Positions 1 to 64,000 of a stretch of DNA of 64,000 nt are shown here, in pieces. Under the pieces are notes generated by a model. The model was not told where the DNA came from and ran no database searches. It was given only the letters and a program-made list of their open reading frames with translations. The DNA is taken from positions 124,001 to 188,000 of the forward strand of contig QPMI01000165.1 in the NCBI GenBank assembly GCA_004431415.1, in the 5' to 3' direction. The translations under genes and the position numbers were made by a program. This DNA is from Cyanophora paradoxa CCMP329 (Eukaryota > Plantae > Glaucophyta). Within the stretch, counting starts at the first letter, position 1, and each line of letters opens with the position of its first letter.

Positions 1-3000
1 GCTGGAGGCGACGCTGGCGCGCATCGACTCGGCCGAGCGCCGCGCCCGCCTCCACTACGGCGCCCTCCTCTCCCGGTCCGCCCCGCCCGCCCCGTTCCGC
101 CCCGCCAGCTCCTAGATCTGGACTCGATTGGCTCTAGACCTGACCTGACCTCCGCTCGCTGCTCTTTCCGTCGCTCACGCTGCCCTCCGGCGCGGCCTCA
201 GCTACCCCCGCGTGCCCCGCATCCTGCGGGCCTACGCGCGCTTCCAGGCGGTTCGCTTCACCCCCACCCCCACCCCCCACCCACCCCCGCCCCTTGCTAC
301 CTGTACCCCCTTCCTAACGCCGGTACCCCCAGGAGGTGCTGAACGACGAGGCGACCGCCCAGAAGCTCTTCGAGCAGGCCGACGAGTGCGAGGCACGTAC
401 CCCCCCTCCCCCCGAAATCCCCCCCCCCCAATAAAGCCCTCCGCAGTTGTTGCTGCTTCTAAAGCCCTAACTAGCATAGAATAACAACAACAACATAGAC
501 TTCTCTAACACAAGATCCTCTTCCGCGCAGGACGAGCGGGAGCGGAAGGCGCACTACTTCGCGGGGGCCGTCCCGGACCCCCTCGCCGGCCTCCCCGTCC
601 CCGCCTACACCGCCCGCGCCGGCGCCGCCGGCGCCGTGGGGCCCGACGGGCAGCTGGAGCTCACGTGGAGCATGTTCGGCGTGCCGGGCGCCCCCGCCGA
701 CCCCGCCGTGCGGCCGCCCTCCACATCCGCTTCATATATCAGATAGATAGCTAAGCCAAGGGTCTTGCCCGTGGGGCAGGACTCGGCGTCGGGGGCGGCG
801 CGGACGTTCCGGGCGGCGGCCGCCTCCGTGGCCGCCGTCACGAACTTCATCTCCCGCGGCATCCGCCGGTGCGCTCGCCCGCCCTCCCGCCCGCCCGCCC
901 GTGCCCGGCCTCTCGAGGCTACGGTCTATCTACGAGAGGGACCGGAGAGGGCCCTGCGGACTGCTCGGCCGGCGCCCGTCTTCCCGCTGATCGAAACCGA
1001 CCGCCCGGACGCGCGCGCGCGCGCAGGGCGGTGGCGCCGGGGGGCGCGGGCGCGGGCTCCAGGTACGAGGAGGCGGGGCGGACGTCGCGCAACAGCTCCA
1101 TCGGCGACGTCGAGCTCGCCGCCCGGTGCGCCCCCCACCCCCTCCAGTCCCTGCGTGGGCATGAGCATGGGCGGGGACCTTTAGTTTCGAGCATTAGCAA
1201 CGCCGCTCGCGCCCTCCCCGCTCCCTCTCGCGATCGGCCCCATCTCTTCTCGCCCTCTTTGAGAGCCGCGCTGCTCTCGCGTCACCGCCTTGACGTTCGG
1301 GGCCCGGCAGGGGCCCGGGGGCCGATCGCGACCGGGGGGACGAGGCGGCCGCCCGCCTCGCCGCCACCATCCAGCGCCTCCAGGTCAGGGTACTCCATTT
1401 GATAAGCTTAGGGATTTGATCTGACTCGCGCGCGAGCAGGCGGGCCCCATACCCGGGGCGGCGCCGCCGCCGGGGCCGTCGGTGTCGAAGCGGAGGGCCG
1501 GCGGCGCCTCCTCGCTCCGCGTCTCCCTCAGCGAGCCTTCGGCCTCCGTCCACGCCCTCTCCCCCGCCGGCCCCCACGGCTCGGCCCCGACAGCCGCGGC
1601 CCGGGCCGAGGCGGAGGCGGAGGTGGTGGACCTGGAGGCGGCAGAGGCGCCCCGGGCGCCCCGGCCCCCGTCCCGCCAGGCCTGGGGCTGGGCCCTCGAG
1701 GTACCCCCCTTCGAAGGGCCCAAAGCCGACGCCGGCGCCGGCGCTTCGGCGGGCGCTGTTCGGCCCTTCTCCGACGACGGCGACGGCGACGGCGACGAGG
1801 GCGCGGGGGTACCCGCCCCTTCTTCCCCGAAGCGGCCGGAGGGCCCGCGGCGCCCGTCCCTCGTCCTCCCCGCCCCGGACGCGGAGCTACAGCTCTCCGA
1901 CGAGGAGCAGGAGGAGGGGGACGAGGAGGGGGAAGACGAGAAGAAAGGAAAGAAGGGGGAGGACGAGGGGGGGGGGGGGAGGAAGAGGCCCACGTGCTCA
2001 TGCGCATCGGGGGCCCCGAGTGCGCTCCGCCCGCGGCCTGCCGCCCATCTCGCTCCCCCTCACGCCTCCCGGGCAGGTTCTTCGATATGCACCCGGCGCC
2101 GGGGCCGGCGCCGGGTCCAGCGAGCGAAGGAGACGCGGAGGCGCCGGCCGCCGGTCCCTCCAGCGGCGGCGGCGGTGGCGGCAAGAAGCTTAAGGCGGCG
2201 GCCACCTCGAAGTGCGCCCCGCCCCGCCCGCCCCGCCCTTTGCCTCGTCCGAGCCGCGCCTGCGCGCAGGGAGGCGGAGGAGGCGGCGGGGGCGCCGGGC
2301 TCGTCGGCGCGGCGTCGCGGGTCGGCCGCGAGCGCCAACGACGACTTCGCGAAGGCGCGCGCGCCGGCCGCGATCCCACTCCTTAAAAAGATAGAAAGTA
2401 TCTTTAAGTCTACATCTAGATTGTAAATCTATATAGCTAGACGGTTATAATTAGACTCTTCATACAAGATATGAGACAGATCAGATCTTCTCTTAAGATG
2501 CAGATCTTGATCTAGACCTCGATCCCGGCCCGCCCCGCCTCGCCCCGCTCGGCGCTGAATCCCGGGGCGGCGGCAGGTGCGGCGGGCGTCGGCGGACGGC
2601 TCGGGCTCGAGCCTCGCCATCCTCGTCGACCTCGCCGCCCCGGGCCCCAGCCAGGTCCGCCCTCCCGTGATTATTACTCCTTGATTGCAAGCGTGGTCCG
2701 CTTCATCCACCGGCTCGCCCTTAAAGACTGCCCCTCCGCCGCCGGCGGCGCCGCGCTAGGGCCGCAGCTTGCCCACACCAGCTTCAGCTCAGGGCTCCTA
2801 GAAGTGTCTCTAGAATTTGCGTTGCGTCCGCCCGCTGACCGCGCTGGCCGGGCCTCGGCCCCGCTCAGGTCTCGGGCACCTTGTCGGCGCCCTCCTCGGG
2901 GGCCCTCCCCCGCGCCGCCCCGCCCCTACCCCTCCCCTCCCGCGTCGGCTCAGGCCCCACCAGCCCCTTCCGGGTACCCCCTCCCATCTTCCCCGCCCCC

Positions 3001-6000
3001 CCCGCCCTCTGAATCCCGTACCCCGCCTCGCTCGCTCGTCCAGTCCCACGCGGGCAGCGACGTGGAGGACGGCGAGCCGGCCCGCAAGCGCAACCTCAGG
3101 CGGTACCCCCCCCCCCCCATCCCCTCACCCACCTCCACTGTTTTCTAACGCCCCTCTCTCTCTTCTGCCTTCGCCCTGCAGGTGGGCGCGGGTGAAGCGG
3201 GCGGTGGGGCGGGCCCGCGGGGCCGGGGCGCACGGTCACGCCGCCTCCATCGCCCGCATGAAGTCCGCCCCGCCCCGCCCCGCCCCCGCAGCTCCGCTAA
3301 ACCTGAGCCTAAGCTGAGCCTGAAGCTAAGAGCTAAGCCAAGCTCAGCTAAGCAGCTAAGCTACCCCTGAAGCTCATCTGACCCCGCGCCGCCTCCCTCG
3401 GCGCAGGTGGGTGGTGGGCGGCGTCCTCTTCGCAGTGGCGGCCCTCGCCGTCGCCGCCTACGCCACCGTCGCCTCCCTCGTCGCCGCCTAGTCCGCCCCG
3501 CCCCGCCCCGGCCCCCAAACTAAAAGCCTTCCTAAAGGAAGCTTGCGATGATAAGAGGCTTCCTAAAAGCTTGAGAAGCTTGTGATTGGAGGCCTCCTAG
3601 AAGCTTAAGGAGCTTGGCGCCGCCCGCGCCGCGGTGGCGGGCGGGGCCCCTCTGACGCGGGCCGGCGGGGCAGCAACGAGCAGCTGGACCGGGTGGGCGA
3701 CTCGGGCTCCCGCCGCGCCTCCGCCGCCCTCCTCGCCCTCCACGCCCAGGCGCGCCCCCGGCCCGGCCCCTCCAGCCGAGCAGAGCAGAGCGGCCTTGAG
3801 CCCCGCGCGCGCAGTCGCTGGCGCTGGCGGGCTCGCAGGCGTGGGACCCCAGCGGCACCCTCGAGGCCGCGTGCGCTGCCGCCCCTCCCCCTCCTGCGCC
3901 AAACGAAGCTTAGCTTAGCAAAGCTGCGCCTCTCAGGGCGCGGGCGGGGCTGCTGGCGGCGGCGGAGGAGCTCGAGCAGCGCCACGTCGGCCTCTACCGC
4001 GCCGGCGCCCGCGTCCCCGAGGCAGGCCCCCGCCCCGCCCCCGCCCGCCCGCCTCGCCTCGCCCGCCCCGCGCGGTTCGGCCGGCCGCCTCCGCTGGGGT
4101 CCCACGCCCGCGGGCCGCCCGCCCGCCCCGAGGACCGCCGAGATCTAGAGGCCCCCCGCCCCGCCCCAAGGCCCGCCCCGAGGACCGAACCGTTCCGCCG
4201 CGCAGGACTCGGCGAATGCGATCCGGACGGAGCAGCTGGTCGACGAGGCCGGCACCCCGGGCCAGGTGACCCGATCCGCCGCACCCGATCCGATCTGATC
4301 TGATCTGATCTGATCTCAGGTGGCGATGCCGCTCTTCACGGCGGGCCTCGCGCTCGTCTCCGCCGCCCGCCGCTTCGCCGAGTCCCCCGCCGACATCGCC
4401 GCCGCCCGCGCCGCCTCCCGCCCCGTCGTCCGCTCGGCCTCCCGACCTCCCCCATCTGAACCTGACCTGTACCCCCCCAGGCGGACCTGTACTTTGTGGA
4501 GGAGAACGGGCCCCGCGTCCTCCACGACGCCTTTGGCGACGCTAGCTCCGCCCTCCAGGGCGGCGCCCAGGTGCGAGGGAGAAGGGGGAGAGGGGAGGCG
4601 GGGGACGTCCGCTAGGCTAGCTGTATACGGCGGGGGACGTCCGCTAGGCTAGCTGTATACGGCGCTAGCTCCGCCCTCCAGGGCGGCGCCCAGGTGCCCC
4701 GCACGAGGGAGAGAGAGGGGGAGGGAGGGGGAGGCGGCGCGCCGGCGCCCCATCCACTGGATGACCAAGACTCTGCTGCTGTATAGAAGCCTCGCTAAAG
4801 CACTGAGGTGAAGAATTCTGTATGACCAAGCCGCCAAGGAGACGGAGCCTCTCCAAACGCTGCCCTACACGGCGCTTGGCCTGCCCCGCCGCTTCAGATC
4901 CGGAGGGGCGCTGGCTGACGGGGGCGGCAGGCGCGGTTCGCGGCGGTGCGGGGCTTCCTCGTCGGCATGTTCGCCTCCGTCACCGCCCTCCTCCTCGTCC
5001 TCGCCGCCTGCTTCTTCCGGTCCGCCCGCCCCCCTCTCTCGAGCCTCCCCTCCGCTGAGGCTCTTTCGGGGCAGGCCGACCGTGGCGCGCGTGCGCCGCG
5101 AGAAGACGGCCGCCATCGGTGCGCGCCCGCGCCCCCGCGCACACGCGCCGACTGCTGAGCGTGGACGTCATCCGATGCTCGAACTAAAGCTGACCGTCGT
5201 CCAAATCCGCTGCGCGCCCCCTGACGCCCGGTACCTCCCCCAGAGCTCTTCCTGGGCATCCCGCGGGCCTCCGTGCGGCACCTCGCCAGGACCCGCCGCT
5301 CCGCCCTCGCCGGTGCCCCCCCGCCCGCCCTCCGCCCTTCGCCGGGGTCGGGCTGAGGCGGCTCAGCCGAAGACTCGGACGAGTCGGGGACGGAGGCCCC
5401 CACCACGGCCCGCGACGACCCCGAAGGTGCGCTTAGGGCCCAGCTTGAGCCAAGTTCTTCTGACCTCAGAGCTCGAGCGAGGGCGAGGCTCACGCTGCGA
5501 GCTCTGAACCGGGAGCCGGCCCCGGGGGCGCAGACCACGAAGCCGAGGACGGGATGTCGCTGCCGCCCCGCGCGGGGCCTTCTCAGGAGCAGGCGCCGGC
5601 GGCGGCGCAGGCGGCGGCGCGGCGGCTCTACCGAGTCACGAGCTCCATCCACCGCGTCACCAGCATCGGCTCCGTCCACAGCGTCTCCAGCGAGGTCCGT
5701 GCACCCCTAGGCCAGGCTGGGCCAGGCTGGGCTGGGTTCGGCCCGGTTCAGCGCCACCGATATCCACCGCGTGGCGCTCGAGGCCATCGATGCCTCGTCG
5801 CGCGCTGTGCACATGCGAGCGGCGCCCGTCGATTGAACCGCGCCCCCTCGTCCCCAGACGTTCCTCGCGGCGCTGGCGCCCCAGGCGCGGAAAAGCAGCG
5901 GCCCCTTGGCCCGCCTCGCCGCCGCCGCCTCCGCCTTCCGCGCCAAGCACAAGGTCCGCCCCGCCCGGCCCACGCACTTGAATTAGATCTGGGGTTCGGC

Positions 6001-8949
6001 GCCGCGCGCGCGCCGATCTCTTGCAATTGCCGCCCGGGTCCCGCCCGCCTGACCTCGCCGGGTCCGGGCCCCAGATCCAGCCGCCCGACTCCCTCACCGT
6101 CCAGTACGGATGTGCGCGCCTCCTCCCGGCCCGCGCGCACGCACGCGCAAGTCAAGCGGATCTAGAGGCCGAACGCCGTTCTCGCTGCGACCGTCAACGT
6201 CCCGCTCTAGATCTAAGAGATCGCGACCTCGCCCCCTCCCATCTGTCTGCCAGAAGCCGTCGAGCTGAACCTACAGCTACAGCTACAGCTTTCCTATCCG
6301 TCTGCCTCTAGCTGACGTCGCGGGGTGCAGCGGCCTTCTTCCTCCTCTTCTGCCTCTACCTCGTGTGGTTCGCCGTCGGCCTCGTCCTCACCGCCTCCTC
6401 CGGTGCCCGCCCCGCCCCCGCCCCCGCGCCCCCCCTCCCGCCCCGCGCCGTCATGGCGGGCCTCCGCTCCGCTCCGCTCGGGAGTTAGTTAGCCCTTCGC
6501 CCGCTCCCCCGCGCCTCCTCAGCGACCGCGGCGCCCCTGTAAGCACCGAAACACCCATCCCTCGCCGCCTCCTCCGGCCCCCCCAAAACTTTTCCTGCCC
6601 CCGAGGGGCAGTGCAGCCTCGGGTCGCGGGGGAGGGGGTAAACGTACGCGTTCTAGAAAGGTTTCGTCCCCCCTTGGCCAATAGGGGCGTCGTTCTTGCA
6701 CGATCGGCCAATAGGATTTCGAGGCCCCAAAGAATCCATCCCCCCCTATACCGCCGCAGAAGTGTGAAAAGTAGGACCTCGTGTCGTTACCCTCGCTCCG
6801 CTCGGGTCGACCCGAGGCTGACCTCTCTCGCCCCCAATTCCCCCCCCCTCCCCCTCCCCCTCCCCTCCTCCCCGCCCCCTTCTCTGATCGAGCCGGCGCC
6901 GCCGCGGTGCAGAGACGTTCATCGCGGAGCGGAACTACGTCGGGCTGCTCCGCAGCGCCCCCGTCCGCGTCCTCTTCCACGCCCGCGAGGTGCCCTTTTC
7001 CGCTTAGGCTTCCCTCGCTTGGCGCTTTCTTTCGTGCTTCCCGGCCCACGCCCGCGCCCGCGAGGGCCCCCCCTTTCTATGCTTTGTCACAAGAGACGCC
7101 TAGGAAGCATCCTTTGTCGCTTCGATCTCTTCCACGCCTCCTTCCAGACTTTAATTCCGCTCTTTTTCTTCCTCGTCTTCGCCCTCCGACCTGAACTAAC
7201 TCGCCGGCCGGCCCCGCCCACAGATGGCGGCGCACCCGTGGGACGCGGCGCGCCACCGCGCCTACCTCCAGGCCGCCCTCGAGCAGGCCCGCCCCCTTTC
7301 TGGCCACGAAGCTGAAGCTCGCACTTCTTCGAGGCGGCGGGCTTCAGCGCGGGCGGCGCTGACGGCGAATCCGGGCGCAGATGACGATGGCGCACGACGC
7401 GCTGCTCTTCGGGAACGCCACGCTCCGCCTCGCCGGCATCGTCACGCACCGCTACGAGCCCACCGACGCGTCCGCCCGCGCCCCGCCCCGGCCCCGCCCC
7501 GCCCCCTTCTCGGCGGCCTCAAATTTGGGTTCCTTGAGCGGGCGGGCGCCCAACTCCCGCGGCGCCCCTAGGCATTTAATTCACCGGCCTCTCAAATGCA
7601 ACCGCGAGGTCTAGACGGGCGATCGTCGACGCCGGCTCAGCTTGAGCCCGCTCGCGCTCGCGCGCGCAGGCTGCTGTTCGGGGCGGGGTGCTTCGCGGAG
7701 CCGGCGGTGCTGTGCGGGGCGGCGGGGACGAGCGTCTACCGCGAGGGCCTCGAGGCCCTCTTCCTCCGCTACGCCGCCGCCGCCGCCCGCCTCGCCAACG
7801 CCGCCCCCGTGCGCCGCGCCCCCGCCGGCACCCTGGCCTCCTCCCCGCTTGCCTTGGCTTTCTTTATCTTGGCTTCGCTACCTAAGTTCAAGTTCAAGCT
7901 TTAGCTTGGTCTGATAGTTTAGGTTCCGATTGGTCTGGGCGGTTATCGGACCCTAGGACCCCTTAAGCTTGCGCTCGGGCTTCGGAGCCCGGCCAGGCGG
8001 CTACATAAGCCGCTCAGCCTGGCCCCTTAAGCTTACTCATAGCGCTCCTTAAGCCAGGAGCCTAGCGTTCTGGGGCTTGGTCCCGGGCTCTGGCTCAGTC
8101 GGCTGCACGAGCCGCCTGGCACTGACCTCGCCTCCCCCCGGACCCGGCAGGGGAGCGTGGCGCCCGGGGACCGGGCCCTGGCGTTCCTGGAGGAGGCGAA
8201 CGGGGGCGCGCTGCAGCCGGGGCTCCTGCGCCTCGCGGCCCTCTTCGAGGGGGAGAGCCGGGGCCGCCTCGAGACGTTCACCTCCCTCATGGCCATCCTC
8301 TTCGCCGCCGTCGTCCTCCTCCTCGCCCTCGAGTGCGGCCCGGCCCCGAGCTCCTACCAGGCTAAATTAGATGGAATTGGAAAAGGGTACAGAAACCGTA
8401 TCACTAGTATAACGGGTATTACTCTTATGCGCGACCCCCGAGTAAATTCAATCGGGTATCGCTATGGAGGAACTAGTACTGGAATCACTCTTATGCGCGC
8501 GACCCCCTAATTTAATTTAAACTGACGCGGGCCGGGGCGGCGGGGGCGCAGGTACGCGCTGGTCTTCCGGCGCCTCATCGAGCGCCTCTCCGACGAGGCC
8601 CGCCGCACCGTGTTCATGTGCGCCTGGCGGGGAGAGGAGGCTAGGCCTGGGGGGGTAGATGCGGCGAGCTCGGGTCCGGTCTGGGTCGCCGGGGGCTGCC
8701 GCGCGCGGCCCCGAGGGCCCGGCTCCACGCTCTTTCTTTCGGCTCACGAAGCCCCCGCCGGCAGGTTCCTGATGCTGCCGGCGGAGGTCATCGAGGCCTC
8801 CGAGGTCCGCCTTCTCTCTCTCTCTCTTCCAAATCTCCGCCGGGCTGGGCCGCGCGCGCCCCTGACGCGGGCCCCCCGCTGCGCCCCCGACCCCGCAGAG
8901 CATCAAGGCGCACCTGGCGGGGCTCGCGAGCACCGCCGCCGCCGAGTAG
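1..8949 (+). CDS. TmcB/TmcC-like (tiny macrocysts family) large multi-pass membrane protein; multi-exon, 5' end outside window
   Basis: Spliced exons read LEATLARIDSAERRARLHYGALLS/YPRVPRILRAYARFQA/EVLNDEATAQKLFEQAD (family motif YP..ILRAYARF..V.ND). Several hydrophobic exons (3407, 4950, 6331, 8290). C-terminus YALVFRRLIERLSDEARRTVFM/FLMLPAEVIEASE/SIKAHL...TAG at 8947-8949. Confidence 0.62.
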
Positions 8950-10648
8950 GCCCCGCCCCGGGCGCCGTCCCGCCCCGGCCCCGGCCCGCGTGCCCGAATG
9001 TGCATATACACTTTAATTTCTACACTTTCTTCACATCGGGGGGCGAGAGGGATGCACGAGATACAGCGGGGTACCGGGCGGTGGTAGGAGGGTACCTGGG
9101 CGGGGCGGGGCGGCGGGACTGGTGAAGCTGCGGTGTAGGGCGAGCTTGCCGCGCTTCGAATGATCAGGGTTAACAGTCCTTACGGCGGGTATGCGCGACG
9201 ATCATATGATCAGGGCCGCGAATCTCGGAATGATCGCGCGTCGAACGATCACGCTCTCCTCGGAACGCATTAATATTAGGTAACAGATACCATTGAATTT
9301 TCCTTTCTCGAGCTAAGGATCTCTAGATCTAGATATGATCGATCATCGGATATCGATCGAATCTTGGGGCTCGATTTTCCCGGGTCCTTTCTGTCGTGAG
9401 GGCCGCCGGGCTCGCTGCATGCGCACCAGCGACGTTAATTATTTAACTGACATCAATTAATGTCCATCTCTTTATCATCTTTAGATCACCTCCTGCACGC
9501 ACATAGGATCAGGATCATATATATATACATACGTGCACGTGTAAACGTAAATTCTAGCGGATGCACGACAATGCGCATGCATGCGCAAATGTTAGTGTCA
9601 GCAACTCGAGATACCGATTGTCGACGTCATTCACGGCAGCTGCAACTGCTGTATTTATACGTGTTTAAATTCCAGCTAGTATTAGCTGTAGTGCGCGGGC
9701 TGCAATTCTGTTAACCTGGCGGCAAAAATAGGCAGTCGAGCGAGAGCGAGTCGGAAGTAGAGGGCCCGGGGGGGAACGAGACGCGTACGGCAGAGGACCC
9801 ATTTCCCGGGCCGAAAGGGGGTATGCGCAGCCGGGGGTGGTGGTGGCGGTGGCGGTGGTGGTGGTGGTGTACGCCGGCCTCGCTGCGGTTCAATAGACGT
9901 AACCCCGCCCGCCCTCGGAGTCTCCGCTCGGCCTATTCAGTGGTGGGCGGGTACTAGCGGGGCGCGAGTGGGGCGAGGGGGGTACACGCAAAGTGACCCG
10001 TACGACGGGACACCGATTAATCGGGGTCCTGGGGCGCAGGTGAGGAGGAGGGAGGAGACGGAGTGAGGAGGAGGCGGGGTGGCGGAGTGGCGGCAAGGGA
10101 GGGCGGAGGACTGCGAGACATTTCACTTCCAGGGCTCATGAAGGATGGCGGAGTTGATCAAAGGGTGGGTGCGCGGGTCTGGTTACGGCTATCACCGAAA
10201 ACCATGGCTCCCCCACTCAGGCGAACCTCCCATATTGAGCGACCCATGGCCGGCACCTAGCTAGCACCTTCGGCTAGATAGATGACCGGTCGGAAGGGCA
10301 CGTCACGAAGAACATTCAATGATTGATACATGTGCCGTGGTGTATCAATGCGACGTCCACTTTTGCAAAAAAAAAGCAAAGTGACCCTTACGCGTCTGGG
10401 AGGGCAGAAGAGCCTGTCAGCATACTCTGCGCATGATCCTTTTTCTTCTTTTTCATGGATTTCCATCTTCTCTCGCTTCTCTTCATTTGCTTCCAATAAT
10501 CGGTATCCCCTCTACCCAAAAGCTTCCCCCCCCGCCCCCCCCCCCCCTCCCCCCCCGGACCCCTGCAGGGGCAGCTGCAGGCATGCAATTGCAGTTGCAT
10601 GTGGAGCCCGGCAGGCAAGGCAAGGCCCCGTCGCCGGACGATCGCCGG

Positions 10649-11791
10649 TCATGATCCAGATGCATATGCGGCGCCTGCAGCTGCGAAGGTCGCGGCGGGG
10701 AGGGCGGGGCCGGGGCCGGGGGGGCCGGGGCGGGCGGGGAGGGCGGCGAGGGCCTCGATCTCGACGAGGTAGTCGGGGTGGCCGAGCCCCTGCACCACCA
10801 CCAGCGTGTTCGCTGCCCCCGCGCGCGCCCTCCCCTCAGCGATATCGATCGCGACCTGGATCTGAATTGGGTCTAAATTGGGTCCGCGGGCTCGCCTGGG
10901 AAGGGGTTGGGGTCGCCGTTGGCGGCCCGCACGCGCCCGAAGAGGCCGTCCCGCACGGCCCCCACCGGCGTCCGCCACGCCCTGCGCGCCGCGTGGGCCC
11001 CCACCGGCCGCGCAGGCCGCGCCGCGCCGGCCTCGCATCTCACCAGTGGGTGATGTAGGTGCGGGTCATGAACACGTCCGCGAGGGTCGCCCCGTAGTGC
11101 CCCAGCACCCGCTCGATGTTCTGCGAGGAGGGTCGACGTTTGAGCAGACCGGCGCAGAACTGACTCTTGGAACATTCCTGACGGCGAGATCTATTCTAGA
11201 TGAAGATCTAGATTGATATCTAGATCTCGAGCCTCCGAGGCATGGAGAGCACTGCTCGGGGCCGCACGCGCACCCGGAAGCACTGCTCGGCCTGGAGAGC
11301 GGCGTCGCCCCTCCCGACGAGCTCGCCGCCTTCGTCGCACCCGACCTGCGCCCGGCCGCGCCCCGCGTTCGAATTCATGGCGCGCAGTGGGGGGCGGGGC
11401 GGGAGGGGGATGGGGGGGGGGGGAGGGGGGGGGGGCGGGTTGAGGGGAGCGCGGGCCTGGCCGGAGAGGTACAGCGTGTTGCCGTGCCGCGCTCTGCTCG
11501 AGCCGTCAGCGCACACATGCGCGCACGCCGCGCGGCTGCAGCTGCGTACACGTGGGAAAAGTTCGCCTGGGGCTTGTGGACGCCCGGAGGGTGGAAGACG
11601 CGCTCGATGTCGCCGCGGATCGGGTACTGGGATTGAACTGCGGCCGCGGCGGCCGAGGACGATGCCGCGGCCCCGGGCGCCGGCGCGGTCTCCGGATGCA
11701 TATGTCGATCCGCGGCGCTTAGTAGCGACGCGACGGCGCCCGCGAGCGTATGCTGCCGCTCCTGCGCGTACTCCTCGAGCCGAGCGTACAC
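10649..11791 (-). CDS. RidA/YjgF/UK114 family protein, multi-exon; start uncertain
   Basis: Exons read HPPGVHKPQANFSH, GNTLYLSGQ, GELVGRGDAALQAEQCF, NIERVLGHYGATLADVFMTRTYIT, TLVVVQGLGHPDYLVEIEALA. Confidence 0.8.
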
Positions 11792-12116
11792 GTCTGCGCG
11801 TGCGCGTGCGTCCGGTCAGTGCGAAGCGCGCAACGAGTCGCGGCCCTTCGCGGACCGGCTGGGAGCTCGACGGTTCTTGCCTCCATTCAAGACGTAGCTC
11901 AGTCGGCCGCAGCTCCGGCCTGATAAGAAGCTGAAGCCTCAGAAGCCTCGTCTGAAGCCAACCTTGGCGGGTACAGCACACTCGAACACGCGGAGCGATT
12001 CGTGAGCTCGCAGCCCAGACCCATTCCAGGCAGAGAATTGCCTTACGAGCGCTGTACTGAAGCTCTCCAGCGCCGCCTGAACGCAGCAGCCTCCGAAAAG
12101 TTCATCCTAGCGGGCG

Positions 12117-13147
12117 ATGATGGAGGCTGACCAGCCGGCGGCCGCCCAAGGCGGAGCAACCGAGCCAGCGCTTCCAAGAGCACCACAACCGTCGGCATCA
12201 GACCCCAGTACGGCGACAGCCGCTCACGCGCCAGCTCCGCCAAGCCCGGGCCGTCAGCACGCATCACCTGCAGCAGCGGGGCCCTCGAGCTCCAATCCAT
12301 ACCCTTCAGATCCATCAGCGAGCACGAGCAAAGCGGAGACTCGCACCGCGGGGCAGGCGGTGAGCCGATGCCGCACGCGCTGGCACCGGAAGTTTCAGCG
12401 CGCGAATTTAGTTCCTCGCTGCAAGGAATTGCGCTCACAAATGAGCTTCTTGCGCTCTTGGCTGAGGTGCTCTTCGCCGCGCAGGCCGTTCTGCCTCCGG
12501 CAATGCCTGCCGCGTACGGCTTCCCTCAGCAGTTCCCGGGGCTCCCAGGCCCGTACGCCGCCACGCCGGCGTACGCCGTTCAAGGCCTGCCCCCGGGGTA
12601 CCCCCCGCCCTACCCCTATGCGGCATACCCTCCGGGGTACGGCCCCGCTCCTGGGGCGGGCTACTCGGGCCCCGTCATGGGCGTGCCAGTCATGGCCACG
12701 CCCGCGCCCCACACGCAGTACATGGTGCGTCGTACCCTCCCGAATTCCAAGTGCTCCCGTCGAGGGCGCCGAGCCGCCGGGCAGGGTTCAATGTCCCACG
12801 GCGTCGATCAGCGGGGTCCCCTCGACTGCTGTGCCCTCTCCATATTCATCCTGGGATTCATCTTTCCCATCGTCTGGTGGTACCCGCCTCTCACGCTGTA
12901 CCCCCCTCCCTCCGCCCCCCTCCCGACGCGACCGTTCCCCCAGCGGCGGGTTCGCGTTCATCCGTTCCCCCGTCAAGACGACCCGCGTCCTCGGCCTCAT
13001 CAGGTGAGCGAGCGAGCGATCCCCCGCGTTCCCGGCCCCGGCCCCGTACCCCCCAGCGACCGGGCCGGCCGCAGCGTGACGTTCTTGGGCCTGTACGCGA
13101 TTGTGCTTTTCGTCCTCATCGGAGTGGCGAACAGCCGGGACAGGTAG
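12117..13147 (+). CDS. Pro/Tyr/Gly-rich protein with C-terminal transmembrane segments, multi-exon
   Basis: In-frame phase-0 GT-AG intron at 12360-12484; PPGYPPPYPY tract; hydrophobic ALSIFILGFIFPIVW and VTFLGLYAIVLFVLIGV. Confidence 0.6.
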
Positions 13148-13373
13148 CCAGCCGGCTTCAGCGCCCCTGGGCATGCCCAGGCCCCCACGGCCGCCACGAC
13201 TCTCTGCCAAGTCCTCCGCCCCGCCTCTCCTCCGCCCCGAACCATCCCTTCCCCTCGCCCCGTCAACACTACGCCTTGTACATGTGATATTGCGAACCAG
13301 TAAAAAACCTATGAAGCACAGGGGGCCCGGGGGGCCCTCGGCTTTATGTAGCTGCAGGAGACTCCGAGGCTCC

Positions 13374-16022
13374 TCACTTGCCCTCCGGATCCGCGGCGCC
13401 GGCGTCGGCGCCGGCGGGCTTGCGGATCATGTTGAGCTCCTTGCGCGTGGCGGGCCGCTTGTGGACGTCCCGCGGGAAGTATCCGAAGCGCTTCTCCGCC
13501 TCGCGCAGCGGGAGCAGCGCGAGGGCGCAGAGGAGGGCGGCGCCCACGGCGCCGGCGGCGAGGGAGGGCGCGGCGGCGAGGACGGTGTCGGGGGCCGGCC
13601 CGACGCGCCCGACGAGGGCGGCGAAGGCCACGAGGGCGCAGGCGGAGGCCTCGAGGGCGCGCTGGGCGCGCCGGAGGCCGAGGAGGGCGCCCGAGCAGCT
13701 GCTGCAGATCTTTACGTGCTGCTCGTAGCGGTCCAGGAGGACCGACTCCGGCTGCCGCTCCAGGGGCCGCGCCGCGTCCTCCCCCCGCGTCTGCCCCGGC
13801 ATGCCCGGCCACACCTGCGAACGCCCACGCAGGCGCGCGGGTGAGAGGGGTGTACGGAGATGGGGGGGGGGGGGGGGGGGGGTACGGCGCGCCTCGTCCA
13901 TCCAGCGGCGGAACCGAATCACGGCGGCGTCGGCCTGCGGCGCCCGGCTCGGAGGGGGCGCGAGAGGGGGGGGAGAGGGGCAGGGGTACGGGCGCGCCTC
14001 GCAGGGGAGGTACATCTCCTTCCGCCACTCGTACCCCGTCCGCCGCAGCCGCGCCTCCTGCTCCCTGCGCCGCGCGCGCCCGCACCCCGGTCGGCCCCAG
14101 GCGTACCCCCCCCTCCGGGCCCGGTACCCCCCGCACCGGAGGAAGAGGAGGTCCTGGTCTAGGATGAGGTTGCGCTCGAAGTGGTCCATCCAGCGCGGCC
14201 GCAGCTTCATGAACCACAGCGCGAAGTTCCGCGGGAAGCTGGGCCCGGGGGGTACGCGTGCGGCGTAAACGGCCGATCGGGGGTGCGGGATTGGGCGAGG
14301 GCGGCTGGGGTACCGGGCAATGATGCGGGAGCGCCCGTGCCCCGTCGGGATGAAGTACGCAATAAGGCCGCCCTGGCCCATCTTGAAGCTGCGAGGGCAC
14401 GTGAGGGACACGAGGGGGTACAGAAGGGTTGGGCGCACGCGAAGGTGTACTCCCCGAGGGTGGGGGGTTCGAATGTCAGCGCGTTCTCAGCGAGCCTGGG
14501 GTACGTGTCAGAGGTGAAGAAGGGGTCGGGAGACAAGGTGGGGGGGGGGTACGACGCTGACATCGAGCCGGCCATCGTCATGTCGCCGCGGAAGCCGCCG
14601 TTCGGCCTCTGCGGCGGGCGGGGTTGGGCGGGCGCGCGGGCGCGGGTCGGTGCGGGGGGCGGGGTACCGCACCTCCTCGAACGTGAAGGAGAGGGGCCCG
14701 GCGCGGTAGCGGTTGCCCTGCGCGCGGGTTCGAATCCGCGCGGCGGCGGATTCGGTGGCGGTGCGGGCGAGCCTGGACGCTGTGGTGCGAGAAGGGTACG
14801 TGCGTCGGGTCGATCACGTTCTCGACGAGCACCGTGTAGTCTGGGGGGTACGGGGTCAGACTTCAGAGACTCGAAGGGGGGGCGGAGCCCAAGGCCCCGG
14901 CCGCCGGCACCGTAGGGCCTGCCGGGAGCAGCGATCAGGTAAGGGCGTGGTGTGGGGGGGGGGAGAAGAAGGGGGGGTACGGGCGAACAGGTCGCGGACG
15001 ACATCGACGTACTCCATGTCGGGGCGGGCGATGGTCGGGGAGAGGGGTATCGCCTCCTCCGGGCCCTCGCTCCCCGCGTCCGCCCACAGCTGCCGCGGCT
15101 ATCAGCTGGGAGAGAAGGCAGGGCGGGTGGGCGAATGGTGGGGGGGGTACGGGCCCAGACGAGGCCCTGCTTGACGGTGACTTGGTAGGACTTGATGCAG
15201 GTGCGGGCCTCGTTGATGGGGACCTCCGCCGGCAGCTGCGGGATCCGCAGGCACTTGCCCGCCCCTGCGCGCGCGCCTCGGACATCAGCGGCGGTGGCGG
15301 CGGCGGCGGCGGCCGCGGCGGCGGGCCCGGGGCCGGGGAGGCGCGCCGTCGAACTGCCAGCCGTGGTAGCCGCACTCGAGGGTGCCGGCGCCGCAGCCCT
15401 CGGAGCGCGGCACGACGCGGCCCTCCGAGAGCGGCACCGCGCGGTGCGGGCACCGGTCCTCCACGCACCGGATCTGCGCGGAGGGCGCCGCTCGGGCGCC
15501 GCTCGGGCGGCGAGCGCGCGAGGCGGGACGGGGCGGGGCGCGCCTGGTCATCCTCGTCGGCGCGCCACAGCACGAGCGGCTCGTCGAAGAGGGAGAAGCG
15601 GTACGGCGTGCCCACGGGAAGTCCTGCGGGCCGGGCAGACATGTCACGCGCGCCGGCGGCGGTCCGACGGGCGGGCCGGGGCGCCGCACCACGAGGGGGG
15701 TCACGGGATACCACTGCTTGCGCCAGTCGAAGGTCTGCGCGGCGCTCGCCGGCTGCTCGGCCGGCCTTGTTTCGGAGGCCGCCGGCGGCGTCGCCTGCAT
15801 CCGTACGCGTGCCGGAGCGAACGACCGCCGAGCCGCCGCGCGCGCCGCATCGAACCGGGACTGCGGCGCCCCGGCGCTGAACCTGGCGCCGCGCGCTGGC
15901 CGGCTGGCCGCCGAGAACTGGCCGGCAGCGGGGCACGTGCAGGCCCGGCCCGGGGCGCCCGTCGAGGGCGTGAGAGATCCTTTGGCCCCTGCCAGAAGGC
16001 CCTGACCGACCGCGAACGCCAT
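13374..16022 (-). CDS. Plastid-targeted Rieske non-heme iron oxygenase, pheophorbide a oxygenase/TIC55 family, multi-exon
   Basis: Transit-peptide-like MAFAVGQ... N-terminus; FDWRKQWYPV; Rieske ligands DRCPHRAVPLSEG and ECGYHGWQFDG; mononuclear Fe motif ENVIDPTHVPFSHH; C-terminal LLDRYEQHVKICSSC. Confidence 0.9.
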
Positions 16023-17245
16023 ATCGGAAGTCTCGAGTCCCTGCGACTCTGAATTTGTGTACCCCCCTCAGTCCCCAGGCCCCAGGGCCCGCCTGGGCCC
16101 GCCTCACGCCAGCGCTAGCACAGCAGTCCGATCGACGGCGCGGGATGGGAAACCAGCTCGGTAAGCGCAAGAGAGAGGATGCGTCTCCCGGGGACGCGCA
16201 CCCGCCCGCATCCTGCAGCGAAGATCAGCCATCAGCGCCAGTCGAAGATGCGGAGATCGAGCCGCTGCCCGTTCAGTTCTTTCGCGCTTATTCGCCATTC
16301 GCCGCTTCGCCCCGAAACCGGAATCTCCGACGGACGATACCCCAGCGGGGGCTGCAACCGAAGCCGCGCCGGGGAAGCGGCATCGCCCTTCAGGCATCTG
16401 CCAGACGGCGTGCTCTCACAGATCTTCGAGCTCCTGGGCCTGCGGACCGTGGCCGTCGCGCGCTTGATGTGCCGCCGCTGGCGCAACGTGGCCGAGACGT
16501 TCGAGTGGCGCAATCTGGAGCTTGCGGTGGAGAGCGTCGAGCAACTGGATCAGATCGCGAGCCAGATCGCGAGTGGAGGCCAGGAGTGCGGGGGCCGGCG
16601 GTGGATCCGCTTGGCGCCCGGCGCGTCGCTGCGCCTGGAGGTGGACCGGAGAGCGGGCGTTCTCCGGGCGTCGGACGGCCAGAAGAGCCCGTGGGAGGCC
16701 GCCCTCGCGCTCGCGTCGGCGTGCGCGGCGGCGAGCGGCGGCCTCGGCGAAGTCGACCTCACCTGCGACTCCTCCGGGCCCTCGCGCTCCTGCTTCGGCG
16801 GCCTTCTCGGCGCCCTCGCGCCGCCCGGCGGCGCCGCCTGCGCCGCCCTCCGCAGCGTCTCGATCCAGGCGCGCGGCCTCTTCTCCTCCTACGACTGCAA
16901 GGGCCTCCCCGCCCCTGCCGAGTTCGAGCCGCTCCTCCGCCCCTTCCCCAACCTCGAGGGCCTCTCGCTCCCCGTCTGCTGCACCGCCGACCGCGCATCG
17001 GCCGCCGCCCTCGCCCAATCCCTCCCGCGCCTCAAGCGGGTGCGCCCTGCCCTTGCGCCCCGCGCCCGCGCGAGCCCTCAATGCACCGTCCGCAGCTGGA
17101 GATGAGCGTGGGGCGCTTCGACGCCGTGGCGGGCCTGGCGTCCCTCTCTTCCCTGGAGTTTCTCCAGATCCACAACGAGGCCTTCGAACCCCCCGACGCG
17201 GCGCCCCTCATCGAGGGCCTCGCCTCCGGCCCCGCCGCGCGCTCC
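14307..17245. repeat. Source copy of 2.9-kb segmental duplication
   Basis: Near-identical to 19841-22764. Confidence 0.95.
16023..16144. promoter_or_regulatory. Probable bidirectional promoter region (122 bp) between divergent PAO-like and F-box genes
   Basis: Two divergent ATGs at 16022 (-) and 16145 (+); inferred from geometry only. Confidence 0.35.
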
Positions 17246-18197
17246 CTCAAAGAGTGAGCGGGCGGGGGGCGTTGCTGATCCCGCCCCTGCTCCCGCCCTC
17301 CTCGGGCTGACTTTCCTCGTCCTTCTAGGCTCTTCTGCGTCGCGGATCTCTCCGGGGCGGCCCTGCGCGCCCTGCCGCGCCTCACCGCACTCGAGAGCTT
17401 CTGCGGGCCTCTCGGGGTACGCCGCCCCGACCTCCCTGCCCGCCCGCCCGCCCGCCGCGGTCGCCCGACCCCGCGCAGCTCAAGGCCGACGCGGGCGCCG
17501 ATGACGTGGCGGCCCTCGGCTCCTGCGCGGCGCTGAAGAGCGTGGGGCCGCTGCACCTGCACTCAGGGCCCCCCGGCGATCAGGGGCGCGCCGGGGAGCA
17601 GCTCGCCGGGCTCGTGGCGGCCCTCGGCGCTCCTCCTCCATCGCCGACCTCGAGCTGCGCCTCGGCACGGCAGAGACGCCGCCCGGGCCACCGAGCTCGA
17701 AGCGCTCGCGGCGCTGGCCGGCGCGGCCCGCGGGCGCCTCTCGCTGGAGCTGGAGGTGGACCTCGAGCCGGGCTGGCCGGCGCAGGCCGCCGCGGCGCTG
17801 GCGCCGGCCCCGCCCGCCGCCTCGTCCTCTCGGCCACCGTCAGCGAGCCGGCCATGGAGGGCGGCTGGCTGGCCGGCCTCGCCGCCTTCGCCAACTGCTC
17901 AGAGGACATCGAGGTCCGCCCGCCCGCCCGCCCGCCCGCCCGCCCGCGCCCCTTGCCTGCGCCCCGGCTCAAGCTTAGGCATGCTAAGCTTGCAAAGCTA
18001 AGTAGACGAGGAGCTGAGGGCGGGGCGGCAGGTGCGGGTGCGCACGGGGAGCGACGGGGAGGACGGGGGCGGGTTCGGCCGGGATCCGGAGCGGGCGATG
18101 GAGGGGGCGGGGGGCGGCTCGGGCCCTCCCCTCCGCCCGCGTCGGCTTCCGCGGCCGCGCCATCGACGCCGGATCCGAGCTCGGGATCGACATCTAG
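16145..18197 (+). CDS. F-box protein with LRR-like C-terminal region, multi-exon
   Basis: FRHLPDGVLSQIFELLGLRTVAVARLMCRRWRNV; LRR-like FPNLEGLSL, LPRLKR, LASLSSLEFLQI, LPRLTALE; stop TAG at 18195-18197. Confidence 0.7.
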
Positions 18198-18426
18198 CAG
18201 GGGCGGCGAGCGCAGGCAGGTCTGCCCCCGCGCGCCCGAGCGCATGCGCAGCTAGTTAAGCCGACTCGACTTTCTGTCTAATTGCTCCGGATCCAGTCCT
18301 CCAGTTCCGGAATCCGGCTTTTTCGACTTGTCCCTTGTAGCCGGCGCCTTGTTAACATTGCAGGAAAATACTCGAACAGAAATAAGGGGGCAGGCGCCTG
18401 CGGCTAGCGAGGTTAGGAACGGGGGT

Positions 18427-19827
18427 CTACTTGAAGCTGAGCTGGTTCAGCTGCGACTGGAGCAGCGCGTCCAGGCTCGCCTCTGCGTCGCCCGCCGCCG
18501 CCGCCGTCAGAAAACAAGCGGGGAGGGAAGGGGCCGGGCCCGCACCGCCCTGTGCTGGGGCGGGGCTCCCCGCCGGCCGTGCCGGACGGGGACGGCGCCG
18601 GGGACGGGGAGGGGCCGGGGAGTGCATGGGGAAGCCGCCGCCCATCATGCCCATCGGCTGCTGCTGGAAGAACGGCTGCGGGGCGGCGGGCCGGCGGGGG
18701 CGGGCCGCCCAGCATGCCCGGCGGGCCCGCCATCGCCATGGGCGACATCCGCGCCTGCGCCTGCGCCTGCTGCTGCTGCTGCGCCATCATCATCGCCGGC
18801 TGGCCCATCAGGGGCGACGCCCGCGCCGCCATCGGCTGCTGCTGCGCATTGAGCATCTGGAGCTGCTGGAGCTGCGCGGCGCGCTGCCCGGGGCCGGCCT
18901 GGAAGGGGACCTGCACGGAGGAGGCGGTGGCGGGGATCGAGAAGGCGCCGCCGCCGGCGCCGCGACGGCGAAGGCGCCCCAGTCCAGGGAGGCGGGGGGG
19001 AGGGGCCCGGGGACTGCCCGGGGGCGAGGCGGAGGGCGGGGGTAGCTCGAGGGCGCGGGGGCCGGCAGCTTCGAGAAGTCGGCGAAGAAGTCGTCCCCCC
19101 GGCCGAGGGGACGCTCGAGGGGGCCGGCGAGGCCGCCGGTGGCGGCGGCGTCGGCGAGGGGCGGGGCGCCGCCGCCCGGCCCGCCCCACTCGAACAGGTC
19201 CAGCAGATCCGAGGCGCCCGCCGCCGGCGCGCGGGTGCGGCCGGCGCCGCCGGCGCTGCTGCCTGCTGGGCCCTGCCGCCGCTCTGCCGCCGCCGGCGCC
19301 GCCGCCGCTGCCGATCCAGTCCACCATATCGAAGAGGCCCTTTGTGTCGGCCGGGGGCTTGGGCGAGGGCGACGGCGAGGGCGAGGCCGCCGGCGCCGGT
19401 GCCGCGAGGCCCGCGCGGCTGCGGCTGCCGGGCACGTCAGGCGCCGCGGGAGCGGGCGGGGCGGCGAGGGGCCGGGCGAACCGCCGCGCGCGGAGTCGTC
19501 AGAGGGGGTGGGCGAGGCCGAGGGGAGGCCCGCACGAGGGCGGGTAGGGGCGTGCGGGAGCGGACCTGCGGGCAAAGGCTCAGAGAGGGGCTACAGGGGC
19601 GCGGGCGGGGCGGGGCGCACGGGAAGGGACGAGGCGCCGACCTCCTTCATGACGGCCTCCAGGCGCTGCAGAACCTGGGGTACGGGATTCAGTGGCGGCT
19701 GGGTGGGGCGGGTACGAGAATTCACCTGGAAGATGTCGGGCGGGTGGAGGGGTCGGGGTTGAGGAGGAAGCGGATGAGCTGGTTGATCGACTCGGGGTGC
19801 CGCACGAACTGGAGGGCCCTCAGGCGG
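18427..19827 (-). pseudogene. 3' part of NAK/AAK1-like protein kinase gene; 5' part missing at the rearrangement junction
   Basis: Kinase subdomain XI-like LIRFLLNPDPSTRP(D)IFQ/VLQRLE (needs a 1-nt homopolymer correction), then a disordered Q/M/G-rich tail with endocytic-type motifs DLLDLF, DDFFADF, LDW. Confidence 0.55.
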
Positions 19828-19840
19828 CTGAAGGGGGCTA

Positions 19841-21548
19841 GGGGTACGGGCAATGATGCGGGAGCGCCCGTGCCCCGTCGGGATGAAGTACGCAATAAGG
19901 CCGCCCTGGCCCATCTTGAAGCTGCGGGGGCACGTGAGGGACACGAGGGGGTACAGGGGGTCCGGCGCACGCGGAGGTGTACTCCCGAGGGTGGGGGTAC
20001 GAATGTCAGCGCGTTCTCAGCGAGCCTGGGGTACATGTCAGTGAGGACGGAGAAGGGGTCGGGAGACAAGGGGGGCTAAGACGCGGACATCGAGCCAGCC
20101 ATTGCCATGTCGCCTCGGAAGCCGCCGTCCGGCCTCTGCGGCGCGAGGGGTTGGGCGGGCGGGCGGGCGCGGGCGGGTCGGTGCCGTGGGGGGGGGGGGG
20201 TACCGCACCTCCTCGAACGTGAAGGAGAGGGCCCGGCGCGGTAGCGGTTGCCCTGCGCGCGGGTTCGAATCCGCGCGGCGGTGGATTCGGGGCGGGGCGG
20301 GCGCGCCTGGACGCTGTGGTGCGAGAAGGGTACGTGCGTCGGGTCGATCACGTTCTCGACGAGCACCGTGTAGTCTGGGGGGTACGGGTCAGACTTCAGA
20401 GACTCGAAGGGGGGCGGAGCCCAAGGCCCGGCCGCCGGCACCGTAGGGCCTGCCGGGAGCAGCGATCAGGTAAGGGCGTGGTGTGGGGGGGGGAGAAGAA
20501 GGGGGTACGGACGCACAGGTCGCGGACGACATCGACGTACTCCATGTCGGGCGGGCGATGGTCGGGAGAGGGTATCGCCTCCTCCGGGCCCTCGCTCCCC
20601 GCGTCCGCCCACAGCTGCCGCGGCTATCAGCTGGGAGAGAAGGCAGGGCGGGTGGGCGAATGGGTGGGGGGGGGTACGGGCCCAGACGAGGCCCTGCTTG
20701 ACGGTGACTTGGTAGGACTTGATGCAGGTGCGGGCCTCGTTGATGGGGACCTCCGCCGGCAGCTGCGGGATCCGCAGGCACTTGCCCGCCCTGCGCGCGC
20801 GCCTCGGACATCAGCGGCGGTGGCGGCGGCGGCGGCGGCCGCGGCGGCGGGCCCGGGCCGGGGAGGCGCGCCGTCGAACTGCCAGCCGTGGTAGCCGCAC
20901 TCGAGGGTGCCGGCGCCGCAGCCCTCGGAGCGCGGCACGACGCGGCCCTCCGAGAGCGGCACCGCGCGGTGCGGGCACCGGTCCTCCACGCACCGGATCT
21001 GCGCGGAGGGCGCCGCTCGGGCGCCGCTCGGGCGGCGAGCGCGCGAGGCGGGACGGGGCGGGGCGCGCCTGGTCATCCTCGTCGGCGCGCCACAGCACGA
21101 GCGGCTCGTCGAAGAGGGAGAAGCGGTACGGCGTGCCCACGGGGAAGTCCTGCGGGCCGGGCAGACATGTCACGCGCGCCGGCGGCGGTCCGACGGTCGG
21201 GCCGGGGCGCCGCACCACGAGGGGGGTCACGGGATACCACTGCTTGCGCCAGTCGAAGGTCTGCGCGGCGCTCGCCGGCTGCTCGGCCGGCCTTGTTTCG
21301 GAGGCCGCCGGCGGCGTCGCCTGCATCCGTACGCGTGCCGGAGCGAACGACCGCCGAGCCGCCGCGCGCGCCGCATCGAACCGGGACTGCGGCGCCCCGG
21401 CGCTGAACCTGGCGCCGCGCGCTGGCCGGCTGGCCGCCGAGAACTGGCCGGCAGCGGGGCACGTGCAGGCCCGGCCCGGGGCGCCCGTCGAGGGCGTGAG
21501 AGATCCTTTGGCCCCTGCCAGAAGGCCCTGACCGACCGCGAACGCCAT
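19841..21548 (-). pseudogene. 3'-truncated copy of PAO/TIC55-like gene
   Basis: Same N-terminus and Rieske motifs; ends at ...SRIIAR at the junction. Confidence 0.85.
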
Positions 21549-21668
21549 ATCGGAAGTCTCGAGTCCCTGCGACTCTGAATTTGTGTACCCCCTCAGTCCC
21601 AGGCCCCAGGGCCCGCCTGGGCCCGCCTCACGCCAGCGCTAGCACAGCAGTCCGATCGACGGCGCGGG

Positions 21669-22764
21669 ATGGGAAACCAGCTCGGTAAGCGCAAGAGAGA
21701 GGATGCGTCTCCCGGGGACGCGCACCCGCCCGCATCCTGCAGCGAAGATCAGCCATCAGCGCCAGTCGAAGATGCGGAGATCGAGCCGCTGCCCCGTTCA
21801 GTTCTTTCGCGCTTATTCGCCATTCGCCGCTTCGCCCCGAAACGGAATCTCCGACGGACGATACCCAGCGGGGGCTGCAACCGAAGCCGCGCCGGGGAAG
21901 CGGCATCGCCCTTCAGGCATCTGCCAGACGGCGTGCTCTCACAGATCTTCGAGCTCCTGGGCCTGCGGACCGTGGCCGTCGCGCGCTTGATGTGCCGCCG
22001 CTGGCGCAACGTGGCCGAGACGTTCGAGTGGCGCAATCTGGAGCTTGCGGTGGAGAGCGTCGAGCAACTGGATCAGATCGCGAGCCAGATCGCGAGTGGA
22101 GGCCAGGAGTGCGGGGGCCGGCGGTGGATCCGCTTGGCGCCCGGCGCGTCGCTGCGCCTGGAGGTGGACCGGAGAGCGGGCGTTCTCCGGGCGTCGGACG
22201 GCCAGAAGAGCCCGTGGGAGGCCGCCCTCGCGCTCGCGTCGGCGTGCGCGGCGGCGAGCGGCGGCCTCGGCGAAGTCGACCTCACCTGCGACTCCTCCGG
22301 GCCCTCGCGCTCCTGCTTCGGCGGCCTTCTCGGCGCCCTCGCGCCGCCCGGCGGCGCCGCCTGCGCCGCCTCCGCAGCGTCTCGATCCAGGCGCGCGGCC
22401 TCTTCTCCTCCTACGACTGCAAGGGCCTCCCCGCCCCTGCCGAGTTCGAGCCGCTCCTCCGCCCTTCCCAACCTCGAGGGCCTCTCGCTCCCGTCTGCTG
22501 CACCGCCGACCGCGCATCGGCCGCCGCCCTCGCCCAATCCCTCCCGCGCCTCAAGCGGGTGCGCCCTGCCCTTGCGCCCCGCGCCCGCGCGAGCCCTCAA
22601 TGCACCGTCCGCAGCTGGAGATGAGCGTGGGGCGCTTCGACGCCGTGGCGGGCCTGGCGTCCCTCTCTTCCCTGGAGTTTCTCCAGATCCACAACGAGGC
22701 CTTCGAACCCCCCGACGCGGCGCCCCTCATCGAGGGCCTCGCCTCCGGCCCCGCCGCGCGCTCC
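21669..22764 (+). pseudogene. 3'-truncated copy of F-box gene, running in frame into viral-region sequence
   Basis: Same F-box; exon ...GLASGPAARS continues into DLDYFGEH. Confidence 0.8.
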
Positions 22765-23100
22765 GACCTCGACTACTTCGGGGAACACCCCCGCGTCGTG
22801 CTCACATCCGACGTCGGCTACTGGCGCGAGCGGCTCGGGGGCATGCGGCCCCTCGAGGTGCGCCCCTCGGAGCGCCGCCACCAGTGGCACCCGGGCCTCA
22901 GCTACCGCCGGCCCCAGGACGAGCCGGGCGTGGCCTACGTGCAGTACAGCAGGCACTCGACCCCCGCCGAGCTGGCGGCCTTCGTGCTGGACCTGCGGCC
23001 GCGGGCGGTCCTCCTGCGCACGCCGCACGCGGGCCGCGAGGTCGAAGGCCGCTTCGGGGAGCTCCTGCGCTCCCAGCCCGTCGTCGCGGAGTGGGACTAG
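22765..23100 (+). pseudogene. C-terminal fragment of SNM1/Artemis-like beta-CASP (DRMBL) nuclease
   Basis: AYVQYSRHSTPAELAAFVLDLRPRAV resembles the V.YS.HSS..EL..FV..L.P motif. Confidence 0.55.
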
Positions 23101-23131
23101 CTGTCTGGATTCATCATCAACACACCGGTAC

Positions 23132-23430
23132 CTACAGGCAGTACGAGCACATGTCTACGCCCCAGATCTTGATGGTCTTCTTGCGGGCGGCGCCGGCCCC
23201 CGCGGGGTGGGGGTAGCGCGGGTAGACCCCCCACGTCTGCCCGGTGTCCACCCGGATGCCAAAGTGAGCGAACGGGCCCGCGTGGATGGCCGTGGAGAAG
23301 TTGTGGTGCTCGGGGTAGCCCTTCGCCCTGCACCAGGTGGCGAAGGCGTCCTTGAAGACGCCAACCGGGCACCAGATGGTCGGGTCGAGCCGGACGGCCT
23401 GCCCGTCGCGCAGGAAGGCATACATGCGGC
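23132..23430 (-). pseudogene. Fragment resembling the C-terminal winged-helix of NCLDV D5-like helicase-primase
   Basis: FLRDGQAVRLDPTIWCPVGVFKDAFATWC...HAGPFAHFGI...IWGVDM. Confidence 0.5.
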
Positions 23431-23529
23431 CTTCGTGCGACGACGCCCCGGCGGCCGCCGCATCGCGCCGGCGCCGCGCCTCGAGGTCCTCGATCTCCGC
23501 GGCCGAGAAGAAGCGAGCGGGCGCCGGCG

Positions 23530-24126
23530 ACGGCCTACTCGAGTCGCTCTTCCCCGTGCACGAGGATGCCAACCCGCCGGCCAGCGAGTGGGGGCTGCGT
23601 ACGGCCCCGGGCGCCGACCCGCTGACGACGGCGGCCGCCAAGAGGCGCGTGCGCACGATGCAGGGCGCCGTCGCGGCGGCCTGGGCCCTGCTGCGGACCG
23701 CCGACGGCAAGACCCTCGGCGAGGGGCCTCGCGAGGGGATCCTGGCGCAGGCGTGGGCGTGCATCCCGACCCTGACGCAGGCGAGCGCGCGTGCTTTGCC
23801 CGCGTGCCCGCAGCCCCCTAGCCTGATGCGAGGCGCGCCCGCAGGCCGTGGCGTTCCACTGCGAGGCGTGCCGTGCCGACTTCCGCGACCAGGGGTTCCC
23901 GCCGCCGCCGTTCGGGAGCTACCCGTTCGCCAACTCCCCCTTCGAGAAGCTCGGCGGCCCGCGCGGCGCGCTCTTGCGCGTGCGCGTCGGCGGGGAGCCG
24001 CTGCTCGAGCTCGGCGTGCCCTGGGGGCCGCTGCACCGCCCGCTGGACGACGTGGCGGGCCCCGGGGCGCGGCGCGGCTGCGTGCGGGCATCGCCGCGGG
24101 CCTGGAGTTCCTCGCCCAAATCGTGA
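23530..24126 (+). CDS. Hypothetical protein fragment with one GC-AG intron (23781-23844)
   Basis: ACG CAG|gcgagc...ctgat...ccgcag|GCC GTG joins two ORFs in frame (IPTLTQ|AVAFHCEAC). Confidence 0.4.
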
Positions 24127-24232
24127 CCGAGCTGGCGCGCGTCGCGGGGCTGGACACGGCCCCGGCGCCGGCGGGGCCGTCGGCGGCGCAGGCTAGCGCT
24201 GGGCCAATGTGATCTATATAATTCAAGATGGT

Positions 24233-24583
24233 GACAACACCAAGCCGGGCGCCTCCCGCGTCGAGGACGTCTGCTTCTGGTACAAGGCCGAACAGCACCC
24301 CTCCTTCCGCCTCGGCTCCATGGAGTTCTGGAAGTACCACCTCAAGCACTTCGACCCGGCCGCCGGCGACGGCCTCTCCTCCGACGAGGATGAGGGGGCG
24401 GCGATCGTCAGGGGCGGGGGAGGTGGCAGGGGAGGCCGCAGGGGCGGGGGCAACAGGGCCGTCCTGCACGTGCGGAAGATCGGGACGGCAGCGGAGGCGC
24501 CGGGCATCCGGCGGGGCGGGGGCGGCGGGGGCGGCACGGAGAGTGGCAATGACACGGGTGACGAGGACTTCGATGATGACTAG
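24233..24583 (+). pseudogene. C-terminal fragment of A32-like genome packaging ATPase
   Basis: DNTKPGASRVEDVCFWYKAEQHPSFRLGSMEFWKYH matches the NCLDV A32 C-terminal motif; Walker motifs absent. Confidence 0.75.
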
Positions 24584-25350
24584 GGCCCCTGTGCCCTGTG
24601 TTGCCCGACCACAGTGTACTCGGGGGGGTCTGCCATCAGCTCGATGTACGTGCCCTTGGTTGAGCTGCCGGGGGGGTTGTGCCGGAGCACAACGTGGTAG
24701 GACCCTTCCAGCCAGCCATCAAGCCCACCCTTCATGGGGATAGTGTTTCGCCCAGGTGGCCCACTGGGCTTCATGCGGTAAGCGCCACGGTAGTATCCCT
24801 GGGCCCCCAGCAGGGCGTCGAGGTGTACCATGGATAGATCCGGGTCACTGGGATCGATGTGGCCTGTTCGCTGGACCAGGTCAATGGCAGCCCGTGCCAT
24901 GATCCTGCCTATGCCTCGCATGGCCTCTCTCTGGGCTGTGGTAGGTACCTCTCCGCGAGGGCCGAAATAGTTGAAGAACTCTGACAGTATCACATTCGGT
25001 CGCCGGCGCGATGTTTCCGGGGGCTCGATGTATCCGTACAGATAGGCAAGCTGACCTGTCCTCGTGCCAATATCGTTCAGCGTGGCTTCATTCCCCGGAG
25101 CATACACTACAACGCTGAAGTGCCCATCTCGGCTCATGGTCGTCTTGAGCTGCAGCGGGTACCTGCCTATGTGCCCACGACCACCAGGAATGGTCCGCTC
25201 AAGGTCAAAGACAGACTCTTCGCAGCCGCATGCCTTGAGCGCGGCCTCAACCCGCTGCCGGATCGTGGGCCATACCACGTTCCGTGCATAGTGCAGTACT
25301 GCGGTGATTGCCTCGGAAAGCAGAGTCTTTGCCTGCATGTCATCGACCAA
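24580..25350 (-). CDS. Hypothetical protein, possibly GNAT acetyltransferase fold
   Basis: 256-aa ORF of normal composition; MRGIGRIMARAAID and VHLDALLGAQGYY resemble GNAT motifs A and B. Confidence 0.4.
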   Translation of the reverse strand: MVDDMQAKTLLSEAITAVLHYARNVVWPTIRQRVEAALKACGCEESVFDLERTIPGGRGHIGRYPLQLKTTMSRDGHFSVVVYAPGNEATLNDIGTRTGQLAYLYGYIEPPETSRRRPNVILSEFFNYFGPRGEVPTTAQREAMRGIGRIMARAAIDLVQRTGHIDPSDPDLSMVHLDALLGAQGYYRGAYRMKPSGPPGRNTIPMKGGLDGWLEGSYHVVLRHNPPGSSTKGTYIELMADPPEYTVVGQHRAQGP

Positions 25351-25498
25351 CCGTACCGCGCGGGTTACCCTGGGGGGGGGTGATCACGAAGAATGGCGAC
25401 GTTGGCTGGAAGCCGCGGGGGGAGGAGGGCCGCGTTGTATTCAAGATCGGCGGGTCCGATGTCACATACAAGCTCACGAAGCGGGCGCGGCCGGGCAG

Positions 25499-25870
25499 CT
25501 AATTATAACGATACATGGGCGGGGGCCTCTCTCCGCACGTGTACGGGCCGAACCGGGCTGTTTGGGGCCAGTTCGGGGCCATGGCCATCTCGCAGGGGCC
25601 CACGTAGACGTTGTCCGGGATGGGCTCTGCGGCCCGCACGGGGTTGGCGACGCTCGGGATGATCGGGGAGATAGGGAAGGCTCGTTGGTTGAAGGTCTCG
25701 CCGGGGGCCTGCTGATAACCCATGGTGTTGATGTTGGTCTCGCTGCGTAGGAACGTCGCCTCCTCGTCCCGTGCGGGGACCATCGCGCTGATCGGGGGCC
25801 GTGCCAACAGCGTCCCACCGAGGGCCACCGGCTCGGGCGCGGCGGACCAGAGCACGATGTTGGTAGTCAT
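25499..25870 (-). CDS. Hypothetical viral protein
   Basis: Complete ATG-to-stop ORF, 123 aa, non-biased composition. Confidence 0.45.
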   Translation of the reverse strand: MTTNIVLWSAAPEPVALGGTLLARPPISAMVPARDEEATFLRSETNINTMGYQQAPGETFNQRAFPISPIIPSVANPVRAAEPIPDNVYVGPCEMAMAPNWPQTARFGPYTCGERPPPMYRYN

Positions 25871-25932
25871 CGCGTATGTCCCTTACCCAGAGAAAAATAT
25901 GTCTCTGCTTCTTGAGAAGCACCACGTGCACC

Positions 25933-26217
25933 ATGGAGCGCACCGTTCTCTTCCCCCCCTCGGGCAGCGTGATCGGGGCACCGGCCTTCCAGCAGGAGAA
26001 TACATCGGGTGGCGCGGGCTCATCGCCGGCCGCCGGACTGAACCCGGACTTCGTCACGCGGCTCATGAACAGGGGAGTGAACCCCAACGCAGGCATGCTG
26101 CAGTACGCCTCCGCAAACGCCCCCGCCGAGATCCTCGCCGCGGACCCCCGCATCCTGAGCGGGGCCCCGCACACGCTCCCGGGCGGGGGCGCGTTCCGGC
26201 CGGCGGCGGGGTGGTAG
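25933..26217 (+). CDS. Hypothetical viral protein
   Basis: ATG MERTVLFPP... to TAG; divergent from the previous ORF across an AT-richer spacer. Confidence 0.4.
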   Translation: MERTVLFPPSGSVIGAPAFQQENTSGGAGSSPAAGLNPDFVTRLMNRGVNPNAGMLQYASANAPAEILAADPRILSGAPHTLPGGGAFRPAAGW

Positions 26218-26467
26218 TAGCTAGCAGGCGGCCAGGTATCGATATTATAAACAGCTGTATATATGTATCACTGCCTGCCGCCGCCAGCGGCGGCGGTCAT
26301 GATGTACTGGCACGCGGCGGGGACACCATCAGACCCGAGCGGCTTGTTTACGAAGTCGATGGGGTCCTTCCCCTTGATGGGCATGAGGCCGCTGCCCCCG
26401 TAGAGGAACCCAATACCCCGGTGGGCGATGCGGAACACGATGTCCGCAAAGTCGTAGCGGTCAATGG

Positions 26468-26851
26468 GTTGCCGCTGGGGTCTTCGGCCGTCACGGCCCG
26501 CCTCGTCTGGCCCATCCCCGCGGGGGCCTGAAGCAGCACGCGGCCACCAGTGGGGGTCCGGAACTGCAGCGTGTCAGGGGCACCGGTGAGCGACCCTGAA
26601 GCTGTCTCGAAGGTGAGGGAGCCCGTCTGTTCAACGAGCCCCGGCGTCGTGTAGTGGCGGAAGCGGAGGCCGGACCCTGCGGCCGGCTGCCCCCCGCTGG
26701 CCGAGGCGCCCGTGCCCTCGCTGACGTCGTCCGCCTGGTTCAGCGTGATGATGCGGTCCGCCGTGGAGACGGCCTCGGCCGTCACCGTCGTGAGGTTCAC
26801 GATCGTGGCGTTGGACATGTTCACGGTGTCCAACGGGCCGCCAATCGTGAT
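26468..26851 (-). pseudogene. Internal fragment of a second fibre-protein paralog
   Basis: Nearly identical, with several substitutions, to ~50995-51377 (ITIGGPLDTVNMSNATIV...AEDPSGN). Confidence 0.9.
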
Positions 26852-27169
26852 AACTCCAGATTCACATGAACCGGGTCCGCTCCATACTCAACAACCCTGA
26901 AACCATGGAGGAGGGGTTGCGCCACGCGCTCGAGATGCACAGAGAGACGTACGCGATCATTCTTCAGATTACCAGGCTGGAGCAGCGGCTGTACGACGAC
27001 ACCGATGTCCGACATCTCGCTGCGGGTCGCCGTACATCTCGAAAGGCTGCAGAAGGCTACACGCGGCGAAACCGGTTCAAGTTCACAGCGAGCTCCAACA
27101 GTTCCGACCTGGCCCCCCCGGGCTCCCCCGGGCCCCCCCGGGCTCCCCCGGCCCCCCCGGGCTCCCCCT

Positions 27170-27635
27170 AAACCTCTCTGGCGGCACTGCAAGGGATACT
27201 CCAGTCCATCGGGCACGGTCATCCCAGCTGGCCAAGAACCGCCTGCCCTCCGGGTCCGTCTCTGAAGTGGGTGGGGGCGCCGGGCGATTTCGAGTGATCC
27301 CCAACTGCTGCAGCTGCACTTCAAGACGCCCCCACTCATCAAATCGCTCCAGCTGCTCCCGGACGACGTGCCAGAGCCTTATCACCTCTCGGTCAGACAT
27401 GGTCGGAAACAGGTAGGAAGATGGAGGATCTTTTATCTGTGCAAGATCTGCCCCTTGAAGCCACTCCAAAAGTATTGCAGGTGCGAGCTCAGGGAGAACG
27501 CCGCTGTCTGCTGTCAACCTGGCACGGATACTATCCTGGGTGCGGAGGAGATACAGGCCGGCCCAGAACAACGGACCTGAGCTTAACTCAATTGCAAGGA
27601 CGCGCGTGATGGCCCGGTCAAGGATGCCAGAGGTG
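27170..27635 (-). pseudogene. Hypothetical protein family 'EWLQGADL', paralog A (fragment)
   Basis: LLEWLQGADLAQIKDPPSSYLFPTMSDREVIRL; similar to pieces at 30809-31030 and 29730-29925. Confidence 0.55.
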
Positions 27636-28329
27636 GTTGATCTCTGCAGCAGCTCGGATTCGGAAAACGACGGGCAGCTGCCCCGCGGGCCCCCGGCGGC
27701 AGCGCCGAAGCCGCGGGCGGCGCCGGCCGCCGCAGCCGCAGCCGCGGCCCGCCCCGCAAGCGCACCGCCGCCCCCTCGCCCAAGTTCCCTGCAGCCCGCC
27801 AAGGCGGCAAAAAGTCGGGCGCCGCCTCCTCGTCGTCGGCGCCGCAGCAGCAGCAGCAGGCGCCAGGCGCCGCCTCCTCGTCGGTCCGCCCGCCCGCCGG
27901 CCCGCCCGCCGGCCGCGCGCTCACCAGGACGACCCTCGCAGCAGCGTGTCGTCCTCCAAATCCGCCCCTCGTTGCGCCGCTGCGACATCAGGACGCGCGA
28001 TCGGGCCGAAGAGGCGCCCCACGGCGACGCGCGCAAACAGCGCGCAGTCAGCGCCTTCAACCGAATGAAGACCGGCGCCCGGTGCACCGCCGAGGTGGCG
28101 GACACCACGTGCTCCCGTGAGCGCGCGCAACTGCGATGGCGGCCACGAGGAGGAGGGTGGCGGTGCCGGCGACGGCGGCAGCCACGGGAAAGCGCGGCAA
28201 AGCCACCGGCGGCGGTGCCCCTGCCCCCGGGCCAAGCGCTAGCGGGGCGGTGTCCGTCATGATCTCGTCTGTGTATGTGCCCGGAAAAATTGTCTTGGTC
28301 CGCTCTTGTCGCCCACCCTGCGTGCGCCC

Positions 28330-28662
28330 ATGTCATCCGCCAAGACCATCTTCCCCAAACTCGTCGGTGAGTTCGCCGGCACCTTCGTGTTCCTCCTTGC
28401 GATCATGAACATGACCAGCGGCAAGTCCTCGCAGCAGGGCGGCATCAACAACCTTCTGATCGCCCTCGCCCTCCTCGGCGCCATCCTCGCGTTCAACGGC
28501 ATCTGCGACGCGCACTTCAACCCCGCGGTCACCATCATGAAGATGGCCGAGCAGCTCGCTTCCGGCAGGGCCGGCGGGGTCGCCGTCGGCGCCGGCCTCG
28601 GCATGATCCTGGCCCAGGCCCTCGGCGCCCTCTCGGCCCTCGGGGTCTTTAAGGCGCTCTGA
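28330..28662 (+). CDS. Half-size MIP/aquaporin (single NPA repeat)
   Basis: LVGEFAGTFVFLLAI...DAHFNPAVT...MILAQALGALSA; 110 aa with own ATG and TGA. Confidence 0.8.
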   Translation: MSSAKTIFPKLVGEFAGTFVFLLAIMNMTSGKSSQQGGINNLLIALALLGAILAFNGICDAHFNPAVTIMKMAEQLASGRAGGVAVGAGLGMILAQALGALSALGVFKAL

Positions 28663-29735
28663 GGGCCGCCCTCCCCCCATCGCCTCGGTCGACGAGGACG
28701 AGGCCTGGCGCGATCGCTTCAGCCTCGCGCTGGGGCCCGAGTCGCCCGTCCAGATCCGCTCGACGGGCGACGGCACCTTCGCCGCCTACTACTGCCGCGA
28801 CGCGGAAGAGGAGCAGCCCGTGGTCTCAGAGGAACCCTTCTTCGCCGCCGTCATGGGGATCGCCGGCGGCGACGAGGCGGCCGGCCTGGCCTCCTCCATC
28901 TTCTCCGACAACGACGAGGTCCAGGCGTCGCTGGCCGCCCTGTGTATGCTGGGGCGGCCCTTCCGCCGCTGGCTCGCCCTCATGTACCCGCGCAAGGTGC
29001 ATGCGATCGTGTGCGTATGTACATACACATATACATACCCGAGCAGCTGGCGGGCTCCGACGCGGAGGAGGCGATCGCGGCCCGCAATACGCGGGCCGCG
29101 GCCATCCTGAAGGCCCCCGAGATCCTCGCCGCGCTCGTCGACCCCATGGTCTGTATATATACCACCCGTCCAGGGTGCCCGCCGCCCGCCCTCACCCGAC
29201 GCAGGTCCTGGAGGCCGCGGGGGCGGTCCAGGACCCCGCGTGGGTCCGGCACCTCGCCCTCAAAGTGGGGCTCAACGGCTGGCGGTTCGCGGTCAAGCCC
29301 CCCTGCCTGCCCGACGAGACCCCCTGCGACGACTGGCCCGTCGAGACGCGCTGCTTCTTCAAGCTCTCCTTCTTCAACCACAGCTGCGGTCCCTCCATCG
29401 GCAACCGCGGCTCGCTCGACCCGATCGTCAAGGCCCACGAGGGCGTTGCCAACGGCGACCGCCTCGCCGGCGAGGAGGCGACCCTCTCCGTGGCCCCGGC
29501 GATGATGATCCGGACGATGCTGGGGGAGCCCTGCCGCTGCCACGTCTGCGCCGACGCGGGGGCACGCAAGGAGCACGTCTTCCTGGACATGATGATCTTT
29601 ACGGAGGTCGGGCAGCAGATGGGGGTGCTGGCCGAGGACGAGATCGTCAGTGCGGCCAACCTCCGCAAGGTCATGGCCCTCATGAACCAGATGGACTCGG
29701 CCGCCATCTTGCAGGCCGCGGGGGCCCTTTTGCCA
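28663..29735 (+). pseudogene. SET-domain (SMYD-like) methyltransferase fragment with two introns (28997-29046, 29149-29204)
   Basis: LSFFNHSCGP, GEEATLS and post-SET CRCHVC; two phase-0 GT-AG introns restore the frame. Confidence 0.7.
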
Positions 29736-29925
29736 CCCCGTTCTTGTCGCTGAAGTGATCTCCCGGGAAGATGGATGTATCTGCATATGGGAAAAAGTCA
29801 ACGAAAGAACTGGACGGCCAGCCTCGAGCTTGAGGGTCCTCCATCATACTTTTGATTTGCCGGCAAAGGGCGATCACCTCCCGGTCGGGCATGGTCTTGA
29901 AGTATGTCGTCGAAACATCGTCCGG
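29730..29925 (-). pseudogene. 'EWLQGADL' family paralog B, downstream piece
   Basis: PDDVSTTYFKTMPDREVIALCRQIK aligns with KDPPSSYLFPTMSDREVIRLWHVVR of paralog A. Confidence 0.6.
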
Positions 29926-30677
29926 ATACCGAGGGGCGAGGTGCACGCCCTGCGGATCGAGGTGGGGGCGCTGCGGGCCGAGCTGGACCTCTTGCACGCC
30001 GCCGCCCTGCTGGCCCCCAGCGGCAAGGAGGAGGAGGAGGAGGAGGAGGAGGAGGTGGGCACGGAGAGGGACGCCTCGGAGGAGGAGGAGGAGGGGGAGG
30101 AGGAGGGCGCTCCGTCCGGTACCGGTGCCATCTCTCGCCTCTTCACGGAGATCTTCCGCCGCACCGCGGCAAACTGAATAGGCAATTGCAACATGTGCGC
30201 GCCCTCCCCCTGTGATTTTTATCGGCCTTTCCAGAAACAGGCACAACGACGGCACGATGGTCGCGGCCATCAACACGGCCTTCAACCTCTCCAACCCCTC
30301 TTCCCAGCTGAGGACGCCCCTCGGGCTCCCCGTCTTCGACAGCACGTTCATGCGCTCGCCCTACTTCTCCTACTCGGCCACCAATGGCGGGCCGCAGGCG
30401 GTTGCATTCGGCGCCCCGCCCCACATCCAGCAGGCCATCCTCCAGCAGGTGGCGGCGGCCGCTGCCCCCACCCAGGCCCCGCCGGCCCCGCAGCAGCAGC
30501 AGCAGCAGCAGCAGGCGGAGTTTCAGCAGCAGTCTTCGTCCGAGTACGGCGCCCACGCGTGCACGTGCGGTGGCGGCAGGCAGGCCGGCGGCCGGACTGC
30601 CGTGGCCCTCGCCCAGTACCATCACGGGCCTGCTGTACCCCCACCCCCTCCACGTCCGTCCGGCACCCCGCGCCCAC

Positions 30678-30810
30678 ATGTCATCATCATCGCGGGCACC
30701 GGCGCCGGCGCCCGACTGCTCCGTCTGCTGCCTGGCAACCAACCTCTCCAGCCGCAAGCTCTGTCGATGTGTATACTGCAAGTACATCGCCTGCCGCGCC
30801 TGCAACGAGA
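30678..30810 (+). pseudogene. NCLDV RING-finger protein, N-terminal piece
   Basis: MSSSSRAPAPAPDCSVCCLATNLSSRKLCRCVYCKYIACRACNE. Confidence 0.7.
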
Positions 30811-31030
30811 TCTGCGTCAGATCTGCACCCTGCAGCCATTCGATCAAGACGGCACAGCCCCTTTTCAGGCGCAGGTCACGAGGGGTTATCTGATCCCGGC
30901 TGCTTTCTCGAAGGTATGAGTTCATGGTGAACAGGATCTCTCGCGCCGGTGCCCCTTCAAAGCGGGGGGAAGCCGTCAACAAGAGTGCGGCCCTGCATAT
31001 CTGCTTCAACCGTGTCCCTTGCGAATCTTG
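30809..31030 (-). pseudogene. 'EWLQGADL' family paralog B, upstream piece
   Basis: ...RGCAVLIEWLQGADLTQI ends at the junction with the RING piece. Confidence 0.6.
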
Positions 31031-32099
31031 CCAGCGCGGCGAGGGCTCCGGGCTCCAGGACGGCAGTCGACGCGAGGAGGCGCTGCACCACCCCCCTCAC
31101 GTTGCTGCTGCTGGTCGTGCTTTTCACCTTGCCCTCCCACATCACCGCCCCCCCCTGCCCCTGCCGCTGCTGCTGCCTGTTCACAAGGGGCGCCACCGCA
31201 GCCGCGGGGTCGATCCACCTCTGCTCGAGCTGCTCCAGGTCGCTGGGCCTCAGCTGGTTCGAGAGGGTAGGGTAGAGGTAGTCCACGATGAGCCGATCGG
31301 CTCCCGGCAGCGCCTGCGAAGGGGCACCCTGTGCGGCCCCCATTCGTGTATTTCGATGATCTCTCACGATACAAAAAAGCTCAGGGGAGCGCCGTCATTT
31401 CCGGCGTGGAGTCGGTCGTTGGCGCCGGCGGCTTCTGCGTAGTACTGTTATCCAGACGGCGGGCCATCGCGACAACGATGTCCCGGACCACCTGGAGGAT
31501 GGAGTTACCCTGGACTCGGCCCGTCAGGGCAAGCCCCTCGGAGATCGCGGCAACCGCAGAGATAGCGACCAGGAAGCCGGTCTTGATGTTCTCCACGTAG
31601 GGGTCCCCCGTCGTGCAGGGGGCGGCGGCGGCGGCGGCGGCGGCCCGGGCCACGGCGGGTGCGGTGATGTTCATGCGGGGCCCGGGTGCGCACGGTGCCG
31701 GCGCGGGCGGCAGCGAGGCATCCGAGGCGAGGAAGTAGCCACCGCCCAGGGCCCTGGAGCGGATCAGGCCGAAGGGCGCATGCTGCTCGATCTCCCACCG
31801 CATCTCGAGGCGAGGGGGGTAGGCGATCTCGGCCCAGCGGGTGCGGTAGGGGCCGAACGCCGAGTACGCCAGGCACACCTGGGGGTTGCCCCGCGGCGTC
31901 AGGACGAAGAAGGAGCTGGAGGATGCGGTCGGCGGCCTCCACGCGACCATGTGCACGTCGGCCGCGCCGGGGGGGCGCAGGGGTACTGCTCACGGTGCGA
32001 GCGGGCGGCGCTCCACCCTTGGAAGAGCGCGGCCCTGTACGTGCCGTCGGATGCCTTGAATGCCTGAAACCCCGGGATCACTGTGCGCAGGGGGCCGCG

Positions 32100-32945
32100 C
32101 GTGAATGGGTGTGCGGAGGGGCAGGGGAAGCCCATTTGCTCAACCGACGGCAGCTGTGCCAACGGCTGCCCCCCCGGCTCCAGCCCCCTTCTTGGGTGTG
32201 CCGAGGGGCCCATCTGCTCGACCGACGGCAGGTGCGCCAACGGATGCCAGCCAGGGGCCTCGACCCTCTTCGGCTGTCCTGAGGGCGCGATCTGTTCGTC
32301 CAACAGCAAGTGCGGCAACGGGTGCCCCCCCGGTATCCCCCGTGTCTACGGCTGCTCCGAGGGCGTGGCCTGCTCAACCAGCGGGCTGTGCCTCAATGGA
32401 TGTAGGCCGGGCCTAGAGCCCCTGTACGGGTGCGCTGAGGCCCCCGCCGACAGCTTCATCTGTTCAAGGAACCAGCGGTGCGCGGACGGGTGTCCCCCTG
32501 GCGAGCCGCTCATTGTCTGCCCCGAGGGGGCGATCTGCTCGGCCACGGGAAAGTGCGCCAACGGGTGCGCCCCGGGCTCCATGCCCCTCTTCGGGTGCTT
32601 GGAGGGCAAAGGTGGCCCGATCTGCTCCTCCGATTGGAAGTGTGCCAATGGCTGCCGCCCCGGTTATGCCCCACTCCATGGTTGTGCAGAGGGGAACGGC
32701 GGCCCAATCTGCTCTGCCGGCCGCAATTGCGACAATGGGTGCCCCCCTGGCTACAGCCCCCTCTTTGGTTGCGAGGAGGGCAACATCTGCTCCTCCACCA
32801 AAAATTGCCGCAACGGCTGCCCCCCAGGGCACACCCCCATCACCGGGTGTACCGACGAGACGACCTGTACAGCAGACGGAAAGTGCAAGAACGGCTGCCC
32901 CCCCGGATTTGGCCTTCAACCGGGGGGGGCCTGCGTACAAGAAGT
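32100..32945 (+). pseudogene. Cys-rich tandem repeat protein fragment (C.NGCPPG..PL.GC.EG.ICS units)
   Basis: About ten 25-29 aa units; no N-terminus. Confidence 0.75.
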
Positions 32946-32965
32946 GCATCTCACCAACTTTGCAC

Positions 32966-33808
32966 GCGAGTGCGCGGGGCAGCCGTTGTCGCACACGGGC
33001 TTCTGCTGCCCCTTGAACCAGCACTCCCGGCACGTGTTGTTCCTGTCGAAGTCCGGAGGGCACCCTGTTGCGGGGCATACCGCCATGGGGGGTGCCCCCC
33101 TGGCCACGCAGATCCCGCAGCCAAAGTCAAGCTGCGGCACCTGGTAGGGGCACCTCGTCGCGCTGCAGACGGGCTTCTCCCTGCCCCGGGCCCAGCACTC
33201 TCCGCATGCATTGTTCCTGTCCTGGCCCGGGGGGCACCCCGTCCGGGGGCAGACTGCGGGGGTGAGCCCGCCCAGAGTGCAGTCTCCGCACAGGTTGGGG
33301 CTCTGCCCCGGCGGGCACCCCGTCGTGGGGCAGATCGCCGACGGCTGGTTTGCAGCCGGGACGCACTCCGCGCACCCGGCGCTGTAGACCTGCCCCGGCG
33401 GGCACCCCGTCGAGCGGCAGATCGGTGGCGGGGGGAAGCCCCTGGGGGCGCACTCACGGCAGGGGTTGTTCTTGTCCTGTCCGGGCGGGCACCCCGTGCC
33501 TGGGCAGGTCCCGTCCGGGCTTTCGATGCGCCCCCCAAGGGTACACTCCCCGCACGCATTTTGGAGCTGGTCGTGGGAGGGGCAGCCGGTCGAGCAGCTG
33601 TTGGGGGCCCGCCCCCTTGGCAGGCACTCGCGACAGGCCTCGGACCAGAACTCGGTGGGGCGGCATCCGTCGGGGCAGTAGTCTGGGGCGACCCCCGATG
33701 GGAAGCACGCGCTGCACGGGTTGTTGCGGTCCTGGCCGGGGGGGCAGCCCGTACCGGGGCAGAGGGCTGGAGTCCTGCCCCCCAGCGTGCACTCGCCGCA
33801 CCCATTGA
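32966..33808 (-). pseudogene. Second Cys-rich repeat family fragment (CP.TGCPPGQD.NN.C.EC)
   Basis: Same repeat as 56675-57682; apparent frameshifts. Confidence 0.7.
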
Positions 33809-33809
33809 C

Positions 33810-34314
33810 GTAGAGGGTTCTTCAAAAACTCGGACCGCCCGCACAGCCCGCCAACCGGTATTGCCGAGAACCCGAACACCTGGTGCATTGCCCTCGCCCA
33901 GGTCGGCCCATGCCACCTGTCGTCACCGCTGGCTCCCCACTCATCGTCGCTCGATCCGTCTTGAATTGCCGCCAGGAGGTGGCATATTTCGTGCGCTAGG
34001 ATATGGAGCAATGTCGACAGCAGCGGCAGGATGCGCCTGCCGCTGCTGTCCGAAAAGGGCATCGCGGCCCAGTAGAGCTTCATCTCGTCCTCCGCCCACT
34101 TGTTTGTGTTCAGAACCATCGTGCCCCATGAAGAAGGCAGGGTGAACGCCAGGTCTGGACGAGCTCTGATGTTGAGATTTAGGAGATCACCCAAGGCGGG
34201 CTTGTTAAAAGTGCCCATCCACCACCCTGTGAACGTGCCGCGGAAGAACGCCCTGTCGATGGCCTCGATGGCCGGGATGACGTGGTCGCTCACCGTGATC
34301 TGGGAAGGCTGCAT
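33810..34314 (-). pseudogene. SprT-like zinc metalloprotease fragment
   Basis: IDRAFFRG...ILAHEICHLL...WHGPTWARAM (HExxH plus downstream HG..W). Confidence 0.65.
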
Positions 34315-34352
34315 GAGCGGGTCGAAGAGGCCCTGCGCCTACCCGGCCGCCG

Positions 34353-34904
34353 GTGCCCGCGGCGCCGGGGAAGGCCGCCGCCCCTGCCCCTGCGCCTACG
34401 GTGGGCGAAGAGGCCCTCGCCTCGCCGGTCAAGCTGATCCAGTCCGTCCTGGACTTTGCCCTGGCACCCCTGCTCTGGTTCCGCAACTTCAAGCTCGTGG
34501 CCGCCGCGGTGGTCCTCGTGGTGGCGGCCGGCTTCATCGTGACGTACCGGTTCGTGGGGGAGGAGGACAAGCGGGCGCTGCAGTACGCGCACACGCTCTT
34601 CATGGGGGCCACCGGCATCCTCCCCATGATCCTCTCGCTCCTCATGAACACGCTGACCATCATGGTCGGCATCTACATCGCCAAGATCGCCCTCTCGCGG
34701 CCCAGCGTCCCCGCCCTCCTGCGCCCCTACTCGGGGCCCATCGCGAGGATCGGGGGGGCGGCCGCCGTGGTGGGGCCCATGGTGGCGCCGGCCATCGCGG
34801 CGCTCCGGGGCGGGGCGGGCGCCGGCGCCGCCGCGGCGGGCTCCGGCGGGGCCCCCTCCTCCGTGGCGGCGGCCGCCGAGGCAATACAGCTGTTCCCCGC
34901 GTGA
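34353..34904 (+). CDS. Hypothetical membrane protein (5' end uncertain)
   Basis: Multiple hydrophobic segments and strong GC3 codon bias. Confidence 0.5.
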   Translation: MPAAPGKAAAPAPAPTVGEEALASPVKLIQSVLDFALAPLLWFRNFKLVAAAVVLVVAAGFIVTYRFVGEEDKRALQYAHTLFMGATGILPMILSLLMNTLTIMVGIYIAKIALSRPSVPALLRPYSGPIARIGGAAAVVGPMVAPAIAALRGGAGAGAAAAGSGGAPSSVAAAAEAIQLFPA

Positions 34905-34957
34905 GGAGAGCTCGTCCACCGCCGGCCGCGATTTGTCGTGGCCGTGTGCGAGCGAAG

Positions 34958-35182
34958 ATGGCGACGATGCAGGACCTCCCGGACGGGGTCCTGCACATGA
35001 TCCTCCGGCGGGCAGTGCGCACCCCCGCCGCCAGCTGCCTCAAGTGCGGGTCCAGCCCCGCCGCCCCGCGGCAGCGCGGGGCCTGTCATGCCTGCGCCCG
35101 CCTCTGCGTCGTCGCGGGCTGCAAACTGAAACGCACGCGGTGGCCCTCGAGTCGCTTGCCGAGACATACGCAGAGAGGCTAG
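34958..35182 (+). pseudogene. F-box-like plus Cys-motif protein, N-terminal fragment
   Basis: MQDLPDGVLHMILRR; CLKCG...CHACARLCVVAGC recurs as CLKCG...CTSCSRLCVVEGC at ~59970-60045. Confidence 0.5.
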
Positions 35183-36076
35183 CGGGCGACGTCATCGTCG
35201 TCGGCGGCGGCTACGGCCAAGGGTGGTGGCGCCGGCGGCTTCCTGGATCGCATCCTGTCGTGGTGCGCCCCCTGGCGGCGGAAGGCCCGCTGCGGCGGCG
35301 CCCCAGGGGTGCCCCCGGCACCGGCCGCACCGGCACCGTACTTCGCGCAGGATGTCGCCTCCCGCACCGGCAGGATCGAGACGAAGCGGGCCAGCGCCAC
35401 CGGGGCGGTTTCGGGGTTGAATCCCGTGTTATCGGCGAGCGCCGCCCCCGTTGCGCCCCTGTGCAGCTTGACGTCGTGCGGATCTCCTCGTAGACCGACG
35501 TCATCATGGTGGAAGGGAAGGCCGCGCAGGTGGCGGCGCCGGCCGCGGGGCGCTGCCCCGCGCAGGTGCAGAACAGGTCCACCGTCCAGAGCCCGTAGTC
35601 GTCCCGCTGGCACTCGCCCGGGGTTCACGCGGCAGCTAGAGCGGCGCCCCGTGTTGCACGTGGTGTGATGTTATTCATTCGCGGGCGGCAGCCTGAGGGG
35701 CATGCGCGGGAGGCCGGCGCACGTCGCCATGCGGCCGCCCTCTTCTCCGGCCAGGCAGACTACGACCACTGGGGCGGCGGGGTATGACGGCGGGGGGGCC
35801 GCGCCGGCGGCGGAGGCGGCCCAGCGGATCTCGGAGACGAACAGGGCCGCGGCGGCGCGGAGGGCGCGGGGGAGCACCGCCGGCTCGTTAAGGAGGATGA
35901 GGACGACGGGGGGCGCTCGAAGCAGCTGGCCGGAGCCGGCCGCGAGGGCGGCGGCGTACTCGCGCAGGACCGCCTCGGGGCTGGCGCTCCGGTCGCGATC
36001 GCCGGTACCGCAGCAGCGCACCAGGAGGACGCGGTCCGCGAGCTCGAAGGCCAGGGCCAGAGCCCGGCCCGGCAGC

Positions 36077-36425
36077 CGACGAACTTCATGATCATCACCC
36101 TCCTTCATATAAGGGCAGATTCAGCGGGGCTTGTGAGAACACGAATCTAAGGTGATCCAGTTTTCGAGAGAGGGGCAGTGCGACGAGAGCGGCAGACGGA
36201 CACCGCCCTTTTTGACGGAGCATGACACGGACTGAAACTGGACTACACTAGATTCATGTTCTCACAAGCGGAGGCAGTTCAGCCTATATAGAACCGAGGT
36301 GCATCGAGCAACATCGCTCGCGACCCGACCCCCCCTCTCGACGAACTTCATGATCATCACCCTCCTTCATATAAGGGCAGATTCAGCGGGGCTTGTGAGA
36401 ACACGAATCTAAGGTGATCCAGTTT
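36077..36425. repeat. Non-coding repeat block 1: 262-bp period with internal imperfect inverted repeat
   Basis: 36077-36163 repeated at 36339-36425; core GCTTGTGAGAAC at 36129(+), 36269(-), 36391(+). Confidence 0.9.
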
Positions 36426-36716
36426 CGGACGGGCTCTGCTTGGACTTGTCGTATTTGCGGCGTTTCTTCTGGGGCGTCGCGGCCAGCGGGTCTTCACCGT
36501 CCCGCTGGGGGGCGTCGTGGGGGTGGTCGCAGTAGTGGCGGACGACGACGGGCCCGGCGGGCCCCCGCCGGCTGTGGCCGGACTTGAGGGTGGCAAGCTT
36601 CATGCGCCCGAAGTGGCGGAGGGTGCCCAGGATGCGAACGGGGTCGACGTTGTCCTGGCGGTAGATATGGCCCTTTTTGCCGTAGTAGGCGCCGAGGCTC
36701 GTGCGCAGGAAGACGG

Positions 36717-36915
36717 CGAGGCGGGGGGCAACTCCGGCCTCGGCGGCGCCGGGGGGTTCACCTCGGCGGTCCTGGGGGTGACCCCGGGGCAGGTCCTGCG
36801 CATCATCACGGGCGGGGCAGGGGCCTGGGGCACGGGTGGCTACGGTGGCGGCGGCTGCGGTAACAGCACCTGCGTCGCCGGCGGCGGGCGGTCCGCCGTG
36901 CGCCTCGACGGCGGC
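36717..36915 (+). pseudogene. Glycine-rich domain fragment of a virion/surface protein
   Basis: GGAGGFTSAVLGVTPGQVLRIITGGAG...GGGRSAVR. Confidence 0.5.
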
Positions 36916-37204
36916 TACGGGCAGGGCGGCGACCCGAACTGGGGTGGCGACAAGACGCTCATCGTCAAGTGGTCCTGCCCGGACAACTGCTGTCCCAAGG
37001 AGATGAAGGACATGCCTCCCAAGGACTACGTCGAGGGGTACACGACGCGGACGACCACGAGGCGGAGGCCCTGCCCGGCGGGGGGAGGGTCGACGTGGTG
37101 GAGCGCAACCTCCTGCAGGGCAGCGCCGCACCCCTGCACCTGCGGGAGTTGGCCATCCGCCCGTGCGTGGGTGGACATGCGCCCTCTTGGCAGCCTGCCG
37201 CCCT

Positions 37205-37822
37205 CCTCCGCTTGTGAGAACATGAATCTAGTGTAGTCCAGTTTCAGTCCGTGTCATGCTCCGTCAAAAAGGGCGGTGTCCGTCTGCCGCTCTCGTCGCA
37301 CTGCCCCTCTCTCGAAAACTGGATCACCTTAGATTCGTGTTCTCACAAGCCCCGCTGAATCTGCCCTTATATGAAGGAGGGTGGTGAAGGTCGTCGAGAG
37401 GGCGGGGTCGGCCGCGGGTCGCGAGCGATGTTGCTCGATGCACCTCGGTTCTATATAGGCTGAACTGCCTCCGCTTGTGAGAACATGAATCTAGTGTAGT
37501 CCAATCTGAGACAGGGGCCCTAGTGTGTTTCCATATTTGCGGGGGGGGGGGGCAGGGACGCCCCTAGCCTGGCCTGCGCCGCCTGTGCATGTTCGCATGC
37601 TGCTGCTTCTATATAGGCTGAACTGCCTCCGCTTGTGAGAGCATGATTCTAGTGTGATCCAGCCTGAGATGCTAAGCCCCCCCTCTCCAGTATGCACCCC
37701 TGGGTGGCGGGGGTAGGGTGTGACCTCAGCTCTGATGCCTGCCCTGCCCCGCCTGTGCATGTTCGCATGCTGCTGCTTCTATATAGGCTGAACTGCCTCC
37801 GCTTGTGAGAACATGATTCTAA
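37205..37822. repeat. Non-coding repeat block 2: inverted copy of block 1 plus two further units with unique spacers
   Basis: 37205-37503 is a permuted reverse complement of block 1; core at 37210(+), 37350(-), 37473, 37631, 37801(+), the last three preceded by CTATATAGGCTGAACTGCCTCC. Confidence 0.9.
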
Positions 37823-37959
37823 TGCACTCCACTGCACGCCGCCCGCCCCCCCCCCACCGCCCTCCACACCGCCCCACTCAGCCCCACCCAGCCCGCGGCC
37901 CTCCCCCCTACCCTCCCCTACCCCTCCCCCGGGCCCCCTCCCCCCCCTACCCGCCCAAC

Positions 37960-38673
37960 CGCTATGAACCACTTTCACAGCTGGGAACCGGTTGTGCTTT
38001 CCGAAGGCATCTGCAGTGGTACAGGGACGCTACCCACTACCAGGCCTTTCGCCGGGGCCTGCGGGGGATTGGAACCCCGTACTGGTTCATGGACTACCGG
38101 CACGATCACAAAGGGGAGCGGTACGATCACGGGGGCTTTCGGCTCCAGGTCCCCAACATGGCCACCGGAGTCAAAAAAGAAGACGGCATGGGGGGGTACG
38201 TCCCGGGCCAGTCCAAGACCATGGGCATCCGGTACGCGCAGATCAGCGCGAACTGGTGGCGGCTTGGGGCGATCATCGGCAACATCCTCTACAAGGGAGG
38301 GCAGATGACCGACTTCTCGCAGTCCGACAGGGACGAGCTCCGGTTCGCGCTCGACGAAATCTGGCCGTGCGGAGACTACGATTTCCACAAATCGGTCTGC
38401 AAAACGCCCCGGTCGGCCGAGCAGGTGAAGACGGCCATGCGGAGGGTGCTCGACCGCATCGGGACCATCGTGGACCGGTGCAACAAGGGCTCGCACGCCA
38501 TGTGCCGCCTCGACACGCTCATCAGGGCGATCAAGCTCGCCGAGATGGAGACCCTCGGCGACGGCTTGGTGGTCCAGTGGCCGGATCTGGCCGTGCGGTG
38601 GTCAAAGGACCCATACGCCGCACCACGCACCCCGTGGGGGGCTCCCCCGCGCGGGGGCCGGCCGGCCGGCTAG
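37960..38673 (+). CDS. Hypothetical protein (5' truncated or uncertain)
   Basis: About 235 aa of complex, globular-looking sequence. Confidence 0.5.
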   Translation, partial: RYEPLSQLGTGCAFRRHLQWYRDATHYQAFRRGLRGIGTPYWFMDYRHDHKGERYDHGGFRLQVPNMATGVKKEDGMGGYVPGQSKTMGIRYAQISANWWRLGAIIGNILYKGGQMTDFSQSDRDELRFALDEIWPCGDYDFHKSVCKTPRSAEQVKTAMRRVLDRIGTIVDRCNKGSHAMCRLDTLIRAIKLAEMETLGDGLVVQWPDLAVRWSKDPYAAPRTPWGAPPRGGRPAG

Positions 38674-39170
38674 CGGAGGCCATGGTAGAATATGTGCAGC
38701 ACGTCGCGGGACACGCGCTCCATGAGGTCGGAGGCCGCCCTGCACGGCCCGCACACCGGGCCCGAGAACCGGTAGAAATGCGCCCCGAGCCTCTCCTGGT
38801 GCTGGAGACTGTAGAGGGCCGTGGAGAGGTCCCTCGCGTCGCGTGCGAGCTGGGAGGGCGGGATGAGGAGGCTGCCTCCCTCGATCGATATCCCCCGCAG
38901 GAGCCTTGTCAGCCTGATCTCGATGAAGAGGCGGATGGGTACGGAGAGCCTCAGCCTCGCGTCGAAGAGGCGAGTCTCGTACCGCCCCCTCTCAATCTCC
39001 CTTCGTAGCGCCAGGAACGTCTCATAGTGCACAGAGGGGCCACCGCCGCCGACTTCGGCGGGCGAGGTGCGGAAGCGGAACAGCCGCGTGCCCCACCCCG
39101 GCCCGCTCTCCCCCCCCTGCATCCACCCGTCGTATGCGGCGCGGATGCGCCCCCCCAGCTCTGTTTGCAT
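38670..39170 (-). CDS. Hypothetical viral protein
   Basis: Complete 166-aa ORF downstream of an AT-rich spacer. Confidence 0.5.
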   Translation of the reverse strand: MQTELGGRIRAAYDGWMQGGESGPGWGTRLFRFRTSPAEVGGGGPSVHYETFLALRREIERGRYETRLFDARLRLSVPIRLFIEIRLTRLLRGISIEGGSLLIPPSQLARDARDLSTALYSLQHQERLGAHFYRFSGPVCGPCRAASDLMERVSRDVLHIFYHGLR

Positions 39171-39194
39171 CTCTGTGTATTTCCCACAAATTTC

Positions 39195-39674
39195 TCACGG
39201 CGCTGGTGGGCTGCCACCACTACTATTACTGCACCCGCCGCCGGCCCCAGCCTGCAGCAGGCCCCTGCTGCACGCTGCCACGCGCTCCCTGGCATCGGGG
39301 GCAAAGAGCAGAACGCCGCCCGCCCCACCGATGACGTGCCACAGGGGGTGCAGGACCTCGTACGAGGGCGAGCCCGGCGGGCCGCACGCGAGGTACGCCG
39401 TCATGGCGGCCGCCCCCAGGGCGAGGCACAGGGCGCTGTGGTGCACTTCGCCCCGCTGCGCCCGCCTCAGTGCGGCCGCAACGAAGCTGAGCAGCGCCGC
39501 AAGCGCAAGGAGGGTGTCGGCCCAGCACAGGGCCGTCCAGGGGCGCTCACCGTCGCGGTGGTAGAGGGTGCTGCCGGCCGCGAGCCCGGCAAAGAGGGCT
39601 GCCTGGGGCCACCAGCCGCCGGCCGCGGCGAGCCCGGCCGCGACCACCAGCGGGGCGTGTGATGGGACGAGCAT
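39195..39674 (-). CDS. CREST-superfamily (ceramidase/PAQR/TMEM8-like) membrane hydrolase, compact
   Basis: TM segments with STLYH, a conserved D (WADT) and HPLWH motifs. Confidence 0.6.
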   Translation of the reverse strand: MLVPSHAPLVVAAGLAAAGGWWPQAALFAGLAAGSTLYHRDGERPWTALCWADTLLALAALLSFVAAALRRAQRGEVHHSALCLALGAAAMTAYLACGPPGSPSYEVLHPLWHVIGGAGGVLLFAPDARERVAACSRGLLQAGAGGGCSNSSGGSPPAP

Positions 39675-39679
39675 AGGGC

Positions 39680-40020
39680 TCAGCCAAGGCCGGAGGTGAC
39701 GTCCGCTTCGTCGTACACGCCCGCCTCCTCCTCCCCCTCCTCCCGGCGCCGGCGCCGGCGGCGCTGCTGCTGCTGCTGCCCGCTGCCGGGACCGCCGTCG
39801 TCGTCTTCTGTCCCCATCATCATCACCCGGCGCAGGACTCGACGCTCCTTCACCGCCAGGCCCTCGTGTAGGAATTCGAACAGGCGCTCCGACTCCGCCT
39901 CGTCCCCCTGGAACCACTCCAGGAGGCGATCCCGGAGAGCGTCCTTCGTCAGCGTCTCCTTGCGCTTCAGGACCTTGAGGGTCAGCTTGCCGCCCGGGAT
40001 GTTGCAGGTCGCGAGGCCGC
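39680..40020 (-). pseudogene. Conserved NCLDV protein C-terminal fragment (DUF5760-like)
   Basis: CNIPGGKLTLKVLKRKETLTKDALRDRLLEWF...KERRVLRR. Confidence 0.5.
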
Positions 40021-40191
40021 CGCGCGCGCCGCCGCCGCCGCCTCTGCAGCTGCCTTCACCGCCGCCACCGTGCGCTAGTGCTATAGTAGTGTCTCGGCGG
40101 CCGCCAGCGCGTGCGTCGCCGTGGCAGGCAACGACACACGAGGCTTCGAACTTGCACAAAAGGGCCGACAAAAAAGGGGGACCCCCCTGAA

Positions 40192-40880
40192 CTAGTGGAC
40201 GGACCGACCGGCGTCCGTTTTCCCGGTACCCCCCTCGGAGGCGGCGTCCGTCCTGCGCGCGCGCTTGGCTGGCGCCGCCGCCGCGGCCTTCGTCTTCTTC
40301 CGTGCCGCGCGCTTCTTCTTCGGCCGGTCGCCCAGTATCATCGAGAGCACGTGCGCGCCCTGCAGGAACGCGTCGGCCGCATCGTCCTTCTTCCTCAGCG
40401 CGCTGAAGAAGGTGAGCGCCGGCCCGGAGACCATCCGCGAGCAGTGCTCGACCGAGAGGCTCTTGTTCCTCTGGTACGGCGTGTTCCACCCGTCGAACGG
40501 CACGGCGGCGGCGGCGTCGGACCCCGGCGGCGCCTCGGCGGCGGCGGACCCGGGCCCCCGGTAGACCGTGAGCTTGTTGCGCGGGCAGACGAAGCGCACC
40601 TCCGCGCCGCGCCGCCTGCACACGAAGTACGTCTGGATCGCGTGGGCGATTGCATGCATCTTCTTGCACGCTATCGTCTGACTCTCGATGGCAACGCAGT
40701 CGGGCAGGAGCATGAAGGGGCGAGAGTCGAAGGCGCGCACGAGGGCGGCACAGGCTTCCTCGGCGGTGCGCGCCCCGAGATCGATTACGCCCCACGCGTG
40801 GACCGCCACGGGCGGGGTTGGATCCTCCTCCGCTTCCGCCCCCGCCTCTTCCTCCCCCCCATCCTGCTCCTCCTCCTCGG
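40192..40880 (-). pseudogene. Holliday junction resolvase, poxvirus A22/RuvC-like; N-terminal catalytic strand missing
   Basis: WGVIDL, VAIESQ, IQTYF, PRNKL, YQRNKSLSV, KKDDAADAFLQG. Confidence 0.8.
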
Positions 40881-40980
40881 GGCTTGTAGATATATAGATA
40901 GTAGCGTAGGTAGCTTGGGCGCGTTGAAAAATTATCTCATAGAGTAAGCACACTGCACTTCGCGCTGTGGCACAATAACC

Positions 40981-41301
40981 ATGTCCCGATCGACGATGTC
41001 CGGCGCCAAGGAATTCTTCACCCGGTCGCTCAGCTCGTGCCCCTACGGCCTGACGGGGGGGATCTGCCTGTCGTACCTGGTCTTCCAGATGCTCGTCAGC
41101 ACGACGAGCGGCATCGTCCTCGCCCTGCGGGCGAGCAAGGCGAACAAGGAGGCCAACGCCGCCGAGGCAACCTACCTCGGGATCATCGCCGCGATCCAGT
41201 TCATCTTCCTGCTCGTCTCGGTCATCGCGGCGGTCCGCGTGTGGAAGTCATCCAGGGGCCCCGCGTCCGTTAACCCGAACCTGCAGGATATCTACTACTG
41301 A
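40981..41301 (+). CDS. Small two-TM membrane protein
   Basis: Complete 106-aa ORF with two hydrophobic helices. Confidence 0.55.
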   Translation: MSRSTMSGAKEFFTRSLSSCPYGLTGGICLSYLVFQMLVSTTSGIVLALRASKANKEANAAEATYLGIIAAIQFIFLLVSVIAAVRVWKSSRGPASVNPNLQDIYY

Positions 41302-41423
41302 CCGCGAGCTAGGCCAGGCCGCACCGGCGCGTCACGCGAGGCGCTCGAAATGTGCTGAGACTTGTATACATAGACACACACACACACACACACAAGCACG
41401 TGCTCTCTGTGCACGCCGTGACC

Positions 41424-41813
41424 ATGGCATCCTCCCGTCACCACCACGGCCACCACCACCACCACCACGGCGGCGGCCGCGGCCCTCGGCGCGTCGCCCC
41501 CGGTGCCGGCGCTCACGTGCACTGGCACCCGCGCTACCCGCCCTCCGCGCGGGCCGAGTCGCTCTGGGTCTCGGAGCACGTCGACGAGCTGCTGGACGTG
41601 TGGGACGCGCTCGAGGAGTTCCGCTCCTCCTGGGGGCTGCTCGACGCCTGCTCCTTCCCGCAGTTCTGCTCGTTCGTCTGCAGGCACTCGCTCTCCTCCG
41701 GGCCGCACCTGTGCAAGGGGCCCCGCTCCTGGCCGGGCTCGGCCCCCGCCGTTGTTGTCGCCGCCGAGGGCGGCGCCTCGGAGGAGGAACGCCCCTCGTC
41801 GCCTCCGCCGTGA
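41424..41813 (+). CDS. Small conserved algal-virus-type hypothetical protein with His tract
   Basis: WVSEHVDELLDVWDALEEF...LDACSFPQFCSFV. Confidence 0.5.
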   Translation: MASSRHHHGHHHHHHGGGRGPRRVAPGAGAHVHWHPRYPPSARAESLWVSEHVDELLDVWDALEEFRSSWGLLDACSFPQFCSFVCRHSLSSGPHLCKGPRSWPGSAPAVVVAAEGGASEEERPSSPPP

Positions 41814-42199
41814 CGATCATGCCGCTGCCGCTTCCTGTTCTCGTCGTCGCCGGCGGGCGCCAACCTGCTGGCAGCAGCCCTCTTCTTCGGGACTGCACCG
41901 GGTACGTGCGCTGGCACCTGCCCCGTGACCCGCGCGGTGCGCAGGTCGGCCCAGAACGCGCGGAGGGCGGGGAGGGCGCGGTCGCGGAACCAGGCGCGGT
42001 CGCGCGGGATCTCGAGGCAGTCGTAGACGGCGGGGATGCTCCGTGGTCGGACGGTCTGGCACGTGTAGGGGGTACACGTTGCCCGGCCCGGCCCGGCCCC
42101 GGCGCGTTGCCTTGGGCCCCGCCCAACTCTTTGCCTGTCACCAGGCAGATATTCTTCAGCTCATGTCTTCCGCGACGTCCTCTTTCCCCACGCCACCCC

Positions 42200-42795
42200 C
42201 AGGGCCGCCGCCGCCGATCCGCGTCGTGATGGTTTCGGAGCCGGCCGCCGCGGCACCGGACACGCCCGGCCCGGCGGCCGCGCCTTTGGCCGCGGGAGTC
42301 GAACATCCTCAGGAAGCGCCTCTCATCCACGCAAGGTGCGAGCAGGTCCCAGAACATGAGCTCTAGGGGAAGGGGCCGGGGCCAGCCGTAGCGGCCGTCG
42401 GGGCCAGCGAAGGATAGGACCCGTGATGTGACGTCGACGTTGGAGGACTCGTCCTCTGTGGCGCGCCCCAGCGTGGCGGAGAGGACCCGGGCCGGCGGCC
42501 GGGCGTGCCCGCCTGTGGCGCCGGCCGGAGGGGGGAATTCAACGGTATCGTCCGTGGGGCGGAACGCGGCGCGCCAGAGGAGGCTGGTGTCGGCCGCTGC
42601 CCCCCCCCGCACGTCCCAGTACTCTACCACGGCCCCAAAGTGGAGGGCGGACGGCCGCCCCGTCCCAAAGATCTCCCGGAATGGTGCCCGCAGCACCGAG
42701 TGGCCGGCCAGGGCGTCCTGCAGCGTGCGCGTGACGTCGAGGGGGCGCGGCTTGCCGCCGCCACGGTCGCCGGCGAGAAGGATCGCGCGCGACAC
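42200..42795 (-). pseudogene. Conserved NCLDV hypothetical protein fragment
   Basis: VLSATL...DVTSRVLSFAGPDG motif. Confidence 0.4.
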
Positions 42796-43235
42796 CCCGC
42801 GGCCGGTCCTGCCAGACGATTATCCCGGCGGAAATTTCGATCCCACTGGGAAACGCACGATGTCGTCCTGGCTCCTGGGCGGGGCCGCCCGCCAGGCGCC
42901 GGCCGTCCGGCAGCAGCAGCAGCAGCAGCAGCAGCAGCCCCCGCCGCCTCCGCCGCCTTCGCGGCCCCCCAAGAAGGGCACGATCCCGTGGCTCACCCAC
43001 AAGATGGAGCGGAGGGCCCTGCGGGAGATCTACCAGGCCGCGGGGAAGCGGGGCTTCCTGAAGGAGGACCTCCTCCTCCCGAGCCTCGGCATCTCCGCAG
43101 GCCGATTCGCGCTCGACTACCTGTATTACTCGCACGTGAGGAACGCCGAGCGGCGCGGCCGGGCGGCGGCAGCGGCAGCCCGGGCGTTGCCGCCGCCGGG
43201 CGCGGCCGGACCGTCGCCCGTTTTTTGGCGAGTTC

Positions 43236-43877
43236 ATGGACGCCTGGAGCGAGCTCGCCACCCCCTCGGACCGCTCCCTCGGCCGCCTCATCGGCCACGG
43301 CTCGCAGGCTGACCGCATCACGTGGGCGCAGAGCGACCAGTACCTCTACATCCCGCTCCACTGGTGGTTCAGCCGCTTCCGCGCCCAGGCCCTGCCCATC
43401 GTCGCGCTCCCGCTGCACACGGTGAAGATCACCGTGCACTTCAAGAAGCTCGACGAGGTCGCCGTCGCCTCCGGCGGCGCCACCCTCTCGTCGGCGCCCG
43501 CCTCGGGCGCCATCGAGTCGTGCGTCATTGGGTCGAACCAGGTCTACCTCGACCAGATGGAGCGCACCCTCTTCGCCAACGCCCGCGAGTCGGAGTACCT
43601 GATCGACCTCGTCCAGCATGCCGGCACCGACCAGGTCGCGGCGGGCTCGACCTCCCTGAAGATCCCGATCCGCTTCAACCTCCCCGTCAAGGAGCTCATC
43701 TTCTTCTTCCGGAAGAACACCAGCAAGGCCGCCAAGGACTACTTCAACTACAACGGCGACTACACCGACTTCGGCGACTGGTTCAAGGACTGCACGCTGC
43801 AGCTCAACAACAACAACCGTTTCGCGCCCCGCGACCCGAACTACTTCCGCTTCGTGCAGCCCCTGGAGCACCACACG
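43236..43877 (+). pseudogene. MCP: Major capsid protein (double jelly-roll), internal fragment
   Basis: LYIPLHWWF...ALPIVALPLHTVKI...YLDQMERTLFA...EYLIDLVQ...FNLPVKELIF...LQLNNNNRF...YFRFVQPLEHHT; both termini missing. Confidence 0.93.
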
Positions 43878-44830
43878 GTCGCCGCGGCCGAGGGGGCGCT
43901 CGCCGGCTCTGGCGGTGCCCAGGCGCGCCGCGTCTTCGTGGCGCTCCAGCACGCCTCCAACGTGACAGGGGCCTTCCAGGACATCGGCGGTATCGCGGAG
44001 GCGCTCAAGCAGAGCGCCGTCCTCCGCGGCCGCTACGTGCTCTTCGTGGACTGCGCCGCCTCCGCCCCGTACGCCCCGCTCGTCATGGCGGCGCCCGAGT
44101 TCGGACCGCGGTCCTTGAGGCCCCCGGGCGAGCTCCGGAGCCTCGCCCTCCCGGACGGGATCCACGTTCACGCCGCCGCCTTCTCACCCCACAAGCTCGT
44201 GGGCGGCCAGGAGGCCCCCGGTGTGCTCGTCGCGCACGCCAGCCTCTTCGTCGAGGACGTGCCCTACCAGCCGGGCGGCGGCACCGTCTGGGCCGCGACC
44301 GGCGGCCGCATCGGCTACCACGACGACCCCGAGGCCCGCGAGGCCGGCGGGACGCCCTCGATCCTGGGCATCATCCGCGCGGGGTTCGCCATCGAGATAC
44401 AGAAGGCGTTTCTGCACTACATCGGCCTCGCCGACCAGGCCCTCTGCGCCGTGCTGGACGAGTTTGAATCTTCGGGGGCGACGAGGGCGTGCGGGATCAG
44501 CCGCATCCACCTCCCGGCGGGGGCGGCGGCGGCCCAGCGCCCCCCTCACCGCAGCCCGATCCTGTCCTTCTGGCTCAGGGCCGGCGCCCGCTGCCACGTC
44601 CGCCCCCAGCTCCTCACGGTGCTCCTCAACGACCTCTTCGGCATCCAGGCCCGCGCGGGGGTCTCGTGCGCCGCGCTCCTGGCGCAGTGGGTCTCCGGCG
44701 GCGAGGCCTGGGCCGAGGAGGCCTACCGCGCCATCGAGGACCCCAATGCCGGCTGCCCCAGCTGGTACGGCTGGACCCGCGTGACCCTGCACTTCACCAT
44801 GCGCCCGGCGGTCGTGGGGTACATCCTCGT
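43878..44830 (+). pseudogene. Aminotransferase class V (cysteine desulfurase-like, PLP) internal fragment
   Basis: ASNVTG, VDCAASAPY, FSPHKLVGG (PLP lysine), PGGGTV, REAGGTP, LLNDLFGIQARAGVSCA, GWTRV. Confidence 0.9.
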
Positions 44831-45190
44831 GATCCTGGATGTGGGGCCACACGCGCTGCTGTCGGTTCTTGACCTCGAGCACCTCGCCGGTCCCCTCAAT
44901 GATCCCGTCCAGGCGCCCGCACAGGAGCAGCGTGGGGCGGCCCGGCCCCGGTAGCGGCAGCTCACGGTGGTGGAGGGCGATGTTCGAGCCGCGGATGACC
45001 CGGCGGCCGGCGTGCCGCTCGAAGGCCTCGACCGAGGCCGACTCGAGCGCCATGCCGGCCTCGCGCGCCTTCGCCACCTGCTCCGGCACCAGGTCGCGCC
45101 GGGGCCGCGCCCGCCGGCTGGTGGGGTTGCGCGCGATGGCCGCGTCGTAGCTCTCGGGCGACGCCGCCGGCCGGCAGCCCAAGTCGTTCA
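44820..45190 (-). pseudogene. YqaJ/lambda-type exonuclease internal fragment
   Basis: GMALES...LCGRLDGI...VLEVKNRQQRVWPHIQDHEDV; truncated before the QxQxY motif. Confidence 0.75.
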
Positions 45191-45882
45191 AATCGTCTCC
45201 GCCGGCCGGCTACTCCGCCTCCATGAACGGCGCGGTGGTCTCCTTCGAGGGCGGCGGCACGGGGACGCTGGGCAGCCCCGCGGCGACCACCATGTACCTC
45301 TCCCGCTCGGACCTCCCGGGCCAGGTCGCGCTCACGAAGCAGGCGATGGCGGCTGAGGCGCCGCCGGTATAACGCCGGCGCCCGCATCTTCATTCGTCGT
45401 CGTCGGCGGCGGCGTCGGCGGCGCTTCGGCGGCGGTAGAAGTACCGGCGACCGCGGCCTGCGCGATGGCCGTATGGACCGCCTCCGTCAGCGGCCCCTGG
45501 GGCTGGGCCTGGGCCTGGGCCCGGGCCTGGGCGATGGCAGCGGCCTGGCGCGCGGCCTCGCACTGCGAGCACTGGGCCGCCGCCGCCGCGGCGCGGCGGG
45601 CCTGGGCCTCGGCGGCCTGGGCCTCGCGCATCCGCTGCACCCTGCAGTAGAGGTAGTAGCACCCCGCAAAGACGACCACCGCGGCCGCGGCCGCACTCGA
45701 CCTGCTCGCGTGCCGAGGGCCGGCCTGCCGGGCGGCCGGCCGCCGGAACATCGCGGCCGTCCGCTCCGGCCCCTGCGGCCACGTGGCCCTCTGCGTGCCC
45801 TGCGCGGGCGCGGCGGGCGCGCGGGTCTGCCCCGCCCCCCGCTGCGGCCGGGCGCTGCAGCTGGCCACAACAGCCTCCACGC

Positions 45883-46240
45883 TCATCGAGCTCCTGCCTT
45901 AGTAGCCGTAGTAGTAGTCCTGGTTGTAGCCGCCGTGGTCACGAGGTGCTGGAGCCCGCGCGCCGCGTCGCGGGTCGAGAGGCGCCCGGCCCGGTGCGCG
46001 AGGAGGAGCTCGTCCAGGGTGCTGCCGTGCCCGCCCCGGCAGGCGCTCACCTGGGGGGGGGGGGGGGGCGCCCGCCGACGATCAGAGCGCGTGCACACGT
46101 ACGTACGGACCGTGCCTCACTCACCATCGCGCCCACGTTGTCCCCGAAACCCCACGTGCCCGCCACCCACGCATGACACGATGCGACCTCACACACGGCC
46201 ACCACGCAGTGGCGCGAGCCCAGGCACGAGACGATGGCGA
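45883..46240 (-). pseudogene. Hypothetical protein fragment with GT-AG intron (46051-46124)
   Basis: GCG ATG|gtgagt...ctgat...ccccag|GTG AGC joins two ORFs in frame. Confidence 0.45.
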
Positions 46241-46279
46241 TGGCCGACCCGTCCGGGGCGGCGGCTGCGTCGGGGGGCG

Positions 46280-46895
46280 GGGGCGGGGGCGCCGATCCGG
46301 GGGCGGAGGGGGCCGCGGCCTCGAACTCTCGGATCCCGGCCTCCAGCCGGGCCTGCGATTCTGCCAGCTGGGCCTGCAGGACGGCCTTCTCCCGCTGGCA
46401 TTCGGCCAGCTGTTCTCCCCTCGCCGCCAGGTCGGCTTCCAGTGCGGCCCAGCCCAGTTGAAGCCGTTCAAGGGCCCGTCTACATGCAGCCAATTCCCCT
46501 CTGCAGTCCCCAAGCTTGCGGGACTCCAACGTTAATGCCCGCTTGCGGTCTTCCAGCTCAGCTGCCGTCTGGTCCGCGCGCCTCCGCTGTTCGACGGCCT
46601 CGGCGCCCGCCTGCTGTTCCCTGGCCCGAGCGGCCTGGAGCTCGGCCTCCAGGTCGTTGATCTCGGCATCCCTGGCCTGCAGCTGCCCCGCTAGATCCGC
46701 CACCCGCCGCTGGCAATCGGCCAGCAGCTCCTGCCCTCCCGCGCCGGCGGCGGCGGCGGCCGCCGCCTCCGCTTGCTGTCCGAGCTGCTGCTGAGCCGCC
46801 GCTAGCCGTGCCCGGAGATCCATGTTCCGCGCCCCAACCCTCTGCAGCTCCCGGCTCGCCTCCCGCAGCCGGTCTTCACAGTCCTGCCCGGGCAT
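46280..46895 (-). CDS. Coiled-coil protein fragment
   Basis: Heptad-rich LREASRELQRV...LQAQLAESQARLEA. Confidence 0.5.
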
Positions 46896-47204
46896 CGGGG
46901 CGGGAGGCGAGGGGGGCCGAATATCGATAGACAACAATCCGCCTCCACCGTCCTCCGGTGGACGACGCCGGTGATCGAACTGCCCGCCGCCGGCTTCACG
47001 TCCAAGCGCTCCTCGAACGCTGCGAGGGCCTGCCTGCTGCTCCCCAGCCTGCAGCAGTGTGTGTCAGTCGGCCGGGGGCCGCACGCGGCGGCCGGCCGGG
47101 GCGCGCACGACTTGAGTCCATCGTGAGGCGCACACTCGGGAGCAGCGTTGTTGTTGCCATGCAGCAGCAGGAAGCACACTACTACGGGGGGGATAGATGA
47201 TATT

Positions 47205-48225
47205 TCAACGGGCGCGGGGGCCCGCCCGCGCCCTCCACTCCGCCCGCACCGCCCCGAAGATGCTCTCCGACTCGACCGGGCCCCAGCGCTCCGGGAAGGG
47301 GGGCGGCCAGCGCCCGATCGCGACGGCCTCCACGAACTCGGGCCCGCCCACGTACGAGGCGACCCGCCACCAGGCGCCCTGGAGGAGGAAGCCCACCGCG
47401 CAGAGGGACGGGCCGGCGCGGTCCAGCGCGGCGCGCAGTCCGGCGCGGCAGGCGCAGGCGTACGCCGGGTCGGACACCATGAGCGCCGGGCGGAAGGGGA
47501 GGAGCGGCGGCGGCGCCGATGGCCGCCCCGCCTCCGCCGGTCTGAAGCTCAGCGCCCGTGCCGCCCCCTCCACCAGCGCCGCCGCCGCCAGCGCCGCCTC
47601 GATCGCCGCCTGCGCCTGCGGTGCGTGGGGCCCGGCCACACGCGCGCGGCGCACGCATGCGAACCTCGGCCGACCCGCAGCGGGCCGCGTACGCCTCCCT
47701 GCTCTCGGGGGCCACGGGGAAGGCCGGCGGCGCAGGCGCCGGCGGGGTGACGAGCCCCGTCACGGCGGCCATGCGCAGGAGGAGGGAGGGGTCGCCCTGG
47801 ACGGCACCTGGCAGATCTGCAGTCGGGGGGAGGCCGGCGAGCTCGTCGTCGCCGCTGCCCGGAACGACGGCCGCCGACGCCGTGAGCCAGAGGGCCGGCT
47901 CGTCCAGGGGGCGCACGGCCGCGCGGACGTGGCCCCCGTACAGGGAAGGGGCGGGCGGGCCCCACTGCACGAGCCAGTGGTCGGCGGCCCCGTGGTCGGA
48001 GCGGAAGTTCTGGCGGAAGTACGGCTGGCCGAGGGCGTCGCGCGAGAGGCAGGCCTCGGGCGCGCCCTCGGCGGACTCGATGCGCACGAGTACGTGCCGC
48101 GCCCTCTCGGCGCCGTCGTTGACGAGGTGCGCGGTGTAGTTGTGCACGACGGTCGCCCCGCCCCCCGCCGCGTCGGGCCAGGAGAGCGTGAAGTGGGTGG
48201 CGAGGGGAGGAGGGGGCGCCGCCAT
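47205..48225 (-). CDS. Hypothetical protein with one 49-nt GT-AG intron (47616-47664)
   Basis: GCC GAG|gttcgc...ccgcag|GCG CAG joins two ORFs in frame; ATG and stop both present. Confidence 0.6.
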
Positions 48226-48959
48226 TGGCGCGGGAAGCGAGTAGTAGGGCGCGAATATATTTAATTCGTGGGCCGCACGCCCGGCGGGGCCTGGAGGCGC
48301 CAGTGAAGCTCGGAGAGCGCATCAATGACACCCTGGACCAGGAAGGCTAACGGGTCCTTGATGCCGCGCGCACTCAGGGCCATTCGCTCGGAGTTGGCGT
48401 CGCCGAGGGCCGCCATCCGGCCGACAGCGCCGAGGCGCCCGGACCGGCGCCCGCCGCCGCCGCCGCCTCCTCGGCCGCTGCAAGGGCGCGCAAGGCCTCG
48501 GCCGCCCGCGCGACGCGCTCCGCCCCCTCCAGCGAGCAGCGCATGAAGATGGCCACGTCGTATGCGTTGGCGTCCATGGGGATACCCGACGTACACGGCG
48601 TGCGCGCGGCGAAGAGGAGGGCGGTGAAGTGATCGACGCCGATCCACAGCTCGCCGGCCCGCGAGTCCTGGAGAAGGGTGTTCAGCCTGTCCTGCTCGGT
48701 CCTGCAGCTACCGCCGCCCCGGTCCTGGCAGTCCTTTCTTGCACGTGCCTCCCTGTTGCAGTAGGGGGCGTTGTAGTCCGGGCCCGGGATGGGCCAGTCC
48801 CTCCACGAATAGATGGGCACGGGGGCCTCCCCGAGCCCAGATCTGCGGGCTCGCGCCCGGTAGCCTGATTTTGGGTAGTAAAAATAATAATACGATCCGG
48901 GCTCCGATGCCGGCTCGTCGAGCCATGACCATGTCGGCAGGGCCACGGCTGCCGGGCTC

Positions 48960-49320
48960 CCCGCCAATCACGACCGTCTTGACCTCCGTTGCCGCCTCGG
49001 GGCCGCCGGAGATCTCCTCGATCTTCGGGGGCCCTCCCGGCGCCGCCTGCTGCTGCGGCGCCGGCGGACCCCCCATGGAGAGGATGTCGATGCGCACGAA
49101 CTCGTCGGGCGGGGGGAAGGGCAGCGGGGCCCCGAGCACGTCGCCCGGGATGACCGAGAGGAGGTCGGGGCCGAGCGAGTTCATGAGGCCCATCACGCCG
49201 GCCCCGATGGGGGCGGGGATCCCGAGGCCGGCCGCGGGGCCCTTCATCTTGTACTCGGTCGCCGGTGGCGGGGGCGCAGGCGCGGCGGCCTGCTGCTGTG
49301 GCTGGCCGCCGCCGCCGCCG
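48960..49320 (-). pseudogene. Conserved NCLDV protein C-terminal fragment (DUF5767-like)
   Basis: EYKMKGP...EVKTVVIGG. Confidence 0.4.
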
Positions 49321-49536
49321 CCCCTAAAGTGCGCGACGGCGGGGGGGGCGGACCGACGCCGGCGTGCGCCGCCTCCTCAAGATGCGCGTGCCCGTCACGG
49401 AGGTCGCCTTCGCCGTCTACGTGATCGACAACGACGCGGAGGGGGCCGGCGGCGGCAGGGGCTGCTATGTGGGCTTCGAGGGGACCACCACCGTCGAGGC
49501 GGCCCTCCTCGACGCCGACGTGCCGGCCGGCTTCCT

Positions 49537-52414
49537 CTATATACTGCCGGGTTGGGTGATGTTGCCGAAATCTGTCGCCCCGGTCTCGCCCGTGGCGCCC
49601 CCCACGAAGAGGTTGCGGCTGATGTAGGCACCGCCGCGGCAGACCAGGGCTCCAGTGGGTGCTGTCGCCCCCTGCGTTGTGTTTGTGATCGTCACCACGC
49701 CCCCGATTGCGGCGGTCCCGTTCGTCAGGGTCATCGTTCCGTTCGTCGAGCTGTAGTTGCCCGTCACCGTCACAGAACCCCCCAGCGTTGTAGCCCCCGT
49801 CACGCCCAAGGTGCCCCCCACCGAGGTGTTGTTGGACAGCGTCGCGACCCCCGTCACCCCGAGCGTACCCCCAACGGAGGCATTGGCCAGCGTCGTGTTC
49901 CCCGTCACCCCGAGCGTCCCCCCCACCGAGGCATTGGCCAGCGTCGTGTTCCCCGTCACCCCAAGCGTGCCTCCTACCGAGGCGTTCCCCAGCGTGGTCG
50001 CCCCTGTCACCCCAAGCGTACCCTTCTTGTCATCTTCGGCGCGGGAACGCTTGGAAGAGGACCTGTGCGCGCGCACGGGCCGGCGATCGGAACCGGACGG
50101 GGGCGCGGGCCGCGCGCGCTGCGAGCTGCTGTGTAGGTGCACTTACATGCCTGGAGCCGAGCTGGAGCCGCGCTGGAGGCGAGATGACGTGGCACCAACG
50201 ACGTACCCCCCCTCAATGACGTACCCCGTCACGCGGTCGCATCCGATGTGTGGGCCCGGGCGCACCGAACGCTTACGATACGCGCGCGACGGCTCTGAAG
50301 AAGCTCTTCTGCGCGCGCGGCAGGCCCCTGGGCCGCGCTGGAGGCGAGATGACGTGGCACCAACGACGTACCCCCCCTCAATGACGTACCCCGTCACGCG
50401 GTCGCATCCGATGTGTGGGCCCGGGCGCACGTGGTTGAGCCTGTGACCCCAAGTGTACCCCCAACGGAGGTGCCGGCCAGCGTCGTGGCCCCCGTCACCC
50501 CAAGCGTGCCCCCCACAGAGGCGTTCCCCAGCGTGGTTGCCCCGGTCACGCCAAGGGTACCCCCCAACGTGGTTGCCCCTGTGACCCCGAGTGTTCCCCC
50601 CACCGATGTGCCGGCCAGCGTCGTGGCCCCCGTCACCCCAAGCGTGCCCCCCACAGAGGTGTTCGCCAGGGTGGTCGCCCCGGTCACGCCAAGGGTACCC
50701 CCCAGCGTGGTGGCCCCCGACACGTCCAGGGTGCCCCCCACCGAGGCGCTGCCCCCTGTCAGGGTCAGGTCACCCTCCTGCGACGTGTAGTCGCCAGCCA
50801 CTGTCAGGGGGCCGCCCAGCGTGGTGGCGCCCGACACGTCCAGGGTGCCCCCCACCGAGGCGCTGCCCCCCGTCAGGGTCAGGTCACCCACCTGCGACGT
50901 GTAGTCGCCGGCCACTGTCAGAGCTCCTCCCAGCGTGGTGGCCCCGGACACGTCCAGGGTGGCCCCCACTGAGACAGCCCCCACAACGGCAACGTTGCCG
51001 CTGGGGTCTTCGGCCGTCACGGCCCGCCTCGTCTGGCCCATCCCCGCGGGGGCCTGAAGCAGCACGCGGCCACCAGTGGGGGTCCGGAACTGCAGCGTGT
51101 CAGGGGCGCCGATGACCGACCCTGAAGCTGTCTCAAAGGTGAGTGAGCCCGTCTGTTCAACGAGCCCCGGTGTCGCGTAGTGGCGGAAGCGGAGGCCGGA
51201 CCCTGCGGCCGGCTGCCCCCCGCTGGCCGAGGCGCCCGTGTCCTCGCTGACGTCGTCCGCCTGGTTCAGCGTGATGATGCGGTCCGCCGTGGAGACGGCC
51301 TCGGCCGTCACCGTGGTGAGGTTCACGATCGTGGCGTTGGACATGTTCACGGTGTCCAACGGGCCGCCAATCGTGATGGTCGTTGGGATCGCGTTGTTTG
51401 CGCCCACGTGCCCGATGGTGATTTCCCCCACGTCGGGCGCGCTACCAATGCTGATCGAGTTCGCCCCTGGCGGTGCGTCCAGCGACGCAGAGAAGAGGCC
51501 GCTGGTTGTCAGCAGGGACCCCGTGACCGAGACGGTGTTGTTGGGGCCGCTGGCGACGATAGACGAGGCATGGAGATCCCCAAGGCTATCGAGTGTACCC
51601 GTCACACTGAGTGTGTTCAGCGTTGTGTTTCCCGACACCCCCAGGGTGCCCCCCACCGAGGTGTGCCCCAGTGAGGTCGCCCCCATCACGCTCAGGGTTC
51701 CCCCTACCGAGGCGTTCCCCAGCGTGGTCGCCCCCGTCACACCGAGCGTACCCCCAACGGAGGTGTTTGTCAGCGTCGTAGCCCCTGCCACCCCAAGCGT
51801 ACCCCCAACGGAGGTGTTGGCCAGCGTCGTGGTCCCTGTGACCCCAAGCGTGCTCAGCGTCGTGTTCCCCGTCACCCCCAGGGCGCCCCCAACCGAGGCG
51901 TTTGCAGCCAGCGTGGTAGCACCCGTCACCCCAAGCGTACCTCCAACGGAGGTGTTGGTCAGGGTCGTACCACCCGTCACCCCGAGTGTACCCCCCACCG
52001 AGGTGTTGGCCAGTGTCGTGGCCCCCGTGACCCCAAGCGTGCTTAGCGTCGTGTTCCCTGTCACGCCCAGGGTGCCCCCGACCGAGGTGTTCGCCAGGGC
52101 GGTCGCCCCGGTCACGCCCAAGGTACCATCCACCGAGGTGTTGGCCAGAGTCGTGGCCCCTGTAACCCCAAGCGTGCTCAGCGAGGTCCCCCCCGTGACC
52201 CCGAGGGTGCCTCCCACCCTGACATTGGCTAGCGTCGTATCACCTGCCACGCCCAGGGTACCCCCAACGGAGGCATTTGCAAGCGTCGTCGCCCCCGTAA
52301 CCCCGAGCGTACCTCCAACCGAGGCGCTGGCAAGCGTGGTATTCCCTGTCACGCCCAGGGTACCCCCGACAGAGGCGCTGGCCAGCGTTGTGGCCCCCGT
52401 GACCCCGAGGGTGC
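49537..52414 (-). pseudogene. Virion fibre-like protein with VGGTLGVTGATTL repeats; 5' truncated and interrupted at 50023-50429
   Basis: Dozens of 11-17 aa beta-repeats; ADRIITLN and TGALVCRGGAYISRNLFVGG motifs typical of phage/NCLDV fibres. Confidence 0.8.
50167..50430. repeat. Exact 99-bp direct repeat (50167-50265, 50332-50430) with 66-bp spacer
   Basis: GCCGCGCTGGAGGCGAGATG...GGGCCCGGGCGCAC occurs twice. Confidence 0.95.
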
Positions 52415-52419
52415 TCAGG

Positions 52420-52768
52420 CGTCGCCGAGCGCACCTGCGCGGGCTCGGCGACCGGCGACTGCACGGCCACGCTGCGGTTCCGTGCAGGCGGGGAGGAGAT
52501 CGTGGCCCAGGGCGTAAATCTCGGGCGCAACGCGCCCCCGCCCGGCGCGTACGTCGAGATCGAGCACGACCGCAGCAACCCCCGCGCCGCCCTGGGCCTC
52601 GCCAGCTGGAGCCGCAGCGGCGGCGCGCTCGTGCTCGCCCTCGTGCTCGTGCTAGCCGGCGTCGCAGTGGGGTTCGGCATGTCCCTGCGCTACCGCGTCG
52701 CGCGCTCGGGCAAGGTGGGCGCCGCCTCGGTGGGGGTCGGCGCCATCCGCCGGGCGTTTCGGTTGTAA
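52420..52768 (+). pseudogene. Membrane protein C-terminal fragment
   Basis: GAYVEIEHDRSNPRAA followed by a TM helix. Confidence 0.45.
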
Positions 52769-54549
52769 AGAACGTGCCGTACATGACACTCATTAATAGC
52801 TAGCTAGCGGGCGGGCCGCGGCCGGCCTGTCTCTGACACCACCACGGTGCGCGTACGCGCGTATGCAGATCAGGCCGGAGGCGGCGACGAGCTCGTGGGG
52901 CGGGGCCGGTCTCCAGCGCGTCGATCCAGCCGCCCAGGCGTCCACCATGCACCGCCTGACGTGGTCCGCCGCGACCAGCCGGTCCATGAGCGCCTCCGCC
53001 TCGGTTCGTGGCACGCACCCTATTCTCCGGCAGCTCCTCCGCGAGGGCGTGGATAATGAGCGCCACGCGGCCGCCCATGCTGGCCACGGTCTCGGCGGCC
53101 GCCTCGAGGGGGTCGGCCATGAAGCCGGACGGGCGGCGGAAGGGCCTCGCGCGGTCCTGCCCCAGGTTCCGCAGCAGGATCAGGCTGAGCTCCCCAAGCC
53201 CGTTCCCCGTGACGAGGGGCAGCGCCGCCTGCACCGCATGCTGGGTCGTCCCGGCGAGCTCCGCCTGCGGCCCCAGGCCGAGGAGCGCGGTAGGGATGAA
53301 GGATCGGCTCTCCATCCCCAGCGCGTGCACCCGCGTGGCCTTGCCGGCCTCGTGGGGCGGCAGGAGGAGCCGGTCGGTTCGCTCCAGGAGCTCGATCGCC
53401 TCCTTCCGGCCCTTCAGGGGCGAATCGATGTGCGCGAGGGGATTCTCGGGATCCGGATCGCCGGCTGTTGCCCGCGCGCGCTTCATCGGAGGAGGGTGCC
53501 GATGCGCGCAGTATCGGTCGGTCGGGCGGTAGGGGTACCGGCACTACGAGTTTTTCCGGTGCCGACTTGCACAGTCCGACCACACCCACACGTGCGCGCA
53601 CATGGAGAGCATCAGCGGCCACTGCGACGACCTCTTCCTCGCTATGACAACTGCGGCCGCGGACGCCGAGCTCGAGGATCTCATCGGCTGCTCGAGCTCG
53701 GCACTGGCCCTCGCGGCGGCCGCGGCCCGGCAGCAGCCGCAGCGGCCTCCTGCTGCAGCGGCGTATCGCAGCAACAGTGCGGGATATAGTAGCACGCAGT
53801 CCGAGTCACCCGAGCCGCCCCCGGCGGCGGCGATTCGCGCGGTCGATCGGTCGGCATCGCCCTCGCGCGCGATCCCCGTGCGCTTCGTTGCGCCTAGGCC
53901 TGCGGCGGCGACTCCCCCGCCGCCGTCGCACTTCCGTCCGATCACGCCCCCCTCGCCGGCGGATGACCCCACATGCCGGCGTGGGCCGGGTGGACGTAGA
54001 GGTACTGGATTTCCACGCTGTCCACGGCTCTGGGTCCAAGCCGGCTTACGGCGACGCACCTGGCCGCGCCAGTCGGGTGCAGCGTCCTGACTGCCGTTCT
54101 GTAGTCGTCGGGCCACTTGACAGTGACGGTGGCCTGGTCGCTGGTGAGGCTGCCGGTGAGCTCGGCGATCACCTCCAGTGAGCTGAAGCCGTATCGGGGG
54201 GCGTCTTTGAACTTCCACCTGTACACCTCCTTGCTCTCCTCTGACTTCTTTCCAATGAATTCCAGTCGGTTTGGGCACGGGTTCGGAAGCTCGGGCTGCC
54301 TCCCCCTCGTGACCCGCCGCCCGCCGGGCGCCGAGCTGGGCCCGGGCTCGGGTTCACCACGCCGGCGCTTGACGGGCGGCGGCGCCGGCAGCGGGCTGGA
54401 GGGCGCGCTCTACGGCGCGAAGAGGCTCGCGGAGGGCGCCCCCCGGGCGGCCCTGGACGAGTTCAGGGCCGGGGTCGGGGCGCTCAATGTCCCCGTCGTC
54501 CGAGACCCCGCCACCGGGGCGCTCGAGATCGACTGGGCGAACGTCCACG

Positions 54550-54755
54550 GGGGGCGGGCTCCCAGCGGGGGTACAGTCCCCGCACAAGTCCCGGAGCTGC
54601 CCGGGCGGGCAGCCCGTCCCGGGGCACGTAGCGGGCGGCGGGCTCCCCGCGGGGACACAGTCTCCGCACGAGTTCTTGACCTGCTTCGGGGGGCAGCCCG
54701 TGGCCGGGCACACCCCCTGGCGATCGGAGCAGACGGGGGTCGCCGTCCCGCAGCC
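54550..54755 (-). pseudogene. Second Cys-rich repeat family, short fragment
   Basis: VCPATGCPPKQVKNSCGDC...CPGTGCPPGQLRDLCGDC. Confidence 0.65.
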
Positions 54756-54782
54756 GACCACCTGGTGCGGCTTCCCCGCGGG

Positions 54783-55083
54783 GCACGCCAGCTTCCGCCC
54801 CACGGGCGACATCACCGGGACCCCCACCCTGGTGCAGAACCACTTCAACGGCCGGTGGGGCGGCGAGGAGCGCCGAACATACGCGAGCCTCGGCATCACC
54901 AGCGGCGCGGCCCCCTGGGCCCTCTACTTCGTCATGGACGCGGCCAGCTTCAAGATCTACCGGGTGGACACCTCGCCCCCGCAGCTCGTCTCCACGTTCA
55001 ACAACCGCATGCCCTCCACGCCCATTGTGCGCTTCGAGTCCGGGCCCTACGCTTGCACGCGGGTGCTGTTCGCGGTACCCTAG
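54783..55083 (+). pseudogene. Galectin-like domain, C-terminal fragment (paralog of 58132-58743)
   Basis: HASFRP...LVQNHFNGRWGGEERR...FNNR; near-identical 3' end to the intact copy. Confidence 0.7.
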
Positions 55084-55779
55084 CAGGTCACACAGAGGCC
55101 AGAAGGTCGAAGGTGAACGCCACGGCAAGGTAGTACTGTTGTTCTGTTCCCCTTGGTCAGCCTGGCGCACCACCCGGCCTGCTCCGTCCCGCAGATGGCG
55201 TCCCCGTGGTGCACGAGCTGGTAGATCGGGACCTCCAAGTCGATCTCGGGCGGCATGATAGTGGGAGGATGCGCTCACAGGGCTGCTAGACACGGTATAT
55301 CCTGTAGTATAATATCAACAACACTACGGACGTGGGGTATTCCTACTCGCGATCGCGCCCGTGCCGTCCTGCTGCCTTGTGTCCCGCATGACGCGCAGGA
55401 CCGTATCGAAGAGGTAGGTGGGCCGACCCCAGCGCGTGTCGACGATCACGACAAAGAACCCCTCGCGGCGGAACTGGGGGATCATGCGCGCGTCCGGGGC
55501 TGCCACCGTGGTCGCCTGGAACCCCAGGCTGCCCCCTGTGTCGCAGTCGGTTGGCCCTTGGACCCGTGCCTCGTCTTCAACACGCGCACACACAAGTACA
55601 GGGTCCGGGGCACGTGCCCTGAGTGCGGGCGCCGCATCTCCTCGTTCTGCTCCCCCGACCACTGGCGCGACGTCCCCTTCGAGCGTCTGCAGGTCGGGTT
55701 GCCGCCGCCGCCGGCCGCCGCCACCGCTACCCCCCGCCGCCCCCGCCGCCGGGGGCCGGCCGAGGCAGCAGCTGGAGGA

Positions 55780-56280
55780 TCCGGTCCACCTTCTTGATCG
55801 CGGAGAGGGACCGGCCCGAGACGCCCGGGGCGACGTTGCGCGGCGGCGGCGAGGGGGGGCGCGGCGCCGCCTGCTGCTGCTGCTCGCCGCCGCCCTGCTG
55901 CTCCCCCCCGTCGCCCTGCTTCTTCTTCTTTGGCGCCGGCGGTGGGCCCGCCCCGGGAAAGAGGAGCGAGTAGAGGCCGCCGTCCATCAGGCGCGGCCGC
56001 GACTTGAACTCCGAGCACTTCCCCTCCCGCCGCCCCTCGGTCGTGTCGCACCGGCAGTAGCACAGCTGACGGGCCCCGCTGACGCCGATGACGAAGTACA
56101 CGTTGTTGTTGTTGTGCTCCGGGGGCTGCTTTGTGAGGTTCTCGCACCAGCGGCTCGTGGAGCGCGCCGTGTACGAGCGCTTCTTGCCGTTGCCGTCGTT
56201 CGCCCACGCCGCCGTGATCTCGGGTCGCCCGGGGAAGGCGTTGACGATGAAGTTGCGGATCGACTGGAAGAGGCACTCTG
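55780..56280 (-). pseudogene. PrimPol/AEP primase C-terminal Zn-ribbon (UL52-like) fragment of NCLDV type
   Basis: STSRWCENL...EHNNNNVYFVI...QLCYCRCDTTEGRREGKCSEF...LYSLLFP. Confidence 0.72.
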
Positions 56281-56399
56281 ACGAGCTACAGCATACACCA
56301 TGGCGGTGGAGGGGAGAGGTGCGGAGGAGGAGGAGGAGGATGAGGAGGAGGAGGAGGAGGAGGAGGAGGAGTCTTTGGACCCCCCTGCCGCCGCGGCCG

Positions 56400-56672
56400 G
56401 CACCCTGCGCGGCCTGCGGCATCCACTGGGTGGGGTCGTCCCACGCACGCTGCCTTGCCTGTCGCCTCGGCGTGGCGGCACCCGCACGGCCCGGCGGCGA
56501 CAGGCATGTGAGCGACGTCCACGTGGTCGCCAGCATCCTCGCCGGCAGCCCCTGGCGCCCCGTCTCCCCCGACCTCGTCGCCCCCCCGCGCCAGGGGTGC
56601 GCCATCGGCGCCGGGTCCGTCTACCTCCCCGACTTCACCTTCTCCCTCCCAGACATCGTCGTCGAAGCCGAT
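56400..56672 (+). pseudogene. PD-(D/E)XK-like endonuclease fragment
   Basis: CAAC..CLAC Zn pair followed by YLPDFTFSLPDIVVEAD, cut at a junction. Confidence 0.45.
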
Positions 56673-56674
56673 GT

Positions 56675-57682
56675 GCACCACCCGCAGAGGTCCAGCTGCT
56701 GGCCAGGCGGGCAGCCCGTCTCCGGGCACACCGCGAGCTCCTGGGCGGTCCACTCAACGCAGACCCCGCAGCCAATGTCAAGCTTCGGGGCCTCCTTGGG
56801 GCACCCATTGGAGCACTCGGGCTTCTCCTGGCCCTTCCACCAACACTCGTGGCACGCGTTGTTCTTGTCCTGTCCCGGGGGGCACTGGGTCTCGCGGCAC
56901 AGTGCCCCAGGGGGCACGCGGAACTCGGACGAGCACTCGCCGCACTCGTTCTTGCGCTGGTAGGGGGGGCAGCCGGTGTTGGGACAGACGAGGTTCGGGG
57001 ACCCGACCATGCGATCGTCTATGCAGACACCGGGCCCGCACTGGGGGGCGGCAGCCTGGCCGGGGGCACACCCGTCGTCACAGACGGGCTTCTCGCGGCC
57101 CTTGGTCCAGCACTCGCGACACGAGTTGTTCTTGTCCTGCCCGGGCGGACACCCGGTCGTGGGGCAGATGGCAGGAGCACGGGACGGGTCGAGCGTACAG
57201 TCACCACAGCGGTCGAGGCGGCCCTCGGGGAAGCCGCGGGCGATGCAGGCGGGGTCGGTGCAGGTGCTGTTGTCGCCGCCGCAGGCCCCGCAGCGGTCCC
57301 GCAGCTGGCCGGCGGGGCATCCGGCGTCGGTGCACGACATGCCATTGCCGCCGCAGACACCACAGCGGTCTCGCATCATCCCGGCGGGGCAGCCCGTCGA
57401 GGTGCAGGTAGAGCCGTCGCCGCCGCAGACGCCGCAGAAGTCGCGGGCCTGGCCGGCAGGGCAGCGGGGCAGCCGCGGGGCCGCCCCCGGGTCGTAACCA
57501 AGTGCTCGTTCAAGCTCGTCGGCCGCTGGGCCTGCTCCCGCCGGACCCCGTGAGGCTGCATAGGTGGCCCCAAGGGCCGCGAGGGCCACAACGACGGCGA
57601 GGGTGGCGCCGGCAGCTTTGAGGCTCCCGCCGCCGCCGCCGCCGCCGGGCACCCCAGGCGGTTGAGGCGCAGGCACAGACAT
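56675..57682 (-). pseudogene. Membrane-anchored Cys-rich repeat protein, 3' truncated
   Basis: ATG, N-terminal TM (ATLAVVVALAALGATY), D.CGVCGGDGSTC and CP.TGCPPGQDKNN repeats. Confidence 0.75.
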
Positions 57683-57864
57683 ATGTTGTCGCTGGGTTCA
57701 CTACAGGAACCGCAAAGATAAATAAAAGGCGAGCAGGAGACTATTTTACTTGGGCACCGCCGGCGCCGCCGCTGCTGCTGAGAATCCGGAAGCTGCCACC
57801 GGAGCGCCTCAGGGGGCCCCAGAAGAGGAGGTTGCCGTCGCCGGTGCGGCTGGTGTCCGAGAAG

Positions 57865-58084
57865 GGCCGTTGGATGTAATGCCATGTCGCTCCGGGGGCT
57901 GCCCCGTGCATATTGTCGCGTACGACGTGCGGGATACGGTGGGGAGGGGCGCAAGGGCGCGCCGGACCCATCCACGGCCCTGCCGGACGAGGGATTCGAC
58001 GTATCCCAGCTCCTGGCGGGCGACGTCGTACCGAAGGCCGTCTACGATGACGAGGATCACGCCAAATCGTCCTTTGCGGGGCAT
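57865..58084 (-). pseudogene. Alkaline phosphatase superfamily (nucleotide pyrophosphatase-like), N-terminal piece
   Basis: VILVIVDGLRYD...LPTVSRTSYATICTGQPPERHGITSN. Confidence 0.8.
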
Positions 58085-58131
58085 CGGTGTTTTTACACTG
58101 AGCGATTATTTTTAGTGAAAGGGTGAGATCG

Positions 58132-58743
58132 ATGGCGCTCCCCTCCGAAGGCCCCATCTCCTTCGGCGCGATCCGGAGCGCCCTGAACGGCCCGCCGGTG
58201 GGGAGGCCCTCCCCCATGTCGCTCTACTGGGGGGCCACGAACGGCGTGCCAACCTCGGGCCCCCTCAGCTTCTCGCACTTCCGCGGCAGGGCCCCGCTGC
58301 GGTCCGTGGGGGGCAGTGCCGCCGTGGTCGACCCCGCCCTGAGCGTCTACGGGATGCGCTTCCTCTTGCAGTGCTCGGACGGGACCGCGGGGGGCAGCCT
58401 CAACTTCTTCGGCCACGAGAGCAACTTCGACCCCCTCGTCTACCACGGCAGCTTCCGCCCTTTCGGAAACGTCCAGAGCCCCAACATCGTGCAGAACACA
58501 TTCAGCGGGGGGTGGGCCTGGGAGGAGCGCCGCACCTACGGGAGCTTCGGCATCACCAACACCACCGCGCCCTGGGCCCTCTACTTCGTCATGGACGCGG
58601 CCAGCTTCAAGATCTACCGGGCGGACACCTCGCCCCCCCAGCTCGTCTACACGTTCAACAATCGCTTTCCGTCGACGACGCCCATCCGGCGCTTCGAGGC
58701 GTCGCCCTACACGTGCACCCGGGTGCTGTTCGCGGTGCCCTAG
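58132..58743 (+). CDS. Virion-anchor peptide plus galectin-like carbohydrate-recognition domain (intact ORF)
   Basis: N-terminal LPSEGPISFGAIR...VPTSGPLSFSHFRG (viral structural-protein leader); YHGSFRP...IVQN...GWAWEERR...FNNR. Confidence 0.68.
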   Translation: MALPSEGPISFGAIRSALNGPPVGRPSPMSLYWGATNGVPTSGPLSFSHFRGRAPLRSVGGSAAVVDPALSVYGMRFLLQCSDGTAGGSLNFFGHESNFDPLVYHGSFRPFGNVQSPNIVQNTFSGGWAWEERRTYGSFGITNTTAPWALYFVMDAASFKIYRADTSPPQLVYTFNNRFPSTTPIRRFEASPYTCTRVLFAVP

Positions 58744-58949
58744 GTCGCGGCGCGATATGCTGCCGGCACAGGCGCGCGGTGCGTGCCCTAGATGACGGAG
58801 AACACCACGGCCAGATGGTACTCGAGCGGGGGAAGCGGCGGCTCAGACGACGAGGGCCGAATCGCCCGCGGGGCGTCTAGAACTTTCTCACAGCCCGTCT
58901 TCGCGGGGCGACGTCTTCTCACAGCATGGCGGCCGCCACCGGCGCCCCG

Positions 58950-59157
58950 CTGCCCTCCGAAGGCCCCATCTCCTTCGGCGCGATCCGGAGCGCCCTGAAC
59001 GGCCCGCCGGCGGGGACGCCCTCACCCATGTCGCTCTACTGGGGGGCCACGAACGGCATGCCAACCTCGGGCCCCCTCAGCTTCTCGCACTTCCGCGGCA
59101 GGGCCCCGCTGCGGTCCGAGGGGGTCGGCGTCGTGGTCAGCCCCGGCCTGAGCTGTC
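58950..59157 (+). pseudogene. N-terminal fragment of another anchor/galectin paralog
   Basis: Near-identical to 58138-58305. Confidence 0.8.
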
Positions 59158-59345
59158 AGGGTACCCCCCAGCGTGGTGGCCCCCGACACGTCCAGGGTGC
59201 CCCCCACCGAGGCGCTGCCCCCCGTCAGGGTCAGGTCACCCTCCTGCGACGTGTAGTCGCCGGCCACTGCCAGGGGGCCGCCCAGCGTGGTGGCCCCTGA
59301 CACGTCCAGGGTGGCCCCCACTGAGACAGCCCCCACAACGGCGAC
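59158..59345 (-). pseudogene. Fibre paralog fragment continuing 26468-26851
   Basis: VAVVGAVSVGATLDVSGATTL... homologous to ~50993 downward. Confidence 0.85.
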
Positions 59346-59706
59346 CCACCTCGAAGGCCCGGACCGCGTCGGGCACGCCTCGGGCCCCGGCCGGGACTAC
59401 CACCAGGCCGTTGAGGCGATCGACGAGCTCCTCGGGCTCTACCTGCCAGAGTGGCTCAAGACGCACCACGTCGTGATCACGGCCGACCACGGCATCGACC
59501 GGCACAGGAGCCATGGCGGTACGGGGAAGGCGCTCAGGCACGTCCCGTTGTACTTCCTGCCATCTGGATCCGGATCATCGCGACCCCCGCCCCCGCCGCC
59601 CCCCGACCCCGTCGACGTCCCGCTTGAGGCGGTCGCCGGCATTGTGATTGGTGCACTGGCGCCCGCGTCCCGCGGGCGATCGATATCCTCCACGCATCGA
59701 TCATGA
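59346..59706 (+). pseudogene. Alkaline phosphatase superfamily, C-terminal piece
   Basis: HLEGPDRVGHASG...VVITADHGIDRHRSHGG...VPLY. Confidence 0.8.
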
Positions 59707-60353
59707 AGCCGGCCGTTGATGTCGGACAGCGCCGCCGCCCCCGCCCCCGCCCCGCCCCCCCTCTCCTGCTGGTGCGGGCGGGCCGTGCGGGCGGTCAGGC
59801 CCGCCGGCGCCTCCGCCAACACCTACGTGCCCCTCGCGCCCGTTTGCGACCTCCACGCCAACCTCATGTGCGCCGGCTGCGGCCTGCGGCGCGGCGGCCA
59901 GGCGCGGGCCGACGGGAAGGCCCTGCCCCTCTGCGTCGCCTGCGACAAGGCCTCGCGCGGCGAGATGTGCCTCAAGTGCGGGGAGCGGGCCGCCACGCGG
60001 CGCGCCTGCACGTCCTGCAGCCGCCTCTGCGTCGTCGAGGGGTGCTCGGCGCGCCGCGCGAGGCCCTCCCGGCCCCGCCCTACTGCGAGGCCCACGCCCT
60101 GCCCCCGCCCTGCGCGGCCTGCGGCGTGCCCGTCTCCCTCCGTGCCCCGACCCGGCGCCTGGCCCTGGCCGTGTCGTTCGTGGGCGGCGGCGGCGGCCCG
60201 GGCCGAGTGGCGGCCCTCCTCGCGTGCTCGCTCGGGGTCTCCCGTGCCTCCTCCCTCTTCCTCACGCGCCCCCCTGCGCGCACCTTCTGGCGCGCCCTCT
60301 CGGTTGCGCGCGCCGCCGGCGACGGGGCCCCAGTGCTGCTGCCCGGGGGCCTT

Positions 60354-60476
60354 CACCACCTCTCCACCACGCAGGTCCCGCACTGCATGAACTGCAGGAA
60401 GGAGTGGTCGCCCGAGTTCCTCGACACCGTGACGACTAAGGCCTTCCGTGAAGGCCCCCTGAAGCAGAAGCGCCTC
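60354..60476 (+). pseudogene. NCLDV RING-finger protein, second piece
   Basis: HHLSTTQVPHCMNCRKEWSPEFLDTVTTKAFREGPLKQKR. Confidence 0.7.
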
Positions 60477-61030
60477 ACCGTCAGCGCTACTAGCTACTTT
60501 CGCGTCCCCTTCTTCCTCTTCCCCCCCTTCTTCGTCACCGACGGCTTCGTGCCCGTCTCCTCCTCCTCCTCCGCCTCCGCCTCCACCCCGCCCGCCGCTG
60601 CCGCCCCTGCTTCCACCCCTACCGCCCCCACCGCCGCGGCGGTGGCGGCGGTCACGGGGAGCCCCGCCTCCGCCGCCGCGGCGACCATGGACGCCGCCAT
60701 CTCGTCGCCCTCCGGCCCCGCCATCTCCCGCTCCACCAGGGTCCGCACGTCGTCTGCAAACCCGCTTGAGAGCAGCTTCCCGATGGCCGCGGGGCCCGGG
60801 AGGCCGCCGGAGAGCGCGGTCGCCATCTCGGGGGAGGCCGCAGGGGGAAGCGGGGCGGCGGCAGGCGGGGCGGCGGCGCGGCGGGGGCGGCGGGTCGACG
60901 GCCGGCGGCGGCGGCAGCGCTGGCGGCCCGCCGGCGCCGGCCGCGGCCGCCTCGACGGCGGGGGCGCCTCTGCAACGACGACGACGGCGGCAACAAAGAA
61001 GGGGACCGTCAGCGTCGTGTTCTAGCTCGT

Positions 61031-61507
61031 TCAGGCGCCCCCCCCTTTTGTGATAGCCGTGATTGTGCACAAAAGAGCATGGCGTCGTCCTCCGCCGGCG
61101 GCGGCCGGCTCGAAGCCTGGCTCAGGCAGCTGGCGGACCCTAGGGAGCCGAAGCTCGAACTGCTGGCGACGTACGTCGGGGGCCCCCGCAGCAACCCCGG
61201 CGAGCGGATACGGCTTGGGCTGACGACTGAGGCCTGGGCCCGGGCGCAGGACGTCGCGCGCGCGCAGGTGCGGCAGCGGCGCGCTCGCCTCGCGCGCGGC
61301 CGCCTCGATGGCGTCCAGCACGGCCGGGTTGGAGGCGAGGCGCCGGCACGCGAGCCGGGCACGCGCCCACTCGCGCAGGATGGGCGCCTTGTGCTCCCCG
61401 GCCCAGGCCTCGTGCAGGCGCCGGCACACTAGTACGACGCTCGCGAGGTCGCGCGGGTCCAGGCGGCCGAGGATGCACGCGAGGAGCTCGTCGGGGAGGG
61501 AGTTCAT
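61031..61507 (-). CDS. F-box protein (C-terminus possibly chimeric)
   Basis: MNSLPDELLACILGRLDPRDLASVVLVCRRLH. Confidence 0.7.
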   Translation of the reverse strand: MNSLPDELLACILGRLDPRDLASVVLVCRRLHEAWAGEHKAPILREWARARLACRRLASNPAVLDAIEAAAREASAPLPHLRARDVLRPGPGLSRQPKPYPLAGVAAGAPDVRRQQFELRLPRVRQLPEPGFEPAAAGGGRRHALLCTITAITKGGGA

Positions 61508-61544
61508 GGCGCGCGGTGGCGGCGCCGGCGGTCGGACCGGATCG

Positions 61545-62145
61545 ATGGGGGGTACAGTTATATTTTATCTACAGAATACTCTACCCCGCGACCGAAAGCG
61601 GATGGACGAATACAGTCGCGCCATCGTAGCGAGCCTTCCGCGCCGGTACCAAGCCGGCGCAAATGCGCTGTATGTGCCACCCGGCGAGGTCGACCGGAGC
61701 GTCTCGGGCGTGCAATTCATGGAAGAGCGCGAAACGAATTGGAGAGGATGGCTCATTAGTGGTTCGGACAGCTATAGGGTTCCTGTGGTCGGAAAGCTCT
61801 CGGCATGGCCAGCGGGCCCCTCGAGTTTGAGCTCCGAAGACTGGATGCACCTAAATGACACGGTGACAGGGCTTGTCATTCAGCAGAGGGCCTTCGGTTA
61901 CAGTGCCAGGTATCCAGTTGCAGCACGCCCCATCATGTGGACCGTGCTGAAGCAGGCGCATCCAAGGGCACAGGGCGCGCTTAGCAGACTAGGCGAGTCC
62001 CCGCTCGAGGGGCCATTGGTCTGGATTGAAATCATCATGGAGGATGCGGGCCCCTCCATCAAAAGGCTTATCCAGGACAGGCAGATCAGCCTTGCTTCAT
62101 CAGAGGGCACTGGAAGGGACCTCATGAGGAGCCTGGTGAGACGAT
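61545..62145 (+). pseudogene. Possible protein-kinase-like N-lobe fragment
   Basis: WIEIIMEDAGPSI resembles a kinase hinge; truncated by a Cys-repeat piece. Confidence 0.3.
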
Positions 62146-62640
62146 GGCCCCCTCCACACATCCGTTGAGCGGGCTGGAGCCCGGGGGGCAGCCGTTGGCA
62201 CACGTGCCGTCCGTGGAGCAGATGGGCTTCCCCTGCCCCTCCGTGCACCCGTTCAGGGGGCTGGATCCGGGGGGGCAGCCGTTGGCACACCTGCCGTCGG
62301 TCGAGCAGATGGGCCCCTCGGCGCATCCACTTAGGGGGCTGGAGCCGGGGGGGCAGCCGTTGGAACACCTGCCGTCTGTGGAGCAGATGGGCTTCCCCTG
62401 CCCCTCTGCACACCCGTTCACGGGGCTGGAGCCGGGGGGGCAGCTGTTGGCGCACCTACCGTCGGTGGAGCAAACCGGTTTTCCCTGCCCCTCTGTGCAC
62501 CCGTTCAGGGGGCTGGAGCCCGGGGGGCAGCCGTTGGCACACCTGCCGTCGGTTGAGCAAATGGGCTTCCCCTGTCCCTCTGCACACCCATTCACGGGGC
62601 TGGAGCCCGGGGGGCAGCCGTTGGTGCACATGCCGTCGCA
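62146..62640 (-). pseudogene. Cys-rich tandem repeat fragment (CANGCPPGSSPLNGC.EGQGKPICSTDG)
   Basis: Six near-identical 78-87 bp units; same family as 32100-32945 but on the opposite strand. Confidence 0.8.
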
Positions 62641-62686
62641 TGTTGATTGTCTGTCGCCCAGCGCTGAAAAAAAGTCGCACGTACAC

Positions 62687-63721
62687 CTAGGACCGCCACT
62701 TGATCCGCTCCTGCAGGTCGCGTTCGTCGTCGATCGAGACGCCGCCCCCGTGCCACCGCCTGAGGATCTCGAGGGCCGGCCCGTCGTAGTAGCCGCTGGC
62801 CAGCACGGAGCGCCGGACGTCGCGCGCTGTCACGCGGCTGAAGGCGTCGTGGACCGCCAGCGAGACGTTCAGGCGCCGCCGCCGCATCAGGGCGGAGATC
62901 CTGCGCTTCACCTTGCCGAAGATGCGCTCGATCGGGTTGAACTGCGGCGAGTAGGGGGGCACGTAGTCCAGGGGGCTCGTCTGCTTGCCGTGGCGGTCAA
63001 GCCGCGGGCGGGGGTCCCGCCCCAGGAGGACGCGGGCGAGCTCCGGGATCGCCGGGTCGTTGGGGTTCGCCGCCGCCCTCGCCGGGATGCCCCCCACGAT
63101 CCCGTTCCAGTTGGCCTTCTTGTCGTGGTAGGAGGCCCCGTCCATGATCAGCACCTTCCCCTCGACGAACGACTGCGGGAGGACGCTCGCGATGAAGTCC
63201 CTGAACCACGGCTTCGTCTTGCTCACGGGGTACCCGTAGTTGTCCTCCTTGTGTATCAGGAGGCGGGCCTTGCCCCTGCTCCAGCGCCGGTCGCGGCGGC
63301 CCGGCCTCGCCGCCTTCTGCCGCGACGCTGGGCTCATCCACTCGAACGGTTCTTTCTCCAGGAACATCTCCACCATCATCTTCCTGTCCATTTCGTCCAG
63401 CCGTTCGTCGGGGTCCGGGTTGCCCTCCTCTCCCCCCCTTGCGTGCTTCTTCACCCACATCATGGAGAGGAACTTCCGGACGTTGCCGATCGGGAACGGC
63501 CGCCCCGGCCGCCTCTTTCTCAGCTGCTGCAGCACCCATTCGCGGTTATTCCGTGCCCACCCCGTCACCACCGCCGCCTGCCCGGCGTCCTCGGAGGGGG
63601 GCTGGGGCACATTCTGTGGCTTCACCTCATCCCCGCTGCCGGTGCCGGCGCCTACATGCTCCCCGACAAGACCGCCGTCGCTCCTGTTCCGGTTTGCCAC
63701 CGGCACCTCAAGTTCTGCCAT
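62687..63721 (-). mobile_element. IS630/Tc1-mariner DDE transposase-like ORF (N-terminal half may be chimeric)
   Basis: KVLIMDGASYH and YVPPYSPQFNPIERIFGKVKRRI; no TIRs recognised. Confidence 0.75.
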
Positions 63722-63759
63722 GGCATATCCTCCCTCACTTTCTCACAGGTAAAGGGCGC

Positions 63760-63997
63760 TGCTGTCCTGGCCACGTTGGAGGCCGCCCTGGCACGTGTTC
63801 GCAAGGTCGACATCCACGGGCGCACGTGGATCTCTGCGTTGGACTGGTGCGCGGAGATTGCAGGCGGAGAGCACACAAACCCTTCGAAGATCTGGCACGA
63901 CATGAAGGACAAGGTGAAGGTGAGTGAAGTTTCATGTATCCCCCTCAAGTACCTAGGAGCCCGGTCGAGGCGACCTAACTTTTTAGAAGACACTTAG
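63760..63997 (+). pseudogene. BRO-N-like DNA-binding domain fragment
   Basis: VRKVDIHGRTWISALDWCAEIAGG...NPSKIWHDMK. Confidence 0.5.
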
Positions 63998-64000
63998 CAG

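What the first reader, a model, noticed from the sequence alone, without database searches (positions are those of the whole stretch)
22765..64000. A giant-virus genome shattered into short pieces and re-stitched in shuffled order inside a host chromosome
Seen: almost every recognisable viral core gene (MCP, A32, A22 resolvase, YqaJ, PrimPol, D5-like) is an abruptly cut fragment joined to an unrelated fragment, often on the other strand. Most pieces keep open frames, and the neighbouring host genes at 1-18 kb are collinear. Complementary pieces of the same gene occur elsewhere in the window with little or no loss (see the fibre, RING, EWLQGADL and phosphatase findings). Known: endogenous giant viruses usually decay through point mutation, deletion, duplication and TE insertion. 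Inference: balanced fragmentation and religation, a chromothripsis-like event acting on viral DNA, probably at or soon after capture. It would inactivate the virus while preserving its sequence.
Basis: partly seen in the sequence, partly recalled or inferred. Interest (0 to 1): 0.93.

Follow-up and report, generated by a model that had tools for sequence, protein, structure and literature searches.

The report
Shattered, re-glued giant virus in alga
A stretch of giant-virus DNA beside intact host genes of a likely algal chromosome is made of roughly 1-kb pieces joined out of order, with matching halves of some broken genes up to 33 kb apart and almost no bases lost, likely because one viral genome was cut up and glued back by the cell's end-joining repair.

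Summary
Confirmed and real where tested. From 22,765 to the window end, NCLDV DNA is a mosaic with at least 38 joins (median spacing 855 bp). MCP, A32, PrimPol, YqaJ-like, D5-like and NifS genes are cut pieces. In 21.5-41.4 kb, contigs of 4 of 4 public runs cross 10 of 18 listed joins unbroken at even depth; 20 runs hold 99-100% of sampled words of 38.0-47.9 kb; 47.9-64 kb was not checked against reads. Four of six split genes have both partner ends in the window with 0 to about 9 bp lost; one pair abuts with 0 gap and 0 overlap, 32.9 kb apart. Even depth plus abutting ends point to one genome copy; no stop in 3,394 codons points to a young event. Corrections: order is not random (4 of 7 partner ends within 1.5 kb; two genes keep order and strand around an insert), two genes lack their middles here, and a 2.9-kb host duplicate belongs to the mosaic. 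Best reading: burst of breaks in one viral genome, blunt end-joining with ends held close. A known repair outcome (chromothripsis, complex numts, biolistic arrays) on a substrate for which eight literature searches found no report.

The parts
13370..18200 (.). Native host genes: Rieske/PaO gene (-) and F-box/LRR-like gene (+); source of the duplicate
   Evidence: Pfam Rieske E 1e-11, PaO E 2e-8; sequence read; ends approximate
19830..22764 (.). Host duplicate of 14297-17245 forming the left end of the mosaic; interrupts a host gene whose 3' part lies at about 18.4-19.8 kb (kinase-like by recalled motif, not confirmed by Pfam)
   Evidence: 97.3% identity, 32 mismatches mostly in the first 500 bp; read depth 3.1-3.5x the viral pieces
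22765..64000 (.). Mosaic of NCLDV pieces, at least 38 joins, right end beyond the window
22765..23100 (+). C-terminal piece of a DRMBL-type nuclease, fused in frame to the cut host F-box/LRR gene
   Evidence: Pfam DRMBL E 0.00095, below curated cut-off; sharp host end
23132..23520 (-). D5-like C-terminal piece
   Evidence: Atlas 0.96, Pox_D5 clusters
24233..24583 (+). A32 packaging ATPase, C-terminal piece (homologue residues 196-250 of 275)
   Evidence: E 9e-10
26468..26851 (-). Fibre paralogue B, piece 1 (matches fibre A 50994-51377)
   Evidence: 97.7%; both versions in reads (table 3)
27083..27640 (-). EWLQGADL-family paralogue B, used as yardstick
29701..29925 (-). EWLQGADL-family gene A, second piece
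   Evidence: aligns to B from residue 90 on, shuffle p 0.003
29926..30808 (+). 883-bp insert splitting gene A; ends with the N-terminal piece of a RING protein (30678-30808)
   Evidence: RING piece = homologue residues 14-44; both joins bridged in 4 of 4 runs
30809..31100 (-). EWLQGADL-family gene A, first piece
   Evidence: aligns to B residues 75-89
32100..33813 (.). Tail-to-tail pieces of two Cys-rich repeat gene families (+ then -)
33814..34340 (-). SprT-like protease piece
   Evidence: Pfam E 1e-6
36077..37835 (.). Two cut, mutually inverted pieces (36077-36425, 37205-37835) of a non-coding array with TATA-like units
   Evidence: no Rfam match
40195..40885 (-). A22-type resolvase, start apparently missing
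   Evidence: Atlas 0.93; missing start judged by eye
43221..43877 (+). Central piece of the major capsid protein
   Evidence: Pfam Capsid_N, Capsid_NCLDV
43878..44826 (+). Internal piece of a class-V aminotransferase, in frame after MCP
44827..45168 (-).
   Evidence: 52% to P0153, residues 18-130 of 202
49546..52412 (-). Fibre paralogue A, head missing, split by an insert at 50024-50430 that holds a 104-bp tandem duplication
54785..55083 (+). C-terminal piece of a paralogue of the intact gene 58132-58743
   Evidence: 85%
55730..56284 (-). PrimPol-type primase, C-terminal zinc-finger piece
   Evidence: homologue residues 350-405 of 470, E 5e-10
57866..59153 (.). Piece holding phosphatase N-half (-), intact gene 58132-58743 (+) and the N-part of its paralogue (+)
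59158..59345 (-). Fibre paralogue B, piece 2; ends at fibre A position 50993, abutting piece 1
59346..59700 (+). Phosphatase C-half (homologue residues 161-242)
60357..60482 (+). RING protein, second piece (homologue residues 48-78)
62687..63712 (-). DDE_3 (IS630-like) transposase gene, open frame
   Evidence: Pfam E 5e-10

Best explanation
The region is giant-virus DNA cut into pieces of about 0.1-4 kb and joined out of order at even single-copy depth, likely because one viral genome copy suffered many double-strand breaks in a short time and was re-ligated by the host's blunt end-joining repair while its ends were probably held close together. Shown: the pieces, sharp ends, abutting partner ends, even depth, read support in 21.5-41.4 kb. 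Inferred: (1) one molecule, since pieces from many replicating copies would overlap and vary in depth rather than abut; (2) classical NHEJ, from 0-2 bp shared at the five joins where it can be judged; (3) tethered or stepwise repair, since loose pieces were captured between the two ends of a break in two genes; (4) the product and a copied 2.9-kb host fragment were ligated into a nearby host gene, at or soon after capture; (5) the result cannot make virions because MCP and A32 are split, unless intact copies too diverged to share reads exist elsewhere. The cutting agent (host nuclease, viral nuclease, micronucleus-like damage) is unknown; no cut-site motif was found.
For: Fibre-B pieces abut on paralogue A with 0 gap, 0 overlap, 32.9 kb apart; A and B differ mostly at silent sites (12 of 20 codons, P 0.003 against an assumed neutral share of 0.28), so B is a viral paralogue, not a later copy. 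EWLQGADL-A 0 codons, RING at most 3 codons, fibre-A 4 bp lost. Seven longest viral contigs per run lie within 63.5-73.9 (X1), 99-116 (X13), 76-99 (X20), 90-106 (X8) depth and cross 10 of 18 listed joins unbranched. 0 stops in 18 pieces, 10,182 bp: fewer than about 105-125 substitutions at 95%, against about 9 joins per 10 kb. Host genes at 1-19.8 kb are not broken at this scale. Same join types and displaced genomic fragments at three copies are reported for shattered lambda DNA in rice (10.1101/379644, passages).
Against: Order is not random: 4 of 7 partner ends lie within 1.5 kb (P 0.0008) and 2 of 6 split genes keep order and strand around an insert (P 0.002-0.008); both tests are post hoc and near partners are easier to notice, but they fit several rounds of rearrangement as well as tethering. 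2 of 6 split genes lack their middles here. Small duplications exist (104 bp at 50162/50328; the host 2.9 kb). Microhomology was judged at only five joins. The stop-free count is partly built in, because pieces were delimited as open frames. No intact relative exists to tile against (best MCP identity 43%; one search found no locus). All 20 holder runs are flagged as possible sources and may be one campaign on one culture line. 47.9-64 kb is unchecked against reads.
Confidence: 0.6

Rival explanations
1. The virus integrated intact and was then rearranged step by step, by many small balanced inversions and cut-and-paste moves in silenced chromatin, over many generations.
For: Local bias of partner ends and inserts nested inside genes are what successive events give; gradual recombination and dispersal of viral inserts is described in Acanthamoeba (PMC12210455, passages).
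Against: Needs about one balanced join per 12 or fewer substitutions, almost no base loss, no host transposons seen in 41 kb by reading, and a sharp stop at the host boundary; CpG is not depleted (O/E 1.00).
Confidence: 0.2
2. The viral genome was already scrambled as a defective genome inside the infected cell (viral nucleases or recombinases), and only the finished mosaic was captured.
For: Breaks are confined to viral DNA; the virus encodes YqaJ-like, A22 and other nucleases.
Against: Defective genomes come from replicating pools and should give repeats and uneven copy number; depth is even and partner ends abut.
Confidence: 0.08
3. Replication-based template switching (MMBIR/FoSTeS, chromoanasynthesis) copied viral and host templates in jumps.
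For: The 2.9-kb host duplicate from 2.6-5.5 kb upstream and the 104-bp tandem duplicate.
Against: Switching does not leave both partner ends abutting at 0 bp; shared bases 0-2 at five joins; no viral copy gain in 22.7-41.4 kb.
Confidence: 0.07
4. Assembly or amplification chimaeras.
For: The window has single-base indel errors against reads (table 4); library types are not on record; runs may not be independent; 47.9-64 kb is untested.
Against: Contigs of 4 of 4 runs cross the same joins at full depth and agree with each other against the window's indels, so they are unlikely to be its source; 20 runs hold 99-100% of words in 38.0-47.9 kb; amplification chimaeras differ between libraries (general knowledge).
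Confidence: 0.03
5. Programmed, reversible scrambling as in ciliate germlines, so that the virus can be unscrambled on reactivation.
For: Near-complete retention of partner ends and open frames.
Against: No pointer repeat at the fibre-B break (0 overlap), 4 bp lost at fibre-A, no shared motif at 8 mapped breaks, no branch to an unscrambled form in the contigs shown.
Confidence: 0.02

Closest known systems
Shattered lambda arrays after biolistic transformation of rice and maize (10.1101/379644; passages seen)
   Same: Foreign DNA in pieces mostly under 2 kb, blunt or 1-4 bp joins, mixed orientations, displaced host fragments that end up at three copies.
   Different: Artificial, tens of donor copies (37 copies, 552 or more pieces in one event), near-uniform orientations; here natural, apparently one copy, with abutting partner ends and local bias.
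Complex numts/nupts and mosaic numins (PMC6215612, PMC11372161; passages seen)
   Same: Extra-chromosomal DNA pieces from different places and orientations captured together at a break by NHEJ.
   Different: Usually a few pieces from multi-copy organelle DNA (two to four pieces in the yeast assay); here 38 or more joins from a virus, with both sides of original breaks kept.
Chromothripsis (10.1101/2023.08.10.552800, abstract and outline; definitions in PMC13390643, passages)
   Same: Clustered breaks re-ligated by NHEJ.
   Different: Substrate is foreign viral DNA; host genes next door are spared; pieces are about 1 kb; order is locally biased.
Giant endogenous viral elements (Acanthamoeba, PMC12210455; Cyanophora and others, PMC12344493; passages seen)
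   Same: NCLDV core genes inside a eukaryotic chromosome, non-functional.
   Different: Described decay is point mutation, mobile elements, deletion, duplication, recombination and dispersal; here frames are open, bases are kept and order alone is destroyed.

Membership tests
Giant endogenous viral element (Nucleocytoviricota) | NCLDV hallmark genes | tested here: met
   MCP, A32 and primase, A22 and D5-like, DUF5760; all as pieces
Giant endogenous viral element (Nucleocytoviricota) | Contiguous with host chromosome | tested here: inconclusive
Giant endogenous viral element (Nucleocytoviricota) | Silenced or methylated | not testable with these tools
   No methylation data used
Chromothripsis (criteria recalled) | Dense cluster of breakpoints next to unbroken DNA | tested here: met
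   38 or more joins in 41 kb, median spacing 855 bp; none recognised in 1-19.8 kb
Chromothripsis (criteria recalled) | Random order and orientation of pieces | tested here: not met
   4 of 7 partner ends within 1.5 kb; 2 of 6 genes keep order and strand; post hoc, small n
Chromothripsis (criteria recalled) | Blunt or 1-4 bp joins | tested here: met
   0, 0, 2, 0-1 and 0-1 (or 4 unassigned) bp at the five joins that can be judged
Chromothripsis (criteria recalled) | Two copy states (kept or lost), no gains | tested here: inconclusive
   Kept viral pieces at even depth; losses cannot be told from pieces outside the window; host piece is gained
Chromothripsis (criteria recalled) | One event on one haplotype | not testable with these tools
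   Needs related strains and phased long reads
Complex numt/nupt or biolistic-type array | Many foreign pieces from different places joined end to end at one host site | tested here: met
Complex numt/nupt or biolistic-type array | Donor is organelle or delivered DNA present in many copies | tested here: not met
   Donor is viral; even depth and abutting ends indicate one copy
Chromoanasynthesis (MMBIR/FoSTeS) | Copy gains and microhomology at switches | tested here: not met
   No viral gain in 22.7-41.4 kb; 0-2 bp shared; only the host piece and a 104-bp piece are duplicated
Ciliate-type scrambled genes | Short direct-repeat pointers at partner ends | tested here: not met
   0 overlap at fibre-B, 4 bp lost at fibre-A

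The most novel reading that the evidence does not exclude
The host has a shred-and-religate defence: an incoming giant-virus genome is singled out in the nucleus, cut about every kilobase and sealed into the chromosome by end-joining, which disarms it in one step, stores nearly all of its sequence as a possible silencing template, and creates in-frame chimaeric genes; other viral insertions of this host would show the same balanced pattern while host DNA is spared.
Probability: 0.15. Interest if true: 0.92.

Novelty: new variant of a known kind. Interest (0 to 1): 0.74.

Why it matters
Why most endogenous giant viruses are dead while a few stay latent is an open question, usually answered by silencing followed by slow decay. 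This locus shows a different route: gene order destroyed while bases and reading frames are kept. It gives dozens of mappable natural joins for reading the repair pathway of a little-studied algal lineage, makes one-step versus gradual inactivation testable with strains and long reads, and warns that gene models over such regions are false fusions (P0001 joins MCP to an aminotransferase; P0154 carries the DRMBL piece) that can pass into protein databases as novel architectures or gene transfers.

Tried and rejected
Self-tblastx was swamped by sum statistics and not used. Missing MCP ends, A32 Walker A part, resolvase start, YqaJ tail and phosphatase middle were sought in six frames and not found. 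Restriction-type cut motif: none shared at 8 mapped breaks. Coding-strand switches at joins (19 of 25 opposite) rejected as a test: same-strand joins are harder to see. The 'first run outside = 0' column is set by how ends were placed and is not a microhomology measure. Joints table 5 (15 shown, 215 not shown) have sides of 18-29 letters in GC/CAG repeats and were treated as noise. No RNA holder listed. Rfam: nothing in 35.9-38 kb. Earlier scan notes: nothing on this genome or sequence; five loosely worded hits not relevant. Host kinase label not confirmed by Pfam.
Full report
SETTING. The window is about 70% GC and holds no N. Bases 1-19.8 kb carry intron-rich host genes, among them a Rieske/PaO gene, so the host is likely a photosynthetic eukaryote; the intron style recalls the glaucophyte Cyanophora, which is recalled and was not tested.

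THE OBSERVATION. From 22,765 on, genes are intron-free and cut. The MCP piece covers residues 114-328 of its best homologue (405 aa, 43% identity), a profile from the 370-480-aa homologues finds no other MCP part in six frames, and the frame runs on into an internal aminotransferase piece, which meets a YqaJ-like piece tail to tail. A32 and primase are C-terminal pieces. A22 and D5-like labels are supported by Atlas features, not by Pfam (13 of 82 segments had a family at E 0.01 or better, some of them spurious). I listed 38 joins, partly by eye; median spacing 855 bp, range 125-4,377 bp, a lower bound on their number. Fourteen piece ends have a near-identical template in the window and are sharp.

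ARTEFACT TEST. Twenty runs, coded as 20 samples and 20 studies, all 2024 and one organism label, hold 0.99-1.00 of 1,049 sampled words of 38.0-47.9 kb. Seven listed joins lie there; if all were false the share would be about 0.98, so this is modest support and one or two false joins would not show. Four of the 20 runs were laid on 21.5-41.4 kb. The tool flags all 20 runs as possible sources, and they may be one campaign on one culture line. Still, the four runs agree with each other against the window at single-base indels, one of them in unique viral sequence (27778), so the window is unlikely to be built from them. The stretch 47.9-64 kb and the join at 19830 remain unchecked against reads.

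COPY NUMBER. The seven longest viral contigs per run have even depth, and the host duplicate has 3.1-3.5 times that depth. This fits a diploid with a hemizygous insertion or a haploid with a third copy elsewhere; single-copy host depth was not measured.

PARTNER ENDS. Six genes have two pieces in the window. Fibre-B: 59158-59345 and 26468-26851 map on fibre-A to 50993 and from 50994, so 0 bp lost and 0 duplicated, 32.9 kb apart; A and B differ at 20 codons, 12 silently. EWLQGADL-A: pieces align to paralogue residues 75-89 and from 90, compatible with no loss, on either side of an 883-bp opposite-strand insert. RING: homologue residues 14-44 and 48-78, 29.5 kb apart; its first piece ends exactly at that insert's right edge. 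Fibre-A: split by about 400 bp, 4 bp short against an internal repeat, partner ambiguous because the gene is repetitive. Phosphatase: halves 1.5 kb apart on opposite strands, residues 79-160 absent. The paralogue of 58132-58743: two pieces 4.4 kb apart, about 100 bp absent. The non-coding array at 36-37.8 kb gives a seventh, looser pair. Shared bases can be judged at five joins and are 0, 0, 2, 0-1 and 0-1 (or 4 unassigned). Eight mapped breaks share no motif.

AGAINST PURE RANDOM SHUFFLING. Four of 7 partner pairs lie within 1.5 kb (P 0.0008 for uniform placement) and 2 of 6 genes keep order and strand around a short insert (P 0.002-0.008 for 40-100 pieces). These tests are post hoc and near partners are easier to spot, yet they suggest that ends were held together while loose pieces were captured between them, or that there were several rounds.

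AGE. Eighteen pieces (10,182 bp) hold no stop; at 2.4-2.8% stop-making changes this bounds substitutions at about 1.0-1.2%, with the caveat that pieces were delimited as open frames. CpG O/E is 1.00 in the viral part and 1.04 in the host part.

MECHANISM. Even depth with abutting ends argues for one molecule; blunt joins argue for classical end-joining; intact host genes next door argue that the breaks were aimed at, or confined to, viral DNA, most simply before or during insertion. The left end is a host fragment copied from 2.6-5.5 kb upstream and ligated into another host gene, like the displaced genomic fragments in biolistic arrays. The cutting agent is unknown. Confidence 0.6; stepwise rearrangement after integration is the main rival (0.2).

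WHAT IS KNOWN. The repair outcome is known from chromothripsis (abstract, passages), complex numts and numins (passages) and shattered lambda arrays (passages). Giant-virus insertions are reported for Cyanophora without description of their internal order in the passages seen, and Acanthamoeba insertions decay by mutation, mobile elements and recombination, a gradual breaking-up and dispersal. Eight searches found no report of a balanced, kilobase-scale scrambled giant virus; 'endogenous giant virus' with 'chromothripsis' gave 0 papers. The library lacks most subscription journals, and no supplements were read; those of PMC12344493 may show such regions.

VERDICT. Real where tested, a new variant of a known kind: it works like chromothripsis or complex-numt capture but fails the random-order and multi-copy-donor tests, so it is filed under neither. 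Interest 0.74; a dedicated shred-and-religate defence remains possible (0.15).

Noticed in passing
window 36077-36425 and 37205-37835: Non-coding array of about 65-bp units, each a TATA-like box plus a conserved core, in tandem and head-to-head; could be a viral origin or terminal repeat. No Rfam match.
   Followed up: partly
window 26-35 kb versus 54-62 kb: Five gene families have pieces in both zones (fibre-B, RING, two Cys-rich families, a CxxC family), three of them in the same left-to-right order; suggests one viral segment was shared between two zones of the mosaic.
   Followed up: no
window 19830-20330: Most of the 32 mismatches between the host duplicate and its source lie in the first 500 bp; may come from a third copy or another allele.
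   Followed up: partly
window 24580, 38670, 62687: Convergent genes end on a shared four-base palindrome that gives a stop on both strands; looks like native viral gene packing inside pieces (read).
   Followed up: no
window 28330-28662: Short half-MIP (aquaporin-like) gene of about 110 aa with its own start and stop, Pfam MIP positions 9-107 of 222.
   Followed up: no
window 43878-44826 and 57866-59700: Bacterial-type class-V aminotransferase and alkaline-phosphatase-family genes among the viral pieces (35-45% to plasmid genes); intron-free, probably viral cargo.
   Followed up: partly
P0001, P0154: Automatic gene models in a public protein set reproduce two of the chimaeras as single proteins.
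   Followed up: partly

Follow-up and report, generated by a model that had tools for sequence, protein, structure and literature searches.

Giant endogenous viral elements (GEVEs) have been noted in Cyanophora paradoxa (PMC12344493) and in Acanthamoeba (PMC12210455), and the available parts of these reports describe how they decay over time: genes are lost, partial duplications and chimeras arise, and transposons invade. In the same parts, viral genes of C. paradoxa in general are reported to be methylated and silent (PMC12344493), and published work, as far as these parts go, favours integration of giant viruses into host chromosomes followed by slow decay. For lambda DNA shot into rice, the available part of the report describes arrays whose pieces averaged 410 bp, with 25% of joins blunt and orientations distributed uniformly (10.1101/379644).

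We analyzed a window of 64,000 nucleotides from contig QPMI01000165.1 of C. paradoxa CCMP329. Bases 1–22764 were intron-rich algal DNA with gene models matching this species, and a mosaic of giant-virus gene pieces occupied the remaining 41 kb and continued past the window end (Table 1). The locus thereby shares with GEVEs the clustering of Nucleocytoviricota genes in a host chromosome and the abrupt passage from intron-rich host to intron-free viral DNA. An NCLDV hallmark was present as a partial gene (Capsid_NCLDV, E 4e-18; Capsid_N, E 3e-12). The nearest capsid was 34% identical and no close viral relative was usable as a reference; viral_contigs yielded no relatives of two window proteins, and further searches for a viral reference gave one 1.7-kb contig, a C-terminal stretch only, or nothing. 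Atlas searches returned only low-complexity or sub-0.8 leads, Rfam gave no match at 35900–38000, and a TBLASTX self-comparison of the window was obscured by GC noise. At the sole host-virus join seen in the window, 22764|5, the mosaic met an intron-bearing host copy that comprised the 5′ parts of a Rieske/PaO oxygenase gene and an F-box gene. A contig covering 22735–26497 spanned this join in all three DNA runs, with 30 letters on the host side.

Table 1 Features of the window and the evidence for each.
Positions	Strand	Feature	Basis or remark
19830..22764		Second host copy of 14297-17245, truncated at the start of the viral mosaic	
22765..64000		Endogenous viral element, a patchwork of giant-virus gene pieces	Pfam scans, frame segmentation, read contigs
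26271..26467	-	3′ fragment of an unrelated gene, fused to A at the cut	GC3 0.86 minus vs 0.62 plus
26468..26851	-	Piece A, internal part of fibre paralog 2, 5′ side of cut	97.7% to 50994-51377
43224..44830	+	NCLDV major capsid internal piece fused in frame to aminotransferase class V internal piece	
49537..50023	-	Fibre gene 3′ end piece	In register with main piece 50429..52415
50429..52415	-	Fibre paralog 1 main piece, in-window reference	Open frame; PHROG tail-fibre E 6e-5
54784..55083	+	Alpha-like paralog C-terminal piece	99 nt short of beta N-terminal piece
57866..58085	-	Alkaline-phosphatase-family N-terminal piece, strand opposite to C-terminal piece	Pfam Phosphodiest 1-66
58132..59153	+	Whole gene alpha (203 aa), then N-terminal piece of paralog beta	
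59153..59345	-	Piece B, fibre paralog 2, 3′ side of same cut	93.8% to 50801-50993, gap-free
59346..59560	+	Alkaline-phosphatase-family C-terminal piece, head-to-head with B	Pfam Metalloenzyme/Phosphodiest

Frame segmentation divided the mosaic roughly into 95 coding segments (45 plus, 50 minus, median 284 nt), a count that mixes true gene ends with breaks and comes from training on hand-picked segments. About two dozen joins in 22765–64000 were marked by homology, and none such occurred in the host genes of 1–19829; exon order was intact in the host genes beside the mosaic. Many joins fell inside genes and linked viral genes unrelated to each other. Eleven joins read by eye, a small sample, comprised five same-direction, four tail-to-tail and two head-to-head joins. 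Decay was slight, with a CpG o/e of 1.00 and an open frame in 10/10 pieces checked (pieces that had been recognised partly by being open), and duplicates inside the window were identical (99/99 and 87/87). The mosaic also carried a DDE transposase gene at 62690–63742.

One break could be read to the base in a fibre gene. The longer fibre copy, which served as reference, is without its own 5′ and 3′ ends and contains Gly/Thr-rich repeats; Peptidase_S74 was found in 8 of 20 scanned relatives. Self-BLASTN and base-by-base diagonals, with the pieces aligned separately and not concatenated, placed A on 50994–51377 of this copy (384 nt, 9 mismatches, 0 gaps) and B on 50801–50993 (193 nt, 12 mismatches, 0 gaps). 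The matches share the endpoint 50993|50994, which falls between an Asn and a Val codon, with neither gap nor overlap, since the bases immediately beyond each piece mismatch the reference. A first-pass annotation had proposed that zero codons were missing between two fibre fragments 33 kb apart and that both carried substitutions relative to the 50–51 kb copy; both statements were borne out, and its start of 59158 for the second fragment is corrected to 59153/59154. The alignment to 50690–51377 that it had envisaged would show no gap across the join and would be gap-free only over 50801–51377, because the reference carries two 114-nt repeat units, one of which would be left unmatched away from the join. 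Both pieces lie on the minus strand; read along that strand, the 3′ half comes before the 5′ half. When pieces of 384 and 193 nt were dropped at random on the 1,985-nt reference, 962 of 1,000,000 placements abutted exactly (~0.001 for one pair), or ~0.005 after allowing for the five pairs examined.

These comparisons support the derivation of A and B from a second viral fibre paralog, with a single cut at this position and retention of the sequence on either side. Divergence was similar on either side of the cut, at 9/384 in A and 2/65 in the non-repeat part of B. Of 20 changed codons, 11 were synonymous, against ~30% expected (p 0.01–0.03); this excess disfavours an origin of A and B as templated copies of the 50–51 kb gene that mutated later, a case tempered by the CpG-type transitions that make up 5/11 differences. 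It is very unlikely that the abutment is a coincidence, with A and B drawn from separate paralogs or from two related viruses that integrated together. The fibre family does contain repeats, and overall divergence is higher in B (12/193) than in A, but B resembles A beside the cut, the chance of exact abutment is only ~0.001–0.005, and a second genome at 97% identity would interrupt the long single-copy contigs described below.

The earlier proposal of a single second paralog cut once thus stands for one paralog and one cut at this point; A, broken at both ends, and B each carry a second broken end, and the paralog was cut more than once. Its wider proposal, a balanced cut-and-shuffle, applies to A and B, both sides of which were kept within the shuffled region, and is only partly borne out for the shuffle as a whole. 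Among five same-gene pairs in the window, one was exact, one was missing 4 nt (modulo a repeat), two were missing ~100–260 nt in the window and one was unclear. The 4-nt shortfall, counted modulo a 138-nt higher-order repeat, concerns the main fibre piece and the 3′ end piece, with ~400 nt of other DNA in between (chance, a few percent). To which paralog this 3′ end may belong is not certain, because a second similar 3′ end is present elsewhere in the genome.

Depth of short-read contigs over stretches shared by the fibre copies was 126–177, 197–211 and 228–233 in DNA runs X1, X4 and X18, respectively, against single-copy depths of 70, 100 and 108, and fits two copies with no intact third in all three runs. 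A copy-specific contig within A (26552–26680) had single-copy depth (69, 86 and 88, respectively). Single-copy contigs of 1.3–4.7 kb spanned many joins, which argues that no second whole viral genome is present. The mosaic is not strictly single-copy, since ~7% of it lies in 31-mers occurring twice in the window; depth is single-copy over the long contigs, short duplicates also exist, and pieces that were lost are indistinguishable from pieces outside the window. Junction 59345|59346 was spanned by X1 contig 59313–60847 and bridged in at least one of four runs; the contigs over 22764|5, 26467|8 and 26851|2 had 30 letters on the short side, one below the bridging rule. The two-copy depth and the junction-spanning contigs make an assembly or library artefact, such as chimeric reads, extremely improbable. 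The window does carry homopolymer indel errors, and 50024–50428 was not bridged among the contigs listed, but contigs from runs containing 55000–62000 span joins at single-copy depth. Of the 24 listed runs, 20 contained 93–95% of sampled words of 55000–62000, probably all from one strain. No RNA run was among those listed as containing this stretch. Run X22 gave a spliced host contig at 22300–22677 and no long viral contig, and is uninformative on expression.

The neighbours of A and B were themselves broken genes. The two phosphatase pieces correspond to residues 2–68 and 157–227 of a 269-aa relative, and the middle, ~88 codons, was not found within the window; a weak match near 56400 (E 0.31) was dropped, as it resembles a zinc-finger/endonuclease piece. 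The piece left of A had no similarity to this middle (its scores were at least equalled in 322 and 764 of 1000 shuffles, against 0/1000 for true pieces), and insertion of a single circle or one reciprocal exchange was rejected, as this flank does not supply the middle. On the other side of B, the beta piece is cut at 59153 and lies tail-to-tail with it. On their outer sides, A and B are flanked by pieces of two distinct genes, which implies multi-break shuffling with at least three breaks. In the capsid-aminotransferase fusion, Pfam and tblastn with full-length relatives recovered Capsid_N 96–202, Capsid_NCLDV 1–115 and Aminotran_5, the capsid part ending at ~43879; the ends of both genes were not found within the window. 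The missing phosphatase, capsid and aminotransferase parts may lie beyond base 64000 or have been lost.

Invertase systems classically act on fibre genes, and the cut on a codon boundary would also suit a programmed, reversible rearrangement, either shufflon-like fibre switching or ciliate-like gene scrambling. We regard this as highly improbable, as capsid, phosphatase and aminotransferase genes are also broken, 11 inspected joins had no shared motif or repeat, the 0-nt overlap at A|B leaves no ciliate-type pointer repeat, and Pfam scans of the window matched no recombinase family. Tail-fibre switching in Mu (gin), P1 (cin) and the R64 shufflon likewise sets fibre-gene pieces apart in DNA; unlike those systems, this locus has no recombination sites or recombinase, and non-fibre genes are equally broken.

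Scrambling on the viral side, in a defective replication genome that was then captured whole, is improbable. The window gives no date for the breaks relative to integration and has a single host-virus join, but template-switch defective genomes should delete or duplicate rather than keep base-exact break sides, and the mosaic is mostly at single-copy depth. It is also unlikely that an intact insertion was rearranged stepwise after integration by separate inversions, translocations and deletions. Every such event would likewise retain both break sides, the transposase gene lies within the mosaic, and this is the published model for Acanthamoeba insertions in the available part of that report (PMC12210455); against it stand the density of joins, about two dozen in 41 kb, alongside a near absence of point decay, the preserved exon order of adjacent host genes, the flanks of A and B, which are not reciprocal partners, and joins without transposon copies.

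The best reading, and a likely one, is that a giant endogenous viral element underwent chromothripsis-like shattering followed by end joining. We consider it probable that a single clean double-strand break separated A from B, in an insertion shattered in one episode whose fragments were rejoined at random as to order and orientation. One viral genome with tandem fibre paralogs would have entered the nucleus during a failed or latent infection and been broken into pieces of ~0.1–2 kb, and host end joining would have ligated these to each other and, at 22764, to a broken host chromosome; at some breaks the ends would hardly have been trimmed, if at all. Part of the pieces would have been lost or would lie beyond the window, and the outcome would be a dead, silenced element. 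One-step timing is only suggested by the low decay and is left as an inference, because serial events would likewise keep both ends.

It is distinctly unlikely that the alga has a shred-and-capture defence in which a nuclease cuts incoming giant-virus genomes blunt and end joining stores the pieces at one silenced locus. The lengths of A (384 nt) and B (192–193 nt) fit a nucleosome-sized ladder, for these two pieces only, and other piece sizes show no clear fit. Such a defence would inactivate the virus at once, and the locus could act as a sequence memory.

Gene models from such regions are chimeras that risk being misread as novel fusions or host genes, and the capsid-aminotransferase fusion and spliced fibre models are already present in a public proteome. 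A base-exact pair of break ends, in an insertion so finely scrambled and so little decayed, points to an abrupt route.

Chromothripsis is recognised by clustered breakpoints, random orientation, blunt or microhomology joins, copy number kept or lost with every end used a single time, and a one-step origin. The mosaic shows dense breakpoint clustering, random join orientation and blunt or short-microhomology joins (0 nt shared on both sides of the A|B break, 0–3 nt where both partners have a reference). With chromothripsis and shattered biolistic transgene arrays, as described in the available parts of those reports (10.1101/379644; PMC11224358), it has in common sub-kilobase pieces, mixed orientation, blunt or 1–3 nt microhomology joins and losses; it differs in that the DNA involved is a natural giant-virus genome, with a wild-type alga as host, and that one-step timing is presumed. 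Our literature search found viral insertions known in C. paradoxa and no such fine-scale scrambling. Unlike GEVEs as far as the available parts of the reports describe them, this element has breaks inside genes at intervals of a few hundred bases, very little point decay, and at least one break with both sides kept to the base.

Pieces A and B, two fragments of a second viral fibre paralog, were compared with the main piece of paralog 1 (the reference) by window self-comparison and base-level diagonals. The match of A to 50994-51377 has 9 mismatches over 384 nt, that of B to 50801-50993 has 12 over 193 nt, and neither contains a gap. Both matches terminate between 50993 and 50994, a codon boundary, and the bases immediately beyond each piece at the cut mismatch the reference, so that there is neither gap nor overlap, bearing out the first-pass annotation that the fragments abut with zero codons missing. 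Its coordinates stood for A, while the end of B lies at 59153/4 and not at 59158; the gap-free alignment that it expected across the join holds over 50801-51377 and not over the whole of 50690-51377, because the reference carries two 114-nt repeat units. Exact abutment occurred in 962 of 10^6 random placements of the pieces. Read along the minus strand, the 3' half precedes the 5' half.

Beside the cut, 2 of 65 bases distinguish B from the reference, a divergence like that of A. Synonymous changes accounted for 11 of 20 changed codons, compared with 29-32% expected (p 0.013-0.028), which argues that the paralog copies diverged as working genes. Stretches common to A and the reference had about 2x single-copy depth and the A-specific stretch had single depth, each in 3/3 DNA runs; these depths do not accommodate a third copy, intact and identical. 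Like divergence at the cut, synonymous excess and read depth together uphold the origin of A and B from one second paralog. The label 'fibre' is given by resemblance: the PHROG tail-fibre match is weak, Peptidase_S74 chaperone domains occur in 8/20 relatives scanned, and P0126, a relative bearing this domain, has a non-repeat domain in common with the fibre gene.

The arrangement was also found in reads, which probably derive from one strain. Among the runs listed, 20/24 contained 93-95% of sampled words of 55000-62000, and many joins were crossed by single-copy contigs of 1.3-4.7 kb. In 3/3 DNA runs a contig spanning 22735-26497 (3,764 nt) crosses the host-virus join and the cut end of A; its short side has 30 letters, one below the bridging rule, which we read as the maximum beyond the repeat permitted by the k-mer graph. 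The cut end of B was crossed with 33 letters in at least 1 of 4 runs. The fibre 3' end (49606-49762) also has a paralog among the read contigs, single-copy, about 90% alike and located elsewhere in the genome; therefore, further viral pieces exist beyond the window.

Window translations match three gene models, which carry the label of a single Cyanophora paradoxa (glaucophyte) contig. In Pfam scans of 50, 88 and 130 reading frames, the majority gave no match. A rough segmentation by frame yielded 95 segments with a median of 284 nt, 45 on the plus and 50 on the minus strand; their limits include both true gene ends and breaks. As the nearest capsid relative is just 34% identical, precise references are limited to the paralogs within the window. 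The public gene models P0003 and P0014 have unrelated pieces spliced onto fibre sequence. The array of which two inverted pieces are present consists of two related 75-90-nt units with a TATA-like box at the start of each; an Rfam search of it gave no match, and it may represent terminal repeats of the virus or genes for small RNAs.

Features of the host part and the viral mosaic (window positions)
Feature	Position	Strand	Remark
Host part	1-22764		eukaryotic DNA rich in GC and introns; carries Rieske/PaO and F-box genes
Viral mosaic	22765-64000		viral gene pieces
Piece A	26468-26851	-	fibre paralog 2
Piece B	59153-59345	-	fibre paralog 2
Reference	50429-52415	-	fibre paralog 1, main piece
Aquaporin	28333-28662		half-length; Pfam MIP
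Inverted array pieces	36077-36425, 37205-37831		one array, period ~262 nt
RuvC-like resolvase	40195-40800		presumed by eye
Two exonuclease-like pieces	44838-45150, 41793-42039		presumed by eye
P0001, public gene model	42860-44954	+	chimera of unrelated, capsid and aminotransferase pieces
Zinc-finger endonuclease-like piece	56370-56680		presumed by eye
DDE_3 (IS630/Tc1-like) transposase	62690-63742	-	intact frame within mosaic
Capsid-aminotransferase join	viral mosaic		internal pieces joined in frame
Alkaline-phosphatase-family gene halves	viral mosaic	opposite strands	
SprT and DRMBL domains	viral mosaic		partial
Cys-rich repeat genes	viral mosaic		

The balance of breaks was assessed on five same-gene pairs: A and B, fibre-1, phosphatase, an alpha-like paralog (alpha being a 203-aa gene) and Cys-rich pieces. 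The A and B pair is exact, proving that both sides were cleanly kept at one break. The same is likely for fibre-1, whose main piece (end 50429) and 3' piece (start 50023) lack 4 nt when set in register with a 138-nt higher-order repeat; this figure may be off by multiples of 138 and also depends on which paralog is assumed. Between these pieces lies a near-identical 100-nt duplicate (50162-50265/50328-50430), bridged by none of the contigs listed, which is either a repeat of the virus itself or a templated insertion. The balanced cut-and-shuffle first proposed thus holds for one break and likely a second, and is a candidate reading for the element as a whole, which continues past the window end. 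In the window, about 88 codons are absent between the phosphatase N and C pieces and 99 nt between those of the alpha-like paralog, the latter perhaps from different paralogs. The rest of the capsid and aminotransferase genes was not found within the window.

Had 26468-59345 been a circle with its opening in the fibre gene, or arisen by one reciprocal exchange, its outer flanks would form one sequence. The flank left of A is a minus-strand gene end with GC3 of 0.86 and has no similarity to the phosphatase middle. The outer flanks of A and B are not one sequence; hence, both single events were rejected, and the arrangement calls for a minimum of three breaks whose partners are mixed. Partners at joins had 0-3 nt in common, and no motif common to the joins was found. 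Decay of the mosaic is slight: frames were open in 10/10 pieces checked (a biased set), in-window duplicates were identical (99/99 and 87/87) and CpG o/e was 1.00. Given many breaks, little decay and unscrambled adjoining host genes, we favour one shattering episode of viral DNA that would have been followed by end joining, a timing that we infer. In the host DNA, 14297-17245 is duplicated as 19830-22764, the copy breaking off precisely where the viral DNA begins. Of 29 substitutions, 26 fall within the first 475 nt and 3 in the other 2.5 kb, and read depth indicates about 3-4 copies. This duplication may be connected with the insertion event.

The element is a giant endogenous viral element (GEVE), and it looks like a product of chromothripsis as defined in PMC13390643, which in the strict sense would be a one-step event; according to PMC11224358, chromothriptic pieces are joined mainly by NHEJ. 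The available text of the C. paradoxa assembly paper (PMC6704402) calls the genome likely haploid and lacks the words 'virus' and 'viral'. GEVEs of this species are described as methylated (Sarre et al, PMC12344493), and the GEVE text of that paper mentions no internal scrambling; its figure and supplements may include the present locus. Elsewhere, the portions consulted describe chimeric insertions and a gradual degradation breaking viral DNA to pieces (Blais et al, PMC12210455), and erosion in GEVEs of Euglena and Amoebidium (PMC12455990, PMC11244446). Our literature search, with subscription journals sparsely covered, found no report of a GEVE scrambled in a chromothripsis-like manner. From the text available, the best structural model for the viral mosaic is the shattered lambda arrays in rice (10.1101/379644).
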